DNA of 64,000 nucleotides from Candidatus Hermodarchaeota archaeon (lineage in GTDB: Archaea; Asgardarchaeota; Lokiarchaeia; Sigyniarchaeales; SOKP01). The stretch is from positions 64,001-128,000 of the forward strand of contig JBHLLP010000002.1 in assembly GCA_048885525.1 (NCBI GenBank), given 5' to 3'. The notes below the pieces were generated by a model. The model was not told the origin of the DNA. It did no database searches and worked only from the letters and a program-made list of their open reading frames with translations. Positions 1 to 64,000 of this stretch are shown piece after piece (positions within the stretch are counted from its first letter, which is position 1; each line of letters opens with the position of its first letter). A program made the translations under genes and the position numbers.

Positions 1-1
1 T

Positions 2-205
2 TCTCTTCCTCTAATTCCTTTTTTCTTTGGAGCATATCTGAATGTGTATCATTTTATATTTTCTTATGTTATTCTAGCTGGTTTGCTTGTATATTTAGGT
101 GTATTTTTAGGGCAAATTTCAGGAGGAGGTCGTATAAGATATGCATTACATTTGATAACAGCAGGTATAGTAACTTTAATCGTTTCGATACTGCTTGGTC
201 TCTAA
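2..205 (+). CDS. VIT1/CCC1 family membrane protein, C-terminal part (5' truncated by window)
   Basis: Hand translation SLPLIPFFFG...LGVFLGQISGG...LLGL* parallels the C-terminus of the next ORF (LIPLIPFL...LGIFLGIVS). Confidence 0.75.
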   Translation, partial: SLPLIPFFFGAYLNVYHFIFSYVILAGLLVYLGVFLGQISGGGRIRYALHLITAGIVTLIVSILLGL

Positions 206-302
206 TATTATAAGGTGTATTATAAAATCAATCAAATTATTAAAAGATGAATAGAATTAAGGAGGATATCTATTCTAAATAGATTTTTAAATATTAAATA
301 AG

Positions 303-1016
303 ATGTTAGAAAAAGTCAAAACATACGCAAAAATAACACACTTATGGGGAATAGCTCGACGTTATTTTGTTAATAACTTCTATGATGGAATGCTAACAGT
401 TTTAGGAGTCCTTTTGGGTTTTTTTGTTTTGGTCCTTAAAGAAAATCAACCATTAATCGACAGTCATCTTGTCATTTTAACAGGTTTAGGAAGTTGTATA
501 TCTATGTTTATGTCAGGTCTAACTGGATCATATCTTTCAGAGAAAGCTGAACAAAAAAAAATAAAAGAGGAATTAAAAAAAGCAATGGTAATAGTTTCAA
601 GCGAAGAAGAGGAACAGATTAAAGAAGATTCTGTTGAAATAAAAGAAATTGAGAAGGCAATGTTGATTAAAATAAATCATGATATCAATCCAAAGATAAA
701 AATCAGATTGAGAAAAAGGATAAAAAAAAATAGAACTCTTCAAGAAAAAGCAGAGAGTTTTGCTAGTATTGTTGTTTCTTGTGTAAATGGTGGTTCACCT
801 TTTTTAGGAGGTTTAATACCTCTAATTCCTTTTTTGTGCGTACCATCGGCTAATTTTGCAATCTTTATTATCTCATTTCTTTTAATTCTTGTTTGTATTA
901 TATTACTTGGTATCTTTTTAGGTATAGTTTCAAAAGAGTCCATTATCAAAAATATATTTCAGATGACTTTTGCCTTCTTTATTACTCTTTTAATTTCCAT
1001 CTTTCTATTACGTTAA
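303..1016 (+). CDS. VIT1/CCC1 family transporter-like membrane protein
   Basis: RRYFVNNFYDG N-terminus, SGLTGSYLSEKAE motif, GGLIPLIPF, five TM segments with a charged cytoplasmic insert. Confidence 0.8.
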   Translation: MLEKVKTYAKITHLWGIARRYFVNNFYDGMLTVLGVLLGFFVLVLKENQPLIDSHLVILTGLGSCISMFMSGLTGSYLSEKAEQKKIKEELKKAMVIVSSEEEEQIKEDSVEIKEIEKAMLIKINHDINPKIKIRLRKRIKKNRTLQEKAESFASIVVSCVNGGSPFLGGLIPLIPFLCVPSANFAIFIISFLLILVCIILLGIFLGIVSKESIIKNIFQMTFAFFITLLISIFLLR

Positions 1017-1091
1017 ATTATTATCACAAATTTTAATTTTTGAGATTCATTTTACATTTTAACAAGATCATTTATAAAAGGACTGCGAAAA

Positions 1092-1883
1092 TTGAAAGCT
1101 GTGGGAGTAGATATTGGATCGTTAGAAACAAAAGTAGTATTACTTGATGATAAGAATATCGTGGATTATCGTATAGGACGTTCTACTTTTGATTTTAAAC
1201 GTGTTGGTAATAATTTATTCAATGATCTTTTAGAGCAAAATAATCTAAAAAAGAATGATGTTTATGTTATGAGTACTGGGTATGGTAGGAATACTGTATC
1301 TTTTGCTGATGATCGTATTACAGAGATTACAGCTCATGCGCGTGGAGTACAATATTTTTTCCCAGAAGCACATTCTGTTATAGATATAGGAGGCCAAGAT
1401 AGTAAAGCAATTGTAATATCAAAGAAAACAGGAAGTGTTATTGACTTCCAGATGAACGATAAATGCGCTGCTGGAACCGGTCGCTTTATTGAAGTGATGG
1501 CTGGAGCACTTGAGGTTCCCATTCAGGATATCGGGGAGTTAGCACTAAGATCTAATAATCCAGCATCTATTAGTTCTACATGTACTGTATTTGCTGAGTC
1601 TGAAGTTATATCTCTTTTTGCCAAGGGAACAAAAAAAGAAGATATAGCTGCGGGAATTCATAAATCAATTGCAAGGCGGGTTGCAGGAATGGCTAAAAGG
1701 ATAGGAGTTGCACCAGTTTTAGTCTTTTGTGGTGGAGTTGCTAAAAATGTTGGAGTTAAAAAATTTTTAGAACAAGAGTTAGGATTTGAAATAGTAATAC
1801 CAGAGTTTAATGGAAAAAGTAGTGCTCAACTTACAGGAGCAATTGGAGCTGCATTAATTGCTCAAGATCAAAATCACAGCTAA
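1092..1883 (+). CDS. ATP-dependent 2-hydroxyacyl-CoA dehydratase activator (HgdC/BcrAD-BadFG ASKHA ATPase)
   Basis: GVDIGS, TGYGR, DIGGQDSK, MNDKCAAGTGRF, SSTCTVFAESE, GGVA motifs; TTG start. Confidence 0.93.
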   Translation: MKAVGVDIGSLETKVVLLDDKNIVDYRIGRSTFDFKRVGNNLFNDLLEQNNLKKNDVYVMSTGYGRNTVSFADDRITEITAHARGVQYFFPEAHSVIDIGGQDSKAIVISKKTGSVIDFQMNDKCAAGTGRFIEVMAGALEVPIQDIGELALRSNNPASISSTCTVFAESEVISLFAKGTKKEDIAAGIHKSIARRVAGMAKRIGVAPVLVFCGGVAKNVGVKKFLEQELGFEIVIPEFNGKSSAQLTGAIGAALIAQDQNHS

Positions 1884-1991
1884 GTTCTTTTACTATTTTT
1901 TTTTGAAATTTTAGGTTTTGGATAATTATAATAAATTTTATGTATAAATAACTCCTTTTTGATTAATAATTCATAGTTGTAAAAAATTATA

Positions 1992-3128
1992 ATGGAAAAT
2001 ATAGAGCTTTTATCAGAATTCACGACATTTTTAAGAGAAAAAAAAGAAGAAGGAAAAAAGATTGTTGCATTTATTTCTCATGACAATATCCCTGAAGAAT
2101 TAATTGATGCTGCTGGTTTTTTCCCTTTAAGACTAATTTTTGCTGGAAATGATGATTTAATGCAAGCAAGCCATGATTACTTACCACCTTCTACTTGTGC
2201 ATTTATTCAGTCTTGTATTGGATTGTTTTCAATGAAGCCTAGTCAATATACGTTTTTAAATTTAATTGATTTCTTCATTGTTTCAAACCATTGTGTTTCT
2301 GATATTTGTGCCTCTGAAATAATTTCCAAATATTTTAATATTCCCCGTTTAAATTTTTATATTTCATATACTAAGAAAGATAATAGTTTGAAATATTTCA
2401 AACTGGAATTAATCGAATTGAAAAAACAATTAGAAAACATTATTGGCTATAAAATAGAAGATGAGGTTTTTAAAAAGAGTATTAAAAAGTATAATTCTTA
2501 TAAAAAAAAACTGTTAGAGTTTAATCTTTTAAATATTAGGGGATCAGAAAAACTAAAAATAATTCAAAGAGCGATGCTTTTTGGACCTTCATTTCTTCCT
2601 AAATTAGAATTATATATCCAAAAATACAAGGATAATCAAATTCTAAATTCTAATGGTCTAAAAGACATTTTATTAACTGGTGGTTCTATTTTTATAGATG
2701 ATCATCTGATTAATTTAATTGAAGAAGGAGGAGGAAATATTGTTTATTTGGATACTTGGATTGGAAATAATTATTATTCTCAAATATTCGGAGATGATGT
2801 CTTGGGTTCAATAGAGAATCCATATGATTTATTAGTTCAGCGATTTAAAAATAATATTTTTGGAGATCATTCTGTGCCAAACTTCTTAGAAAATAAAATC
2901 TCACAAATCGAGCAAATTTATTTAGCCCATAAAAGAAAGACTGGTAAAAAATTAGGTATTATAAATCACATAATTAAATTCTGTGATCATATTTCTCTTA
3001 TGTCAACACATTTGAAAAATCAATTACAAGAAAAAGGGATTCAAGTTTTAAATTTAGAGAGAGATTATTCTAGAGCAATTCGGGGTCAACTTAATACTAG
3101 GATAGAAGCATTTTTGGAGATGATTTAA
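1992..3128 (+). CDS. 2-hydroxyacyl-CoA dehydratase family subunit (HgdB/FldC-like)
   Basis: PEELIDAAGFFP, STC, NHC, KFCD, C-terminal GQLNTRIEAFLEMI. Confidence 0.88.
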   Translation: MENIELLSEFTTFLREKKEEGKKIVAFISHDNIPEELIDAAGFFPLRLIFAGNDDLMQASHDYLPPSTCAFIQSCIGLFSMKPSQYTFLNLIDFFIVSNHCVSDICASEIISKYFNIPRLNFYISYTKKDNSLKYFKLELIELKKQLENIIGYKIEDEVFKKSIKKYNSYKKKLLEFNLLNIRGSEKLKIIQRAMLFGPSFLPKLELYIQKYKDNQILNSNGLKDILLTGGSIFIDDHLINLIEEGGGNIVYLDTWIGNNYYSQIFGDDVLGSIENPYDLLVQRFKNNIFGDHSVPNFLENKISQIEQIYLAHKRKTGKKLGIINHIIKFCDHISLMSTHLKNQLQEKGIQVLNLERDYSRAIRGQLNTRIEAFLEMI

Positions 3129-3131
3129 AAA

Positions 3132-4490
3132 ATGAGTCTTATAGCTGATGAGATTGTTCGGTTTAGTTCTGTTCTTAGAATCTCTTATAATCTTTTAACA
3201 GGGCGAGATTATTTAAAAAGAAAGAAATTTCGAGAAAAAAAGAAACTAATTTCAATCGCATTACCTTTTTCTGACTTAGTTTATGGCTTTCCTGACTTAG
3301 TGCCTGTATTTCCAATTAGAATGCATAAATTTGAAATGCATAGATATTTAACATATTTAGGTTCTGCATCAAATATTTTTGGCTGGAAAAATGTGTCAAA
3401 TTTTTTAGGATTTATAAAAAATCTTGGTATTGGAGATTTTAATAAAATTATAGATGAAATCATTGAAAATGTAATAGATACAGTGAATGATAAGTACAAT
3501 GAGATGTATGACCTTGGAATAGAAAGTGGAGTTCCGACTGATTTTTGTTATGGAATAAAATCTCTCTATGGAATGCATATGAGTAAAGGTAAAAATGTAG
3601 AAGCTACATTAAATTATACTATTCGATGTAGTGCTTGGAATAAATACTTAGAATCATTGAAAACCGTTCAGAATCCAGCAAGACAGATTTGGATTGATGT
3701 CCCACCAAGAAACATCGGGAATGCGTTAGAATTGCTAACAGATAATCTTTATGATGCTGTTAGAGAATTAGAAAAAGTAAGTGGAAATAGCTATGATAAA
3801 TATATTCTTCGAAATCATTTTCAAGTTGCTAATGATATAAGAAAATATTATAAAACTATTCTTTATGAAATAAGTTTATCTGAATTTTATCCATGTAATC
3901 CTGCTACGTTTAGTGAAATATTAGTGATACTAAACAATAGTTTTCAAGACTATAATTCTAATGCAACTCGATATCGGGACAATATGGCATCATTAGTAAA
4001 TGAAATGAAAGAAAGAATCAAAAATAAAATTGGTATAGATGTCAGTAATATGCCCCGAATATTAATTACTCCTATGTTTGGTGGGTGGGAACCAAAAAGT
4101 CATGAAATAATATATGAGTTAGGAGGTCGAGCTTTATATGCTGATTGGGATATGTTATTACTTTTAGAAGATATTCCTATTACTAAAATATCTGATCCTG
4201 TTGAAGCTTATGCTCATTATTTAATGAATGCAACTGTAAATGGGATAGGATGTGATAATGATGCTCTATCGGATTCTTATATGAGGTTGGCAAAAAATTT
4301 AAATGCTGATGGTCTTGTCTTTATTCAACTTTTTGGTTGCCATTCAATATCCAATTGTTTCACAATGTTAAAGGAAAAAATTCGTCAAGAACTAGAAATT
4401 CCGTGTATCGCTCTAAATTTTAATAAAATTGGTGAGAATGTGGAACAGGTTAAAACTCGTTTAGGAGCTTTTATGGAAATGTTTAATTAA
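3132..4490 (+). CDS. 2-hydroxyacyl-CoA dehydratase family subunit (divergent, Cys-rich)
   Basis: WIDVPP, PRILIT, ADGLVFIQLFGCH, EQVKTRLGAFMEMF; adjacent to activator and partner subunit. Confidence 0.8.
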   Translation: MSLIADEIVRFSSVLRISYNLLTGRDYLKRKKFREKKKLISIALPFSDLVYGFPDLVPVFPIRMHKFEMHRYLTYLGSASNIFGWKNVSNFLGFIKNLGIGDFNKIIDEIIENVIDTVNDKYNEMYDLGIESGVPTDFCYGIKSLYGMHMSKGKNVEATLNYTIRCSAWNKYLESLKTVQNPARQIWIDVPPRNIGNALELLTDNLYDAVRELEKVSGNSYDKYILRNHFQVANDIRKYYKTILYEISLSEFYPCNPATFSEILVILNNSFQDYNSNATRYRDNMASLVNEMKERIKNKIGIDVSNMPRILITPMFGGWEPKSHEIIYELGGRALYADWDMLLLLEDIPITKISDPVEAYAHYLMNATVNGIGCDNDALSDSYMRLAKNLNADGLVFIQLFGCHSISNCFTMLKEKIRQELEIPCIALNFNKIGENVEQVKTRLGAFMEMFN

Positions 4491-4580
4491 TCTTATAAAA
4501 AAGGAAGGTTTAATATTTTGTTAATAATGATTTCTTTTGATAAAAATAAAGAATAATTACACCTCTGGGGGTTAGATTTT

Positions 4581-6044
4581 GTGTTATTCCATGATAAAGT
4601 TAAAGAATTGGATTCAGATTCATATAAAGACTATTACGTTCTTTGCGGGATTGAAGAGGAATTCCTCATAATTAATAAAAATGGAAGATTAGCAAAAGTA
4701 GCAGATGATATAATGGTGAAATCTGCTGAAATTCTTGAAAAAGATCAAAATTTTCTGAATTCACTTCAAGTAAAAATACGAGGACTTGATGCTGAACCTT
4801 CACCTTCGCAAATAGAATATGTTACTTTACCTTTACCTCCTACTTCCTTGGAACAAGCTGTAAAAGAAGGAAGGAAATTACTAACTGAAGCTGCAAAACA
4901 GCTTGGTGTTAAAATACTTGCACAAAGCCTTCATCCCATACAGAGTGATCCTAATCCAATTTCTGGAACTCATATTAATGTTTCTGTTCAAAAAAAAGGG
5001 AGCTTAATGACTCCTGAAGATATGAAAATAGTATATAATTACTTGTGGGATTATCTTCCAGAAATAATTGGAATTTCAGCAAATTCATATGTTTATAGAG
5101 GAAGTTGGAATAACATAGCTAGTAACCGATGTGCCAATAGTTCTGTCCTTAAATCAAATGGATTTGCATTGATACAGATTCCTGAAAATCGACCTGCTCT
5201 GATTCCTATGCGTTATTATGGTCGAATGAGATATAAACTTAAAATAGGATTTGAAGAAGATGAGTTTTCCAAAAAGGTTATTACTAATAATCGTGGAGAT
5301 CGTTTAGTAGATATAACACCAAGAGGTCCTTTTACAAACATCAGTGATGATAACGATGAATTACCCTCAAGAAATCGGATAGAAATTCGTATAATTGACG
5401 TACAATATAATAATGAGGATTTACTTGATTTAGCGTATCTATGTTGTGCTTCTGCACTTCATGCGATCCATCTCCAATCAACAGGAGAAATTATTCAAGA
5501 CCCATATCATACTAAGAATTTAGAAAATGCTATCGCAAATGGAACTAAAGCTATTTTTAAAAGACCAAACGGAGTAAGTGAAGCCTTAGAAGATAGCATA
5601 ACAAGATGGATAGATGAAACTAGGATTTACCAAGATTCATTAAACATCAAAATTAAAAACCTACCCGATACAAAAATTAAAACGGATCAATCTCAAAAAG
5701 AGCTTAATATTGAATATCAAACGAGAAAAATTGAAAAGCTAAGACAGCAAGGCAGAAATTATGTCGTTATGGAATTAGTAGAACCGAGAATTGTGACTGA
5801 TAGGAGAGGAAATCGCTATAAAATTACTGCTGGCACCCAAGTTCGAGGTAATTTAGAAGCAAATTATAGTTTTTCTTATGACGATATTGATGGAATGGTG
5901 ACTAACTTCAACGGGATACGAGTTGTTAATAATCTTGTGGTCCAAAATCTTAAAATACCAATATTAGAAAGTGATCGTGTTTTAAGAGGACAATCTGAAT
6001 CAGAATCCTTATTAGATAGATTGTTTGGTGACTTTTTCTTCTAA
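4581..6044 (+). CDS. Glutamate-cysteine ligase family 2 (GCS2)-like carboxylate-amine ligase with C-terminal extension
   Basis: GIEEEFLII, QIEYVT, HP, SGTHINVS, ISANS, DITPR, RIEIRIID motifs. Confidence 0.85.
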   Translation: MLFHDKVKELDSDSYKDYYVLCGIEEEFLIINKNGRLAKVADDIMVKSAEILEKDQNFLNSLQVKIRGLDAEPSPSQIEYVTLPLPPTSLEQAVKEGRKLLTEAAKQLGVKILAQSLHPIQSDPNPISGTHINVSVQKKGSLMTPEDMKIVYNYLWDYLPEIIGISANSYVYRGSWNNIASNRCANSSVLKSNGFALIQIPENRPALIPMRYYGRMRYKLKIGFEEDEFSKKVITNNRGDRLVDITPRGPFTNISDDNDELPSRNRIEIRIIDVQYNNEDLLDLAYLCCASALHAIHLQSTGEIIQDPYHTKNLENAIANGTKAIFKRPNGVSEALEDSITRWIDETRIYQDSLNIKIKNLPDTKIKTDQSQKELNIEYQTRKIEKLRQQGRNYVVMELVEPRIVTDRRGNRYKITAGTQVRGNLEANYSFSYDDIDGMVTNFNGIRVVNNLVVQNLKIPILESDRVLRGQSESESLLDRLFGDFFF

Positions 6045-6071
6045 ATAAAAATTAAGCAAATTACTAAGAAT

Positions 6072-6437
6072 ATGAATCAAAAAAATAATACTTGTTATAA
6101 ATGTGATAAACTCTTCGTTTATGGTACATTACAACATGGTCAAAGCAGAAATTATATACTGGGAGGTTTAAAATTTAAAAAAGCTATTCTATTAAATTAT
6201 AGAAAAGTGGAACCCCCATCCTTGGGGTTTCCATTTATCGTTAATGAAGTTAATAGTAATGTTGAAGGTGAGGTATATTATGGTGTTGGACAATCTCTTA
6301 TTAATCAAATCGATATGATTGAAGGAGAAGGGAAATTATACCATAGAATCTTAGTTAAAGTACAATTGCAAGATGGAAGTGAAACAGATGCTTATACATA
6401 TTACCCCTCTGAGATTTTAATTAAAAATTATACATAA
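6072..6437 (+). CDS. Gamma-glutamylcyclotransferase (AIG2/GGACT-like)
   Basis: LFVYGTLQHG, VEGEVY, IDMIEG, YHRILV, AYTY. Confidence 0.9.
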   Translation: MNQKNNTCYKCDKLFVYGTLQHGQSRNYILGGLKFKKAILLNYRKVEPPSLGFPFIVNEVNSNVEGEVYYGVGQSLINQIDMIEGEGKLYHRILVKVQLQDGSETDAYTYYPSEILIKNYT

Positions 6438-6454
6438 TTCATTGGAAGATTTTA

Positions 6455-7198
6455 ATGAGTGAAGAAAATTCTTTGGAAAATGAAAAAATAAATCAAATTC
6501 TTCTTATAGATAATTATTCTCGAGGTTTGCCAACAGATAGAATAACTAGAATAGAAACAATTATAAATAACTGCATAGCTGAAGTAGAGTTAAAAACGAT
6601 TCACTTTACTCAATTTAAAGCTGAAATTGTAGAAAATTATATTGGGGTTATACTCTCTGGATCTGAATTGAATGTCTCTAGTTTTTATTATGACGAAAGA
6701 ATAAAAAAGAAATTCAAAGCTCAATTGGCTTTAATTCAAAAAATAAATCAAATTCCAATTCTTGCATTATGTTTTGGATTTCATTTGGTTGCATATGCGT
6801 ATGGGGCTCAAATAAGTAGGATGAGGCTCCTAGGACTAGGAGGAAGAATTATTTTTATTTTATTGAAAGAAACAGATGAACTTATAACACAGAAAAACAT
6901 ACCAGTTAATGTTCATCACCTTGATTTCGTGTCTCCAAATGATTGTAAAATCCAAAAAAATTTTAATATTATCAGTGAATCCCGAACAATGGGCTATAAA
7001 ATGGTTCAGTATATGAAGCATTGTGATAAACCAATATTTGCAGTTCAATTTCATCCAGAAACTCATAATCCTTATTATTTTAATCCAGGTTTATTTGATG
7101 AGAGAATCGCAGAAAAAACAAGGATGACGGGAGAAAAAATCATTGAAAACTTCATATGGATGTGTTCTTACCAAAAAAAAAATAAATTTAGTAAGTAA
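6455..7198 (+). CDS. Class I glutamine amidotransferase-like protein (possible gamma-glutamyl hydrolase)
   Basis: LLIDNY, GVILSGS, PILALCFGFH (catalytic Cys), VQFHPE (His-Glu). Confidence 0.88.
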   Translation: MSEENSLENEKINQILLIDNYSRGLPTDRITRIETIINNCIAEVELKTIHFTQFKAEIVENYIGVILSGSELNVSSFYYDERIKKKFKAQLALIQKINQIPILALCFGFHLVAYAYGAQISRMRLLGLGGRIIFILLKETDELITQKNIPVNVHHLDFVSPNDCKIQKNFNIISESRTMGYKMVQYMKHCDKPIFAVQFHPETHNPYYFNPGLFDERIAEKTRMTGEKIIENFIWMCSYQKKNKFSK

Positions 7199-7209
7199 AA
7201 AAGCAAAAA

Positions 7210-8718
7210 TCATGAAGTTCTTTTCATATTTTTTTCTTTTTTAGAAGATCTTTTCGACTGCCACGGATAAGTTGATAAAGCAGCTATTATAGGTTCTTTA
7301 GATTTTCTTATCCGGAATAAAAATGTCATTGATTTTCTTATTTCTAATAAAAATTCATTTCTAATAATTTTATTATTGACTTCTCCTTTTTCTTTTACTA
7401 ATGCTAATCTATGTAGGGCAAATATACCTAATATAAGTGCGATTATAAAGAAAAAATCCATTCCTTGTAAATTTAATATTTGGATTGATCCACTATTATT
7501 TGGAGAGTTCCAATTAAGCGTCCAATAAAATTCAGAAAGTTCAAAATAATTAGCACATAAACCACCGATTATGGGAGCAATTCCTAGGGGAATAGAAGTG
7601 AATAAAGTCGTAACCGCAAGATACCAATTAGCTTTTCCTTTTGGAGCTAATTTTAAACTAATATTACTTAATGCGAGGGTAGTTCCTGCTAATGAAATTC
7701 CAGTAAAAATATGGATCAAAATCAATAGTGGCATTGTGAACCAGTAAAATCCCGGTAATGATGTAAAAACCCAAGCTAGTATACAAAAAAGAAATAAAGG
7801 ACAAGAGACATTTAATACAGATTTATTACTAAATCTATCAGAAAGATGACCCCATAATTGTAAGAAAATAAGATTTACAATTTGACTTATCGCTATGAGA
7901 CAGATTACTAATGTTAAGCTTAAATGTAATTTTTCAAGCATATAAACAGTAAAGAATGGTACCGTAAATCCAATGGTAAAATACCACAGAAATAAAAACT
8001 TTAGTAAATTTTTATAATTTTTGTCTCTATAAGGTTCAGAAATTAATTGGGGGAGTTTTGGTTTCATTTCCAGCATTATCATTGTAGGTTCTGAAATTTT
8101 TGATATATAATAGACACTAATCATTCCAAAAGCAAATCCTAAAAAATAAAGAATTGAATAACCTAAATCTTGAATATGTGTGAAACTAAATCTCCATATA
8201 TCTATAAATATTCCAGCAAATAAAGTAGTTATTAATCCCATAACTGTGGATAATAATATCCTTCTTGAATAGAATTTTCCAAGTATTTTTTGTGGTATGA
8301 GATCATGCATCCAAAAATTCCAAGCGGTATGACCAATTGAAGCGAAAATGGATTGCAATGTTAAAAAAAGTACTAAAAAAATTAAACTTAATTCAAATGT
8401 GAAAAGAAAAGGAATTAATCCTATAGCTAATATACATAATCTATACAAAATTAGACTATAGACTGTAATCACACGCCTATTACGTAATTTTTCGATAATA
8501 AAAATAGTTGGAATCTGAAAAAAATTACATAATGTTGGAATCGCTCCCAAGAGTCCTATTATAAGCAAGTTTGCCCCAAACCTTAAAGCAAAAGAAATTA
8601 AAATTGGACCAGCAGTTAGATTCACCATAATCTGAGAGATATATCCATCTTTAGTCACATTTTTTAGAGAAATTTCAATGTCATTTTCATTTAGAGTTTC
8701 TTGAGTTGGAAATATCAT
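7210..8718 (-). CDS. MFS transporter
   Basis: About 12 TM segments; WGHLSDRFSNK motif A in the second half; GKFYSRR. Confidence 0.85.
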   Translation of the reverse strand: MIFPTQETLNENDIEISLKNVTKDGYISQIMVNLTAGPILISFALRFGANLLIIGLLGAIPTLCNFFQIPTIFIIEKLRNRRVITVYSLILYRLCILAIGLIPFLFTFELSLIFLVLFLTLQSIFASIGHTAWNFWMHDLIPQKILGKFYSRRILLSTVMGLITTLFAGIFIDIWRFSFTHIQDLGYSILYFLGFAFGMISVYYISKISEPTMIMLEMKPKLPQLISEPYRDKNYKNLLKFLFLWYFTIGFTVPFFTVYMLEKLHLSLTLVICLIAISQIVNLIFLQLWGHLSDRFSNKSVLNVSCPLFLFCILAWVFTSLPGFYWFTMPLLILIHIFTGISLAGTTLALSNISLKLAPKGKANWYLAVTTLFTSIPLGIAPIIGGLCANYFELSEFYWTLNWNSPNNSGSIQILNLQGMDFFFIIALILGIFALHRLALVKEKGEVNNKIIRNEFLLEIRKSMTFLFRIRKSKEPIIAALSTYPWQSKRSSKKEKNMKRTS

Positions 8719-8778
8719 AGTATAAATTTCTACAGGTATTTTTAGAAGGTTAGATCTATTATAATTATAAATGGTTAA

Positions 8779-9882
8779 TTAATTGATGGGAATTTTTTCT
8801 TTTGCTCCAAACTCCATTAACTCTTCAGTAATAATTCGTTTTTTAATAAAATCTTTTAAATCTAATCCAATTATTGTTCTTCCATCATTTCTAAAATTTT
8901 TTCCACATAATATGGATGAAAGATTAATTACAGAATCTATAATTGGTGTTTTAACACCTAAAAACTTAGCTAAAGATGAAATTGGGACCAAACCAGTTGG
9001 TATATCCTCTGTGAAATATCTTGTAATTAATTGCTTTGGCGAGTTTATATTTTTATAAGCATCTATATTTTGAATTGCGTCATATATGCATTTTTTTTTA
9101 ACACCATAGGATTTATGTGCCCAATTGCAAAATCTGATATGATTAAATCCTAAGATTTCAAAAATTTTATTCATTTCAATTTGAATATTTTCAAGGACCT
9201 CACAAATTCGAGTAGTTGCCCCCTCAGCATAAAATTTGAAACTTATTCCAGAATCCATGATACCTGCATTTAAAAGTGAAATTGTTGGATGCAATAACAT
9301 TCCAATATTAGTTAATGTCATTTCAAGATAATCTCTTACTGGATTTAACTGAGGAAATATATCTTTTAGTGTATCATACACAAAAAAAGTGTGTTTTTCC
9401 GGAAAAGCGGCAAAGTCGACAGAATCTTTGATCTTAAGAATTTTTACTCCATTCTTTTTTAGTTGCCTTGAAGTAAAAATCAGTGTTTGAGCTTCAGCAA
9501 TAAAAATGGGAAAAGAAATACCTTTCTTTTCAACTGTTCGTCTAAATTCAACGGCACCAAATGTTCTTCCAGGATTTAATATTATAATTTGATCTGGAGA
9601 GAGAAATTTTATAATTTTTTCAGCAATATCTCTATGTGCTGACGCAGGGATCACTATTAATATGATATCAACATCTCTTAATGCTAATTCTAAATTTTGT
9701 GTAGCTAAGTTAATTGGAAAAAAACCTTTTATTGCTCCAGATGCTTTTATTCCTCCTTTCTTTTTTATATCTACAATTCTTGAAAGTGAACGATTATATA
9801 GATTTACAGAATGTCCTTTCGAAGATAAATATGCTCCAAACGCACGACCACCGTTTCCAGCCCCTACAACACAAAACTTCAC
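8779..9882 (-). CDS. NAD(P)-dependent opine (octopine/nopaline) dehydrogenase family protein
   Basis: GAGNGG Rossmann motif, LNPGRTFGA, NIGMLLHP, FYAEG, RYFTEDIPTGLVP; GTG start overlaps the upstream stop. Confidence 0.9.
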   Translation of the reverse strand: MKFCVVGAGNGGRAFGAYLSSKGHSVNLYNRSLSRIVDIKKKGGIKASGAIKGFFPINLATQNLELALRDVDIILIVIPASAHRDIAEKIIKFLSPDQIIILNPGRTFGAVEFRRTVEKKGISFPIFIAEAQTLIFTSRQLKKNGVKILKIKDSVDFAAFPEKHTFFVYDTLKDIFPQLNPVRDYLEMTLTNIGMLLHPTISLLNAGIMDSGISFKFYAEGATTRICEVLENIQIEMNKIFEILGFNHIRFCNWAHKSYGVKKKCIYDAIQNIDAYKNINSPKQLITRYFTEDIPTGLVPISSLAKFLGVKTPIIDSVINLSSILCGKNFRNDGRTIIGLDLKDFIKKRIITEELMEFGAKEKIPIN

Positions 9883-11627
9883 TTATCAATCACCTTAAAA
9901 ATAGATTTTTCTTTTTGAATTATCAAATTAGATGACTTTAAATCGGGAAGATTAGATGTAATGTCTTTAATTCTCTGTAATTCATCATATTTTTGTTGTC
10001 TCAAGTCATCCCACGAGTAGCATGCACCATTAATAATTTTTGTTTTAATTTTACCCATTGCAAATTTATTGTTTTTTAAATGTGGAGCATCAAAAATCCC
10101 ATATTTTACAAGACGGTTCAAAACATTGGGATTAACATATGGATCTTTTAGTTCTTTCTCATCCTTAGTCAAACATGGGATTAAATTTATTATCCATTTT
10201 GCTTGTTTAATTAATTGTTCTTTTCTTTTTTGTATTTTATTATCAATCAAGTTTAATTTGCTTGAATATATTCTATTTATAACTTGATCTATTATTTTAC
10301 AACTTTCAATTACGTCTTCTGGAAGAGCAGCATGCTGAGCTTCTGAATAACTAACTACATGAATTATATCTGGTTTTATTGCTAATTGAATCATTGTAGT
10401 AGCTGCTAATTGCCCCTTTGCTTTATCTAAATCCAATGGGAAACTGGCTAATCCTGTTCTTACTTGTTTAATTACTGAAAATTCTTTATCTACTAGAGTC
10501 TGTAATAATTCATTATTTGCTAGAATTTTGGCTAAATCCATATCAAGTGAACTTGAAGGTGGTGTATTAAACATATTTTGTGCGATGAAATGTTTTACAC
10601 CTAGCTTTTTAGCTATTATCCCGCATAAATACATATCTGCCACAGATATAACATCTGGAGCGTCTCTTAAACTCCAATGGTGAGAATCGTTAATCTCGAC
10701 AGGAATATTATTGTCACCATGCCATTTAATAGCTTCTAAGTGTTGAATTATTGATTCTTTTAATGTTAAAGGCCCTCTCCCATCCATTTGATTAAACCAA
10801 AAAATTGGGATAGCTGCCCAAGCATTATTAATAGTTTCTCTATATAGTTTCGCTAACTTTATAAAATCACGAGTTCCTGAATAGATTCGTAAAAGAGGAT
10901 AATTTCCTGTTAATCTTGCTCTATGTAAATTTAAAAAGTCTTCCTTAGTTCTAATTGGTACTCCTCCTGCGCCAGATAAATGTTTAACTTGATCCTTAGG
11001 ATGGAAATAATTAGCTTGAGTATTCTGATCTGGAGCGATTGAAATTATATCTAAAACCTCTGCATCTGCAATCTTTTTTATCCCTTTTATGGTTTCTTTC
11101 ATACTTGGTAATCCAAAATGAGCTCTTATTATAGGAAAGGGCTTTTTCCATTTTATACGAGAAATTAATTCCTTAGGGATCTCTACTTCTTCTCCAGAAA
11201 CAGCTAATTCATTTCTTAAAATAGAAATTATTTTATATTTTGACTCTCCACCTATAAAAAATTCATGAAAAATACCAAAATCTTTAGCAATTCTAACTAC
11301 TTCAGGAGTCCCAGCAAAAAATAGTTGTTTAGGTTTGTATTCCGACTTTTCATATTTTTTTTTAAAATTTTGAAGAATTGGTATAACAGTAGAGGGTGTT
11401 AGCCGGTAGCTAAGCCCTAAAATATCTGGTTTCACTCGTTTAATTTTATCAATAATCACAGAATTTGGAACTGCAGGTCCTAAAAAGAAGCATTCAAACC
11501 CCAATTGGGTTGCAATGTTCATAAAATTATAAGATCCTGCTACATGAACGCATTGACCAATACATGCCGTTAAAATCTTTTTGGTTTTTAGCCTTTTGAT
11601 ATTATTATTATTATCTTTCATTATCAT
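9879..11627 (-). CDS. Cobalamin-dependent enzyme: B12-binding domain fused to a glutamate mutase epsilon-like TIM barrel
   Basis: CVHVAG (DxHxxG variant), LGLSYRL, FFAG; barrel motifs RAHFGLP, DQNTQAN, YSGTRD, FPLDLDKAKG, SEA; GGAGG SD at 11636-11640. Confidence 0.8.
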   Translation of the reverse strand: MIMKDNNNNIKRLKTKKILTACIGQCVHVAGSYNFMNIATQLGFECFFLGPAVPNSVIIDKIKRVKPDILGLSYRLTPSTVIPILQNFKKKYEKSEYKPKQLFFAGTPEVVRIAKDFGIFHEFFIGGESKYKIISILRNELAVSGEEVEIPKELISRIKWKKPFPIIRAHFGLPSMKETIKGIKKIADAEVLDIISIAPDQNTQANYFHPKDQVKHLSGAGGVPIRTKEDFLNLHRARLTGNYPLLRIYSGTRDFIKLAKLYRETINNAWAAIPIFWFNQMDGRGPLTLKESIIQHLEAIKWHGDNNIPVEINDSHHWSLRDAPDVISVADMYLCGIIAKKLGVKHFIAQNMFNTPPSSSLDMDLAKILANNELLQTLVDKEFSVIKQVRTGLASFPLDLDKAKGQLAATTMIQLAIKPDIIHVVSYSEAQHAALPEDVIESCKIIDQVINRIYSSKLNLIDNKIQKRKEQLIKQAKWIINLIPCLTKDEKELKDPYVNPNVLNRLVKYGIFDAPHLKNNKFAMGKIKTKIINGACYSWDDLRQQKYDELQRIKDITSNLPDLKSSNLIIQKEKSIFKVIDK

Positions 11628-11665
11628 AAAATTTCCTCCTTATCGGAGTTTTTATAGTAATTATA

Positions 11666-11729
11666 ATTCTTAATCATTCATAAGACAGACTTTGGGGTAT
11701 TCCCTGAGCCAAATGATGAAAATTAGAAA
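11666..11729 (-). promoter_or_regulatory. Candidate structured 5' leader element of the B12 enzyme operon
   Basis: GC-richer island able to fold into a long imperfect hairpin (GGG-AATA-CCC cap, GGCT/AGTC, TCAT/ATGA, TTCT/AGAA) about 25 nt upstream of the SD. Confidence 0.35.
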
Positions 11730-11975
11730 TAGATATATTTACTAATTTTTGATTGGTTATACAATTAACCATAGTAAACACTATATTATTATAGCAATGT
11801 TTGATATTTAAATATAGTGATTATTTAAATAGATATAAATTTACTTTTTAATTAAATAAATAACCTTTTAAGTAAAAGTATTTGTCTATAAGAGAAGTAA
11901 ATTTATATACTTTTATATATAATATCTATATATAAAAAGAAATTTTTTTATAATATAATCTATTGGTGAAGTGAA

Positions 11976-12200
11976 ATTTCTTCTAGCCAATCACAAAGAA
12001 AATCTACCTTAGAAATAGTAGAAAATATTTATAATGCCTTAGATGATGGGAAATTTCATACAATAAGCGAAATTTCTGAAAAGGCAAAGTCGAACTGGAT
12101 TACAGTAAAAAATCAAGTAGAACTTATTAAAAAAATTCAAGATTTACCTAAAATTGATATAATTCATGCCTCAAAGCAGATATTAGTGAGAAAAGTATAA
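11976..12200 (+). CDS. Small winged-helix/HTH DNA-binding protein (74 aa, ATT start; absent from the ORF track)
   Basis: Hand translation (M)SSSQSQRKSTLEIVENIYNALDDGKFHTISEISEKAKSNWITVKNQVELIKKIQ...; HTH pattern TISEIS..A...W.TV; GGTGA SD at 11965-11969. Confidence 0.7.
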   Translation: MSSSQSQRKSTLEIVENIYNALDDGKFHTISEISEKAKSNWITVKNQVELIKKIQDLPKIDIIHASKQILVRKV

Positions 12201-12312
12201 TTTAGAAAGGATATAAACTTGTATTGTAAGCAGTATCAGAAAAAAATTGTATCTTATACTTACTTTAATGTTAATAAACAAATATTACCCTATTTATCAG
12301 AAATATGAGATA

Positions 12313-12360
12313 AATTATTGTTGAGAAAATTTTTAGTCAATAATTACTGTTGAGAAAATT
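12313..12360. repeat. 19-bp direct repeat (AATTAYTGTTGAGAAAATT x2, 29-bp period)
   Basis: Copies at 12313-12331 and 12342-12360 with one mismatch. Confidence 0.75.
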
Positions 12361-12545
12361 AAAAAAGACAAAAAAGAAGAAGCCTAAGTAAAGAAGCTTA
12401 TAGTATTTACAGATAATTACAAATTGTAAAAATTTAAAGGCTCAAATAGAATTTCTGACTAAATCAATAAATCTTCCTAGGAAATATGATATCTCTATAG
12501 AAGGTTTTTTTTAAAAAATCTAAAAAAAAAATATTAAAAATTAAT

Positions 12546-13460
12546 ATGATTGAAAATAAAAATAATAAATCGGCTGAGTCAAATAATAAAGAAAAGTGTT
12601 GTAGAAATCCAAATATTAATATTAGAAATGGGGCAAAGGTATGTTTAAATTGTGGTATGGTAATAGGCGTTGTATTACTACAGAAAGAAAGAAGAGCTTT
12701 CACTTTAGATGAAAGAAGAAAAAGAAAGCGAACTGAAAAAAGGTGGAGAGCTTATGGTCCCAGGACCATTCTTTCAAATGAAATTATAGACAGTAAAGGT
12801 AAAATCATTGATGCTAAAAAAAGATTAAAAATTAAACGTTTATCAAAAATACAAAGATCTTTAACTACAGGAATAGAGAGAAATTTATGGGAAGCTGAGC
12901 CAAAAATGTCATATCTGGTTTCTAAATTAAATATTCCTGATTATGTTTTTAAAACGGCCTGGACAATTTATAAATCTGCTGCGGAAAAGAAATTAACAAT
13001 GGGTAGATCGATTAAAGGATTTATAGCTGCTTCTTTATATGTTGCAATACGAACTTATGAAATTCCTCGGTTATTAGAAGAAATAACTGACGCTCTCTTT
13101 ATCTCTCGAAGAACTGTCATTCGTTCTTTAGGAATATTATTTAGAGAAATATTACCAGATCTTAATCTTAAATATAAACCAATTACACCAGAACAATTAG
13201 TATTTAAATTTGGAAATGAGTTAAAAATACCTATCAAAATACAAAAAAAAGCAGTTAATTTACTAAGATATTCGTCTAATAGAGGGCTTTCTACTAATGG
13301 AAAAGATCCAAAAGGATTTGCAGCTTCAGCTATTTATATGGCGGCAAAATCTACTGATCATCGTAAAACTCAGAGTCAAGTTTCAGATACAGCAAAAATC
13401 ACAGAAGTAACTTTAAGAACTAGAATAAAAGAAATTAAAGAATTATCCCGTTTAAATTAA
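12546..13460 (+). CDS. tfb: Transcription initiation factor IIB
   Basis: N-terminal zinc ribbon (CC...CLNCG), GRSI..FIAASLY, GKDPKGFAASAIY, ITEVTLRTR HTH. Confidence 0.93.
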   Translation: MIENKNNKSAESNNKEKCCRNPNINIRNGAKVCLNCGMVIGVVLLQKERRAFTLDERRKRKRTEKRWRAYGPRTILSNEIIDSKGKIIDAKKRLKIKRLSKIQRSLTTGIERNLWEAEPKMSYLVSKLNIPDYVFKTAWTIYKSAAEKKLTMGRSIKGFIAASLYVAIRTYEIPRLLEEITDALFISRRTVIRSLGILFREILPDLNLKYKPITPEQLVFKFGNELKIPIKIQKKAVNLLRYSSNRGLSTNGKDPKGFAASAIYMAAKSTDHRKTQSQVSDTAKITEVTLRTRIKEIKELSRLN

Positions 13461-13470
13461 GAGTGTATTC

Positions 13471-15525
13471 ATGAATTCGAAAGGGTTATTTTTAGTAAGT
13501 CCTAACATAGGACATCCCAAAATATTGAATATTGATAGTAAATTAACTAAAAAAGACTTTAAAACAGATTTATTAATCATATCTAATATAAAGAATCCAA
13601 AAAAAGTAAAAGAATTCTTAACAGATAATATTAAATTAATACCTATTTTTGACTATAAGTGGAAATTAGAACAACTTCTAAAAAAAAGAGGTTTAAGAAA
13701 AAAAATCAAACGATTATGGAGAAAAATAAAAGCTTTTTTCTCATTTAGAAAAAAGGAAAAACATTTTGAAAGTTCAATAGAAGAATTAGACAAGTTTGGA
13801 GAAAAACAAAAAAGAACAGTAAAAATAAAAAAGAAGGATATAAAGAAAATAAAGCCTCGCGCTTTTAGGGGAATCCCAATAATTACTAAAATCATAAATA
13901 TAATATCAACAACCTCAATAAAGATCAATAACTCAAAATATATTGATGATCAATATTGTAGACCTCAGAATTATTTAAGAAAATTAGACGTTTTTGATAA
14001 TTTGGATTATTTCTTTAAAATTACTTTAGAATTTAAAATAACTGATGAGATTTTAAAATTTTTGTCAACCAAAAAGTTCGTAATGTTTGACATTTTAGTT
14101 GAAGATATAAATTTGGACAAAGAAATAAATTATCACGCTATTGTAATTTCAAAAAACGATTGGACAAATATCAATATCATACAAGCAACTGATTTACATA
14201 TAGCTAAAAGAAATGATGAAATATTTGATAAAATAAATAAAATGTATCGAAATCTTAGAAGTAAAAATATTAAAAAAATAAATCAAATAGAAACTAATCA
14301 ACTAAACTCAAAAGATAAAGGTGATATTAGAAAATCTCTTTTTAAAATTGATCTCTCATTTAAAAAGAGACTGATTAATCCAAACAATCTTTTTAGAAAA
14401 TTTATTGAGATTGTAAATAAGAAAGTAACCAAAAATGAAATTGACTTTATAATTATTACAGGAGATATTGTAGATTTTACTAATATTAGTAAAACACCAG
14501 AAAATAAAAATAAAATTTTTAGGTATAAAAAGAGTAATTGGAAAGTCTTCAAAATAATTGTCTTGAATATAAATCAGACTAATACTAAGGGTGTTAAAAG
14601 ATCAACGGAAATATTATGTCCAATCTTTACCATTCCCGGCAATCATGATTATCGCCCTTGGCAGTATGATTTAAATTGGGGAGGAATTTATAAAAAAATA
14701 GGGCTTAAAAAAATTGAAGCTCAAGCATTAAAAGATGAATATTCAGCTTCTCCAATCAAAGCTATTTTAAAAAGTGAAAATGCATTAAAAGGATATTTGT
14801 CCGAAATAAATGCTTCACTAAATTACTATTTAAAATTAGAAAATTCTGTGTTTATTTTTTTAAATACTGGGGCGGATTCCTATAAAAAAATAACAGATTT
14901 TATATCAGGAAGCCCTTCTCTAACAGGTCTTACTCACAGGCAAATAGAATTTTTAAATAATATTATTGAATATAAGCACAATAAAAAATCTCAAATTTTT
15001 CTTTGTTTGCATGCACCTCCTATAAATACAAGAGAGAAACGAGGTATATTAAGCCGAATAAAGAAAAAATTTAAAAAAATGATGAGAATACATTTAGATC
15101 AGTTCAAAGAATCTAAATTTGCAAGTCTAAAAAGGAAAAGAGAAAAAGCCAGAATTGATAATAAATTTAATATAACATATGGAACGATTTCTTCTAATTG
15201 GGAGAAATTGATTGATTTTTGTATCAAATATTGTATTCTAACTATCTCAGGTCATACACACATGTTAAATGAATATAGATTGAAAAAATCTTTACAAAAT
15301 AGCTCTAATGATAAGGAAGTGAAAAATTCATCTTTTTCAGTATTTTATGATGATTATTCTGAGATTTGTAAAAACATAAAGGATATTCAAAAATATAGTC
15401 CCTTTATAGTTCAAACTCCTGCGCTAGGATTAAAATCCTTTAAAAGACTTAAGAAAGCAGGAGCATATCGAGAAATAATAATAAAAAATGGAAAATTAGA
15501 TTCATTTCAAGTTAAATATCTATAA
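13471..15525 (+). CDS. Calcineurin-like metallophosphoesterase with a long basic N-terminal region
   Basis: TDLH, ITGDIVD, PGNHD, CLHAPP, SGHTH. Confidence 0.85.
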   Translation: MNSKGLFLVSPNIGHPKILNIDSKLTKKDFKTDLLIISNIKNPKKVKEFLTDNIKLIPIFDYKWKLEQLLKKRGLRKKIKRLWRKIKAFFSFRKKEKHFESSIEELDKFGEKQKRTVKIKKKDIKKIKPRAFRGIPIITKIINIISTTSIKINNSKYIDDQYCRPQNYLRKLDVFDNLDYFFKITLEFKITDEILKFLSTKKFVMFDILVEDINLDKEINYHAIVISKNDWTNINIIQATDLHIAKRNDEIFDKINKMYRNLRSKNIKKINQIETNQLNSKDKGDIRKSLFKIDLSFKKRLINPNNLFRKFIEIVNKKVTKNEIDFIIITGDIVDFTNISKTPENKNKIFRYKKSNWKVFKIIVLNINQTNTKGVKRSTEILCPIFTIPGNHDYRPWQYDLNWGGIYKKIGLKKIEAQALKDEYSASPIKAILKSENALKGYLSEINASLNYYLKLENSVFIFLNTGADSYKKITDFISGSPSLTGLTHRQIEFLNNIIEYKHNKKSQIFLCLHAPPINTREKRGILSRIKKKFKKMMRIHLDQFKESKFASLKRKREKARIDNKFNITYGTISSNWEKLIDFCIKYCILTISGHTHMLNEYRLKKSLQNSSNDKEVKNSSFSVFYDDYSEICKNIKDIQKYSPFIVQTPALGLKSFKRLKKAGAYREIIIKNGKLDSFQVKYL

Positions 15526-15552
15526 ATAGTTTATTCATGACATAAAAAAGCA

Positions 15553-15888
15553 GTGGAGGTGAAAACTAAAATAAAAGATGAGAAAATATGTCAGATATGT
15601 AGCTTTCCAAAAGAATTATGTATCTGTGAAAAATTAGGAGCCGAGGATCAACAAATAGAAATTTATAATGAAAAAAGAAGATGGGGGAAAAAAGTGACCA
15701 TTGCTAAGTTTAATGGTAACTTTAATATTGATTTAGATAATCTTATTACTAGAGCAAAGAAAAAGTGCGCTTCTGGTGGAACATATGGAGACAATTATAT
15801 TGAAGTACAAGGAGATCATCGTTTTAGATTAAAAAAATTTCTAATTAATGAAGGTTTCCCTAAAGAAAAAATTTTAATTGAAGATTAA
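15553..15888 (+). CDS. sui1: Translation initiation factor aIF1 (SUI1 family); true start may be ATA at 15571
   Basis: CQICSFPKELCIC zinc motif, RRWGKKVT, KKKCASGGT, IEVQGDHR. Confidence 0.92.
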   Translation: MEVKTKIKDEKICQICSFPKELCICEKLGAEDQQIEIYNEKRRWGKKVTIAKFNGNFNIDLDNLITRAKKKCASGGTYGDNYIEVQGDHRFRLKKFLINEGFPKEKILIED

Positions 15889-16065
15889 AATTGTGAATGA
15901 TGCATTAATTGGTTTAAAGCTATAGATGATTTTAGAGAATTTATAATAGATCTGGATTATATCTTTATTATTATAGAGATTTAAAAGCCTCTCTTTTGAA
16001 ATCAAAAAAAATATAAAAAATCAATAAATCACTTGAAAATTAATGATATTCTTCTTAATCCTATC

Positions 16066-16545
16066 TTATTTTTCCTTTAGAAAAAACATTTTTCTCTTGG
16101 AATGAACTGCTTCAAAAGATTCTTTATAAATTTTGATGTCTTCATGTATTTCTTCTAATTCTTCATTTTTCAGCATATTATCAAAAATTCTTTTTGTTGA
16201 GAGGTATAATTTAGGAACAAATGTATCTATTTGAGATAATTGGTAAGCTAGTTCTTTTATTGAAGAAAAATCTAATTTCAAATTAATTTCTTTCCTTTTA
16301 ATTCTTTCAATAATTTTCTTCTCCAATTTTCTTCGTGAAATATTACTCCATGTTATTTCATACACGAAATAATTGACAGACTGAACTGCTTCAGTTAAAA
16401 GGGCGGTTCCTGTTGCTATAAAAATGCTTCCCGTAATCAAATATGCTGTTAAAGTCCCTAATGCTAGCGTTAATGATCTATAAATTATACTTTTAACAAT
16501 ACTTTGTTTCCACTCTATTTTCGACAATTTTTTTTTTAATGTCAT
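16066..16545 (-). CDS. DUF2061-like membrane protein with a C-terminal helical extension
   Basis: SIVKSIIYR, two hydrophobic helices, YFVYEITW. Confidence 0.65.
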   Translation of the reverse strand: MTLKKKLSKIEWKQSIVKSIIYRSLTLALGTLTAYLITGSIFIATGTALLTEAVQSVNYFVYEITWSNISRRKLEKKIIERIKRKEINLKLDFSSIKELAYQLSQIDTFVPKLYLSTKRIFDNMLKNEELEEIHEDIKIYKESFEAVHSKRKMFFLKEK

Positions 16546-16681
16546 CTCAAAGTTTTTATAATTCCTATTTTATAAGAATTTCAGTTAATATATTTAATAA
16601 TTTTTTTCTTAATTAATCAATAATGAATATTCTCCAAATTGTCTTTTTGAAAAAAAAGTTTCTTTAAAAAAAAATGAAGCA

Positions 16682-17344
16682 CTAGTCATATTCTAAAGAT
16701 TTATAACAAAACCACCAATCATAGCACCTATATTCCTTAGATCTTTGTTCTGCTGTTTCTTCATCTGTGGGGGGTGGTATTATAACTTGTTGACTAATTA
16801 ATTCATTATTTGGCCAATTTGCAGGAATTGCAACCTTCTCTTGATCTGCATTTTTCAGGGCTTTAATTATTCTAATAATTTCATCTATATTTCGACCAAG
16901 TTCTTGTGGATAAAAGAGAATTACTCTTATTACTGTCTTTGGATCAACAATAAAGACAGCTCTAACAGTATTAGGTCCTTTACCAAGATGGATCATGCCC
17001 AGTCTTTTAGCAATATTACCATTATCAGCAATTATTGGAAATGGTATTTTTACTCCTAATTTTTCGGCAATCCATTCTATCCATTTTAAATGTGAAAAAA
17101 CCTGATCTATGGAAAGTCCTACTAATTCACATTCTAATTTTTGGAATTCTTCATATCGCTTTGCAAAAGCTACATATTCAGTTGTACACACAGGTGTAAA
17201 ATCTGCAGGATGACTAAAAAATACAAACCATTGTCGTTTAAAATCTTTTGGAATTTCTTTTTTACCGTGAGTTGTTATTACTTCCATCTCTGGAAATTTA
17301 TCACCAATTAATGGAAATGAATTAGAATTTTTAGAGTTATTCAT
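16682..17344 (-). CDS. Peroxiredoxin (Prx6/archaeal type)
   Basis: [33 protein letters not shown]; GAGGTGA SD. Confidence 0.95.
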
Positions 17345-17423
17345 ATAATTTCACCTCAGATATTTTTTTTATTATATCTTATTATATTCTTTTTAATTAG
17401 ATATCAAATTTTAATCGATAATC

Positions 17424-17690
17424 TTATGGTTTTGATATTTTTTTGTTTATGTAATCTATTATTATCAAATTTTTGGGTTCTAATTTCATTTTTCCTATAT
17501 CTTTTGATATCTCATTTAAAACATTCTTTTTATTAGAACGATCTTTTATCCTTGAGATTATTTTAATTTTTAATTCTTTGTTCCTCTTAAACCTTAAATT
17601 ATTTTTCTTGGTTTGTTCTAATTTTCTAATATTTCCTGATTTTAAGTATTTTTTATTATTTTTTTCATTGCTATGTGTCAAATTTTTCAT
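17424..17690 (-). CDS. Hypothetical Lys/Asn-rich protein
   Basis: ATG ORF co-oriented with neighbours; no motif; may be spurious in AT-rich DNA. Confidence 0.3.
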   Translation of the reverse strand: MKNLTHSNEKNNKKYLKSGNIRKLEQTKKNNLRFKRNKELKIKIISRIKDRSNKKNVLNEISKDIGKMKLEPKNLIIIDYINKKISKP

Positions 17691-18023
17691 CTGTTTATTA
17701 TATTCTATTAATTCTATTATTAAATTTAACTATTACTTAATTTTCTCTGAAGTAATTTAAAATAATAATTTGAGTCTTATAGGATAATTGATTTGGTTAG
17801 TTTTTATAAACTATATATCTAAGGATTAATTTTAGATTTCCTAAGTTAATAAATTTCAAACCATTTTTATATATTTTCTTAAAAAATACATACCTTTTAA
17901 TTTTTTTGTTTTAAAAAGATAAAAATTAAAATTATTTTATTGTATAGACATTATTAGAGTAATTATTTTATAATTTAAGGTTATTCCTATGCTCTCTTTT
18001 AAGTTTCAAATTACATAATAGAT

Positions 18024-19043
18024 TCAATTTTTATCTTTTTCTAATATTGATTCATAAACCTTAATGTAATCATCAACCATTCTTTCAACAGAAAACTTTT
18101 TTTCAACCCATCTTCGACATTCTGAGCGATCAATAAGATCAATTTTTTTTAATGCATTAATTGCTTCTTCATGAGAATTGACTAAAAAGCCAGTTTTTCC
18201 ATTTACAATTACTTCAGCCATACTACCTTTGTTAAAAGATATTACGGGTGTTCCACAAGCCATTGCCTCTACAACTGACAATCCAAATGCCTCAGGAATA
18301 TTAATAGGGTTTAATAATGCATAAGCTCCTCCTAATAACTCATCTCTTTTCTTTGGATCAGCAATACCAACATACTTGACTAATTCATCATCAAGGAAAG
18401 GTTCAATATTTCTTTTAAAATAATCCTTATCTTGAATAATTCCTGCTAAGATTAATTTCATTTCAACTTTAAGAGCCATTTCAATAGCTTCTTTAGCACC
18501 TTTATCATGATGTAAACGACCAAAAAATATTAGATAATCTTTTGGATTAGATTTAAAAGTAAATTGGTTCAAATCTATACCATGATATACCGTAGCTATA
18601 TAATTTAATTCTGGAATTCTAGCAGCATTACTTATAGAAACGTAATAACTCTGATTATTGTATTTCTTATACACAGGTAAAATTTTGGGAGATGAGATAC
18701 CATGAATTGTTGTTACCACAGGAGTGGATGTCATTTTTATATATGTTAATGGTAAAAAATCAAAATGGTTATGAATAATATCAAAATCATCTCCTCTTTC
18801 GAACAATTCAGATATATGTAAACATTCCCATACTTTTGGAATTATTTGATTATCTTCTTCATAACCATGTTCACAAACACCAACAAGATTTGCTTTAGTA
18901 ATGGAATTTTTTGTAGCAAATAAAGTGACATCAATCCCTTTCTTTATAAGTCCTTCTGTCAATAAAGAGACTATATATTCCCATGGTCCATAAGAGCGAG
19001 GAGGAGTACGCCATGCGATTGGTGAGAGTATTGCTACGTGTAT
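18024..19043 (-). CDS. Glycosyltransferase family 4 (start extended to ATA at 19043)
   Basis: Extended N-terminus HVAILSPIAWRTPPRSYGPWE; DIIHNH, VVTTIHG, EAFGLSVVEAMACGTP. Confidence 0.9.
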   Translation of the reverse strand: MHVAILSPIAWRTPPRSYGPWEYIVSLLTEGLIKKGIDVTLFATKNSITKANLVGVCEHGYEEDNQIIPKVWECLHISELFERGDDFDIIHNHFDFLPLTYIKMTSTPVVTTIHGISSPKILPVYKKYNNQSYYVSISNAARIPELNYIATVYHGIDLNQFTFKSNPKDYLIFFGRLHHDKGAKEAIEMALKVEMKLILAGIIQDKDYFKRNIEPFLDDELVKYVGIADPKKRDELLGGAYALLNPINIPEAFGLSVVEAMACGTPVISFNKGSMAEVIVNGKTGFLVNSHEEAINALKKIDLIDRSECRRWVEKKFSVERMVDDYIKVYESILEKDKN

Positions 19044-19045
19044 TA

Positions 19046-20005
19046 TTAGTCACCTAATACAAAATTTTGCTTTTCAAGCCATTTAAGAATTTCTGAAAGA
19101 CTTGCGGTTGCCAAAGCTATAGAACTATCAGCACATCCATAATAAAGTAGGATATCATCATTTTCTTGAATCCAGCCACATGGAAAAACAACTTTATCAA
19201 CATCACCAAAGATTTCATACGATTCTTTTGGAGAAAAGACCCACTCATCAGATCGTGCGATTACTTTGCAGGGATCTTTTAGATCTAAAAGTCCAAGTCC
19301 TAAGCGATAAATGATACCACTAGCGGTTGTTTTAACTCCATGGTAAAGTATTAACCATCCAGAATCAGTTTTCAATGGAGGGGGAGATAAACCAATTTTA
19401 TTTGCATCCCACCAACTTCCATCTCTAGCGGGAATAAGAAGTTTGTGATCACCCCAATGTTTAAGATCCGGTGAAAAAGCAATCCATATATGGGCACCAG
19501 TTCCTGACATTTTAGCAACGGGTCTATGAAGTATTGCCCATCGATTATTAAACTGAATTGGAAATATAGCAGCATCCTTGTTCTCTGGTGGCATAATAAC
19601 CCCATAACGATTAAAATGCTTGAAATCTTTGGTACATGCTAATGAAACTAAAGGTCCAGCTTTAGAATAGGCAGTATAGATAATAACCCATAAATTTTTT
19701 TCTTCCAAGAATGTAATTCTAGGATCTTCAATACCCCATATTTCTTCTGGATAAGTCTTAGGATTTGGTGTCATAGTAGGTTGGGTATCAATATGCCAAT
19801 TACTTATTCCATCTTTACTACGAGCTAAAGTAAAATGGGAAATTCCTCTTTTATCTTCTACTCTCATTAGAAGTATAATTTCATTATGAAATTTAATTGC
19901 ACCTGCATTGAAAACTGTATTCGCAAGATAAGGCAAATCTTTTATTGAAATAATTGGATTGGCTGGATGCCGCTTAAAAAGCTCATTAAAATTTGATTTT
20001 ACGAT
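19046..20005 (-). CDS. GH130-like glycosidase/mannoside phosphorylase (start extended to ATC at 20005)
   Basis: LFKRHPANPII N-terminus, VFNAGA, GIEDPRI, ENKDA, LHRP, YHGV, VVFPCG, YYGCAD. Confidence 0.9.
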   Translation of the reverse strand: MVKSNFNELFKRHPANPIISIKDLPYLANTVFNAGAIKFHNEIILLMRVEDKRGISHFTLARSKDGISNWHIDTQPTMTPNPKTYPEEIWGIEDPRITFLEEKNLWVIIYTAYSKAGPLVSLACTKDFKHFNRYGVIMPPENKDAAIFPIQFNNRWAILHRPVAKMSGTGAHIWIAFSPDLKHWGDHKLLIPARDGSWWDANKIGLSPPPLKTDSGWLILYHGVKTTASGIIYRLGLGLLDLKDPCKVIARSDEWVFSPKESYEIFGDVDKVVFPCGWIQENDDILLYYGCADSSIALATASLSEILKWLEKQNFVLGD

Positions 20006-20018
20006 TAGATTAACACCT

Positions 20019-21245
20019 TTAAAATTCTAATTCTAAATTAACCTTTTGACAAGTTTTTTTAGCTTCTCTTGCTAGTTTGTATGCTTGATTATATTGTTTA
20101 GCAATAATTTCCCAAGAAACTACATTATCAAGATATCGCTTTAAATTCTCACCAAGTTTCAGTCGAAGATTCTCATTACAAGCTAGTTGAATTACCCTTT
20201 CTTTTAGCATTTTCTTTGTTGTAAATAATAAACCTCCACCACTTTCTAAAGTTTGAGCTGTTAATCCTTCCATTGGGGCTGTTGTTACATAAGGTTTATT
20301 TAAAGCTATTATCCTTGCTAATGTTCCAGATTGTGTTTCGTCAACCGTAGGTAATACAATGAAATCACAAATTGCCATTACTTTATAGTAGATATCTCCT
20401 CTAGGGATAAATTCATAATAATGAGCGATCCCTTTGTCTTGAAGTTCAAGAATGTCAGATTTCCACATTTCATAATCATTTTTATGATTCGGGTCTCGTA
20501 AAGTACCTGCAGCAAATAATTCCCATTTCTGACCACACTTTTCTTTTATCTTTTCATGAATCTCTCCCCAACTTGAAAGTAGTATGTCCCATCTTTTATT
20601 AGTTTGTATCCATCCAATCATTCCAACAAGATGATCTGATAAATTCAATTGATCTAAACCCAGCTCTGTCTTTAATTTATTAATTTCATCTATTCCCCAT
20701 CTTTTATCAGATCGGGCACCATGTGGAACCACCATAATATTTTTTGGAGTTTCCCATCCTCGGGCTCTAAAAGACCAATCCAATCTCCACTTTTGATAAT
20801 GGCATTTAAAAAAAACTACATCACTTCTTTGGCAAAGTTGATAAATAAAATCAGCTTCAAAATCAGTAATCCGTCCATGAATAGTATGTGGTTCAACTAC
20901 AATGGGATAATCATCAATTGCCTCAAGAAGTTTAAGAAAACCTTCATTTCTATCCCCTATCCCACGTTTATCTCTATATTCATAAAGTCCATATTCATGT
21001 TCTAAATGAATTGCATATGGTTTCAACTCATCAATTTTTTTTGCAATAGGTTCATACCAATCATATCTATTTATCTCAATTAAAGGAAAAACCCCTTCTC
21101 CTTCTCCATCTGTATGGCTAATTACAAAAACATCCCTTTGAGGATTTGTCTTTTGGATGAACTCTCTTGCTTCTTCAGCAAATGTAGCAATACCACAAAG
21201 TCGTGGTGGGTAAGAACTTATTATTACTATTGGTTGATTTGACAT
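20019..21245 (-). CDS. Glycosyltransferase family 4
   Basis: SSYPPRLCGIATF, HLEHEYGLY, VVPHG, TQSGTLA. Confidence 0.88.
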   Translation of the reverse strand: MSNQPIVIISSYPPRLCGIATFAEEAREFIQKTNPQRDVFVISHTDGEGEGVFPLIEINRYDWYEPIAKKIDELKPYAIHLEHEYGLYEYRDKRGIGDRNEGFLKLLEAIDDYPIVVEPHTIHGRITDFEADFIYQLCQRSDVVFFKCHYQKWRLDWSFRARGWETPKNIMVVPHGARSDKRWGIDEINKLKTELGLDQLNLSDHLVGMIGWIQTNKRWDILLSSWGEIHEKIKEKCGQKWELFAAGTLRDPNHKNDYEMWKSDILELQDKGIAHYYEFIPRGDIYYKVMAICDFIVLPTVDETQSGTLARIIALNKPYVTTAPMEGLTAQTLESGGGLLFTTKKMLKERVIQLACNENLRLKLGENLKRYLDNVVSWEIIAKQYNQAYKLAREAKKTCQKVNLELEF

Positions 21246-21249
21246 TTTT

Positions 21250-23547
21250 TTACACGTTTAATTTTTCGGTTAAGTCAATCTCAGTTAAATTATCTAATAA
21301 ATACATATTTAAAAGTGATAATAACCATGCTAAAGTTGATTCTGCTCCTTGATTTAGGTTAGGACCTGTTGGTGTTAATGAATCATAACATCCCCCTGTT
21401 TTATAATTATATAGTGAAGTATTTAAATCATTTCGACCTAAAAACCACTCTAGGCAATGACGTGCTTCTATGATCCATTTTTTATCTTGTGTAATTTTAA
21501 ATGCTTCTATGCATGCTTCAATTATACTTTCAGCTTCAAGTGATTGTTGGTCAAATCTCGCTTTTTCTCCGTTTCGAGGATACCAACCAGAATTGCCAAT
21601 TGGAGTAAACTGTCCTTTATGATTCTTTTGAATTTTCACTAACCATTCTAATAATCTTAATCCTGCTTCAACCATTTCTCCTCGTTGTAACCATTGTCCA
21701 GACATTAGTAGAGCTTGTGGAATTTTTCCATTATCATAAGTTAAAGTGTCCTCTATCCATGGCCATTTATCACTAGCATTCGAACAATATAACTCAAATA
21801 AAGAGTTAGCTATTTTTTCTCGATATCTTCTTATTTTGCTATCTCCTCCAAATCTAGCTAAGTAAGCATGAATTCCTATTAAACCTAAAGCTAATGCTCT
21901 AGGGGATTTAAATTCTGATAAAACCGATACAGCTTTATCAAAGATTATTAAAGCTTGATCCCCGAATTCTTTTGATTTTGAAAAAGCTACTGTAATCCCT
22001 AAACTCCAAACAGCACGCCCATGACTATCTTCAGATCCTTTATCTTCAAGCCATTTACGATCATATCCTAAAAAGTTACGAAATCGACCATTTTCCTCAT
22101 TAAAGGCGTGCAATAAAAAACTAAAGTATTTACTATCAAGATTCCTTAGTAGATTATCTTCAATTAATAAGTTTTGAGCTAAAATTACTACTATTAACGC
22201 CCTAGCATTATCATCTGTGCAATAACCATGCACTCGATTAGGTATTATAAAATTAGCATGCTGTAAAATACCAACATCATCAGTTAACCGATCTAGATGA
22301 TCAAATTTTAGCTGAGGTAGATCGAATGGAGATGATCGTAATGATTTTATCCTTAAAATGGATTTTGGCTCTGATAGTCTTTTTTCAACAACTTCTGCAA
22401 ATATCTTTATATAATTTCTAGCAACTTCTTTCCAAACCATATCTCTAGAATATAAATAGGCTTTTTTACGCATAAGATGTCTCTCAGTTTCGTTATTTAA
22501 TAGATTAATAATTTGATCTGCAATACTTTCCGGATCTTGAAAAGGTACTATTATTCCTTTCCCATCATCTAAAATTTCTTCAGCATACCAATAAGGTGTA
22601 GATATTATAGCCTTACCAGTTCCAAGAGCATAAGCAAGTGTTCCAGAGACGATTTGTTCTTTGTTTATATATGGAGTTACATAAATATCAGCAGCTCCTA
22701 AAAATTCGCATAATTCCTCTAATTCTACAAACCTATTATAAAAAATTATATGATCTTCTACTCCTAATTCCCTAGCTCTTATTTGAAGAGAATACCGATA
22801 TGATTCGCCATGTTCTTTCTTTACATTTGGATGTGTTGCACCAAGAACAATATAAGTCACATTTGGATGTGCTTTAATTATTTTGGGTAAGGCATCTATC
22901 ATTGTTTCTATCCCTTTACCAGGATTAATCAAGCCGAAAGTCAAAATAACATCCTTTCCTTCAACTCCAAATTGATCTTTAAAAAAATTAGGGTCTATAA
23001 AAGGAACATCTGGAATTCCATGATGAATTACATTAATTTTATCATCAGAAATCCCATATTCTTCTTTTAAAATACGTTTAGCTTTATGACTCATGACGAT
23101 TAAACGATCTGACAATTTATTTATTGTTTCAACAATCTTTCGTACTTTGGGTGGAGGATTGGGTATAAGAGTATGTAATGTTGATACAATTGGCATATGT
23201 ATATTACGAAGTAAGGTTAAGATATAACTTCCATATTCTCCACTATAAATGCCAAATTCATGTTGTAGGCAAACTACATCAACCTTATTAATATTCAAAA
23301 ATTCTGCAGCCAGAGAATAATCTTTTAATCTATTAACATTCAATTCAAAACGAACATGATTAGGATAATGATAACCTTCAGGTATATCATTCATTGCTAA
23401 AGCCCAACATTTACTTTTTGGTAATTCATTTGAAACTGCTTGTAAAAGATCGGCAGTGAAAGTTGCAATACCACATTGACGTGGTATGTAATTACCAATA
23501 AAAGCAATATTTCTCAAATTTTGATGGTATATTCTCTTTACACTCAT
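21250..23547 (-). CDS. GT4 glycosyltransferase fused to a C-terminal alpha/alpha-barrel domain
   Basis: GNYIPRQCGIATF, QHEFGI, TFGLINPGKG, VSGTLAY; C-terminal GYCTDDNARA, DSHGRA, FDQQ, NQGAESTL. Confidence 0.9.
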   Translation of the reverse strand: MSVKRIYHQNLRNIAFIGNYIPRQCGIATFTADLLQAVSNELPKSKCWALAMNDIPEGYHYPNHVRFELNVNRLKDYSLAAEFLNINKVDVVCLQHEFGIYSGEYGSYILTLLRNIHMPIVSTLHTLIPNPPPKVRKIVETINKLSDRLIVMSHKAKRILKEEYGISDDKINVIHHGIPDVPFIDPNFFKDQFGVEGKDVILTFGLINPGKGIETMIDALPKIIKAHPNVTYIVLGATHPNVKKEHGESYRYSLQIRARELGVEDHIIFYNRFVELEELCEFLGAADIYVTPYINKEQIVSGTLAYALGTGKAIISTPYWYAEEILDDGKGIIVPFQDPESIADQIINLLNNETERHLMRKKAYLYSRDMVWKEVARNYIKIFAEVVEKRLSEPKSILRIKSLRSSPFDLPQLKFDHLDRLTDDVGILQHANFIIPNRVHGYCTDDNARALIVVILAQNLLIEDNLLRNLDSKYFSFLLHAFNEENGRFRNFLGYDRKWLEDKGSEDSHGRAVWSLGITVAFSKSKEFGDQALIIFDKAVSVLSEFKSPRALALGLIGIHAYLARFGGDSKIRRYREKIANSLFELYCSNASDKWPWIEDTLTYDNGKIPQALLMSGQWLQRGEMVEAGLRLLEWLVKIQKNHKGQFTPIGNSGWYPRNGEKARFDQQSLEAESIIEACIEAFKITQDKKWIIEARHCLEWFLGRNDLNTSLYNYKTGGCYDSLTPTGPNLNQGAESTLAWLLSLLNMYLLDNLTEIDLTEKLNV

Positions 23548-23630
23548 AAAAATTATTTTATTTTTTACTAAGATTTTTGTTATATTTACTTAAAATATGT
23601 TAATTTAAATACAAATTGAAAAGAAGAGAT

Positions 23631-24053
23631 TTACTTTATAATATCTGTTATAAAACAAGTTTCTACAATTTTAATACCTTCAATTTGAGAAATTTTTCCT
23701 TCAATTAATGGATTAAACTCTTCAATTGAAGAAATCTCAATTTTTATTAATAGACCACAGTCACCAGATAATCTCCAGATATCTGTTACTTCTTCAATAT
23801 CTTTTAAATTGTTTATTATTCTCTTAATTTCTTTAAAATTTAGTTCCAATTTTACGGTTGCATTAATTTTTGGCTGGCTTTCAATATCATATTCAATAGT
23901 AAATTTGTCAATTATTTCATTTTCTATCATCTTTTTAACACGACGTCTGATAGTCGCTTCTGTTTTTCCTACAACCTCAGCAATTTCACTATAAGATTTT
24001 CTACTATCTTCTTTCAATTCCTCTAAAATAACAAGATCAATTGCATCCAACAT
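23631..24053 (-). CDS. Lrp/AsnC family transcriptional regulator
   Basis: MLDAIDLVILEELKEDSRKSYSEIA...TIRRRVKKM, LSGDCG; ATG at 24053 preferred over the TTG at 24071. Confidence 0.92.
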   Translation of the reverse strand: MLDAIDLVILEELKEDSRKSYSEIAEVVGKTEATIRRRVKKMIENEIIDKFTIEYDIESQPKINATVKLELNFKEIKRIINNLKDIEEVTDIWRLSGDCGLLIKIEISSIEEFNPLIEGKISQIEGIKIVETCFITDIIK

Positions 24054-24233
24054 TTTATTAATCTCAATCAAGATAATAACCGATATTATATAAAATTTAG
24101 GTTTATGAAAAAGACTTTGTATTAAAATGTAGTATTATAAATTATTTTGTTTATTAAATTATCAAAAAGTATCACATCCGAGCATTTAAGGTAATAACTT
24201 AAGAAAAGCTAAATTTTCCAAATCGAAAAACAT

Positions 24234-24680
24234 TCATTTTAAGATTGGATTTGTAATAAAATTAATAATTTTAGGCAGAGTTTCATGAATAAATTCATTA
24301 GAAGGATTACCTATCTTTATTCCTTTGCATTTTCTTTCTAAATATATATTATATCGTTTTTTCCTATAAAGATAGAATAATCTTTTATTATTTGACTTTA
24401 AAATTAAAAATGGGAAGATTTTACATATTATAGGTTTTATTTGGTGTATTTTACATTTAGATTTCCCATCTGAAGTTTCTTGAAAAATACAATTTCCACT
24501 TATTGTTCGTTTAAGGAAATATTTTATTGGATATTTATTATAATTAAAAATTTCGCTCCCAAACAATATATAAATTTTCTCATATTCATTTTTTTCTAAA
24601 GAGATATCATAAGAACGACAGCATAGTCCACAGGATACACATTTCCATGATTCTACTTTTCTCCATGATATAAATTTCAT
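24234..24680 (-). CDS. YkgJ family cysteine-cluster (CxxCxxCC) protein
   Basis: WKCVSCGLCC, CIF, CKIHQIKPIICKIFPF. Confidence 0.85.
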   Translation of the reverse strand: MKFISWRKVESWKCVSCGLCCRSYDISLEKNEYEKIYILFGSEIFNYNKYPIKYFLKRTISGNCIFQETSDGKSKCKIHQIKPIICKIFPFLILKSNNKRLFYLYRKKRYNIYLERKCKGIKIGNPSNEFIHETLPKIINFITNPILK

Positions 24681-24726
24681 TTGTCAGCAATTTTGTTTTA
24701 TTATTTAATCTATAATTTTTTTGAAA

Positions 24727-24942
24727 TTATTCAAGTGTTTCTTTTTTCCAATCCTTCATTTTCTCCAAATTCTTGAATTCTTCCCCCGGTGGATGATATA
24801 TTTCTTTATTGAATTTATAGGATTTTATTATTTCTTTCTCTAAAGGTTTGGTTTGACCGCAAGAATTACAAATGAGAACATTATTATCTTTATCTTTAGA
24901 TGGAAGCATCATTCCATCACATTTTTCACAAAATTCAACCAT
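24727..24942 (-). CDS. TFS/RpoM-like protein with the N-terminal zinc ribbon only
   Basis: EFCEKCDGMMLP...LICNSCG; no second ribbon or SADE motif. Confidence 0.75.
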   Translation of the reverse strand: MVEFCEKCDGMMLPSKDKDNNVLICNSCGQTKPLEKEIIKSYKFNKEIYHPPGEEFKNLEKMKDWKKETLE

Positions 24943-24982
24943 TTTTTATCAATTGCTATATCTATCTACTTCTATTCAATTT

Positions 24983-25612
24983 TTATAAGAAAGTTAATTC
25001 AAACTCTTCTTCAATTACTTTTTCGCTGGTAATATTCATATTATTAATCACTTTTATTAGCTTCAAAATTGCTTTTTCTAAAATCTCTTCCTTTTTAACT
25101 CCAGTACAAACATACTTGCCTGTTGAAAATAGCAAAAATACCGCACGAGGATTTTTCATATTATAAATCAAACCAGGAAAGACTTCAGGTTCATACATGA
25201 CATAATCCATTACTAAGACAGCTTTATTTAAATCTATAAGAGTGTGCAAATTACCATTTGCAACTATATTTTGAATAGAAATTTTAGGGTCAGATATCTT
25301 AATGCCAAACTTTTTTATTTTTTTTAACAACTTTTTAACTGCAATTTCAGCATCATGGACAAATTCAAGACCTGTAATTACCATTTTACCTGTAGAGAAA
25401 ATCAAAAATGTAGCCCTGGGATCATCTTGTCTATAAATTAAGCCAGGGAATCTTTCTGGAAAATATTCAGCATCATATAATTTTCGAGCTATTTTCACCA
25501 GATCGAATTTCTCAGTAATATCTATTTTTGCTGTAGCTACGATATTATTTATTCTATAATCCAAATTGCTTTCATAGTTTTCCTTTTGTTCAGATTTATA
25601 AATATCTGTCAC
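24983..25612 (-). CDS. tbp: TATA-box binding protein
   Basis: NIVAT, YFPERFPGL, LIFSTGKMVITG, IQNIVA, YEPEVFPGL, LLFSTGKYVCTG; acidic tail. Confidence 0.95.
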   Translation of the reverse strand: MTDIYKSEQKENYESNLDYRINNIVATAKIDITEKFDLVKIARKLYDAEYFPERFPGLIYRQDDPRATFLIFSTGKMVITGLEFVHDAEIAVKKLLKKIKKFGIKISDPKISIQNIVANGNLHTLIDLNKAVLVMDYVMYEPEVFPGLIYNMKNPRAVFLLFSTGKYVCTGVKKEEILEKAILKLIKVINNMNITSEKVIEEEFELTFL

Positions 25613-25614
25613 TT

Positions 25615-25875
25615 TTATCCCCTTTTTTCATTTTCGATTAATTTAATAATTTCTTTTTTGTAAAGCTCATGATTACCAGAATGCTTTGCTTTTTTAAACA
25701 ATCTTTGTAGCTGTCGTTTAGCAATTGGTCTAAGCTTCTTAAAATTTATTTCTAATTCTTTATCATCAGCAGAGATGTCTTTACTTATTTTTTCTCTTTT
25801 GAAATCTAAGTGTTCTCTATAAATTTTACCTCTATAATGATATTTATCACATTTATTACAATAATATTTATTCAT
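25615..25875 (-). CDS. Small putative zinc-binding protein
   Basis: YYCNKCDKYH...EH; ends 2 nt before the tbp start. Confidence 0.7.
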   Translation of the reverse strand: MNKYYCNKCDKYHYRGKIYREHLDFKREKISKDISADDKELEINFKKLRPIAKRQLQRLFKKAKHSGNHELYKKEIIKLIENEKRG

Positions 25876-25989
25876 TTAAACCATTATTTTCTTTAATTTA
25901 ACTTAATTATTATATCCAAATACTAGAAATTTAATTATTTCATATTCAATTGAATCTAGGAAAGATTAAGGGAAATGGGGATATTATTA

Positions 25990-26256
25990 TCACTTGCTTT
26001 CCAAAATGAACAACTTACGATCATGAGGTATATAAAAAGTATCGTTTTTCTTTATTATTACTGAATGAAAGTACTCTGCTAAGCCAAGAAAACCGCGTAT
26101 TATTGCTTCATCTTGCTCAAAAGTAAATTTTATGATAGATGTCGCATTATTAGATTTAAATTTAACTTTATCTTGGACTCTATTATCTATTAGAGGGAGT
26201 TTTAATTCAGTTATAAGTTCATATACTTTTTTCATAAAATCTTCTTGTGTTCCCAT
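25990..26256 (-). CDS. Hypothetical protein
   Basis: ATG at 26256 after GGTG; natural globular composition (IIRGFLGLAEYFHS). Confidence 0.7.
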   Translation of the reverse strand: MGTQEDFMKKVYELITELKLPLIDNRVQDKVKFKSNNATSIIKFTFEQDEAIIRGFLGLAEYFHSVIIKKNDTFYIPHDRKLFILESK

Positions 26257-26826
26257 TTCAACACCATTGAACAATTTAACTACTTTTTATAAATTTCTAA
26301 TAACAATGCTTGATTGTCCCCTAAATATCATTTTAAATTAACCAATTTGATTAAATATCTAAAAAAATCCTTATGAAAAGGTAGAAAATAATTTTTCTTT
26401 TATTATAATATCTTATTTGATATTCAGGTTAATTTAAAAGGACAATTACACTTAAAGGATATCAAATCATTTTTATATCTATTTTATTAAAAAAAATAAG
26501 GATATTTAATTTTTACCATAAAACAAAAGAAATAACTTTATAAATTCCTATTAAGGTTTTAATATCCTTTCCTTTTTGAAACAAATTTTTTATGATTAAG
26601 TTTTCTTCATTAACTATTCAATTTTTAAATCTCTTTTATATTATTTAATATAAATTTTAGGAATTTTCTTGAAAAAAAGGAATTAGATTAATCTATATTC
26701 TCCTTGAAATATCTTCTATTAAATTAATTAGTTCTCATAAATTTTATTAGAATTTTATGATTTAATTTAAATTGTAAATTCTTTAGTATCAAAAATAAAC
26801 ATTTAATTTATGATGAGCCTAGCATA

Positions 26827-28182
26827 ATGAGTATATACGCTGATGATGTCGTAAACTTTACATCTGTATTAAAGATTGCATATAATTTTTTAACTGGGAG
26901 AGATTATTTACAAAAAAAAAAATCAAAAGAAAGTAAGACTCTGGTTTCGGTAGCATCAGGATTTCCTGATTTGGTATTCGCTGCTGATTCGATTCCTGTT
27001 TTTCCAATCCGCATGGAAAAGTTTAAACTTAACGTATATTTACTTGCTTTAAATTCAGCAACAAGTCTATTTGGTTGGAATCTGACAATGAAATTGTTAG
27101 GTATTGCCCGACAAATAGATTTTCTTAAAATCGTAGATAATGTATTAAATGACGTAATTAATTCAATTAATAATAAGTATAATTTAATGTATGATTTAGC
27201 AATAAAAAAAAATGTTTCATCAGATTTTTGTTTTGGTATTAAATCTATGTATGGAATGAATGTTTCGGAAGCAAATATATGTGATTGTAGTTTAAATTAT
27301 ACTATTCGATGTAGTAAATATAATCAATACCTTAAATCGTTAAGAGCAATAATTCCAAATCAAATTTGGATTGAAATTCCTCCAAATGAAAAGATAAATG
27401 AAAATAAATCATTAGAAATTATGGTTGATAACATACAAAAAGGTATTGTAGAATTGGAAAATTTCACCGGAAACATAGTAACGGATAATAGCCTAAATAA
27501 ACAATTTCGAATAGGTAATCAAGTAAAGAGATATTATAAAACAATCATTGATGAGATTAGCACCTCAGATTTTTTTCCGTGTAATCCTGCTACTTTTGCA
27601 GAAATCTTAGCATTATTAACCATCTCTTTTCAAGATTATAATTCCAATGCTCAGAGATATTTGGAAAATATTAGCCATTTAGTAAAAGAAATGAGAGAAC
27701 GTATAGAAAGAGGCGTTGGGATGGATGTGTCCAATATGCCAAGAATATTATTATCCCCAATATTTAATGGTTGGGAACCTGAAACTCAAGAAATCATTTA
27801 TAATTTAGGAGGAAAAGTAATATACTCAGATTGGGATTTGCTAGGATTATTAGAAGAAATTCCTGTTTCAAAGGATTCTGATCCAATTGAGGAATATGCT
27901 CGATTCCTTTTAAATTCCTCAAAAAAAGGATTATCATGTCTAAATAATTGCGATACTTTAACCAATTCTTACCAAAAATATATAAAAAAGCTGAAAGTTG
28001 ATGGTTTTATAATTAATCAATTAGCCGATTGTAATATAAATTTTAATTGTTATGACTTTTTGGAAAATAAAATTAGAACTGAACTTAGAATACCTTCAAT
28101 TGGAATTAATTTTAGAAAGATAGGAGATAATGTTGAACAAACAAAGTCTAAATTAATAACCTTCATGGAATTATTCAGCTAA
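26827..28182 (+). CDS. 2-hydroxyacyl-CoA dehydratase family subunit, paralog of 3132..4490
   Basis: Shares LTGRDYL, PVFPIRM, LNYTIRCS, PCNPATF, SFQDYNSNA, DVSNMPRIL with 3132..4490. Confidence 0.82.
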   Translation: MSIYADDVVNFTSVLKIAYNFLTGRDYLQKKKSKESKTLVSVASGFPDLVFAADSIPVFPIRMEKFKLNVYLLALNSATSLFGWNLTMKLLGIARQIDFLKIVDNVLNDVINSINNKYNLMYDLAIKKNVSSDFCFGIKSMYGMNVSEANICDCSLNYTIRCSKYNQYLKSLRAIIPNQIWIEIPPNEKINENKSLEIMVDNIQKGIVELENFTGNIVTDNSLNKQFRIGNQVKRYYKTIIDEISTSDFFPCNPATFAEILALLTISFQDYNSNAQRYLENISHLVKEMRERIERGVGMDVSNMPRILLSPIFNGWEPETQEIIYNLGGKVIYSDWDLLGLLEEIPVSKDSDPIEEYARFLLNSSKKGLSCLNNCDTLTNSYQKYIKKLKVDGFIINQLADCNINFNCYDFLENKIRTELRIPSIGINFRKIGDNVEQTKSKLITFMELFS

Positions 28183-28199
28183 AGAAAGAAGAAAAACGC

Positions 28200-28802
28200 T
28201 TAAGTACCAAAAAAATCGGAGGGTTTAAGTAAGTGTTGATCTTCCTCTTTCTCCTTTTTTGCTTTTTCATGAGGATCTACCCATTCTGGTTCACTAGTTG
28301 CTGTAGTTGGTGCAGCTCCTCCAGGAGCCTTTAACCCGGATGCTTTTAAACGAATATCCGCCGATATCGCTTCTGGTTGTTGTCCCACCATAACTGATGC
28401 TGTTGGTACATAATTAATTCCTCCTGCTTTTAAGACTTTTAATTCACTTAACACCTTCTCAAGATTCATTGATTGTACACTTTTATTCATTGTGTCCATT
28501 ATTTCTTTTAGTGATTTAGATGTTTCTCTTAATCCTTTTGGATTAATACCTGTAAGTAAAGAATCTAAATTAGCACTTATATTTTCATTTAATTCTTTTA
28601 GAGATTCCAACACAGTATTCCAATGTTTATTCATTTGAGATTCAATGGCACTAATCATTTTGATGGTTTCATTCACGAAATTTCAGGAAAACTGAAAAAT
28701 TTTCATGAAATTGACATGTGCCTCATATCTCTCCTCGTCCTTAGCTCGAAGATCTGAAATAAGCATTATAAGCTTCCTTAGAGCTTCTTTTTCTTCACTC
28801 AT
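28200..28802 (-). CDS. Coiled-coil hypothetical protein interrupted by an in-frame TGA at codon 40 (28683-28685)
   Basis: ATG at 28802 (MSEEKEALRKL...FQFS*NFVNETIK...) is in frame with the track ORF 28200..28676. Confidence 0.65.
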
Positions 28803-28911
28803 TATTTACCAAAATATATATTATTTTTTCTAATTATTATAATGATTATAAAGATTTTTATATATATTCCTTTCTAATATTTAATCTAATAATTTTAAAG
28901 CGAATATTAAA

Positions 28912-30399
28912 ATGCCAATTAAACATAAAGAATGGGTTAAAAATCCAAAAATTTTTGAAATTAATACATGGTCATGGCTTCATTTTCTATCAGAGACTTT
29001 TAATAATCCGATTACTCTAAAGAATGTCCCTAACGAGATTATTCAAAGAGAATTAAGATTTTTCGACGCAGTGTGGCTTATGGGGGTGTGGGAAAGAAGT
29101 CCTGCTAGTAAAAAGATAGCATTTGAGCATCCTGATCTACAAGAAGAATATCATAAAGCTTTAGAAGACTTTAGAGATGATGACGTTATAGGATCACCAT
29201 ATTCAGTATATTATTATCATGTTGATAAATATTTTGGTGGTATTGATGGTTTAAAGAAGGTCAGAGAGAGATTTGCTGAACAAGATATCAGATTAATATT
29301 GGATTACGTCCCAAATCATGTATCTATAGATTCATTATGGACATTTGAATCAGGTTTATTCATTGAAGGGACTTTAGATGATTTAATGGCTCATCCATAT
29401 GAATTTTTCAGTATAGGAAAAAAAGTATTTGCTTATGGTCGTGATCCAAATTTTCCTCCTTGGACAGACACAATTCAAATTAACGCTTTCTCAAAAGAGG
29501 CTCGTCAAAAGACAATTAATACTCTTTTAAGTATTGCTGAACTCTGTGATGGTATTCGCTGTGATATGGCAATGTTAATGACCAATAATATATTTAATAG
29601 AACATGGGGTAAAAGAGCGGGACCTCCTCCAAAACAAGAATTTTGGGAAGAAATCATTACTGCTGTGAAGGAGAAATATCCAAATTTCCTATTTATAGCA
29701 GAAGTGTATTGGGATATGGAATGGGAACTTCAACAACAAGGATTCGATTTTTGTTATGATAAAAAGTTGTATGAGCGATTAACCCATGAGAATGCAACCC
29801 TAATTAGAGATCATCTAAAGGCAGAATGGCTTTATCAAAGTAAGCTTATGAGATTTATTGAAAACCATGATGAGTTAAGAGCTGTAGAAAGATTTGGAGA
29901 AGAGAAGTCAAAAGCTGCTGCAATTATAGCATTTACGTTACCAGGAGCAAGATTAATATATGAGGGACAGACTCGTGGTAATAAAGTAAAATTACCAGTT
30001 CAACTTGGAAGAAGACCATTTGAAGAAGATAATAAAAATCTATATAATTTTTATCAAAATTTATTAAAATCAATTCCTGGAAGAGAATTTGGTAATGCTA
30101 GCTGGTCTCTATGTGAATCAAAATCTTTAGAGTCTAACAATTCTTCATTTTCAAATATCATTTCTTATTTATGGTGGATAAATGATAATTATAGACTTAT
30201 AGTTGTTAATTATAGTCCAGTTCCTTCAAAAGCTCATGTAAGAATAAGTCCTTTTCATTTTGATACTCATAAATGGAAATTCATAGACTTACTTAATCAG
30301 AAATCCTATACATACAATGGAGAAGATTTGTATAAACATGGTTTATATGTAGAGTTAAATGCATGGAATGGTCATATTTTTAGTATAAAGAAAGATTAG
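28912..30399 (+). CDS. Alpha-amylase family (GH13) protein
   Basis: VWLMGVW, GSPY, LDYVPNH, DGIRCDMAM, FIAEVY, FIENHDE. Confidence 0.92.
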   Translation: MPIKHKEWVKNPKIFEINTWSWLHFLSETFNNPITLKNVPNEIIQRELRFFDAVWLMGVWERSPASKKIAFEHPDLQEEYHKALEDFRDDDVIGSPYSVYYYHVDKYFGGIDGLKKVRERFAEQDIRLILDYVPNHVSIDSLWTFESGLFIEGTLDDLMAHPYEFFSIGKKVFAYGRDPNFPPWTDTIQINAFSKEARQKTINTLLSIAELCDGIRCDMAMLMTNNIFNRTWGKRAGPPPKQEFWEEIITAVKEKYPNFLFIAEVYWDMEWELQQQGFDFCYDKKLYERLTHENATLIRDHLKAEWLYQSKLMRFIENHDELRAVERFGEEKSKAAAIIAFTLPGARLIYEGQTRGNKVKLPVQLGRRPFEEDNKNLYNFYQNLLKSIPGREFGNASWSLCESKSLESNNSSFSNIISYLWWINDNYRLIVVNYSPVPSKAHVRISPFHFDTHKWKFIDLLNQKSYTYNGEDLYKHGLYVELNAWNGHIFSIKKD

Positions 30400-30457
30400 T
30401 AGGTTTCATCATCTACTCGTAAGAAGTTTTTAATAATATAATAAACTAATGCTTTAT

Positions 30458-31747
30458 ATGAAAACTGTTATCATTGCCGCAGGAGAAGGAAAAAGACTAA
30501 GACCAGTAACTTCTACCCTGCCAAAACCTTTGATTCCAATTGCTGGAAAACCTTTACTAGAGCATACGATATTAGGATTAAAAGATTCTGGAATAACTGA
30601 AATTTTGCTTGTTGTTGGATATAAAGAAAATTTAATTAAGGATTATTTTGGAGATGGAAAAGAGAAATTTGATATAAAAATTCAATATATTACGCAAAAG
30701 GAGCAATTGGGAACAGCTCATGCTTTTGGATATGGTAAAGATTTCGCGAATAATGAACCTATTTTGTTAATGTATGGTGATTTATTAGTAGAAGCAAAAG
30801 TTTATCAAGAAATTGTTCAAAAATTTATGGAAAAAGAAGTAGAAGGTATAATATTATTAATGGAAGTAGTAAATCCCGAAGAATTTGGCATTGTTTCTTT
30901 AAATCCTCAGGGATTTGTAGAAAAAATTATAGAAAAGCCTACGCCAGAGATGAATGCAGGAAATCTAGCAAATGCAGGCGTTTTTATATTTGATTCTAGT
31001 ATCTTTCAAGCAATTGAAAAGACTGAAAAATCAGTTCGAGGTGAATATGAATTTACAGATTCTATGGAAATTCTAATAAACCAATTTAAAGGGAGAATTT
31101 TTGGTCATACACTTAAAGATTATTTCTGGAGTGATATAGGATTACCTTGGCAATTTTTAGATGCGAATAGATATCTTTTAGACAAAGTTGAAAAAAAAAT
31201 ATTGGGGCAGGTTGAAGAAAATGTTCATATCTCAGGCAAAATATATATTGGTGTGGGAACTACCATTAGATCTGGTTCTTATATTCAAGGTCCTTGTTAC
31301 ATTGGAAATAATAATTTAATTGGTCCAAATTCAATAATAGGACCATATACATTCATTGCTAATGATTGTCATATTAGTATTAGTGAAATAGAAAATTCTA
31401 TTATTCTTTCGAATACTTTAATTCCAGACATTAATTATATAGGAGATACTATTATCTGTGAGAATGTAAATCTGGGATCTGGGACTAATGTCAAGAATTT
31501 AAGATTTGATGAAGAGAATGTTAAGGTAACAATTAAAGGTCAATTAGTTGATTCAAGAAGAAAGAAGTTAGGCGCAATTATAGGATCAAATGTAGAAATT
31601 GGAACAAATGTTATTATATTGCCCGGGAAAATTATTGGGGAAAATTCAAGAATCGGCCCGGATACATTAGTAAGAGAGGATATTCCTCCAAATACTTTTT
31701 ATTACACTAATCCAAATAAAGAGATTATTAAGAAGAGTTTAAAATAA
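30458..31747 (+). CDS. glmU: Archaeal GlmU-like sugar-1-phosphate nucleotidyltransferase with a left-handed beta-helix domain
   Basis: IIAAGEGKRLRP, PKPL, QLGTAHA, YGD, EKP, RGEYEFTD, WSDIG, hexapeptide repeats; second ATG preferred. Confidence 0.88.
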   Translation: MKTVIIAAGEGKRLRPVTSTLPKPLIPIAGKPLLEHTILGLKDSGITEILLVVGYKENLIKDYFGDGKEKFDIKIQYITQKEQLGTAHAFGYGKDFANNEPILLMYGDLLVEAKVYQEIVQKFMEKEVEGIILLMEVVNPEEFGIVSLNPQGFVEKIIEKPTPEMNAGNLANAGVFIFDSSIFQAIEKTEKSVRGEYEFTDSMEILINQFKGRIFGHTLKDYFWSDIGLPWQFLDANRYLLDKVEKKILGQVEENVHISGKIYIGVGTTIRSGSYIQGPCYIGNNNLIGPNSIIGPYTFIANDCHISISEIENSIILSNTLIPDINYIGDTIICENVNLGSGTNVKNLRFDEENVKVTIKGQLVDSRRKKLGAIIGSNVEIGTNVIILPGKIIGENSRIGPDTLVREDIPPNTFYYTNPNKEIIKKSLK

Positions 31748-31808
31748 TTGTAATATCTACTTGTAAAAGTTTTATTAAGAGTTAGAAATTATTTTTATTA
31801 AAAAGAAT

Positions 31809-33083
31809 ATGAAATATGAACTAGGAAAGGGATTTAACCATATGTTAGATAAAAAGAATTCAGTAATTTCTGCTTTAATAGATAGAGGAGTTAAAATACC
31901 GAATCCTGCTTCAGTTGAGATAGGCGAAGAAGTCGATATTAATCTAATATCATCTGAGAATGTTATAATACATTCTGGTTGTAAAATATTTGGTGAAAAA
32001 ACAATTATTATGCCAGGAGTTAAGCTCGGTAGTAGATCTCCAGTTACTATTAAGAATTGTCAATTAGGAAAAGACGTAGAATTAAGAGGAGGTTATTTTG
32101 AAGAATCAACTTTTCTGGATTCTGCGAATATGGGTGATGGAGCTGAAGTCCGGGCAGGTTGTCTTTTAGAAGAGGAAGCTAATGGTGCTCATACAATAGG
32201 TCTTAAACAAACTGTTCTTTTTCCATTTGTTACATTAGGGAGTATTATTAACTTTTGTGATATTTTAATGGCAGGAGGGACGAGCAGAGCAAATCATAGT
32301 GAAGTAGGCAGTTCATATATTCATTTTAATTACACACCTAATCAGGATAAAGCAACTGCATCTTTAGTCGGAGATGTTCCTTATGGTGTTATGCTCAATC
32401 AACCTCCAATCTTTTTGGGCGGTCAAGGAGGATTGGTAGGGCCAAGTCAGATAGGATATAATACCACTATAGCTGCAGGAGTTATTTATCGTGGAGATTG
32501 TCCTCAAGGCCATAAGCTTTTAATGGGAAAAGAACCTCAAAAAGAAGATAAAAATTTCTATCCTGGCCTCTATTGGAGTATTAAAAGAAGAGTTATAAAT
32601 TCTATTGAATATATTGCTAATATAATAGCTCTTAGACAATGGTACCTATATGTACGCTCTAAGTTTTATCAGGGTAATAATATGAAAAAGTTGCTCTATG
32701 AAGGTGCTGTTGAAAAGATTGAGATTATTTTTAATGAGAGAGTTAAACGATTCAAAGCACTAGCTAATAAGATGCAGAAGTCTATAGAATTATATAAATC
32801 GATTATGGATGATAAAGCATCAGAAGAGTTAATCAAGCAAAAAAGAGAACTATTAGAGAATAATTCATATATAGAGAATGGTTTTATTGAATGTTTATCT
32901 TATTCCGGTGATAAGGAAAAAAGAGACGAATTTTTAAATAATTTAGATACATCAACTAAGGATTATATTAATGTAATAAAAAATTTAGATCAGCATAGTT
33001 TAGAACTTGGAACTTCTTGGCTTTTAAGTATAGTTGAACAAACTCGTAAGACCATAATGAAATATCTTCCATCGTTTATTTAA
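31809..33083 (+). CDS. GlmU-related beta-helix protein lacking the nucleotidyltransferase domain (putative acetyltransferase)
   Basis: LIDRGVKIPNP, AHTIGLKQT, LGSIINFCD, HSEVGSSYIHFNY, DKAT. Confidence 0.72.
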   Translation: MKYELGKGFNHMLDKKNSVISALIDRGVKIPNPASVEIGEEVDINLISSENVIIHSGCKIFGEKTIIMPGVKLGSRSPVTIKNCQLGKDVELRGGYFEESTFLDSANMGDGAEVRAGCLLEEEANGAHTIGLKQTVLFPFVTLGSIINFCDILMAGGTSRANHSEVGSSYIHFNYTPNQDKATASLVGDVPYGVMLNQPPIFLGGQGGLVGPSQIGYNTTIAAGVIYRGDCPQGHKLLMGKEPQKEDKNFYPGLYWSIKRRVINSIEYIANIIALRQWYLYVRSKFYQGNNMKKLLYEGAVEKIEIIFNERVKRFKALANKMQKSIELYKSIMDDKASEELIKQKRELLENNSYIENGFIECLSYSGDKEKRDEFLNNLDTSTKDYINVIKNLDQHSLELGTSWLLSIVEQTRKTIMKYLPSFI

Positions 33084-33112
33084 TGTTTCTTTTTTCATTT
33101 TATAAACGTAAA

Positions 33113-34963
33113 TTAATGGACTGTAACAGTTTTCGATAAATTAAGCGGTTTGTCAGGATCTAAACCGTGAAGTAGAGAAGCGTAATACGCCAATAATTGT
33201 AACGCAGGTGTGAACGTTATTGGACTGAAGATATTATAATATTTATTACCAGGTTGTGGTATTTCAATTGTTTTATCACTTAATTCCGAAATAATTTTAT
33301 CGTCTTCAACAACAAGAGAAATAATTTTGCCTCCTCTTGCCTTAAATTCCATTACATTTCCAATTAATCGTTGATAAGTCTCATCTGGGGGGGCAATGAA
33401 TATAATAGGAAATCCTTCTCTAACTAGAGAAATCGGTCCATGTTTAGCATGTGCGGCTGAATATCCTTCAATAAAACGACAAGCAACTTCTTTTAATTTC
33501 AAGCCTCCTTCTTTAGCAGTAGCGATTGATATTCCCCTTGCTAAAAAGAAAAATTGTGTGCTTTTTTCTAGAGTATTTACAATATTTTTAATCACATGAA
33601 CCTTTTCATTCAAAAAATTTTCAATAATTTGCGGAGTAGATTGTAGGGCTATCTTATAATTTTTAATATCTGATTCTGATTCAACTTTTCTTAGTTTTGC
33701 AATCTCTAATGCAATTAAAGCTAAAGTGAGCACTTGAGTACAATAGGTCTTAGTTGCCGCAACACCTATCTCTGGTCCAGCTTGAGTTACAATCACATGA
33801 TCAGAATATCTAGTAAGTGTAGATCCCACTACATTTGTAATTGTTAAAATTTTTACATTTTTGTTATTTTTTGCCCATCTAATTGCTTCAATTGTATCAA
33901 TTGTTTCACCGGATTGTGAAAGCGCAATTATTACTGAATCATTTTTTAATGAATTGGATAATTGAGTTTGGAATTCAGAACATTCAATTGCTTGTATATA
34001 TTTACCTAAAAATCTTGTAATAATAAATTTCCCCGCCAAAGAAGCGTAAAAAGAAGTTCCTGCCGCAGTTATATAGATATTATCTGCGGACCATAAATGA
34101 TTAGCAAAAATTCTTAATAGATCTTTAGAAATTTTCAGAGTTCGTCTCATTGCGTTTGGTTCTTCATATATTTCTTTTAACATAAAATGTTCATAACCTC
34201 CTTTTTCTGCAGCATCAATATTCCATTCAATTAAATTTAATTCTTTCTCAATTTTTATATCATTCTTAAGATCATAGAATTCAACTTCACCTGCTTTTAG
34301 AACAGCAAGTTCATCATCCTCCATAATATAACATTTTCTTGTTAATGGTAAAAAAGCAGGAATATCTGATGCTAAATAAGTAGTTTTATTTTCATCTATT
34401 CCAATTACTAATGGAGATTCTTTCCTCACAACAATTATTAAATCTGGATAATCAGCATGACAAACTGCTAATCCATATGCACCACTACATAACTCCAATG
34501 CTTTTATTACAGAGTCTTTTAAATTAAATCCTTCTTTCAATTTGCTTTCAATTAAATGAGGAATAACTTCTGTATCTGTATCAGATTTGAAAATATGACC
34601 TTTTTTAATGAGTTCTTTTCTTAAGTCTATAAAATTATCAATTATACCATTATGAACAACCGCAATTTTATTAGAACAATCCGTATGTGGGTGACTGTTG
34701 ATTTTTGTAGGTGCTCCATGAGTAGCCCACCTTGTGTGTGCAAGAGCAAGTTTAGAGTCATTTGGGATATCTGCTAAATTGATTTTTTTTTGAATTTCAT
34801 CAATTTTTCCTGAATCTTTTTTAACAAATAAAGTAGAATTAGATAGAGAAACTATTCCACAGGAATCGTATCCTCGATATTCTAAGCGCTTAATTCCCTC
34901 AACTACGACTTTTCCTAAGGATAAATTGTTTTGATTTGTTATTATCCCAAAAATACCGCACAT
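33113..34963 (-). CDS. glmS: Glutamine--fructose-6-phosphate aminotransferase (isomerizing)
   Basis: MCGIFG, LEYRGYDS, HTRWATHG, HNGII, SQSGET, KHGP, NLSKTVTV. Confidence 0.96.
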   Translation of the reverse strand: MCGIFGIITNQNNLSLGKVVVEGIKRLEYRGYDSCGIVSLSNSTLFVKKDSGKIDEIQKKINLADIPNDSKLALAHTRWATHGAPTKINSHPHTDCSNKIAVVHNGIIDNFIDLRKELIKKGHIFKSDTDTEVIPHLIESKLKEGFNLKDSVIKALELCSGAYGLAVCHADYPDLIIVVRKESPLVIGIDENKTTYLASDIPAFLPLTRKCYIMEDDELAVLKAGEVEFYDLKNDIKIEKELNLIEWNIDAAEKGGYEHFMLKEIYEEPNAMRRTLKISKDLLRIFANHLWSADNIYITAAGTSFYASLAGKFIITRFLGKYIQAIECSEFQTQLSNSLKNDSVIIALSQSGETIDTIEAIRWAKNNKNVKILTITNVVGSTLTRYSDHVIVTQAGPEIGVAATKTYCTQVLTLALIALEIAKLRKVESESDIKNYKIALQSTPQIIENFLNEKVHVIKNIVNTLEKSTQFFFLARGISIATAKEGGLKLKEVACRFIEGYSAAHAKHGPISLVREGFPIIFIAPPDETYQRLIGNVMEFKARGGKIISLVVEDDKIISELSDKTIEIPQPGNKYYNIFSPITFTPALQLLAYYASLLHGLDPDKPLNLSKTVTVH

Positions 34964-35119
34964 TTTAAAATAAAAAGCATCTAAGATATTTTAATGTTTC
35001 ATTTATTGATTGGTAGGATTGAGATTATTTGAGAAAATGATATATACTAATTTTTATATTAAAGTAGCCATTTTTTACATTAAATTTTTATATACAATTC
35101 TTTAATAAGGTAATAAAAT

Positions 35120-36079
35120 TTGCCAATCAGCGTTATAATAACAAAAGATTTTAATCATATGAGTGAAGTAGCAGCGGAAATAGTTATAGAAAGTATTATC
35201 AATGGGCTAAATGAACAAGAAGAGTTTGTATTAGGTTTAGCTACTGGAAATTCACCTACGGGTCTTTATAAACATCTAGCAAAATCATTTAATTCTGGAA
35301 AAATAGATAGCACAAAGATTCGTAGTTTTAATCTTGATGAATATATAGGACTTCCTGGTGAAAACCCCCAACAAAGAATGTTACACCCTGAGAGTTATTG
35401 TTATTTTATGATTCAAGAATTTTTTGGCCTTCTCGATAAAAAATTCATTGAAACATCTGTACCCTATGGTAATTTGATTGATCAGAAAAAATTAATAAAT
35501 GAACTTAAAACACACCCAGAAGACTGGAAGGAATTAGGAACCAATGCTGGTAAGTCAATTGTTATCAAAGAAAATTCATCCTCAGATTATTTACAGTGGA
35601 TTAGAAAAAGTTTATTAGAAGAATATGCTCATAAAATAAATGATGCTGGAGGCATTGATTTACAAATAATAGGTGTTGGAGGTCGTGGTCATGTAGCTTT
35701 CCATGAATCGGGGATCCCTTTTAAAGATAGTAGTCTTTTATTAGTAAAACTTGATGATAATACAGTTGAAAATGCTGTGGTCGATGGACATTTCTCTTCA
35801 AAAGAAGAATCTCCATTGTATGCCATCAGTATGGGTGTTGAATTAGTATATAAAGCAAAAAAAGTAATGTTATTAGCTAATGGAGAGCGTAAGGTTGAAT
35901 CAATCTCAAAATCATTATTAAATACCCCAACTCCTGAAATCCCTATATCTTATGGACAAATATATTCAGAAAATGGTGGCAATTTAATTTATATAATCGA
36001 TAAGATTGCTGGGCGAAAACTTCTAGCTAATAAAAAAATATTAAAAGAAAAAGGATTTGAAATGAGACTCTTAATATAA
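35120..36079 (+). CDS. nagB: Glucosamine-6-phosphate deaminase
   Basis: VLGLATGNSP, FNLDEY, GGIDLQIIGVG, GHVAF, AISMG. Confidence 0.88.
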   Translation: MPISVIITKDFNHMSEVAAEIVIESIINGLNEQEEFVLGLATGNSPTGLYKHLAKSFNSGKIDSTKIRSFNLDEYIGLPGENPQQRMLHPESYCYFMIQEFFGLLDKKFIETSVPYGNLIDQKKLINELKTHPEDWKELGTNAGKSIVIKENSSSDYLQWIRKSLLEEYAHKINDAGGIDLQIIGVGGRGHVAFHESGIPFKDSSLLLVKLDDNTVENAVVDGHFSSKEESPLYAISMGVELVYKAKKVMLLANGERKVESISKSLLNTPTPEIPISYGQIYSENGGNLIYIIDKIAGRKLLANKKILKEKGFEMRLLI

Positions 36080-36179
36080 AAATTATTTATGCTTTTTTTT
36101 ATATTATCTATAATTTTGATACTAAAAACATATTAAATCCATTAGAAAAAGCAAAAAAAATTTAAGAATTAAGAAAACC

Positions 36180-37607
36180 TTATATTAAATTTAATTTTTT
36201 CATTCGTTCTTGAGCAAGTTCGTTCAATGCTTTTGATTCTTCCAAACTTACACTTGATTCTCCAGAGAGCCTTAAATAAGGGCTTGTTCCAGAGCGTCTT
36301 ATCAAAATCCATCCATCATTATAATCAAATCTTACTCCATCCATCTTGTTGATGTTTTTTATTTGTTTTCCTTCTATATCTAAAACTTCTTTTATTTCAT
36401 CAGTGATTTTTTTATTTATGTCCTCTGTAAAGGGTATATCTTTTTTTAATTTAAAGTTCGTGCTATAGTATGGATATATAGGAATATCTTCCAATAACTC
36501 TCGTAAGGTTTTTCCAGATTCAACAATCATCCTTAACACTTTAGCTATCGTGGCTAATGAATCAGGTCCTAGATGAGTTCTAGGCCATATGTATGTGCCA
36601 GAGGTTTCTCCTCCTAAAAAGCCTCCATGTTCTTTTAATGCTTGTGCGACTTTTATATCCCCAACTTCCGTGTAAATAACCTCACATCCAATAGGTGTCA
36701 ATATATCTTCCAATAAACTCGATGAATTAATTGCAGTAGTAACTTTTAGGTTTTCCTGAGGGATTTCATTTTTATATCTATTGAAGTAATCAACAGCCAT
36801 TAATGCCAAAAGACGAATTGGATCAACAATTTCTCCATCTTCATCTAAAAATATAACCCTATCGGCATCTCCATCAAGTGCTATTCCGATATCACTTGTA
36901 TCTGAGGATTTCAGAAATTTTGAAAGCTTAATTAAATTTTCTTTGCTTGGTTCCGAATTACGCCCTGGAAATTTACCGTCCATTTGAGCATTAATGGTCA
37001 TAATTTTTACATTATAAGTGCTTAATAATTTTGGAGCTATATCGCATCCAGCTCCGTTTCCCGGATCAAGTATTACATGTAATGAACTTCCCTCAAATTT
37101 GATACGATTTGTAATATCATCAATATGAATATCATTAATATCCTCAACATGCGTAACCTTTCCTACTTCATCCCAATTAATATCTATAAATTTTTTATCA
37201 TTGTAAATTCTTTCAATTTCTTCTTCTTGTTCAGGTATGTACCCCATTCCAGACGGATTCCAAATTTTTAGACCGATATATTCGGGGGTATTATGAGACG
37301 CAGTAATCATAACTCCACAATCTGCATTTAAAAATTTTTGCGACATTGCTAAAGTAGGAGTTGTGACTATACCTAAGGTTTTTACAGTGCAACCAGTGCT
37401 TACTAAACCAGAAATTAAAGCATATTCTATTGGTAAAGCAGAAGTTCTAATATCTTTACCGATAACAACGGTACCTTTACCATTTAGATAGGTTCCCAAT
37501 GCAAGACCTACATCTAACGCCATTTGAGGTGTAAACATGACATCTGATTCACTATAATTTTGAAATACACGACGTATTCCAGATGTGCCAAACATAACTG
37601 TTGTCAT
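36180..37607 (-). CDS. glmM: Phosphoglucosamine mutase / phosphohexomutase
   Basis: FGTSGIR, MITASHN, DGDADR, GGETSG, RRSGT; lies in the hexosamine cluster. Confidence 0.85.
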   Translation of the reverse strand: MTTVMFGTSGIRRVFQNYSESDVMFTPQMALDVGLALGTYLNGKGTVVIGKDIRTSALPIEYALISGLVSTGCTVKTLGIVTTPTLAMSQKFLNADCGVMITASHNTPEYIGLKIWNPSGMGYIPEQEEEIERIYNDKKFIDINWDEVGKVTHVEDINDIHIDDITNRIKFEGSSLHVILDPGNGAGCDIAPKLLSTYNVKIMTINAQMDGKFPGRNSEPSKENLIKLSKFLKSSDTSDIGIALDGDADRVIFLDEDGEIVDPIRLLALMAVDYFNRYKNEIPQENLKVTTAINSSSLLEDILTPIGCEVIYTEVGDIKVAQALKEHGGFLGGETSGTYIWPRTHLGPDSLATIAKVLRMIVESGKTLRELLEDIPIYPYYSTNFKLKKDIPFTEDINKKITDEIKEVLDIEGKQIKNINKMDGVRFDYNDGWILIRRSGTSPYLRLSGESSVSLEESKALNELAQERMKKLNLI

Positions 37608-37941
37608 TTAATTATCACCATTAATGAAAATAATTATTTTTTTCTATAAAGATGTTTTAATATACGATAAATTGAAGTAATGAAGATTATTAAATATATT
37701 TTCTGTATCTAATGATAATCTAATCCATTAAATTCTATGTTTCAACTTCAAATTTACAAGAACTTATATAAATAAAAAAAAGGATACCATTAAAGTAATT
37801 CTTTGATTTTGTCAGATTTTTCATCTCTTAATTATTTTTAATAACTTAATTAAAAAAAGAAAAATATTAATTTCCTCAAATTCTATATAAATTAATATTA
37901 TATTATGTTAAAACTCTACCAGCTTTTTAGCTTTTCCCAAA

Positions 37942-39420
37942 ATGATTTACCAAGGACTTTTTAACATCTTAGATTTATACTTCAAGGAGATTGATCTTTT
38001 TTATAATAATATAGATCAATATTTCCGGGATAAAATCATTAACTTTTTTGAAGAAAGTCTTGTAAATGACAGTAATATTAACCAAAAGCTTGAAGAACTT
38101 ACAAAGTTTGTTATAAAACTTTTTGTGGACATTGGGTTTGAAGAATTTGAAATAGAGAAAGAATTTTTAGATCCTTTTCTAGAAATAAGAAATAAAGATG
38201 CTGAAGAAATAACTTCGATTTTAGAATTGTATGAAAAAAAACTTGCACCAATAATTTATGAAATCTTTTTAGAGATAATTGTTGATTATCTTATAGATAT
38301 TAAAGTTGCAACTTTAATGTTAAAACTAAAATCTGAAGGATTCCTAACAATTGAATTTATTATGGAACTGAGAAATTTAAAAAATCTAATTGAGAGAGAT
38401 CCTGAAAAAAGGGAGAATTTAAAAAAATATATTCAAATTCAAGAGAAAATAATTGATAAATTTCAAAAGAATAAGGAGAAAATTGAAAGCCTTGAGGATC
38501 TTCAAGAACCAGAATTTAAACTCCAAATATTATATTTGATTTATAGAATTATTCATTTCTTCCATCTTCAGAAAAAATTTGATTTCTCTCACATAAAATC
38601 ATATTTAGAAGAAAATTTAGATGAATGGTTGATAGATGTTCCATTGGTTACACTAAAAAACCCAGATATTTATTATTGTGGAATTTATCTATCTAATCAA
38701 CTGAATACCAATCTTGATAATAAAAAAATTAAAGAATTTTTGTTAAATTTGTTTAAAGAAGCAATAGAAAGATACGAATCCCCACTTATAGAAGCTACAG
38801 ATGGCGCCTATTATTTTGTTAAATCAACAGAATTGATGAAATTATGGCTCACTTATGAACAGATAAATAAAATTATTAAAGCAGATGCAAAATTTTTTGA
38901 ATCTAATTATCTAAAAAACCTAGAAACATCTCAATTAGTTGTGATCTTAAAATTATACTATCATTTAGGAGTCAGTAGACTCGAACAAAAGATTAAAGCT
39001 ATTAGCGAAGAATTAGAGTTACGCATTACACCAGATGGAATAAAACAGTTTCGAGATGGTTTTGTTTCTTCAGAAGCCACTTATTATGTTCTTTTTTGTC
39101 ATTACATGAATAATTCACTTGAGAAGCTTAAGGATTTCGATTTACTAAAAGTTATTGTATCTCGGATCTATAGAAACTTAGAGCTCCTTGATTTTTCTGT
39201 AGATACGAACTATGATCTATTGAGCGAATTATTTTATTCTATTGAAAGTTTAAAACTGTTTAATTGTATAGAAACTAAAGAAATGATAAAGCACTTAGCA
39301 AAGTATTTATTTCCTCAGGAAATATTTGATACTATCTCATCTAGTAAAGAAACAATTCGAGAAAAAGCAAAATTTAGACATTTAAAAGTAAATAAAATTA
39401 CAGGAGAAACAATTTATTAA
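37942..39420 (+). CDS. Hypothetical all-alpha protein
   Basis: Long ORF with helical repeats (IYY, AYY, TYY) suggesting an alpha/alpha toroid. Confidence 0.7.
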   Translation: MIYQGLFNILDLYFKEIDLFYNNIDQYFRDKIINFFEESLVNDSNINQKLEELTKFVIKLFVDIGFEEFEIEKEFLDPFLEIRNKDAEEITSILELYEKKLAPIIYEIFLEIIVDYLIDIKVATLMLKLKSEGFLTIEFIMELRNLKNLIERDPEKRENLKKYIQIQEKIIDKFQKNKEKIESLEDLQEPEFKLQILYLIYRIIHFFHLQKKFDFSHIKSYLEENLDEWLIDVPLVTLKNPDIYYCGIYLSNQLNTNLDNKKIKEFLLNLFKEAIERYESPLIEATDGAYYFVKSTELMKLWLTYEQINKIIKADAKFFESNYLKNLETSQLVVILKLYYHLGVSRLEQKIKAISEELELRITPDGIKQFRDGFVSSEATYYVLFCHYMNNSLEKLKDFDLLKVIVSRIYRNLELLDFSVDTNYDLLSELFYSIESLKLFNCIETKEMIKHLAKYLFPQEIFDTISSSKETIREKAKFRHLKVNKITGETIY

Positions 39421-39539
39421 CCCAAATTATCTTATTACCTATTTCTTTAATGATTTTAGCATTAATTAATATATTGACTAAAATTATAAATTAATCCTAA
39501 TCATTTTAATAAGTTAATAAAAAAAAGCTACTGGTATTT

Positions 39540-41018
39540 ATGGTTTTTAAAGATTTTGATTTAATTTATAAAGATAACCGTTGTGAGATTAAAGATAAAC
39601 AGAAGATAGAATTGAAATTAAAGGAAATTTTAGGGGATAACAATGTTTCAACAAAAAAAATTGATATTTTGGCTTATACCAAGGATACATCACTTATAAC
39701 ATTGAATTGGACAATCCAAGGTCAAATTGCTGGATTACCAGATTTTGTAACATGGCCAGAAACTACAGAACAAATTAGCGAAATTCTAAAGTTTGCAAAT
39801 CAAGAAAAGATTCCAATTATACCATATGGTGAAGGATCTGGAGTTGTTGGTGGAGCAATACCTATTCATGGTGGAATTATACTTGATATGAAGAAATTTA
39901 ATAAAGTTCTTGAAATAAATGATAAAAATTTAACAGTTACTGCTCAAACAGGTATAAATGGAATGAATCTAGAGCGATATTTAAATAATAAAGGATATAC
40001 AACTGGGCATATACCCCAATCTCTTTATATTTCTTCTTTAGGAGGATGGATTGCACATCGAGCAGCTGGTCAATTTAGTACTAAATATGGAAAAATTGAA
40101 GATATAATATTAGGAATGGAAGTAATATTACCTCAAGGTGAAATTATTAATTTTAAAACCATCCCTAGGGCTGCAACAGGACCCCAATTAGATAGATTAT
40201 TCATTGGAGGAGAAGGTACTCTTGGAATCGTTACAAAAGCCACTTTAAAAATTTGGCCTAATCCAGAAAAAAGATCATTACTCTCATATGCTTTTCCGAC
40301 TATTGAGGATTCTTATAATGCTATTAGAGAAATTTTAAGGGAAAATATTTATCCCGCGGTAATAAGGATTTATGATCAAGGTGAAACCTCAAGGCATTTT
40401 CCAGACATAAATAATGCAAAAGATAAAGTTATGGCAATATTTGTTTGTGAGGGAAATTCAAAACTAGTTGATTTAGAAGTTTCAATAACTATGGAAAAAT
40501 GCGAGAAAAATTCTGGGGATGACTGTGGCTTACATCCTGTAGAACATTGGTTTGAGACAAGATTTAGAGTAACAGAAACTTCAGCAATGCCTCCATACAA
40601 AATAGTATTTGATACTATTGAAGTAGCTTCACTATGGGAAAATGCTTCAAAAGTTTATCATTCTGTTTTGGAATCAATGAAAAAGTTGCAAGGAATTATA
40701 GTGATTACTGCACATATTTCGCATTTTTATCCAAATGGTGTAGGGATTTATTTTAGTTTTGGTGGTGTTCCCGGAAAAGAAGAAACAGATTTGAAATACT
40801 ACAAAAAATGCTGGAATACAGTAATTAAAAGTGTTTTAGAATCTGGTGGTTCAATCGCCCACCATCATGGAATTGGAATTAATAGAGCTCATTGGATGGA
40901 AAAAGAATGGGGAGCGTCTTTGAAAACATTAAAGGAAATAAAAAAATTACTAGATCCAAATAATATTCTAAATCCCGGTAAAGTTTATTCAGATATCTGG
41001 AATGGAGGTGAAACATAA
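39540..41018 (+). CDS. FAD-binding oxidoreductase, alkylglycerone-phosphate synthase (AGPS)-like
   Basis: PYGEGSGV, GHIPQS, SLGGWIA, KYGKIED, GGEGTLG, AHISHFY, HHHGIG, LNPGK. Confidence 0.85.
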   Translation: MVFKDFDLIYKDNRCEIKDKQKIELKLKEILGDNNVSTKKIDILAYTKDTSLITLNWTIQGQIAGLPDFVTWPETTEQISEILKFANQEKIPIIPYGEGSGVVGGAIPIHGGIILDMKKFNKVLEINDKNLTVTAQTGINGMNLERYLNNKGYTTGHIPQSLYISSLGGWIAHRAAGQFSTKYGKIEDIILGMEVILPQGEIINFKTIPRAATGPQLDRLFIGGEGTLGIVTKATLKIWPNPEKRSLLSYAFPTIEDSYNAIREILRENIYPAVIRIYDQGETSRHFPDINNAKDKVMAIFVCEGNSKLVDLEVSITMEKCEKNSGDDCGLHPVEHWFETRFRVTETSAMPPYKIVFDTIEVASLWENASKVYHSVLESMKKLQGIIVITAHISHFYPNGVGIYFSFGGVPGKEETDLKYYKKCWNTVIKSVLESGGSIAHHHGIGINRAHWMEKEWGASLKTLKEIKKLLDPNNILNPGKVYSDIWNGGET

Positions 41019-42293
41019 ATGGGGGTCGAAGAAACATTAAAAAAATATAATTGGATTCTACCGTATATTCAAAATGCCGATAGAACAACAAGATCACTGA
41101 TAATGAAAAATTTTAGGCAGAAAAAAGCAAATTTTTTTCCAGAAGGAGAATATAAAGCTGATGTGGACAACCTAATTAAATGCACGTTATGTCCTAATAT
41201 GTGTAGGTTTGATTGTGGGACATTGCAGGCATCATTAACTGAGACAATGAGTCCTGCTTATAAGGCTAGAATTGGCTATTATTTAACAACTGGGAAAATT
41301 GATCCTTTAGATAAAGAAAACAATGCCTTCATAGATTTAATGTATTTATGCACAAATGAAGAGAACTGTAAAATATGGTGCCCTTTTGAATTTTCAGTTG
41401 TATCACTTTTAGAAACTGTCAGAGATGATTTAAATGATAAAGGCTTGATGCCAGATTATTGTAAACAGCAGATTAATAAGTTAAATAAGACCAATACTAT
41501 AGAAGAATATAACATTTTTGAAACTTATAAAGAAAAAGGAATAGAAAATATTGAAACCGAAGGAAATGATGATGTTTTCTATTATATTGGATGTGAATCA
41601 ATGAAATTTCCAGAGGTAGTAAATGCAAATATCCAAATTTTAAAAAAAGCTGGAATCAAATTTTCCACCAATCTTGAGAAAAAAGTATGTTGTGGAGGTC
41701 CAGCTTTTAATATAAGAGATCTTGAGACCGCTGAAAAATTTGCAAATAAAAATAACGAGCTTATAGCATCTACTGGAGCAAAAGTCATTGTATCAGATTG
41801 TCCCGGCTGTGTTTTAACATTAACAAATAGATATGAAAAAGCAGGAATTAAAACTGAAAAAGAAATTTTACATACTACTCATTTTTTTAAGAAATTATTC
41901 GATAATGGAAAATTACAAGTTATAAGGAAGCTTCCAGATGATTATAAGCGAATAACAATCCATGATCCCTGCCTTATTGCAAGAAACTTAAATGATACAG
42001 AATCAATTAGAGAAATTCTTAATAAAATTCCAAATTTAGAAATTTTTGAACCAGTATATAACAAAGAGTATGTACATTGCTGTGGTTGGAGTGGAACAGC
42101 TCATTGGGCAGATAAAGACTTAGCTATCAGAGAAGCACGGAATAGAATTAATGAATTAAAAGAAACTGAGGCAATAATTTTCATATCAGCATGTCCTCTC
42201 TGTGAATTAGGACTATCTTATGGAATAGAAGATACAGAAAAAGAAAAATATAATATATTGGATATATCTGAAATATTAATAAGAGTATTATAA
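41019..42293 (+). CDS. Fe-S protein with two CCG domains (GlpC/HdrD-like)
   Basis: CTLCPNMC...C, YYIGC, CCGG, DCPGC, HDPC, CCG, ACPLC. Confidence 0.88.
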   Translation: MGVEETLKKYNWILPYIQNADRTTRSLIMKNFRQKKANFFPEGEYKADVDNLIKCTLCPNMCRFDCGTLQASLTETMSPAYKARIGYYLTTGKIDPLDKENNAFIDLMYLCTNEENCKIWCPFEFSVVSLLETVRDDLNDKGLMPDYCKQQINKLNKTNTIEEYNIFETYKEKGIENIETEGNDDVFYYIGCESMKFPEVVNANIQILKKAGIKFSTNLEKKVCCGGPAFNIRDLETAEKFANKNNELIASTGAKVIVSDCPGCVLTLTNRYEKAGIKTEKEILHTTHFFKKLFDNGKLQVIRKLPDDYKRITIHDPCLIARNLNDTESIREILNKIPNLEIFEPVYNKEYVHCCGWSGTAHWADKDLAIREARNRINELKETEAIIFISACPLCELGLSYGIEDTEKEKYNILDISEILIRVL

Positions 42294-42329
42294 ATTGTTT
42301 ATGTTAAAAATTTTTTAAAAAGTGATTAT

Positions 42330-43790
42330 ATGAGCGATCTGATTTGTGTATTTGATGTAGGAACTACTGGAGCGAGAACTATGATATTTGACATTAATGG
42401 TAATGTAGTTGCTAAAGCTTATGAAGAATATCCCGTAGTAAAACAGCCAATAGGAACTTCTGAACATGATCCAATAATTTGGTGGAATGCTATTAAAAAC
42501 ACATGTAATAAAGTGGTAAGAACAATTAATCTTGAAGATATAATTGGGATATCTGCAACTTTTCTTCGAGCAGCAGTTACTATTATTGATAAAAAAGGTG
42601 AAGTACTTCATCCTGCTTTAACTTGGATGGATGAAAGACAAGAACATACAGCAATAGAATGGAAAAAAGATGTGGATCTTAGAAGGTCGATTCCTAAAAT
42701 ACTCTGGGTTAAAAATAATAAACCAGATTTATTCAGTAGAGCTGATAAAATTATCCATACTGATTCTTATATATATATGAAATTATGTGAAAAATGTGTA
42801 TCAGACCCGACAATGGCGATTTGGGGGCCACTAAATAACAATTCGCTTAAATGGGATGAGGAGATAGGTGAACGATTTGATTTACCCATAGAATTCTGGC
42901 CAGAATTGCATCAACCCGGAGAAATTATTGGTGAATTATCCAGTAGTGCTGCGGATGTTTTAGGTTTAAAGAAAAACATCCCGATTATAGTCGGGGGCAG
43001 TGATCAACAATGTTCATCTTTAGGATTAGGTGTTATCAACGTAGGACAAGCTAAAGCTACTACAGGGACAGGAACGTTTGTGGATTATGTTGTAGATCAC
43101 CCCATTGAACCCGCGGGAGATTTTCCTATTTTCTCACTGCCTTCTGTTATACAGGGTAAGTGGAATATTGAGGGTGTTTATCCAGGATCAGGTGATGCAT
43201 TAAAATGGTTTGCGAATAATTTCTCGCAATTACAATTTAAACAGAGTCAGGAGCAGGGTAAAAATGTATATGATATACTAACTTCTGAAGCAGCAACGGT
43301 ACCTCCTGGAAGTGGAGGATTGCTATTTTTAACGGCGTTATCTATCTTCCGAAAAGGGACTATTCATGGTTTAGATTGGAATCATACAAGAGCACATATA
43401 ATACGTTCAATTATGGAATCTGCAGCGCTAGGTACTCGATATTATCTCCAAACGACAGAAGCAATGGGTGGTGAAAAAACGACTGAATTAAGAGTTGATG
43501 GAGGAGGAATGAACAGCGATTTATGGGCTCAAATATTTGCAGATATTACAGACAAAAAAATATTAGTTTCAGAGAATAAAGATGGTGCTGCTTTGGGTGC
43601 AGCGATTTTGGGATTTATAGGATGTAAAAGATATAATTTAACTGAAAAAGCTATTGAAAATATGGTTAGATTTCCTACATTTAAAGATCCAATTAAAGAA
43701 AATTCAAAAATATATAAGAAATTATATAGAATTTTTCTACCAACACTACTTGAAATTTATTCAAAAAAGAGAGTTACTAAAGATTTATAA
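42330..43790 (+). CDS. FGGY-family carbohydrate kinase
   Basis: FDVGTTGAR, WMDER, GSDQQC, TGTG, VDGGG, LWAQIFADI, ALGAAIL. Confidence 0.92.
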   Translation: MSDLICVFDVGTTGARTMIFDINGNVVAKAYEEYPVVKQPIGTSEHDPIIWWNAIKNTCNKVVRTINLEDIIGISATFLRAAVTIIDKKGEVLHPALTWMDERQEHTAIEWKKDVDLRRSIPKILWVKNNKPDLFSRADKIIHTDSYIYMKLCEKCVSDPTMAIWGPLNNNSLKWDEEIGERFDLPIEFWPELHQPGEIIGELSSSAADVLGLKKNIPIIVGGSDQQCSSLGLGVINVGQAKATTGTGTFVDYVVDHPIEPAGDFPIFSLPSVIQGKWNIEGVYPGSGDALKWFANNFSQLQFKQSQEQGKNVYDILTSEAATVPPGSGGLLFLTALSIFRKGTIHGLDWNHTRAHIIRSIMESAALGTRYYLQTTEAMGGEKTTELRVDGGGMNSDLWAQIFADITDKKILVSENKDGAALGAAILGFIGCKRYNLTEKAIENMVRFPTFKDPIKENSKIYKKLYRIFLPTLLEIYSKKRVTKDL

Positions 43791-43915
43791 TTTTTTTTAT
43801 ATATTAACACTTTTTCGTTATTAAACGTTAAAATCCGTAATTTCAAAAATTTAGTAAAGTATTTTTGGAACATTTTATTTCAAAGATTATAGAATATTAA
43901 TCTTATATATCTCAC

Positions 43916-44743
43916 ATGCCTTATTTCAAGAACCAAGAGGGTTATAATCTATATTATGAAAATATTAACCCAGATTCAAAAGCATGCACTATTATTTTAC
44001 TTCATGGATTCGCATCATCAGCTTCTTTTTTTAAAGCACAAATTAAAATATTGAAAGAAAATTATCGTATTATTGCTTTTGATGCATTAGGGCATGGGAG
44101 GAGTGAACACCCTAAGGAATTAAACCTGAAAAAAAACCTTAGATTTGATATAATAAGAGATTTAGAAGATCTTCTAAAGTATTTAGAGATAAATGAGAAA
44201 TATGGTATAATAGGTCACTCGTTAGTTGGAGGAATGATCGGTCAGTTATTTGCTGTAAAACATCCCGAGAACATCAAATTTCTAATCCTACTAAATTCAG
44301 GATATATCATGATTGATAATGTTATAAGAAATATATTTTACAATTTACTCCCATATTTTATCAGAATGAACTTTTTAGAAGTATTAGCAAATTCTGTTGA
44401 AAAAATTTTAGATAAAACCATTCCATACATAATAACTGCTTTATCGGACTCATTATCTGGATTAAAGTTAACTAAAGATGAATTATACATGCAAATTGAA
44501 GATCAAATTTTCCGAATGATACATGAGATAAAAGAATATGACCCATCAGGTATTAGTTGCCCTACTCTAATAATTGGAGGAAGGCTTGATAATTTTGCTC
44601 CAGAGCAAATGTCAGAAGAATTACATAGAATGATTCCAAATTCTACTTTAAATATTATTGATATGGCTGGACATTTCGCTCCTGCTCAGAGAAAAGAGAT
44701 AGTTAACGAATTAATATGTGATTTTATTAAAAATCTTAAGTAA
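43916..44743 (+). CDS. Alpha/beta hydrolase
   Basis: LLHGF, DALGHGRS, GHSLVGG, GRLD, AGH. Confidence 0.9.
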   Translation: MPYFKNQEGYNLYYENINPDSKACTIILLHGFASSASFFKAQIKILKENYRIIAFDALGHGRSEHPKELNLKKNLRFDIIRDLEDLLKYLEINEKYGIIGHSLVGGMIGQLFAVKHPENIKFLILLNSGYIMIDNVIRNIFYNLLPYFIRMNFLEVLANSVEKILDKTIPYIITALSDSLSGLKLTKDELYMQIEDQIFRMIHEIKEYDPSGISCPTLIIGGRLDNFAPEQMSEELHRMIPNSTLNIIDMAGHFAPAQRKEIVNELICDFIKNLK

Positions 44744-44785
44744 CTATTACATGTATTTCTTTTAATCACACTTTATTGAATTATT

Positions 44786-45160
44786 ATGAGTGAAAATTAT
44801 AAATTTAATGATAATAATTTAACTATTTCATTTTTCAAAGATGAAGTGAAAAAATTCGTTGAAAATCGTAATTGGAATAAATACCATTCCCCTAAAAATT
44901 TAGTTCAAGCTATTAATTGTGAAGCTGGAGAATTATCTCAATTATTATTATTTAAAGATTATACGAAGGAAGAGATATGGAAGAATGAAACTCTTCTTAG
45001 AAATATTGGTGATGAAATTGCTGATGTGTTTATATACCTTTTAAGTCTTATTAATGCTCTAGGTTTAGATTTGAGCCGAAGTTTCATAAACAAAATGGAA
45101 AAAAATAAAAAGAAATACTCAAGCAAAGAATTTAATAATGGAATTTATTATAAAAAATAA
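44786..45160 (+). CDS. MazG-like nucleotide pyrophosphohydrolase (DCTPP1-like)
   Basis: RNWNKYHSPKNL, EAGEL, DEIADV, KMEKNKKKY. Confidence 0.88.
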   Translation: MSENYKFNDNNLTISFFKDEVKKFVENRNWNKYHSPKNLVQAINCEAGELSQLLLFKDYTKEEIWKNETLLRNIGDEIADVFIYLLSLINALGLDLSRSFINKMEKNKKKYSSKEFNNGIYYKK

Positions 45161-45177
45161 AAATTTGAGAATTTAAA

Positions 45178-45648
45178 ATGCCAAGTATAAATGAAAATCT
45201 GTTAGCTCCATGTGGGCTATATTGTGGTGTGTGTGCTATACATATTGCTGATCGAGACAATAATTTAAAGTTTAAAAAAATACTTGTGGATGTTTACAAA
45301 CCGATTTCTAAAACTATTGATGACATTAAATGTTCGGGTTGTCTCTCAAAAAACCAAGAGGATATATTTGGATATTGTCAAACATGTCCTATCAGAGATT
45401 GTATAATCAGTAAAGGATTTGATGGTTGTTATCAATGTAATGATTTTCCATGCAAGTTTATAGAAAATTTCCCTATTCCTGTTGGCAAAAAAGTTATTCT
45501 AAGGGCAATACCTCGATGGAAAGAAATAGGAACTGAAAAATGGGTCGAAGAAGAGGAGAAGAGATACCATTGTCCTGAATGTGGTAATTCTTTATTCCGA
45601 GGAGCAAATAGATGTAATAAATGTGGAATTTCAGTTAATGTTGATTGA
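45178..45648 (+). CDS. DUF3795-like Cys-rich protein with a C-terminal zinc ribbon
   Basis: APCGLYCGVC, CSGC, CPIRDC, CYQCNDFPC, CPECG...CNKCG. Confidence 0.8.
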   Translation: MPSINENLLAPCGLYCGVCAIHIADRDNNLKFKKILVDVYKPISKTIDDIKCSGCLSKNQEDIFGYCQTCPIRDCIISKGFDGCYQCNDFPCKFIENFPIPVGKKVILRAIPRWKEIGTEKWVEEEEKRYHCPECGNSLFRGANRCNKCGISVNVD

Positions 45649-45710
45649 AGAATATGTTATTTTTTTATTAATAATAAGAATTTTTATAGATTTTTCTATT
45701 ATTTTTTAAC

Positions 45711-46688
45711 ATGGTTATTAAGAATATTGATGGAATAATTAAGGAACAATTAAACTATACCTTAAATGAAACAAACATTCCTAACTTGGGGAAATTATAT
45801 AGAGGTAAAGTTAGAGATAACTACATAAAACAAGATACCAGAATAATTATAGCAACAGATCGTTTAAGTGCTTTTGATAGAGTAATAACCACCATTCCAT
45901 TTAAGGGTCAAATGCTAAACCAAGTTTCATCATTCTGGTTTGAAAAAACTAAAGAGATCGTAAAGAATCATATTATAGATATTCCAGATCCAAATGTGGC
46001 GGTCGTCCATCAATGTAAAACAATTTTAGTTGAAGTGATAGCAAGAGGATATCTAACTGGTAGTATGTGGCGTGATTATAATAAAGGAAAACCCACTTCG
46101 GGTATAATGCCTCCTAGAGGGATGCAAAAAAATCAAAAGTTTGATGAAATAATTCTAACCCCATCTACAAAAGCAGAATCAGGTCATGATATTTACCTTT
46201 CGAGAGAAGAAATCTTAGAAAAGGAAATGGTTGAGAAAGATGTGTATGAGAAAATGGAAGAAGCCGCAATTAAATTATTTAAATTTGGACAAAATTTTTG
46301 CGAAAAGAATGGTCTTATCCTAGTTGATACCAAATATGAATTCGGATTAAAAGATGGAGAATTAATGGTCATTGATGAAATACACACACAAGATTCATCC
46401 CGATTTTGGATACTTGAAACTTATGAAGAAAAATTTCAAAAAGGAGATGTCCCCGATATTCTAGATAAAGAAATCTTTAGAAAATGGCTTATGGATACGT
46501 ACCCTGAAATTTTTCCAGATATTAAGCCTGATGAAAAAATTCCTCCAATTTCAGAAGATATTAAAATTGAATTAGCAAAAAGATATATGCGAAGTTATGA
46601 AAAGATTACTGGACTAGAGTTTAAGGCAGAAATTTCAGATGTTCAGAAAAGGATTTATAAAAATTTAAAGAAAGCCAATTATTTATAG
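45711..46688 (+). CDS. purC: SAICAR synthetase
   Basis: GKVRD, TDRLSAFD, RGYLTGS, LVDTKYEFG, IDEIHT.DSSRFW, DK. Confidence 0.95.
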   Translation: MVIKNIDGIIKEQLNYTLNETNIPNLGKLYRGKVRDNYIKQDTRIIIATDRLSAFDRVITTIPFKGQMLNQVSSFWFEKTKEIVKNHIIDIPDPNVAVVHQCKTILVEVIARGYLTGSMWRDYNKGKPTSGIMPPRGMQKNQKFDEIILTPSTKAESGHDIYLSREEILEKEMVEKDVYEKMEEAAIKLFKFGQNFCEKNGLILVDTKYEFGLKDGELMVIDEIHTQDSSRFWILETYEEKFQKGDVPDILDKEIFRKWLMDTYPEIFPDIKPDEKIPPISEDIKIELAKRYMRSYEKITGLEFKAEISDVQKRIYKNLKKANYL

Positions 46689-46734
46689 AATTTAAGAAAA
46701 ATTTATATAATAATTCATAGTAATTTATCGTATT

Positions 46735-46938
46735 ATGCTAAATTTAATATTTTTATTTATAGATTTTACTTTATTTATTCTCAGTTTTATATTTATAATC
46801 CTAGATCTCAAAAGTTATAAAGAAGAAAAAAATGAAGAACTAAAAGGAACTGTAATACCAAAACGAAGTCGTTATGCATTATTATTTGGTCTATTAGCAC
46901 TAATTCTTGCTGTAATTATTAGTTTAGGGTATACTTAA
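46735..46938 (+). CDS. Small two-TM membrane protein
   Basis: Two hydrophobic helices around a charged loop; TATA-like TTTATATA upstream. Confidence 0.55.
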   Translation: MLNLIFLFIDFTLFILSFIFIILDLKSYKEEKNEELKGTVIPKRSRYALLFGLLALILAVIISLGYT

Positions 46939-47163
46939 TTTAATAACTACTATTACTGAGATTATATTGCTTTTTTTTTATATAGATTTCCTTAATTAGT
47001 TTTTCTTTTAACCAATTTAATTTTTCTTGGAAAATTAGGTTTTAGTATAGTGTAATTACTTAAATTTTGTTTAGGAGATCTAAGTTCTTGTCGTTTTTGT
47101 CGATGAGCATTATTTTTAAGTTAATAAGAATTAATAAAAATATATACAACTTCTTTTTCACAA

Positions 47164-47433
47164 ATGGATTACCAAGAATTTGAAGTAGAAATAACGTTAA
47201 TGAATAAACCAGCAGCGAGGGATCCAGTAGGAGAAACTATTCAAAAAGACCTTTTAGCAAAAAAAGGTTATGATTTGGTATTTAATGTTCGTTCAGGGCA
47301 ATTCTTGAGAATTAAACTTAATGCTGTTGATGAAAATCAAGCTAAAAAAATGGTAGAAAAAATGTGTAATGACCTACGAATTTTCAATCCAGTTACTCAA
47401 AATCTAACTATTTTAAAAGTATCAAAATCATGA
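47164..47433 (+). CDS. purS: FGAM synthase subunit PurS
   Basis: RDPVGETI, VRSG, MC...IFNPV; overlaps purQ. Confidence 0.92.
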   Translation: MDYQEFEVEITLMNKPAARDPVGETIQKDLLAKKGYDLVFNVRSGQFLRIKLNAVDENQAKKMVEKMCNDLRIFNPVTQNLTILKVSKS

Positions 47434-48143
47434 ATATAAAAATAGCTGTAATCGAATTCGCAGGTAGCAACTGTGATTTAGATACTATACATGTTTTGAA
47501 AAACGTTATCGATGGAATTGAAGCGGATCTAGTATGGCATAATCACTTTAAGGAATCGAAATATGATGGAGTAATTTTACCTGGAGGATTTGCATTTGGA
47601 GATTATTTAAGAGCAGGAATAATTGCTGCTCACAGTCCAGCAATTGATGAAGCACGAATAATGTTAAATGATGGAAGACCTGTAATAGGTATCTGTAATG
47701 GATTCCAAATATTAACAGAAGCACAATTTCTCCCAGGTGCTTTATTACGAAATGATTCACTTAAGTTTGTCTGTAAGTGGGTTAATTTGAAAGTGGAAAA
47801 TAATAATACTGCATTTTCTAATAAAATGAAATTAGGAGAGGTATGTACTTTACCTATAGCTCATGCTGAGGGACGATATTTTGCTGATAATCTGAAAGAG
47901 TTAGAGGAAAATGACCAAATTGTTTTTAGATATTGTACCGAACAAGGAACACTTACAGAAGAAGCGAATCCAAATGGTTCTTTAGAAAATATTGCAGGAA
48001 TTTGCAATTTAAACCGAAATTGTATTGGATTAATGCCTCATCCTGAACGTGCATCAGAAGCAATATTAAGTCCAAAAAGAACGACCCATGGAAAATTATT
48101 TTTCGAATCCATGATAGAATTCATCAAACGGAGGTTATCATAA
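47430..48143 (+). CDS. purQ: FGAM synthase subunit PurQ
   Basis: FAGSNCD, PGGFAFGDYLRAG, GICNGFQ, HAEG, NPNGS, MPHPER. Confidence 0.96.
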   Translation: MNIKIAVIEFAGSNCDLDTIHVLKNVIDGIEADLVWHNHFKESKYDGVILPGGFAFGDYLRAGIIAAHSPAIDEARIMLNDGRPVIGICNGFQILTEAQFLPGALLRNDSLKFVCKWVNLKVENNNTAFSNKMKLGEVCTLPIAHAEGRYFADNLKELEENDQIVFRYCTEQGTLTEEANPNGSLENIAGICNLNRNCIGLMPHPERASEAILSPKRTTHGKLFFESMIEFIKRRLS

Positions 48144-50389
48144 TAACGAAGGTAGATGTTAACGGAACGGAAGTTGATGTGGAAATAACTAACGATGAGT
48201 ATGAAAAAGTAAAAGCTTTATTACAGAGAGATCCAAATATAACTGAATTAGGGATGTTTGATGTAATGTGGAGTGAACATTGCTCTTATAAATCATCACG
48301 ACCAAAATTAAAGATATTCGAGGATGCTGAGGCAAATTATAACTATGTTTTAGCGGGTCCTGGACAAGATGCTGGAGTTATCGATATCGGAGATGGTTAC
48401 GCATTAGCATTTCGAATAGAATCTCATAATCATCCATCTGCAATTGAACCTTATCATGGAGCTGCTACTGGGATTGGAGGTATAATAAGAGATATTCTAT
48501 GCATGGGTGTTCGACCAATAGCACTATTGGATCCATTGAGATTTGGTCGTTTAAAAGATAATCCTCATTCACAATGGTTATTTAAATATGTAGTAAAAGG
48601 TATTGCTGATTATGGTAATTGCACTGGAATACCAACCATTGGTGGAGAAGTTGAATTTGATAATAGTTTTGAGAGTAATTGTTTAGTAAATGTAGCATGT
48701 ATAGGATTAGGAACTATAGATGATTTTAAACATGCACCGAGTAGAGCTTACAATCCTGGTGATTATGTAATTTTAATGGGAGGATCTACAGGAAGAGATG
48801 GTATCCATGGAGTTACATTTGCATCCCGTACTTTAACTGAAATGTCTGAAGCTGATAGACCTGCTGTTCAAATTGGTGATCCATTTACCAAGAAAATGAT
48901 TATTGAAGCAACTTTAGAAGCTATAAAAACAGGATATGTAAGAGGATTAAAGGATCTTGGTGGAGGCGGTTTAACTTGCGCAACTAGTGAATTAACGGGA
49001 GATGGTAATACAGGAGCAAAGGTAGATTTAAGAAAAGTCTTTACAAGAGAACCTGGAATGAATTCTTATGAAATAATGCTTTCTGAGTCACAAGAAAGAA
49101 TGGCTTTCATTGTTAAACCTGAAGGATTAGATACTGTTCTTGACGTATTTAGAAAATATGAAATAAATTTTGCTGTCATAGGGAAAACTGATGATTCGAA
49201 AGTTCTAAAAGTATATAATAATGATAATCTTGTCGTAAATATCCCCTCGAAAGCCCTTTCAGAATCACCAACATTTAAGCGACAAGAGAAGCGACCGTTA
49301 TATCTAGATGAATTACTATCTCAAAAAACACCAGAACCAAATTTAGGATTAGATGAAATTATTTATAAATTAATAGCATCTGAAAATATATGTAGTAAAG
49401 AATGGGTTTATCGACAATACGATCATGAAGTTGGTGTTAGATCTGTTGTAAAATGTGGTGAAGGTGATTCAGGTGTTTTAAGAATAATTGGTACAAATAA
49501 ATTTATTACTGCGAGTGTTGGCGTTAATTCTAAGCATTGCTTTTTAGATCCTTATGAAGGAGTTAAAGGAGGATTAGTTGAAGAATGTGGTAACGTAATA
49601 GCAAACGGAGGAAAACCAATGGCTATGGTAAATTGCTGTAATTTTGGAAATCCTGAAATTCCCGAATCATTTTGGTATTTTTCTCAAGCTGTTGAAGGTA
49701 TGAATGATTTTTGTAGAACTTTAAAAATTCCTATAATAGGAGGAAATGTCTCCTTTTATAATGAAGATGAAGTTAAAAAAAAGGCTATTAAAGCAACTCC
49801 CATGATTATGATCATAGGACTTATCGAAGGTGAAGAAAACATAATTACACTTCCTTTTAAGAATGCAGGGGATTATATATTTCTAATAGGTGAAACTAAA
49901 GCAGATTTAGGTGGTTCAGAGTATCATTCAGTAATTTACAATCTAGAAGGAGGAAATCCCCCTAAAGTTGATGAATCAAAGATAAAATCAACTTGGGATT
50001 TTTTATTCGAGCTCTATAAATACAGATTAGTTAAAGCTAACCACGATGTAAATAAAGGAGGGTTTATAATAACACTAGCTGAAATGTGTTTTATGAATAA
50101 TTTGGGAGTGGATTTAGATCTTACAGACTGTTTTGATGAAAATTTGAAAGATGATGAAATTTTATTCAGTGAATCTAATGGTAGATTTATTATTGAAACA
50201 GATCCAAAAGATAATAAACAAATAATAGATTTAGCTAATAAATTTGGGATTTCTCTTAAAAAAATAGGTGTTATAATACCTCAACCTGAAATTAAAGTAA
50301 AAGGGTTAAAAAATAAAGTTTTTACACTCTCTATTCCAAAATTAAAGGAAAAATTCGATTCCACAATTCCAAATTTAATGGAATTATAA
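48143..50389 (+). CDS. purL: FGAM synthase subunit PurL (start ATA 48143 or GTG 48179)
   Basis: WSEHCSYKS, ESHNHPS, GAATGIGGIIRD, DLGGGG, SESQER, GGNVS; GGAGGT SD at 48130-48135. Confidence 0.96.
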   Translation: MTKVDVNGTEVDVEITNDEYEKVKALLQRDPNITELGMFDVMWSEHCSYKSSRPKLKIFEDAEANYNYVLAGPGQDAGVIDIGDGYALAFRIESHNHPSAIEPYHGAATGIGGIIRDILCMGVRPIALLDPLRFGRLKDNPHSQWLFKYVVKGIADYGNCTGIPTIGGEVEFDNSFESNCLVNVACIGLGTIDDFKHAPSRAYNPGDYVILMGGSTGRDGIHGVTFASRTLTEMSEADRPAVQIGDPFTKKMIIEATLEAIKTGYVRGLKDLGGGGLTCATSELTGDGNTGAKVDLRKVFTREPGMNSYEIMLSESQERMAFIVKPEGLDTVLDVFRKYEINFAVIGKTDDSKVLKVYNNDNLVVNIPSKALSESPTFKRQEKRPLYLDELLSQKTPEPNLGLDEIIYKLIASENICSKEWVYRQYDHEVGVRSVVKCGEGDSGVLRIIGTNKFITASVGVNSKHCFLDPYEGVKGGLVEECGNVIANGGKPMAMVNCCNFGNPEIPESFWYFSQAVEGMNDFCRTLKIPIIGGNVSFYNEDEVKKKAIKATPMIMIIGLIEGEENIITLPFKNAGDYIFLIGETKADLGGSEYHSVIYNLEGGNPPKVDESKIKSTWDFLFELYKYRLVKANHDVNKGGFIITLAEMCFMNNLGVDLDLTDCFDENLKDDEILFSESNGRFIIETDPKDNKQIIDLANKFGISLKKIGVIIPQPEIKVKGLKNKVFTLSIPKLKEKFDSTIPNLMEL

Positions 50390-50597
50390 TATTTCAATTT
50401 TGAATATTTATAAATAATAAGATTAAAAAATATTATGTAATATTTTTCAATTAAAAATTAATATTCCCCATTTTAGAACTTTTTTAATTTAAAAACATAA
50501 ATTTGAAATATTTGCATACTTTTATAGATCATGGAGAATTACATACGTATAAATTATTTTATAGATATCATAAATAAATTATATACTAAATATAACT

Positions 50598-50798
50598 ATG
50601 AGAGCTCGTGCATGTATTAAATGTAGAGAATATGTAGTAATTCACCCTAGTAATCCTGTTAATCAATTAGATATAAAAAAGTTTGAGAAAAAGCATTTAG
50701 GTCATACGATAGTGACTGTTGACCTTAGTGAAATAAAGGGGATTTATTCTACTTTTAAAGACCATGGAGCTGAAAACCCCTCTCAAGAAGCTAGTTAA
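50598..50798 (+). CDS. Small putative zinc-binding protein (CxxC...HxxH)
   Basis: ACIKC...FEKKHLGH. Confidence 0.75.
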   Translation: MRARACIKCREYVVIHPSNPVNQLDIKKFEKKHLGHTIVTVDLSEIKGIYSTFKDHGAENPSQEAS

Positions 50799-51001
50799 TT
50801 GTTACTATATCATTTAATAAATTTAAAGCTAGATCTTTTAAAAATCAATTTATATCTTTGTCTTAAGGCTTTTTTATGACATAATCCAAGCTTTTTATGT
50901 TGTTTCAAAGAACACCCAATTATAATCATAAATATATTTATATATTTGTAACTTATTTACCTAATAAGATATTCAACTTAATTAATCTGAATTACAAGGA
51001 T

Positions 51002-51610
51002 ATGGACGAATTTCAACTAGAAAGAATACAAAAAAGAATTAGTATAGAAAGATTATATAAAACAAATTTTAAAAAGACTTTATTAGAGGAAGAAATTCTG
51101 CAATTTTCTAAACATAAAGAAGATACAAAAAGGGAAAAAAAAGATTTAATTGAGAATTTAGATTTCTTGAAGAGATTATTGAAACTAATTAATTCTGGGG
51201 CTACGGGATTTGATTTAGCGTACGAAGTAGAAAAGAATAAAGAGATGAAGTATTTAATTTATGATGGAATTCTATTTTATAATACATTTCTAGAAATTGG
51301 ATCCAAGAGATTTATAGATGCTCCCGATAAAAAGAAAGAAGACTTTAAATCCTTTAAAACTATTGAAGACACTGAAAAATATATTTTTATGATATGGCTA
51401 AAAGATACCATTGAATCTATTGAAAAAGAAATAAAGCCTAAAGAGAATTATGCCAAATATGTAGAAAAAAGAGAACAGGAAGAGCTTTTAAAAAAAAGAA
51501 AGAAAATTCTTAAAAAACTTACTCACTGTAAAAATTGCGGAGAGAGAATACAGAGTTTAGATCAAGAGTATTGTGAAAAATGTGGTGTAAAACTTTTAGA
51601 AAATTACTGA
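51002..51610 (+). CDS. Hypothetical helical protein with a C-terminal zinc ribbon
   Basis: CKNCG...CEKCG; MDEFQ start preferred because the upstream extension is promoter-like AT-rich sequence. Confidence 0.7.
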   Translation: MDEFQLERIQKRISIERLYKTNFKKTLLEEEILQFSKHKEDTKREKKDLIENLDFLKRLLKLINSGATGFDLAYEVEKNKEMKYLIYDGILFYNTFLEIGSKRFIDAPDKKKEDFKSFKTIEDTEKYIFMIWLKDTIESIEKEIKPKENYAKYVEKREQEELLKKRKKILKKLTHCKNCGERIQSLDQEYCEKCGVKLLENY

Positions 51611-51671
51611 ATTAAAAAACTTTTTTAATAAAAGACAGATTAAAACAAAAAAGAAAAAGAAATTTATATTT

Positions 51672-53162
51672 TTATTTTTCTACTTTAGTACCGCACCATT
51701 TACAGAATTGCTCTGTTCCGGTAAGTTTACTTCCGCATAAAGAACAGTTTTTTGCCTCAGCGGGAGTAGTTATAGAAGGAGTACCAATTACTCTTCCTTC
51801 TATTTTACCTCCACAATTAGGGCAAAATTTAGAATCTGGTTTTAATGATGCTTTACATCGTTTACATTTAAGAATTTTTTCTGGAGCTTCCTCGGTTTTG
51901 ACTTTATAGGGTGAAGGTTCAGTTGTGGATTTTTCTGGTGTTTGAAGTTTCAGTTTTTTCTGTCCTCTTCTTGCTATTACTGCTGCTAATAATATAATAA
52001 TAACGACTACAAGAACTATAATTAAGATCCATTGAACATCTAGCCATCTATCTCTTGAAGTTAACCCAGTATTATATGTTACATCGAAAGTAATAGTAGT
52101 AGATTCCTCGGGCGAAAGCATAGGATCAAAATAAATAAAGAAATACCAGTTCCCAGGAGAAGGTATAGTATAAGAACCTGATATGGGCAAGCCTGGTTGT
52201 ACAACTTGATTATATATTCCAGTAAGATCTATTACACCTGTAGCAGTATAATTGATTGTAAAATCGACAATAACAGATGAAACTCCTTTATTATACCATA
52301 CGATATAATAATCTTGAGAAACACTAACATAATAAGAACCACTACTTTCAGTAACATTTGTTTCACTAATTAAAAATAATGGCGAACCACCTGCATCCCA
52401 ATCATAGAAATCGTAAACATCAGCAATAAAGAAATCTATTTGATCACTCGCATTAAATTCATATTGAATTGATGAACTCGATCTTAAATACCACCATTCA
52501 GCCCAATATCCTTCATTACCCGGAATAATTTTTGAATCTACAACATCGCTTTCTATTGTAGTTGTAGGAAGATTTTCAAAGGGATTATTCCAAATAATAA
52601 AAGTTAAATCACTTGACAAAGATTGAACAGAATAGTCTATGCTTCCACTTTCAACATATTCATATTCATACCAAAATTCATTGAAATATAGAGTTTCAGT
52701 AGATCGGTAATTTACATAGCCATTTAAATCAGCATCGCTAAAGGGAAACCAAAAAGCTACACCTGCAATTGGTAGTATTATGAGAGCGAGGATTATGATA
52801 AAAATTATACCTCCACCAACGTATACTGGACTATAGTACCATGGCCTATACCAATGTCCCGCCCAATAAGGTGAATACCACCATCTCCAATACCAAGGAC
52901 GATGATACCACCAATAAGGCCTATAATATCTGTGATGTGGTCTGTAATATCGATGTGTATAGGGTCCACTTGGAGATCGTGATGTTATTCTTGTTGCACC
53001 TGTTCTTCCAAATGGTATTCCACCCCTAGATCCACCTCCTCTGTATCCTCCACCAAATCCACCTCCACGGAAGCCTCCACCAAATCCACCTCCACGAAAT
53101 CCTCCACCGCGAAATCCTCCGCCTCCTCCACCACGAGATCCTCCGCCTCCTCCACGTGGCAT
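51672..53162 (-). CDS. Two-TM membrane protein: RGG-repeat N-terminus, extracellular beta-sandwich region, C-terminal tandem zinc ribbons
   Basis: (F/Y/S)RGGG repeats, Y/W/R/H/P-rich segment, two TM helices, CKRC..CPNC and CSLC..CKWC. Confidence 0.82.
   Translation of the reverse strand: MPRGGGGGSRGGGGGGFRGGGFRGGGFGGGFRGGGFGGGYRGGGSRGGIPFGRTGATRITSRSPSGPYTHRYYRPHHRYYRPYWWYHRPWYWRWWYSPYWAGHWYRPWYYSPVYVGGGIIFIIILALIILPIAGVAFWFPFSDADLNGYVNYRSTETLYFNEFWYEYEYVESGSIDYSVQSLSSDLTFIIWNNPFENLPTTTIESDVVDSKIIPGNEGYWAEWWYLRSSSSIQYEFNASDQIDFFIADVYDFYDWDAGGSPLFLISETNVTESSGSYYVSVSQDYYIVWYNKGVSSVIVDFTINYTATGVIDLTGIYNQVVQPGLPISGSYTIPSPGNWYFFIYFDPMLSPEESTTITFDVTYNTGLTSRDRWLDVQWILIIVLVVVIIILLAAVIARRGQKKLKLQTPEKSTTEPSPYKVKTEEAPEKILKCKRCKASLKPDSKFCPNCGGKIEGRVIGTPSITTPAEAKNCSLCGSKLTGTEQFCKWCGTKVEK
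53028..53157 (-). repeat. Coding low-complexity repeat encoding the RGG/GAR box
   Basis: Repeated cctccacc/cctccgcc units on the + strand. Confidence 0.85.
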
Positions 53163-53164
53163 TC

Positions 53165-54163
53165 TTAATCTGACACCTCACTTGTTTTAACTTCAGAGCT
53201 TTCTACTCCTCGGAAAATGTAATCTCTATTGATTGCTAATATCAAAAGAATCATTGATATTATTGACATTGTTAGCCCTACAGCATCTATCCCTATTAAT
53301 GGTGATGGGCTTGTAGTAGCGAAAGCAATTCCTAATAGTATCCATTCAAAAGCCATAAAGAATACTGCTAATCCAGGTATAACGGTCCTAATTTTCCATC
53401 CAGTTTCTAAATTTCTTGTATCAGAAAAACTTGTATAGATGATTGAGAACAAGCCAATAATACTAGAAAACAGCATTAAAATACTAAAAATTTCGATTAC
53501 AATCCATATTGGGTCTCGTAAATTGTAAAAAGGAATCAAAATCCCAGGACCTCTTACGTCAAATAATGTAAAAAATAATGTTGGATCTCCCACTGAAGCA
53601 ACCCCTAGTAGACTCTCAAGATTACTATGTTTTCCAACAAAAAAACCAAAAATTCCACTTAATGGGAGAATTACTCCAAGAGTGAATCCAATAATTGCAC
53701 AAACACTAGCGAACCAGAATTCAACAACTTTTGTATTTTTTACAGGGATAAGTCCAATTTCATCAACTGTTCTATCTGGAATATAACTCCAGCAATCCTG
53801 GATTGTAGCTACTCCTATAAGTTTTTCATTTTCTACTACTGGTACAACATTTACATTTAGATCACGCATTCGAGTGAACGCTTCAGTGACAGGACTATCC
53901 AGTGTTACTGGAGAGATTTTATACATTGCAGATATCACCTTTGCAGTTTTAGCATCTGTTCCTTCTGCAACTACATTTTGCACAATATCAAAATCAGCTA
54001 TAACACCAATGACTTTTTGTTTTTCTCCTTTAACAACAACTAAATCTGGAACTCCTAATTCTTTCATTTTTCTTGCAGCTTCTTGAATCGTTGCATCTGA
54101 GTCAATTATTCCATATTCATCATTGATTACTAAATCTCGTACAAAATATTCTCTTAAAGACAT
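53165..54163 (-). CDS. CBS-domain pair fused to a four-TM membrane domain
   Basis: TIQEAARKM, VIGVIADFDI, VPVVENEKLIGVAT, C-terminal hydrophobic helices. Confidence 0.85.
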   Translation of the reverse strand: MSLREYFVRDLVINDEYGIIDSDATIQEAARKMKELGVPDLVVVKGEKQKVIGVIADFDIVQNVVAEGTDAKTAKVISAMYKISPVTLDSPVTEAFTRMRDLNVNVVPVVENEKLIGVATIQDCWSYIPDRTVDEIGLIPVKNTKVVEFWFASVCAIIGFTLGVILPLSGIFGFFVGKHSNLESLLGVASVGDPTLFFTLFDVRGPGILIPFYNLRDPIWIVIEIFSILMLFSSIIGLFSIIYTSFSDTRNLETGWKIRTVIPGLAVFFMAFEWILLGIAFATTSPSPLIGIDAVGLTMSIISMILLILAINRDYIFRGVESSEVKTSEVSD

Positions 54164-54364
54164 TGATTATACATCCTTTTTTTAATTAAATTATTTTTTT
54201 ATGAATTATCAAAAGAATGGAATATATAAATCTTTTTATTCACATATAATTCTCTATTATAAACTAGAAAACTAGGAATTGGTCTCTTTATGTTTAATAT
54301 TATGTAATTGATAAGTTTAATAATCTAATAATAAGCGAACTTACATTATATAAACTTTCAATAA

Positions 54365-55156
54365 CTAAAATAATTCTATTATAGAGCTAAAGGAATTTAA
54401 GATTAAATAAGGTTTAATTTTTACATTATTTGGTTCAAAATTTTGACCTTTTCCTGTTTTTACTAAAATTGCTTTAATACCTGTGTTGATAGCTCCTTGA
54501 ATATCGGATTCAAGGTCATCACCTACCACAATAACTTCACCTGGAGTAAGGTCTAGTTTCTTTAAAGCTTGTAGAAAGTATTGTTTTGAGGGCTTTCCAA
54601 ATATTTTAGGTGTAGTATTAGCAGCATATGCAATCATTTGTATAAAAGATCCAGTATCTAGAACCGGTTCACCATTGCGATCAAGATAATATCTATTACC
54701 TTGTGTTCCAAGAAGTTGAGCACCTTTAAGTAAATATTTAAACGCAATATTTAGACGATTCACATCCCAATTATCATGAAAATCACCTAAAACTACAAAA
54801 TCCGGTATTTCAGAATCTTTCACTTGGGGGATTTCTTTAAATTCTTCTTCAACTTCTGCAGTTGTGATAAAATAAGACTTTTTCTCTGGAAACTTAGATA
54901 AGAATTCTTTTAAAGCTATAATTGGTGTAAAAACTTCGTCTTTATTAATAAAGAATCCATATTCCTGTAATGTATTTAACACCGTTGTAGGCGATTTACT
55001 ATCAGTATTAGTGAAAAAAAGAAATTTTAAGCCCATTTCACGAAGTTTTAAAATTGTTTCAATAGCCCCTGGAATCGGAATCCCTTTAAAATAAAGTGTT
55101 CCGTCTATATCAGTTAAGATTCCTTTAACTCCATTAAAAGGCTTTTTTTTACTCAT
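54365..55156 (-). CDS. HAD-superfamily subfamily IIA hydrolase (LHPP/NagD-like)
   Basis: DIDGTL, FTN, GKPS, VGDDLESDI, VKTGK; ATG at 55156 preferred. Confidence 0.92.
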   Translation of the reverse strand: MSKKKPFNGVKGILTDIDGTLYFKGIPIPGAIETILKLREMGLKFLFFTNTDSKSPTTVLNTLQEYGFFINKDEVFTPIIALKEFLSKFPEKKSYFITTAEVEEEFKEIPQVKDSEIPDFVVLGDFHDNWDVNRLNIAFKYLLKGAQLLGTQGNRYYLDRNGEPVLDTGSFIQMIAYAANTTPKIFGKPSKQYFLQALKKLDLTPGEVIVVGDDLESDIQGAINTGIKAILVKTGKGQNFEPNNVKIKPYLILNSFSSIIELF

Positions 55157-55379
55157 TATTATTATAAAACCCAATGCTATTTTAAATAATTATTTAAATA
55201 GAACCGGTATATGATCGTGAAAACTTCATTTCACGTTTTTTCATATATTTCTAAATACTATCTTAATAATATTAATAAAAAGTTTTGATTTAAGAATCTA
55301 AAAAGTTAATCAGGATTATACAATCATGTAAATAATTCAGTAATAAAAGTTAAATGGTTAATGGTGAATATATTTAAGC

Positions 55380-56639
55380 ATGAAAATTAGCAAAAGGGTT
55401 ATTATAGCTTTAATTACAGTATTTGGAGTTGCTGGTGCTAGTATTAGTACTTATTTTATTGTTATTTACATTGGTTCTACTGGTAATGGTTCCAATGGTA
55501 ATGGTTCTGAAGAAAAATCTATTGATGTAAAGATTCAAGAGCTTATGGCAGAATATGAAATTCCATCATTAGCAGCAGCTATTGTTATCAATAATAGCAT
55601 AGCGTGGGCTAATGGTTTTGGCGACCAATCAGCTCTAGATACAGTGTATATGATTGGTTCAATTACAAAAACATTTACTGCAACTGCACTACTTCAACTT
55701 AAAGAGAATAATCTTCTTAATTTAGATGATGATATTAATGATTATATTCCCTTTAATGTAAAACACCCAAATTACTCAAGTACGCCAATAACACCACGCA
55801 TGCTTTTAACACATAAAGCTGGCTTACCAACAAACCTCTATTGGTCACTTGAGTATTACTTTGATAACCAGACAATTGATTGGATAAATAATAATTTAGG
55901 ATGGGATATCATTAAATGGGCACATCGCCCAACTTTAGAGGAGTTCTTAAATGGTAGCTTAAATCCTTCTGGCTCCTATTATAATGATTATAATTGGCAA
56001 ACACAACCAGGAACAGAATTTCAATACTCTAATGCAGGTTTTCAATTATTAGGGTATTTGGTTGAAGAAATTACAAATCAATCTTTAGAGATGTACATTC
56101 AAGAAAATATTTTTGATCCATTAAATATGACTGAAAGCGGTTATTTCTATGCAGATTTTGTAGGAAAGCATGCTATTCCATATGAATGGCGATTAGGTAA
56201 CAATTTCGAATTACCTTTATACAATATCAATGTTACGGGAGCAGGATCGATAAGAAGCAATGTTTTGGACATGGCAAAATATATGAACGCTTTTATGAAC
56301 GAAGGGGAGGCGAATGGAACTCAGATACTAAGTCCTGCTAGTGTTAACTTAATGCATTCTATCCAACACCCACTTACTGGTACTACAGTAGAAGGTTTTA
56401 CATTTGAAGGTTATGGACTAGGGTGGAACATCTATGAAAGTAATTTTGTAGGGCATGGTGGAGCAACCCCTGGTTTCAGTTCTAATATGTTTCTTAAAAT
56501 TACTAACAATGGTTCTTTTGGTGTTATTTTGATGTTTAATCGTGGTTCCGCCCTTTTATATGATAGCCTTCTAATTACAGATTTTATACCCCAAATTAAC
56601 AATTTACTTTTAGAAGAAGCAGAAAATTTGTTCTACTAA
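55380..56639 (+). CDS. Membrane-anchored serine hydrolase (beta-lactamase/AmpC family)
   Basis: N-terminal TM, SITK (SxxK), LLTHKAG, YSN, GHGG; many N-x-S/T sequons. Confidence 0.9.
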   Translation: MKISKRVIIALITVFGVAGASISTYFIVIYIGSTGNGSNGNGSEEKSIDVKIQELMAEYEIPSLAAAIVINNSIAWANGFGDQSALDTVYMIGSITKTFTATALLQLKENNLLNLDDDINDYIPFNVKHPNYSSTPITPRMLLTHKAGLPTNLYWSLEYYFDNQTIDWINNNLGWDIIKWAHRPTLEEFLNGSLNPSGSYYNDYNWQTQPGTEFQYSNAGFQLLGYLVEEITNQSLEMYIQENIFDPLNMTESGYFYADFVGKHAIPYEWRLGNNFELPLYNINVTGAGSIRSNVLDMAKYMNAFMNEGEANGTQILSPASVNLMHSIQHPLTGTTVEGFTFEGYGLGWNIYESNFVGHGGATPGFSSNMFLKITNNGSFGVILMFNRGSALLYDSLLITDFIPQINNLLLEEAENLFY

Positions 56640-56766
56640 GTTCCTGTGATTAAAAAAAATGTGCTTTAAAGATAAAAGCAATTTTATTGAATTATTTTAT
56701 AAATAAATTTTCTATGAATCGAGGTAATGTGAATGAGATTAAATTATAAGAAATGAATATCTATCA

Positions 56767-58329
56767 TTATTTTTTTTCCTCGAGTTTTTTAATTAGTCCA
56801 AATTTTATTATAATTGCAGAACTTATAACAATGATAATAAAGATGATCCAAATTGCTTCATAAGTCCAAATGTTCGTATACCATAGAGGTTTTGTTAAAT
56901 TATTGAATTTATAAGGAGAATTTGTCTTTACCCATTTAACGCCTAGACACCATAATTGAGAATATCTTTCTTTTGCTTCTATTGTATATACAATTGTTGG
57001 TATATTTGATTCAAATAAAGCTTGGTATCCTTTATTTGAATATTTATCACCAGTATTAATATAAGAAAAATTATAAGGAGAAGATTCAAAATCGTTTAGG
57101 GAGGGAGAACCACGCATTCCTAATAAAATCTCTGCTGCACGATTATTTATCATTTCAATCCATTCAATGTCACTGGTTGGAATCATAATTTTATCCAAAT
57201 TAACACCAGAATCAATAGTCATATTTAGGAGAATTTCATAAAAGTCATCATAGAAGGGATGACCTGAGTCTGGTCTATAAGGATCAAAATCTAGATAAAG
57301 ATCATTATCACGTGTAAAGTTAAGAACTTGTTCAAAAGTAGGTATTTTTATTCCTCTATATGATTCTGCTTGTGATTTTGATATAATTCCTTTTGAAATA
57401 GTATCAAAAGGATCCTTTTTTATAAACCAAGAACCAGCATCTAATTCTTGGAGTTCTGAAAAAGTAAAACTCTCTGCTTTGTCATTTTTTCTATTAGGAA
57501 AATGATCTGAAATATTAGTTGTTCTCAGTAATAGATCGTCATGCATTAAAAAGGGAACTCCATCAAAACTAATCCGAATATCAACTTCCCAACCCACCAC
57601 CAAATCATAATCAAGCACCGCAATACCTGACTCGATTGTGTTTTCTGGAGCAAGAGAAGAAGCTCCTCTATGTGCTATTAGATCTGGTTTAGAAGGTAAT
57701 TCTCCGTAGATAACAGTTGTAGGTATATATAATATGGGAAAAATATAAGCAAAGAGGTATAAAGAAATAAGGCAAGAAAAAATGAATTTTGATTTCTTAT
57801 TTGGATCAATAAATTTTTCAGAAAGGTAATTTTTAATTTTTGGAAAAATCTTGATTATTGGATATAGTGTTATAATAAGAAGGATATCAAGGAGAAAAAA
57901 GAAAAAGATACTATAAAAATCCAAAACATATAGGATTTTTTTATATTCACCAAACATATCAAGAAAGTATAATATCACAATAAATAAAAGAGTGTAAAAA
58001 ACAATTAGAACAATTGGTAATATTCTATTTAATTTATGAGGGGAAATTTCATCCCTTTTTGTAAATCGCTTAATATTAATGAAACTTAGTGCCAAACCAT
58101 ATGGTAAAGGTAATATTAGAACTATTCTTACTAAAAGAATAATATCAAAATCAAATCCTACCCAACTTGATACCTCTGAATTAATTTCATACCAATAGGG
58201 ATCAAGAGCATAAATTAACTCTGTAAATATTATTAAAATAACACATAAAATGACGTAAAGGACAATCCAGCGCTTCCCTTTTTTTCTTTGTAATTTATCT
58301 AATAATAACATAATATTTTTAAATAACAA
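56767..58329 (-). CDS. Six-TM glycerophosphodiester phosphodiesterase (GDE2/GDE3-like architecture)
   Basis: IAHRGAS..APENT, EVD, DGVPFLMHD, RTTN; five N-terminal and one C-terminal TM; start may be ATG 58311. Confidence 0.88.
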   Translation of the reverse strand: MLFKNIMLLLDKLQRKKGKRWIVLYVILCVILIIFTELIYALDPYWYEINSEVSSWVGFDFDIILLVRIVLILPLPYGLALSFINIKRFTKRDEISPHKLNRILPIVLIVFYTLLFIVILYFLDMFGEYKKILYVLDFYSIFFFFLLDILLIITLYPIIKIFPKIKNYLSEKFIDPNKKSKFIFSCLISLYLFAYIFPILYIPTTVIYGELPSKPDLIAHRGASSLAPENTIESGIAVLDYDLVVGWEVDIRISFDGVPFLMHDDLLLRTTNISDHFPNRKNDKAESFTFSELQELDAGSWFIKKDPFDTISKGIISKSQAESYRGIKIPTFEQVLNFTRDNDLYLDFDPYRPDSGHPFYDDFYEILLNMTIDSGVNLDKIMIPTSDIEWIEMINNRAAEILLGMRGSPSLNDFESSPYNFSYINTGDKYSNKGYQALFESNIPTIVYTIEAKERYSQLWCLGVKWVKTNSPYKFNNLTKPLWYTNIWTYEAIWIIFIIIVISSAIIIKFGLIKKLEEKK

Positions 58330-58384
58330 ATTAATTGATTAGTTTATTTTTAACTATACTTCTAATAAGATTTTTGTTTCTTTA

Positions 58385-59173
58385 TTAATTAGATGGTTCA
58401 GAAATAAATTTGGTTTCTATTGGAGGACGAGGTGGTGCTCGGTAATATATTACTGATGGATATCCCATAATCATAATACCGAATATTTCATCATTTATAC
58501 CAAATAAATTTCTAGCTATTTCTTTGTTTTCATTAAGAAATATCTGAACGCCTCCAATCCAACAAGAACCTAAACCTAATGTTTCAGCACCTAACATTGC
58601 ATAGGTTATTGCTATAACGGCATTCTTACTATCCCAATCATTTTTCGAATGGAGAATCATTATGTGAGGAGCCTTATAAAAAAATGGATCAATGTTTTCT
58701 TTTCTTTTTTTCTTATACTCTCCTCTCTCTTCTTCTGATTCTATTGCATCGATAATTGAATCTATTAAATCATTAATCTTTGTTTCATCTGAAATTACGA
58801 GGCATTTTAAAGTTCGTTTATTCATAGCTATAGGAGCATATCTTATACAATCAATAACTTTTTCAATTATATCTCTTGGAACTTTTTTATTTTGATAATG
58901 CCTAATTGACCTTTTAGAACGAATTAATCTATATATTGCTTCATACGATATTAATTCACTCGGTTCTTCAAATTCTAAAGTAGTATCGTTCATATTTTCA
59001 TAAATTATAGCATTTTCAGGACATACTGCAATACAATGCCCACACAATATGCATCTTCGGGAGTTATTGAAATTTATTTCATTGTTAGGACTATTATAGT
59101 TATCCATTGGACACTCTTTGATGCATTCTTTACACAGATTGCATCTATCAACATTTATTCCTTTAATTGGCAT
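58385..59173 (-). CDS. Nitroreductase with an N-terminal 2x[4Fe-4S] ferredoxin domain
   Basis: CNLCKECIKECP, CILCGHCIAVCP, KRSIRHY, LGLGSCWIG, MGYP. Confidence 0.92.
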   Translation of the reverse strand: MPIKGINVDRCNLCKECIKECPMDNYNSPNNEINFNNSRRCILCGHCIAVCPENAIIYENMNDTTLEFEEPSELISYEAIYRLIRSKRSIRHYQNKKVPRDIIEKVIDCIRYAPIAMNKRTLKCLVISDETKINDLIDSIIDAIESEEERGEYKKKRKENIDPFFYKAPHIMILHSKNDWDSKNAVIAITYAMLGAETLGLGSCWIGGVQIFLNENKEIARNLFGINDEIFGIMIMGYPSVIYYRAPPRPPIETKFISEPSN

Positions 59174-59390
59174 TATAATATTGAAAATTTAATAAAACAA
59201 TATTAACATTATGAATTACAGTTTTATAAATCGAATAATTAATACCTATTGATATGAAAAAAGACTCTAGGTTAAGATGGATTCTTAACAAATTCTTAAG
59301 TAGTAAATGGTTAAAATTCTTATTTTAGATTATTAGATTGACTTATCTAAGTTTTAGCTAATATTAATAATATATTCGATCTCCGATACA

Positions 59391-59441
59391 TTTATATAGG
59401 TGTCTTTCCTTTAATATCATAAGTTTTATCAAAAACTGATA
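59391..59441 (+). promoter_or_regulatory. padR promoter: TATA box with a downstream palindrome (candidate auto-operator)
   Basis: TTTATATA at 59391-59398; perfect TATCA-N5-TGATA at 59427-59441; related TCG-N5-CGA at 59376-59386; GGTGA SD at 59446-59450. Confidence 0.5.
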
Positions 59442-59460
59442 TATTGGTGAAGTTAAAAAA

Positions 59461-60111
59461 ATGTTCTTTGGCAAACGATTCAGTGGTTATCAAGGCGAAG
59501 CTTTTTCAGGGTTAGACATTTTAGTGCTTTCAATTATTAGAAATCATGAAGGGATTTCGGGATATGAAATAAGTCAAATTATTAATAAAAAGTTCAAACC
59601 CATGTGGAGAGCTTCTCCGGGAACAATATATCCTTTATTAAATAGGTTAGATGAGAAGGGATTTGTCGATACTGAAGAATTTATTGATGAAAATAATCGA
59701 CAGAAGAAGATTTACAGGATTACTATTCAGGGAATAGAGAGGTTAAAAGAGGTCCTAAAAGATAATTTCGAACACAGTATGAATACACTTGGTGATTATA
59801 TTCGTACAGTAGTAAATGCATGGTTGCCCCATGAAAAACGAATCAAGGGAGTTATGTCTTGCTTTCCTTATCATTGTGGAGCAGTTGATAGGGAAATTAA
59901 TCAAGAAGATTTTTCATTGACAAATATTAATAGAGTTGAAAGAATATTGAGTGATTTAAATTATAGTAAGGAAAGGATCTCAATTAGATTAAAGGACATA
60001 AAAACTGAAATTGAAAAATATGAAGAAATTTTAAAGAACTTAAAAAGCATGAGAGAAGCAAACATCAAAACAATTCCTATTGTTGATGATGATGAGTATG
60101 AAAATTTTTAG
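59461..60111 (+). CDS. PadR family transcriptional regulator
   Basis: SGYEI, ASPGTIYPLLNRL..KGFV, KKIYRITIQG, C-terminal coiled coil. Confidence 0.92.
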   Translation: MFFGKRFSGYQGEAFSGLDILVLSIIRNHEGISGYEISQIINKKFKPMWRASPGTIYPLLNRLDEKGFVDTEEFIDENNRQKKIYRITIQGIERLKEVLKDNFEHSMNTLGDYIRTVVNAWLPHEKRIKGVMSCFPYHCGAVDREINQEDFSLTNINRVERILSDLNYSKERISIRLKDIKTEIEKYEEILKNLKSMREANIKTIPIVDDDEYENF

Positions 60112-60159
60112 CTTGATCCAATAAAAATTATTAAAAAAATATAATAAAAACGGAGGAAA

Positions 60160-60663
60160 ATGAAAATGTGTGATGAAGATTCCCATCATCATAGTCGTGG
60201 CCATGGTCAAAAAGGAATGGTTGGTTGTTTTCCATTTGACCCTCAACAAATGCATAAAATGAAGAAGATGGCTATGCATTTTATGAGAGGTTTTATGGGG
60301 AATCAAATTCCATACAATATTGAAGATCTTGGAGATAAATATTTGATTACTGTGCCTTTACCTGGTCGTACTAAAGAAGAAGTCAAGGTTTCTTTAATTA
60401 ATAAACACCTTAACATTAAATCAGAGAAACCTAAAATTCCAGAAAAGGAAAATATAGAAGAAGCCCCAAAGGAAGAGGAGATTCCTCATGAATGTTGTGG
60501 TCCGTTTTTCCGGAAAGGATTTACTTTTATAGATGTAGATATGGATATTACTTTACCTGTTGATGCGGATACCGATACCATCGTTTCAAAAATGGCTAAT
60601 GGATTATTAAGGGTAACATTTAATAAAAAACCAGCCAAGAAAATAGACATTAGTGAGAGTTAA
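60160..60663 (+). CDS. Small heat shock protein (Hsp20/alpha-crystallin) with a His/Met-rich N-terminus
   Basis: VPLPGRTKEEVKV, ITLPVDAD, SKMANGLLRVTF, C-terminal KIDI (IxI). Confidence 0.9.
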   Translation: MKMCDEDSHHHSRGHGQKGMVGCFPFDPQQMHKMKKMAMHFMRGFMGNQIPYNIEDLGDKYLITVPLPGRTKEEVKVSLINKHLNIKSEKPKIPEKENIEEAPKEEEIPHECCGPFFRKGFTFIDVDMDITLPVDADTDTIVSKMANGLLRVTFNKKPAKKIDISES

Positions 60664-60676
60664 TCAAACATTGAAA

Positions 60677-60760
60677 TTAAAGGCGGAGCGCTTTAGACGT
60701 AAGATAATAAAGTATCCAGAAGATTACTATTGTAAAATCCAACACTAAAGCACCCCACAT
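60677..60760 (-). CDS. Candidate 27-aa hydrophobic peptide MWGALVLDFTIVIFWILYYLTSKALRL
   Basis: ATG...TAA micro-ORF with a TM-like core and basic C-terminus; its ends form a 14-bp stem. Confidence 0.3.
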   Translation of the reverse strand: MWGALVLDFTIVIFWILYYLTSKALRL

Positions 60761-60763
60761 AAT

Positions 60764-60790
60764 ATTATTTTTTTTTTATTTTTTAATTTA
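60764..60790 (+). terminator. Oligo-T archaeal terminator after padR-hsp20
   Basis: T10-A-T6 tract. Confidence 0.5.
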
Positions 60791-61090
60791 CTGTTTAATT
60801 AAAGTTTTCATTTTATAATGTTATTTACTCTACAAAAATGTTATTTTAGTTCAAAATATTAACAAAAGAAATTTTATATCTTCAATCCATTAAATTACTT
60901 CAATGAATTTAATTTATTCCTTAAAATAATCATTTAAAAACATTGATTCTCTAAAAAAATGAAAAATTAAGAATTTAAAAAAAGAAAGATTAAATAAATA
61001 AACTTTTTTAAATTATTTTTTAAGAATTGCATTTTACATTACTATTAATTTTCGATTTATTTGATTGAAATAATAAAAGTATGAGTAAAT

Positions 61091-62215
61091 ATGGAAAAAT
61101 TAAAAATTGGAATCATTGGATGCGGAATTATCTTTGATCTTAATATATTAGGTTATTTAGATCGCGATGATGTTGAGGTCACATGTCTATGCGATATTAA
61201 AAAAAGACATATTAAGGAGAAGATTGAGAAATTTAATCTAAAGTCTAACATTAAGCAATATTACAATTATAAAGAAATGCTTGACAACGAAAAAATCGAT
61301 ATTCTAGAAATTTTATTACCTCAATTTTTACATTCTGAGGTGACTCTTTATGCAGCTCAAAAAGATGTATTAGGAATAAGTGTACAGAAACCAATGGCAA
61401 ACTCTATAAAAGACTGTGATAAAATGATAAATGCTTGTAAGAAGAATAATGTAAAGCTAAAAATCTTTGAAAACTTCACTTTTTATCCACCAATTATCAG
61501 AGCGAAAGAATTATTAGAAGAAGGAATTATTGGGGAAGTGAATTCAATTCATATTAAAACTCTTGAAGCAACTAAAGGGGGATGGGATATATCTACTACT
61601 ACTTGGATATGGAGGTTAGATCCAAAATTGTGTGGAGGTGGATTGGAATGTGGATCGGCTTTTATATTTGATGATGGATTCCATAAATTTTGGTTAGCTT
61701 TGCATTTAATTGGGGCGAAAATTGAAAAAGTCTATGCATGGATTGACAGATTTAATAATTTGGATGTTCCTGCTTATATAATGTGGAAGTACTCCCCTCC
61801 AATGGATTCAGATTTTTTTGTACCTACATATGGAAGTATGGAGTTTAATTATTCTCCCCACATGACTTTACCTAGTCCTTATTATCCTGAAGATGAATTT
61901 ATATCTATTACTGGGTCAGATGGAATTATGTGGATAAATCAAGCAACTGCGGGAGGTAATATTATGTCTAAATCAGAAACTTTTCCTGCAATTGTTATCT
62001 TCCGAGATGGAAAATTAGAGACCATTTCAGATATAGAACGAGATTGGAAGTATGGATTTATAAATTCTACTCACCACTTCATTGAAGCCCTAAAAAGCAA
62101 TGGAGATCCAATATTATCAGGTGAAGAAGGAAAATATACTACACAATTTGCTTTAGCAGCTTTGAAGTCATCTATAGTTGGAAAGGAAATCAACCCAAGC
62201 AATATTAGTGAATAA
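61091..62215 (+). CDS. Gfo/Idh/MocA family oxidoreductase
   Basis: IGIIGCG, QKPMA, ELLEEGIIGEV, DDGFH. Confidence 0.92.
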   Translation: MEKLKIGIIGCGIIFDLNILGYLDRDDVEVTCLCDIKKRHIKEKIEKFNLKSNIKQYYNYKEMLDNEKIDILEILLPQFLHSEVTLYAAQKDVLGISVQKPMANSIKDCDKMINACKKNNVKLKIFENFTFYPPIIRAKELLEEGIIGEVNSIHIKTLEATKGGWDISTTTWIWRLDPKLCGGGLECGSAFIFDDGFHKFWLALHLIGAKIEKVYAWIDRFNNLDVPAYIMWKYSPPMDSDFFVPTYGSMEFNYSPHMTLPSPYYPEDEFISITGSDGIMWINQATAGGNIMSKSETFPAIVIFRDGKLETISDIERDWKYGFINSTHHFIEALKSNGDPILSGEEGKYTTQFALAALKSSIVGKEINPSNISE

Positions 62216-62243
62216 TAAATATTTCGTTTTTAATGCAAGAATT

Positions 62244-62699
62244 TTACGATTCTTTTTCACGATCTCTTATAAATTTCTTTACAGGACGAAATATTAAATA
62301 ATGCCCTTGTTGGTAAGTTTTTGTTCCATGTACAACTTTACCCAGCTTCGAACCAAAATAATACCAAAATAAATATGAAATGAATAAAAAACATGCAATA
62401 ATTTCCATACCATCTTGGTGAGTAATTTGGAAATCAATTCCGAATACTATAAAAGAATTCCATAAAAAATATCTACCACCTTCGATTTGTGGGATATTTA
62501 CCCAAGGGAGGAAATTTAACCATGACATATCAATGATATTAAAAAAAATTAAACTATCAATAGTCCACAGTACCAAGAGGAAAATTACTGCTAAAAAAAC
62601 TATCCAATCTTTATTCCGTTTACGTAAATATTTTCGATATAAGTAGGAATTTATCCAACCAACAATAAAACTCAGAATTAATCCTTCTACAAAACCCAT
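62244..62699 (-). CDS. Hypothetical membrane protein
   Basis: Three to four hydrophobic segments; abuts the upstream SDR gene. Confidence 0.72.
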   Translation of the reverse strand: MGFVEGLILSFIVGWINSYLYRKYLRKRNKDWIVFLAVIFLLVLWTIDSLIFFNIIDMSWLNFLPWVNIPQIEGGRYFLWNSFIVFGIDFQITHQDGMEIIACFLFISYLFWYYFGSKLGKVVHGTKTYQQGHYLIFRPVKKFIRDREKES

Positions 62700-63839
62700 T
62701 TAATTTTCACTCTCCAACCATTTTTTTTTAAGATACCATTCAACAGTATCTTTAGTAGCGCTTTTATAATCTGGAAACTTAAAGTTAAAACCTAAATCTT
62801 TAACTTTTTTATTAGAAAATAGATATTGATGAGTGGTATAACCCGCCATAGATAAATCAACAGGGGGTCTTGAGTTCAATTTTTTCGCCTTTTTATTTTT
62901 CCTTTCATTTAGCCAGTAAAGAAATTTCGAGAAAATCTTATAAAATGGCCACCACACGGGAAAATTGAAGTAATCAACATTTAGTAAATCTGCTAAATAT
63001 TCAAGAAAATCTTCTTGAAAGCACGTATCTAAGATAAGATTATAAGCTTCACCTATTGATTGGTCATTTTCTGCTAAAAATATAGCCGATCTAACTAAAT
63101 CTTCAACGTGAATTAAAGGCATGGCTAAACGTTTCTTTTTAGGGTAGATATGAATGCCAGGTCCAAATCCTGACTTATTAACTATCTGCATTATATGAAA
63201 AACCCCATAGATTTGATATGGTCCCATTATAGGTGCAGGTCGTATAATCGTAGCTTTTAATCGATAATCATTAATATATTCATTTAAAACTTGTTCTTGT
63301 TCCATTTTACTAATACTATAATTGTTTGGTGGGTTATAAGGTGCTATTTCATCCGTAGGAAGAGGATAGCCTTTCTTACTTTTTTGATACTTTGGTTCTC
63401 CGTAAATACCACAGGTACTCCAGTGAATAAGTCGTAGTTTATTTAAATCTTGTGTTGTACATATAATTTCAAGCAAATTTTGTATACCTCCTACGTTTAT
63501 TTTTCTTAAAAGATCTAGTTCAGCAAAATAATCATACAAGCTAGCCACATGGAAAACGATATCATATTGCTTGTCTTGAAATAAATTAATAAGTGTCCTT
63601 TTATCAGTTAAATCAGCTGGGATAAATGAAATTCTTTTATTTTCTAATATTTCAGTCATATACTTAAATCTACTACTAAAGATTGTCTCCTTCGCCATTA
63701 ATTCATTTCTTTTATCAGGTGGTAAATCTGTGGCTATTATATTCCAATCTGGTTTTGTTTCTAATATTTCTTTTATAAGGAATGTTCCAGTATGCCCTTT
63801 TGCGCCATCAACTAACACTAATTTACTCATTTTTATCAT
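62700..63839 (-). CDS. NAD-dependent epimerase/dehydratase (extended SDR)
   Basis: GAKGHTG, ADLTD, FHVAS, WST..IYG, YSISK (YxxxK), IRPA..MGP, IHVEDLV. Confidence 0.9.
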   Translation of the reverse strand: MIKMSKLVLVDGAKGHTGTFLIKEILETKPDWNIIATDLPPDKRNELMAKETIFSSRFKYMTEILENKRISFIPADLTDKRTLINLFQDKQYDIVFHVASLYDYFAELDLLRKINVGGIQNLLEIICTTQDLNKLRLIHWSTCGIYGEPKYQKSKKGYPLPTDEIAPYNPPNNYSISKMEQEQVLNEYINDYRLKATIIRPAPIMGPYQIYGVFHIMQIVNKSGFGPGIHIYPKKKRLAMPLIHVEDLVRSAIFLAENDQSIGEAYNLILDTCFQEDFLEYLADLLNVDYFNFPVWWPFYKIFSKFLYWLNERKNKKAKKLNSRPPVDLSMAGYTTHQYLFSNKKVKDLGFNFKFPDYKSATKDTVEWYLKKKWLESEN

Positions 63840-63872
63840 TTTAAAGAATTAATTTAATCTTTTTTATTTTGT

Positions 63873-63998
63873 TTAAATATGTACAACATACTCACAAATC
63901 TTATCACCTGCACCTATTGATTTCAACATCTCAGCCTTAACAGGCTTTTTAAGCAATGTTTTGAAAATTGTTTTTACCCAACCTAAAGAGCAATAACA
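63873..63998 (-). CDS. V4R/DUF6144-like Cys-containing protein, C-terminal part (truncated by window)
   Basis: Hand translation CYCSLGWVKTIFKTLLKKPVKAEMLKSIGAGDKICEYVVHI*. Confidence 0.7.
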   Translation of the reverse strand, partial: CYCSLGWVKTIFKTLLKKPVKAEMLKSIGAGDKICEYVVHI

Positions 63999-64000
63999 AA

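Follow-up and report, generated by a model that had tools for sequence, protein, structure and literature searches.

The question raised by this locus is whether an archaeon begins some of its proteins at ATA, ATT or ATC. In the window analysed here (the whole 64,000-nt stretch of DNA, from an AT-rich Asgard (Promethearchaeota) archaeon which, in our naming, is a Lokiarchaeon and belongs to a Lokiarchaeial genus), a sequence-only reading had pointed to five such codons (ATH, or AUH in the mRNA) behind Shine-Dalgarno (SD) motifs, and all five were found in the sequence as described:

11965 to 11969, plus strand: SD GGTGA of the small helical-protein gene, 6 nt before the ATT; its TGA (11967-11969) is the in-frame upstream stop
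11976 to 12200, plus strand: 74-codon gene, putative start ATT 11976-11978, ATH in five of five species
15556 to 15563, plus strand: GGAGGTGA, SD of the second SUI1/aIF1 copy, 7 nt before the ATA
15571 to 15888, plus strand: second SUI1/aIF1 paralogue, candidate start ATA 15571, in the same alignment column as the ATT that begins the main aIF1
18024 to 19043, minus strand: GT4 glycosyltransferase gene, putative start ATA 19043-19041 (orthologue column, bacterial N-termini, Pfam, contigs)
19050 to 19054, minus strand: SD GGTGA of the GT4 gene, 6 nt before the ATA; its TGA (19052-19050) is the in-frame stop
19046 to 20005, minus strand: GH130 phosphorylase gene, putative start ATC 20005-20003 (orthologue column, Pfam GH130 match, contigs)
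20014 to 20018, minus strand: SD AGGTG of the GH130 gene, 8 nt before the ATC (from the sequence)
48130 to 48135, plus strand: SD GGAGGT of purL, 7 nt before the ATA, inside the 3' end of purQ; 16 species retain (C/A)(G/A)GAGG
48143 to 50389, plus strand: purL, putative start ATA 48143-48145, overlapping the purQ stop (ORF 47430 to 48143) as TAATA

Judging from the comparative sequence data, we are confident that ATA, ATT and ATC act here as genuine near-cognate translation starts (AUA, AUU and AUC) behind an SD. Very probably, about 1–3% of the genes of this archaeon and its genus start in this way, 6–7 nt behind a strong SD of the GGTGA type, and the users very probably include purL and the genes for ribosomal protein L10e, the proteasome alpha subunit and aIF1. 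The tests that the earlier reading had set for itself all favoured AUH starts.

The position of the N-terminus can be read directly from the orthologue alignments, in which ATG, TTG and ATH interchange at one conserved column. For the GT4 gene, the column reads ATA (host), ATG, ATT, ATG, TTG and ATG across six species, and bacterial GT4 homologues start at the same residue, with the N-terminus MRVAMLAPIAWRTPPR. Position 8 of the Pfam GT4 N-domain profile falls at residue 25 of the ATA-start product, and the first canonical start is a TTG at 18962, 27 codons downstream of the ATA. The GH130 frame is closed by an in-frame TAG at 20029-20027 and reaches its first canonical start (TTG 19936) 23 codons downstream of the ATC; its start column holds ATC in the host and G014, ATG in G001 and G029 and ATA in G005 and G015, and in two sister species in-frame GTGs lie just upstream of the column. 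The purL gene had been ranked as a weak case but proved to be among the strongest. Its start column covers 16 species (ATA in the host, ATC in G002, ATG in 13 and TTG in one), and the nearest canonical start, a downstream GTG at 48179, is not conserved. In the small helical-protein gene, no ATG, GTG or TTG occurs before the last four codons; its start column reads ATT, ATT, ATA, ATT and ATT in five species, all of which retain GGTG(A) at 6–7 nt, and differences are distributed over the three codon positions as 102/58/310. This gene, labelled wHTH in the earlier reading, gave no Pfam match, and a weak AlphaFold model (pLDDT 60) with four helices and no wing suggests a helical, possibly HTH-like product. 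The second SUI1/aIF1 copy, rated from the start as a weaker case with GTG alternatives, stays ambiguous because of in-frame GTGs at 15553 and 15559, upstream of the ATA, which are possible alternative starts.

Ordinary genes of the window share this spacing, as had been noted: the GTG at 9882 and the ATGs at 17344, 37607 and 41019 all sit 6–7 nt behind (A/G)GGTGA. Both the GGUGA-type SD and the common spacing agree with standard archaeal initiation. A genome-wide enrichment of SD-linked AUH codons, suggested as a check, was indeed found, with the same spacing optimum as for ATG. Over the whole genome, ATH codons upstream of the first ATG, GTG or TTG peak 6–7 nt behind an SD, with 51 observed vs. 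about 16 expected (odds ratio 4.6, p = 4.8e-12; ATT 29, ATA 17, ATC 5). The control codons AAH and TTH occur 2–7 times per spacing without a peak, and CTG, ACG, AAG and AGG gave no SD-spacing signal in the genome-wide scan. Since chance alone should produce about 16 of the 51, an individual case is uncertain unless orthologues back it. Among 49 ORFs whose in-frame stop is the TGA of GGTGA, 24 have ATH as the third codon after this stop, compared to a baseline of 10–14%. We estimate that at least 35–50 genes (1–3%) use AUH starts in this genome, making up about a fifth to a quarter of the strongly SD-led starts. An SD-independent estimate from the comparison of the host with G006 gave 6–7 ATH starts in 229 orthologue columns, which is too few for significance alone against the common AAT and AAA.

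Because the metagenome-assembled genome (MAG) contains no 16S gene, the anti-SD was taken as GAUCACCUCC. With this assumption, SD pairing is stronger on ATH than on ATG alleles (−10.6 vs. −6.9 kcal/mol, p = 4e-8) in all four gene families tested, the relatives compared not being independent of each other. Unlike in standard archaeal initiation, the strongest SDs are found disproportionately on AUH starts. What the data show is a reliance on a strong and precisely spaced SD, while the relaxed third-position discrimination originally proposed stays conjectural.

As far as the sequences allow, the most likely mechanism is that Met-tRNAi, with the SD holding it in position, initiates at near-cognate codons. 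The 3' end of the 16S rRNA would pair with the extended GGUGA/GGAGGU motif and put the codon 6–7 nt downstream into the P site. There, the usual initiator Met-tRNA, whose anticodon is CAU, would pair with codon bases 1 and 2 and tolerate the mismatch at the third base, and the first residue of the protein would be Met. The strong and exactly spaced SD would offset the weak codon-anticodon contact, and because of this compensation, changes from ATG to ATH, which are favoured by AT-biased mutation, would be tolerated. In some genes, such as the main aIF1 and the small helical-protein gene, the ATH start appears to be stably retained. An in vitro result counts against AUH starts, as AUU was rejected by Sulfolobus aIF1 (PMC4705826).

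A special device for reading AUH seems unlikely, be it an initiator tRNA carrying a modified C34, a further initiator tRNA whose gene is hidden by introns, an aIF1 paralogue specialised for this purpose, third-base RNA editing or termination-reinitiation. It would fit an AUH frequency 10–30 times that of model bacteria, the presence of ribosomal-protein genes among the users, which suggests good efficiency, and the unexplained bias towards a spacer of exactly 6 nt together with a TGA in frame. However, the sole initiator tRNA found is canonical (A1:U72, three G-C pairs, anticodon CAU), and no paralogue of it was found in the MAG in a partial census recovering 34 (aragorn) or 24 (Rfam) of about 46 tRNAs; many host tRNA genes probably carry unusual introns. 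The genome does contain two SUI1 genes, but the second copy is present in 2 of 31 genomes (G000 and G007, the latter copy with two TAA stops), whereas the trait is genus-wide. Three window cases lie 1–14 nt from an upstream stop codon, the GT4, GH130 and purL starts being a few nt from the stop of the upstream ORF, as reinitiation would require. Nevertheless, 76% of the well-supported ATH genes are more than 60 nt away from the upstream same-strand ORF (among 37 such genes with an upstream same-strand ORF, about 25% are within 60 nt and 57% more than 200 nt away), which indicates that translational coupling is not general. Termination-reinitiation was consequently rejected as the defining feature of the class, since it holds for GT4, GH130 and purL but for only about 25% overall. 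A frameshift originating at an ATG or GTG that lies near the SD in another frame was likewise dropped as a general explanation, since most cases lack such a codon.

Mitochondria with AT-rich genomes frequently use AUA, AUU and AUC as starts, and many of them have no SD and also decode internal AUA as Met. In contrast, the starts in this archaeon are SD-dependent, and its internal ATA codons stand opposite Ile, Val or Leu, indicating that the code is standard: 12 internal ATA codons of the GT4 gene correspond to I 33, V 13, M 8 and L 5 times in five bacterial homologues. A tRNA-Ile(GAU) is present. A mitochondrial-type reassignment of ATA to Met was therefore discarded, internal ATA being mostly opposite I and V.

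It is very improbable that the genes start at the next downstream ATG, GTG or TTG, with the conserved upstream codons forming an untranslated leader and the proteins being short at the N-terminus. Gene callers do produce such models, such as the GT4 orthologue P0028, truncated to 312 aa in the protein collection, and a few of the genes have their next canonical codon just 5–12 codons away. Yet at the protein level the upstream segment is conserved, its DNA showing synonymous changes, and it matches the bacterial N-termini residue for residue. Sister species and bacterial GT4 homologues begin at the ATH column and not at a downstream TTG or GTG, a comparison proposed beforehand. The upstream segments also hold catalytic or structural motifs and the beginnings of Pfam profiles, which start 2–9 residues from the ATH; starting at the canonical alternatives would remove the P-loop, the Rossmann GxxGxxG motif or the GGTFDxLH motif. 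The small helical-protein gene would be left without a usable canonical start. If AUH codons behind an SD are starts, gene finders will truncate, extend or miss the respective genes. The systematic truncation and loss expected by the earlier reading was confirmed in part: a GT4 orthologue is truncated, and the small helical-protein gene is absent from the protein collection for the host and called "partial", truncated or extended elsewhere, but the host GT4 protein is already recorded as a full-length, M-initiated protein of 339 aa.

Assembly or sequencing errors or decaying pseudogenes turning ATG into ATH can hardly account for the pattern, for although the genome is a MAG and changes from G to A or T are favoured by AT-biased mutation, the same letters recur without a variant in Logan contigs from four sediment runs at 12–28x depth, independently assembled species share the ATH column (5/5 for the small gene, 16/16 for the main aIF1), purifying selection acts on the intact ORFs, and essential genes are among the users (L10e, proteasome alpha, purL). 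The contigs answer the proposed search for ATG in the reads, as they show ATA, ATC and ATT without ATG at the covered sites, namely the four starts of GT4, GH130, the small gene and the aIF1 copy. The runs belong to one study and possibly represent the source samples, rare variants are invisible in contigs, and purL lies outside the stretch compared.

Start columns with ATH are also seen in other Asgard genomes. The L10e start column contains 19 ATG, 5 TTG, 5 ATC and 1 ATA within the family. For the proteasome alpha subunit, 79 Promethearchaeota genomes yielded 57 ATG, 13 GTG, 1 TTG, 5 ATT and 3 ATA, the N-terminus FQ(Q/G)xGRGYDMAITQFSPEGR being conserved throughout. The SD-ATH signal was repeated in a second species of the genus (8 vs. 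about 1.5 expected in 400 kb). It was weak in another family as well as in an Odin-like genome, and a third class showed none, with the Asgard genome G115 (63 canonical SD-led starts) as the negative control. Genome G027 (53.5% GC) has an excess of spurious ORFs and is unsuited to the ORF-based statistic.

Bacteria are known to possess AUU- or AUA-initiated genes behind extended SDs, namely infC and pcnB of E. coli and infC, cvfC1, ccpN and citZ of S. aureus (bioRxiv 10.1101/063800; PMC13009471). These share with the archaeal genes a near-cognate AUH at the true N-terminus and a strong or extended SD that is conserved alongside the weak codon at a constant distance. They differ in number, with 2–4 AUH genes per genome (about 0.1% or less) vs. 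at least 35–50 here. Moreover, the archaeal users include housekeeping genes in addition to low-level regulators, and the archaeon has eukaryote-type factors (aIF1, aIF2). According to reviews, archaea start at AUG, GUG and UUG only, by SD-led or leaderless initiation, and SDs are rare in Lokiarchaea (PMC7531240, PMC4705826). A single ATT start, called "rare", was reported for the AtubA tubulin in a Kariarchaeaceae MAG, where the lack of the first beta-strand and a ribosome-binding site in a suitable position had similarly pointed to it; it concerns one gene of another Asgard lineage, without genome-wide or comparative analysis (PMC13394414). We found no paper on a genome-wide ATH-start pattern.

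Common gene finders ignore the AUH class, and first beta-strands, P-loops and gating N-termini are lost from the predicted proteins; small genes are dropped or labelled "partial". This was directly seen for the GT4 and small-gene families. It matters because Asgard genomes are mined for eukaryote-like proteins, and the published tubulin start had to be repaired by hand (PMC13394414). The lineage may also serve as a natural system for studying start-codon stringency with eukaryote-type factors and the trade-off between SD and codon strength, and may illustrate how ATG decays to ATH under AT pressure when buffered by the SD.

As a tentative and rather doubtful extension, AUH starts behind a GGUGA exactly 6 nt upstream might form a distinct regulated class of some 50–100 genes in the genus, including ribosomal protein, proteasome and purine-synthesis genes, and the amount of the AUU-initiated aIF1 would control the output of this class globally. 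If true, this would be an archaeal, genome-scale counterpart of the IF3/infC or eIF1 stringency circuits in the prokaryotes closest to eukaryotes. The gene of the start-fidelity factor itself begins at a conserved AUH codon, as in the infC-type autoregulation of bacteria: the main aIF1 gene (contig C32) starts with ATT in each of the 16 genus members whose sequence could be read and in the host's own copy, and stops are located two codons upstream. In a second genus the aIF1 start is ATA, and in others it is TTG or ATG.

The sequence-only reading had proposed that ATA, ATT and ATC (ATH) codons behind Shine-Dalgarno (SD) motifs serve as start codons in this genome, unusually often, and that such genes would be mis-annotated. 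Re-reading the sequence reproduced all coordinates, motifs, spacers and upstream stops at the ATH sites, and thereby confirmed the presence of ATH codons behind SD motifs at the window genes:

11976, plus strand: ATT of a small 74-codon gene
15571, plus strand: ATA of a second SUI1/aIF1 copy
19043, minus strand: ATA of the GT4 gene
20005, minus strand: ATC of the GH130 gene
48143, plus strand: ATA of purL

Starting at the first TTG would cost the GT4 gene 27 and the GH130 gene 23 codons, a start at GTG 48179 would cost purL 12 codons, and the ORF at 11976 offers no canonical start (ATG, GTG or TTG) that could be used instead. The four canonically started genes named for comparison indeed carry (A/G)GGTGA 6–7 nt upstream of their starts. 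Another ORF, of 63 codons on the minus strand at 788, likewise has ATT 6 nt behind GGTGA at its head; its predicted product is of low complexity (IYTRNNNTSK...).

The window spans positions 64001–128000 of contig C2 in a 3.58-Mb MAG (87 contigs, 29.4% GC, 99% completeness). Sequence accuracy was checked by aligning Logan contigs of four sediment-metagenome runs from one study to window positions 11900–20100. The four start codons within this interval showed no variant (depth ~12–28), and the contigs spanning 19043, 20005 and 15571 showed zero differences. Because the four runs may be source samples of the MAG, independence rests mainly on cross-species data. Contigs of runs X3 and X4 link 11959 to 13238 via 26 other letters; this junction, with a short side of only 20 letters at a depth of ~5, tentatively suggests a strain variant from which the small gene and the beginning of the ORF after it are missing.

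The GT4 start column reads ATA (this genome), ATG, ATT, ATG, TTG and ATG in six species, followed in all of them by HVAILSPIAWRTPPR with synonymous nucleotide differences. Bacterial homologues with 68% identity begin MRVAMLAPIAWRTPPR, at the identical N-terminal residue as the ATA-started protein, and both alignments thus place the GT4 start at the ATH site, as had been anticipated. For GH130, the column holds ATC, ATG and ATA in two species each, those with ATA having an additional in-frame GTG within the SD. The small gene shows ATT, ATT, ATA, ATT and ATT, each 6–7 nt after GGTG(A), and its differences by codon position (102/58/310) identify it as a real coding gene. The purL column contains ATA (this genome), ATC (genome G002), 13 ATG and one TTG; the GAGG core of its SD is conserved (mostly CGGAGG), and the downstream GTG is not conserved across the compared species.

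The start of the window aIF1 gene is ambiguous because of in-frame GTGs. This gene (15553–15888) is a second paralogue; it shares 63% identity with the main aIF1 of contig C32, with whose start its ATA aligns. The main gene starts with ATT in each of the 16 genus members whose sequence was readable, and TGA-TAA lies two codons ahead of this ATT; a second genus has ATA, and TTG or ATG occur elsewhere. Only two of 31 related genomes contain the second paralogue, this one and G007, whose copy (G007:C18:24883–25194, L039) is broken by two TAA stops. In G007, the small gene's orthologue is found ~0.7 kb upstream of this copy; in this genome, ORFs 12546–13460 and 13471–15525 separate the two.

For a genome-wide count, we analyzed 3642 stop-to-stop ORFs with a minimum length of 100 codons. 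The in-frame codons tested were those that follow the upstream stop and precede the first ATG/GTG/TTG by four or more codons. Any 5-mer of GGAGGTGA was taken as SD, and spacing was counted from the A of GGTGA. ATH codons peaked sharply at 6 nt (29) and 7 nt (22), with 1–12 at the remaining spacings, and control AAH/TTH codons numbered 2–7 at 6–7 nt; ATG starts peaked at 4–7 nt (32, 21, 31, 38). With ten control spacings of the same frame classes as expectation, 51 SD-linked ATH codons (ATT 29, ATA 17, ATC 5) were observed vs. 16 expected (odds ratio 4.6, p = 4.8e-12), which bears out the proposed enrichment, vs. 80 observed and 117 expected for all non-ATH codons. The same test gave no SD-linked signal for CTG, ACG, AAG or AGG. 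Among the 49 ORFs in which the TGA of GGTGA is itself the in-frame stop, 24 have ATH and 8 a canonical start codon as the third codon afterwards; with any other TGA as the stop, the ATH share is 10%, and with TAA or TAG it is 14%. Behind GGTGA, ATH thus prefers a spacing of exactly 6 nt, with the TGA in frame: it occurs 24, 8 and 2 times at 6, 7 and 4 nt, and ATG 8, 11 and 11 times. A 5-mer SD precedes only 5.5% of first-ATG starts; because SDs are so rare overall, ATH codons account for roughly 20–25% of the starts with a strong SD. The 42 well-supported cases (ATT 26, ATA 11, ATC 5) resemble ATG genes in second-codon usage, and 76% of the 37 with a measurable upstream same-strand ORF lie >60 nt away from it.

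An SD-independent estimate from orthologue start columns shared with G006, a genome of the same genus, yielded 6–7 clear ATH starts in 229 (~3%), comparable with TTG (9) and above GTG (2). The ATH peak was absent in 400 kb of G115, which uses SDs freely and served as negative control.

SD-linked ATH codons at 6–7 nt in other Asgard genomes, with chance expectation and canonical SD-led starts
G006, same genus, 400 kb: 8 ATH, ~1.5 expected; 30 canonical
G026, another family of the order, 800 kb: 5 ATH, ~2 expected; 50 canonical
G081, Odin-like, 1.4-Mb genome, 400 kb: 4 ATH (all GGTGA-6-ATA), ~1.3 expected; 77 canonical
G115, another class, 400 kb: 3 ATH, ~2 expected; 63 canonical

In the G026 sample (L100–L119, L140–L159), non-ATH codons also have 20–31 SD-motif matches at each spacing of 1 modulo 3, suggesting a long repetitive ORF in which GGAGG-like words abound.

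In all examples of ATH-started genes listed here by named domain, the Pfam profile begins 2–9 residues after the ATH codon; they code for L10e, a Ras-like GTPase, an RmlD-type reductase, a cytidylyltransferase with GGTFDHLH, an aldehyde:ferredoxin oxidoreductase, a GPN-loop GTPase and proteasome alpha. The L10e start column of 30 family genomes contains 19 ATG, 5 TTG, 5 ATC and 1 ATA, all ATH alleles having AGGTGAT at 6 nt. For proteasome alpha, 79 species show 57 ATG, 13 GTG, 1 TTG, 5 ATT and 3 ATA, and because the ATH alleles spread over several sequence groups, they probably have more than one origin. Predicted SD:anti-SD pairing in four families averages −10.6 kcal/mol for ATH vs. −6.9 for ATG alleles, in the same direction in all four (p = 4e-8, with non-independent relatives). 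In proteasome alpha of this genome, an out-of-frame ATG (C4:54913–54915) lies between the SD and the ATT at C4:54920 (GGAGGTTGATGAAATATT), as also at L184, L194, L196 and L200; a short overlapping frame starts from this ATG, which might compete with the ATT.

The only initiator tRNA found (C32:9579–9689) has A1:U72, three G-C pairs and a CAU anticodon; no paralogue of it was found in this genome, and internal ATA codons behave as Ile. The simplest reading would be that Met-tRNAi initiates at near-cognate ATH codons, anchored by the SD. In vitro, the aIF1 of Sulfolobus rejects AUU (PMC4705826). Two AUU genes are confirmed in E. coli, with AUH initiation at 1–2% of AUG (10.1101/063800), and four AUH genes of S. 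aureus, all with extended SDs, reach 10–30% of AUG (PMC13009471). One paper repaired an Asgard tubulin gene using a 'rare ATT start codon' (PMC13394414); we found no genome-wide description of SD-linked ATH starts in the literature. The data support the reading of these ATH codons as start codons; they belong to an already known type of start site that is expanded across this lineage.

The expected mis-annotation applies to part of the genes. In the protein collection, a GT4 orthologue is truncated to 312 aa, and the small gene of this genome has no entry, its relatives appearing as 54–115-aa models, several of them NCBI 'partial', beginning YWGNNIS... or VENIY.... The GT4 protein of this genome is nevertheless recorded at its full length of 339 aa with M first, so some pipeline already accepts ATA. 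A tRNA-SeC (anticodon TCA) was detected by aragorn, and selenocysteine genes with in-frame TGA are therefore likely present, which would likewise yield ORF pieces without canonical starts. On contig C72, the ORF from plus-strand offset 8795 has GTA directly after TAA at the aligned start column (VESVSKYS), its next canonical start lies 69 codons downstream, and its G006 orthologue starts MDSFSKYS; GTA may serve as the start here, or else the gene is broken or its start has shifted.

Follow-up and report, generated by a model that had tools for sequence, protein, structure and literature searches.

The window, by which we mean the whole 64-kb stretch of DNA that was analysed, encodes a true full-length member of the six-transmembrane (six-TM) GDE2/GDE3/GDE6 family in a Lokiarchaeon. 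What defines this family is a set of five TM helices at the N-terminus, followed by a GDPD domain and then a single TM helix at the C-terminus (PMC7033719, PMC5576486). The earlier note on this DNA had proposed, from the letters of the sequence, that a six-TM phosphodiesterase like animal GDE2, GDE3 and GDE6 is encoded here in an archaeon. The proposal is borne out by full-length homology to the animal proteins, by homology of the helical bundle, by the predicted fold and by the clade in which the protein falls. The ORF is intact and begins at a TTG codon, and an identical protein (P0002) is already on record with 514 aa. Because of the length of this recorded protein, translation probably starts at codon 7, an ATG at nt 58311, which would give a coding sequence of 56767-58311 and a product of 514 aa. 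The parts of the ORF are as follows.

56767..58329, (-) strand: whole ORF with the TTG start as listed, 520 codons plus stop.
58270..58329, (-) strand: basic N-terminal tail, residues 1-20, with seven Lys/Arg, predicted to be cytoplasmic (sequence, hydropathy and an AF2 helix at residues 2-15).
57721..58269, (-) strand: five-helix TM bundle, residues 21-203 (hydropathy, AF2 helices and TM-only hhalign against the animal GDE2/3/6 bundle).
56872..57720, (-) strand: GDPD catalytic domain, residues 204-486, with a TIM-barrel fold and predicted to face outward (Pfam PF03009, Foldseek and loop charges).
57664..57672, (-) strand: HRG motif with H220 and R221 (alignment; H220 lies in the column of E. 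coli UgpQ H12).
57580..57588, (-) strand: E248-x-D250 (columns of UgpQ E39/D41).
57541..57543, (-) strand: H263, the second catalytic His (column of UgpQ H54).
57283..57285, (-) strand: D349, in the column of the third metal ligand (column of UgpQ E114).
56791..56871, (-) strand: sixth TM helix, residues 487-513, preceded by P481...Y490...W494 (hydropathy, AF2 and alignment).
56767..56790, (-) strand: basic C-terminal tail of seven residues, plus the stop (sequence).

The order of five TM helices, a GDPD domain and a sixth helix, which had been read from the sequence, is confirmed by hydropathy, by Pfam PF03009 and by the helices and barrel of an AlphaFold2 (AF2) model. Kyte-Doolittle analysis gives exactly six hydrophobic segments (approximately residues 21-40, 63-83, 101-122, 132-158, 181-203 and 492-513), and the Pfam GDPD domain is matched at residues 220-472 with an E value of 1.8e-19. 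The model, which was built on 102 homologs and has a pLDDT of 94.8 and a pTM of 0.92, places long helices at residues 19-41, 63-91, 99-125, 129-168, 176-200 and 487-519, which flank an alpha/beta barrel at residues 216-469. Both tails are predicted to lie inside and the GDPD domain outside the cell, since the distribution of Lys and Arg residues (seven in the N-terminal tail, none in loop 1-2, six in loop 2-3, two in loop 3-4, eight in loop 4-5 and four in the C-terminal tail) obeys the positive-inside rule. When the PDB was searched with Foldseek, the model matched Bacillus subtilis GlpQ (5t9b) and the Thermoanaerobacter tengcongensis GDPD (2pz0) with E values of ∼1e-14; only GDPD domains were matched, and no six-TM relative was found among the PDB chains by either sequence or Foldseek search. 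Within the ESM Atlas the model superimposes on a chordate "GP-PDE" cluster with a TM-score of 0.82 over 492 residues, as against only 0.52 for membrane GDPDs of the Bacillota GPDPase_memb type. An ordinary bacterial membrane GDPD of that type is thereby ruled out, as the protein also has no match to the GPDPase_memb domain (PF10110) at E ≤ 0.1.

The homology to the animal enzymes extends over the entire protein. In an exhaustive phmmer search over 1.84 billion representatives, the sequence gave full-length alignments to named animal GDPD5, GDPD2 and GDPD4 proteins with E values of 6e-44 to 8e-31, the species including a crinoid, a nemertean, an annelid, Priapulus, a starfish, Xenopus, a bichir and birds. 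Reciprocal BLAST from the animal proteins agrees with this, returning Asgard proteins aligned over almost their full length; residues 43-516 of a bird GDPD2, for example, align with residues 15-491 of an Asgard protein at 221 bits. With the GDPD domain removed, comparison of the Asgard and animal bundles as profiles in hhalign gave a probability of 97.2% and an E value of 3.9e-11 over 171 collinear columns, with all five helices in order. By the measure of this profile comparison, the five-helix bundles of the Asgard and animal proteins are homologous, and not the GDPD domain alone.

Phylogeny of the GDPD domain leads to the same placement. We built a rooted tree of 91 sequences and 279 columns in IQ-TREE under LG+C20+F+G4 PMSF, with E. 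coli UgpQ and GlpQ, the soluble paralogs of the host genome and the nearest soluble GDPDs as outgroups. All the six-TM proteins come together in a single clade with support of 100/100, set off by a branch of 0.72; the support values are to be read as rough given a bootstrap short of full convergence. UgpQ, GlpQ, the other soluble GDPDs and the soluble paralogs of the genome itself all fall outside this clade. The protein is thus not nested among ordinary bacterial or soluble GDPDs, and a quick SH-aLRT tree is consistent with the six-TM clade. FastTree had placed a clade of short soluble GDPDs within the Asgard group, a placement that was discarded because the site-heterogeneous trees moved these sequences out of the six-TM clade.

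Relatives of the protein are widespread in Asgard archaea. The best matches are in Promethearchaeota (Lokiarchaeota) MAGs at 68-80% identity; further relatives of ∼500 aa carry the labels Helarchaeota, Hermodarchaeota, Thorarchaeota and Heimdallarchaeota, and the cultured Promethearchaeum syntrophicum MK-D1 has a homolog as well (L041/P0121). Matches at E ≤ 1e-10 were present in 70 of 400 genomes from the same GTDB phylum (Asgard), the members coming from several classes and sharing 30-40% identity. The six-TM gene is therefore old in the Asgard phylum but accessory, as its distribution is patchy even in the genus of the window, where 7 of 53 genomes have a match.

The residues expected of a working enzyme are all in place. 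The kept columns are H220/R221, E229/N230, E248/D250, H263/D264, R269 and D349, corresponding in UgpQ to H12/R13, E21/N22, E39/D41 (which we take to be metal ligands), H54/D55, R60 and E114, and the catalytic columns are invariant in the alignment of six-TM proteins. Given that every catalytic column is kept, the protein is expected to be an active metal-dependent phosphodiesterase with a two-His acid/base mechanism. There is one deviation: where most GDPDs have a Lys after the third metal ligand (K116 in UgpQ), this protein and the relative closest to it have a Tyr, and R352 may perhaps take the place of the Lys. In the animal enzymes the catalytic His of the GDPD domain is H233 of GDE2 and H229 of GDE3, and the H233A or H229A substitution kills the enzyme (PMC7033719, PMC5576486); H220 is placed by the conserved HRG motif and the UgpQ column, the human proteins being outside the alignment.

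The earlier note had also claimed that the similarity goes beyond generic GDPD motifs to segments typical of the subfamily. All of the motifs it quoted are present, but about half of them are generic: UgpQ, Staphylococcus aureus GlpQ (2oog) and the nearest soluble GDPDs likewise have HRG, DG.P..HD, RTTN and AGSWF. The part of the claim that stands concerns H357-P, S457 and W460 of the SxLWCxGV segment, and P481-x8-Y490-x3-W494. These are confined to the six-TM family, as are the prolines at 198, 203 and 212 and the replacement of Glu by Asp at the third metal ligand (D349). Every six-TM group has such residues, whereas soluble GDPDs mostly do not; at the third metal ligand, 67 of 69 six-TM proteins have Asp and 16 of 18 soluble GDPDs have Glu.

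Membership in the family leaves the question of how Asgard archaea, eukaryotes and bacteria each came to have it. Bacterial six-TM GDPDs exist in Anaerolineaceae, in other Chloroflexota and in metagenomic bacteria. One of these (P0151) matches the Lokiarchaeon protein with an E value of 1.5e-57 and shares 87% identity with a gene carried by an Anaerolineaceae contig of 744 kb, and another (P0186/P0282) is encoded on a densely packed contig with a D-Ala-D-Ala ligase gene adjoining. Among the labelled eukaryotic matches there are only Metazoa (including tunicates), the ichthyosporean Chromosphaera perkinsii and Mastigamoeba balamuthi, the last with at least five paralogs. This range was not widened by a profile search seeded with eukaryote-like sequences other than animal ones, in which most hits were Mastigamoeba paralogs and short GDPDs. 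One contig (L010, encoding P0195) had been considered as that of a protist, with sparse genes and Glyco_transf_22 and C2orf69 neighbours; it is probably tunicate, because the nearest named relative of its protein is a Ciona GDPD5-like sequence at 47% identity.

Since bacterial members exist, the family may have entered eukaryotes by more than one route. In the rooted PMSF tree, eukaryotes and bacteria form a clade with (rough) support of 99/90, and the Asgard sequences are basal, either as a sister clade (58/96) or as a grade. At positions 247, 347 and 455 the Asgard proteins keep states like those of soluble GDPDs, while derived states are shared there by the eukaryotic and bacterial proteins. 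Forcing Asgard and eukaryotes into one clade cost 17.4 lnL under PMSF and 14.8 under LG+F+G4, and in an AU test made under LG+F+G4 on the same two trees the forced clade was not rejected (p = 0.187). The data are thus compatible with an Asgard origin of the family, although inheritance by eukaryotes from Asgard is unproven, because the eukaryotic sequences group with bacteria even though a clade with Asgard is not rejected.

Horizontal transfer, in which eukaryotes (or only Amorphea) obtained the family from bacteria, or in which Asgard archaea and bacteria exchanged it, and which would make the likeness of Asgard and animal proteins a product of transfer, offers a plausible if somewhat doubtful account of this pattern. 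It would explain the grouping of eukaryotes with the bacterial six-TM clade and the derived residues that the two have in common (I/L/M at 347 and loss of R455), and both the narrow set of labelled eukaryotes and the patchy Asgard distribution are in its favor. On the other hand, the bacterial form is rare, with a full-length six-TM copy in only 3 of 401 sampled Chloroflexota genomes, against the 70 of 400 Asgard genomes from several classes, with sequences at 30-40% identity; the ancestral, soluble-like states and basal position of the Asgard proteins, as well as the AU result, also weigh against it. The earlier note had seen here a possible unrecognised eukaryotic signature protein. The family does occur in both Asgard and eukaryotes and the AU test leaves room for that reading, but bacteria have the same architecture and are the closer group in the tree, and the labelled eukaryotic range is narrow. 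In a tentative proposal, rather unlikely as a whole, the family would have originated in Asgard archaea and been inherited vertically by the eukaryotic stem, the rare bacterial copies would be later transfers, GDE2/3/6 would be an unrecognised eukaryotic signature protein, and the Asgard enzyme would clip surface molecules linked to inositol phospholipids. If it were true, an outward-facing clipping enzyme of Asgard archaea would be the precursor of GPI-anchor shedding and signalling.

As to what the Lokiarchaeon protein does, we think it likely to be a working enzyme of the six-TM GDE2/GDE3/GDE6 family, a metal-dependent phosphodiesterase that faces outward and has a lipid head group at the outer face of the membrane as its candidate substrate. 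By analogy with the mechanism of the GDPD/PI-PLC superfamily, a divalent cation on E248, D250 and D349 would position the phosphodiester together with the phosphate-binding R221, and H220 and H263 would serve as general base and acid in a cleavage that could be of PLC or PLD type. The substrate would be a phosphodiester head group displayed at the outer membrane surface, a suggestion that comes from the conserved helical bundle and the conserved residues at the contact of bundle and barrel (the family-specific P198, P203, P481, Y490, W494 and W460 at the TM/barrel junction). This head-group reading is preferred because bundle and junction are conserved across three domains of life, and a freely diffusing diester would be a less likely substrate. 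Archaetidylinositol, with or without glycosylation, or some other glycerol- or inositol-phosphate linked to a lipid would be the most plausible candidate. Among these, inositol-phosphate head groups are favored, because the glycerol of an intact diether lipid has no free hydroxyl and only the inositol 2-OH would be left for a cyclic-phosphate route. The host genome encodes a myo-inositol-1-phosphate synthase and three CDP-alcohol transferases, and archaetidylinositol is common in archaea (PMC9385802). The phyletic profile of the synthase is uninformative, as the enzyme is nearly universal in the phylum (374 of 400 Asgard genomes).

A serious rival to the head-group reading, although one that we consider less likely, is that the protein acts in scavenging as a membrane-tethered equivalent of periplasmic GlpQ, which would hydrolyze soluble glycerophosphodiesters from decaying sediment lipids whose products are then imported. 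Eight further soluble GDPD paralogs (∼245 aa) are encoded in the genome, four of them in tandem, which suggests a heavy investment in diester catabolism, and animal GDE2 itself frees choline from glycerophosphocholine in vitro (PMC7033719). The neighbourhoods of related genes, collected with an Asgard-only alignment, hint weakly at product uptake: a gene for an MFS_2 transporter lies directly downstream on the same strand in L042 and L043, two loci labelled Heimdall, and within 2-4 kb in three others. Just 5 of 33 loci show this link, however, and the window does not, and clustering of the neighbourhoods found no conserved operon over the 33 loci, with synteny only within the genus. Furthermore, one anchor helix would be enough for tethering, yet the five-helix bundle and the junction residues are kept across all three domains. 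That the protein is strictly a GPI-anchor sheddase, freeing surface proteins with GPI-like lipid anchors as animal GDE2 and GDE3 do, is improbable: animal members of the family cleave GPI anchors (PMC5576486, PMC7033719) and the host genome combines inositol-phosphate synthesis with four PIG-L-family deacetylases and one Peptidase_C13 (legumain/GPI8 family) ORF, but neither PIG-L nor C13 is a specific marker of GPI synthesis, and PIG-M, GT22 (PIG-B/Z), PigN and GWT1 were not found in this 99.3%-complete genome, a negative that is soft because the same searches matched no control genome either.

The protein is an archaeal member of a known family whose likeness to the animal enzymes is undiscussed in the literature that we searched, where we found no link of Asgard or other archaea to GDE2/3/6 and no discussion of the origin of the family. 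Research on GDE2, GDE3 and GDE6 treats them as animal proteins that regulate the differentiation of neurons, the survival of motor neurons and the behaviour of cancer cells. In the databases the Asgard proteins carry the name "glycerophosphodiester phosphodiesterase family protein", and in IMG some are called "glycerophosphoinositol inositolphosphodiesterase", which is also the NCBI name of bird GDPD2; since these names coincide, the likeness is already implicit in automatic annotation. A membrane phosphodiesterase family regarded as "animal" is old and common in Asgard archaea, and its compact, tail-less homologs there are tractable targets for the structure and mechanism of the whole six-helix enzyme. 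They also provide a testable candidate for the processing of surface lipids or lipid anchors in the closest archaeal relatives of eukaryotes, and one more case from which to judge whether a eukaryotic membrane-signalling component has Asgard ancestry.

The animal ecto-glycerophosphodiesterases GDE2 (GDPD5), GDE3 (GDPD2) and GDE6 (GDPD4) are among the known systems closest to the Lokiarchaeon protein. They have the same five TM helices, GDPD ectodomain and sixth TM helix with tails predicted to lie inside, their homology is collinear and full-length including the TM bundle, the fold of the whole protein is the same (TM-score of 0.82), and they fall in the same 100/100 clade with the same catalytic His/Arg/Glu/Asp set and Asp at the third metal site. 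They differ in sequence, with an identity of only 23-29%, and in their tails: those of the Lokiarchaeon protein are tiny (20 and 7 residues), and it has neither the Cys-rich N-tail of the animal proteins nor the long C-tail that in animal GDE2 functions in trafficking and regulation (PMC7033719). The Asgard members further keep residues like those of soluble GDPDs at positions 247, 347 and 455, and they differ from the animal enzymes in setting, the archaeal host having a membrane of ether lipids and a genome in which the canonical GPI-pathway families were not found.

The bacterial six-TM GDPDs have the same architecture and belong to the same family, within the 100/100 clade, but they group with eukaryotes rather than with Asgard, and some have long acidic C-terminal tails. 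E. coli UgpQ and GlpQ, B. subtilis GlpQ (5t9b) and the T. tengcongensis GDPD (2pz0) share the TIM-barrel domain and catalytic residues with the Lokiarchaeon protein, whereas soluble and periplasmic GDPDs of this kind are without the TM bundle and without W460, P481, Y490 and W494, and have Glu as the third metal ligand. The Bacillota GPDPase_memb proteins (PF10110 plus PF03009) are also polytopic and carry a GDPD domain, but their membrane domain is unrelated and their parts stand in another order.

The glycerophosphodiesterase expansion in the Lokiarchaeon of the window is unusual. Its genome (G000) encodes, outside the window, eight soluble GDPD paralogs, each with a length of about 245-268 aa, and four of these form a tandem array.

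G000:C38:229-2878, four soluble GDPD copies, head-to-tail
G000:C16:10786-11481, soluble GDPD paralog
G000:C14:4678-5349, soluble GDPD paralog
G000:C7:75724-76392, soluble GDPD paralog
G000:C22:28011-28676, soluble GDPD paralog

The six-TM GDPD genes are themselves paired in tandem in some relatives from the same family as the genome of the window.

G268:C42:26525-29714, tandem six-TM GDPD pair
G255:C45:3-3031, tandem six-TM GDPD pair

The six-TM GDPD gene of the window has two immediate neighbours.

Window 55380-56639, plus strand, beta-lactamase-family serine hydrolase
Window 58385-59173, minus strand, ferredoxin-fused nitroreductase

Conservation of the flanking genes is restricted to close relatives, and no functional link of the nitroreductase or the serine hydrolase to the six-TM GDPD is evident. 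In two Heimdallarchaeota-labelled MAGs (loci L042 and L043), an MFS_2 transporter gene (PF13347, E 2.7e-59) lies directly downstream of the six-TM GDPD gene on the same strand, and at three further loci (L022, L035 and L038) an MFS_2 gene is found 2-4 kb or less from it. This adjacency may reflect a coupling of cleavage by the six-TM GDPD to uptake of the product.

L042:3061-4587, MFS_2/six-TM GDPD neighbourhood
L043:5086-6516, MFS_2/six-TM GDPD neighbourhood

Full-length six-TM copies also occur on two contigs that carry bacterial labels. The first, L020 (DATKTW010000045.1, "Candidatus Nanopelagicaceae bacterium"; 56% identity), is probably an Asgard contig that was mislabelled or misbinned, because two of its flanking genes, encoding a GH4 protein and a DEAD-box helicase, also occur at the Loki loci L022 and L035. 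The second is L030 (labelled "Deferrimicrobium sp."; 38% identity).

Among eukaryotes, Mastigamoeba balamuthi has at least five six-TM paralogs (P0237, of 1122 aa, P0131, P0184, P0309 and P0312), and in one Mastigamoeba gene model the paralog is fused to a Pumilio RNA-binding region, although this fusion may be an artefact of the model. A GDPD5-like gene without introns was found on a eukaryotic, gene-sparse ENA metagenome contig, probably of a tunicate (L010:8001-13692), where it adjoins a C2orf69 gene and a gene of Glyco_transf_22, the PIG-B/ALG9 family. In the genome of the window, a 506-aa ORF contains a match to Peptidase_C13 (G000:C6:51495-52127; E 4.7e-11) that exceeds the Pfam cut-off; among the 14 prokaryotes used as controls, this family, that of legumain and GPI transamidase, was detected in only one.
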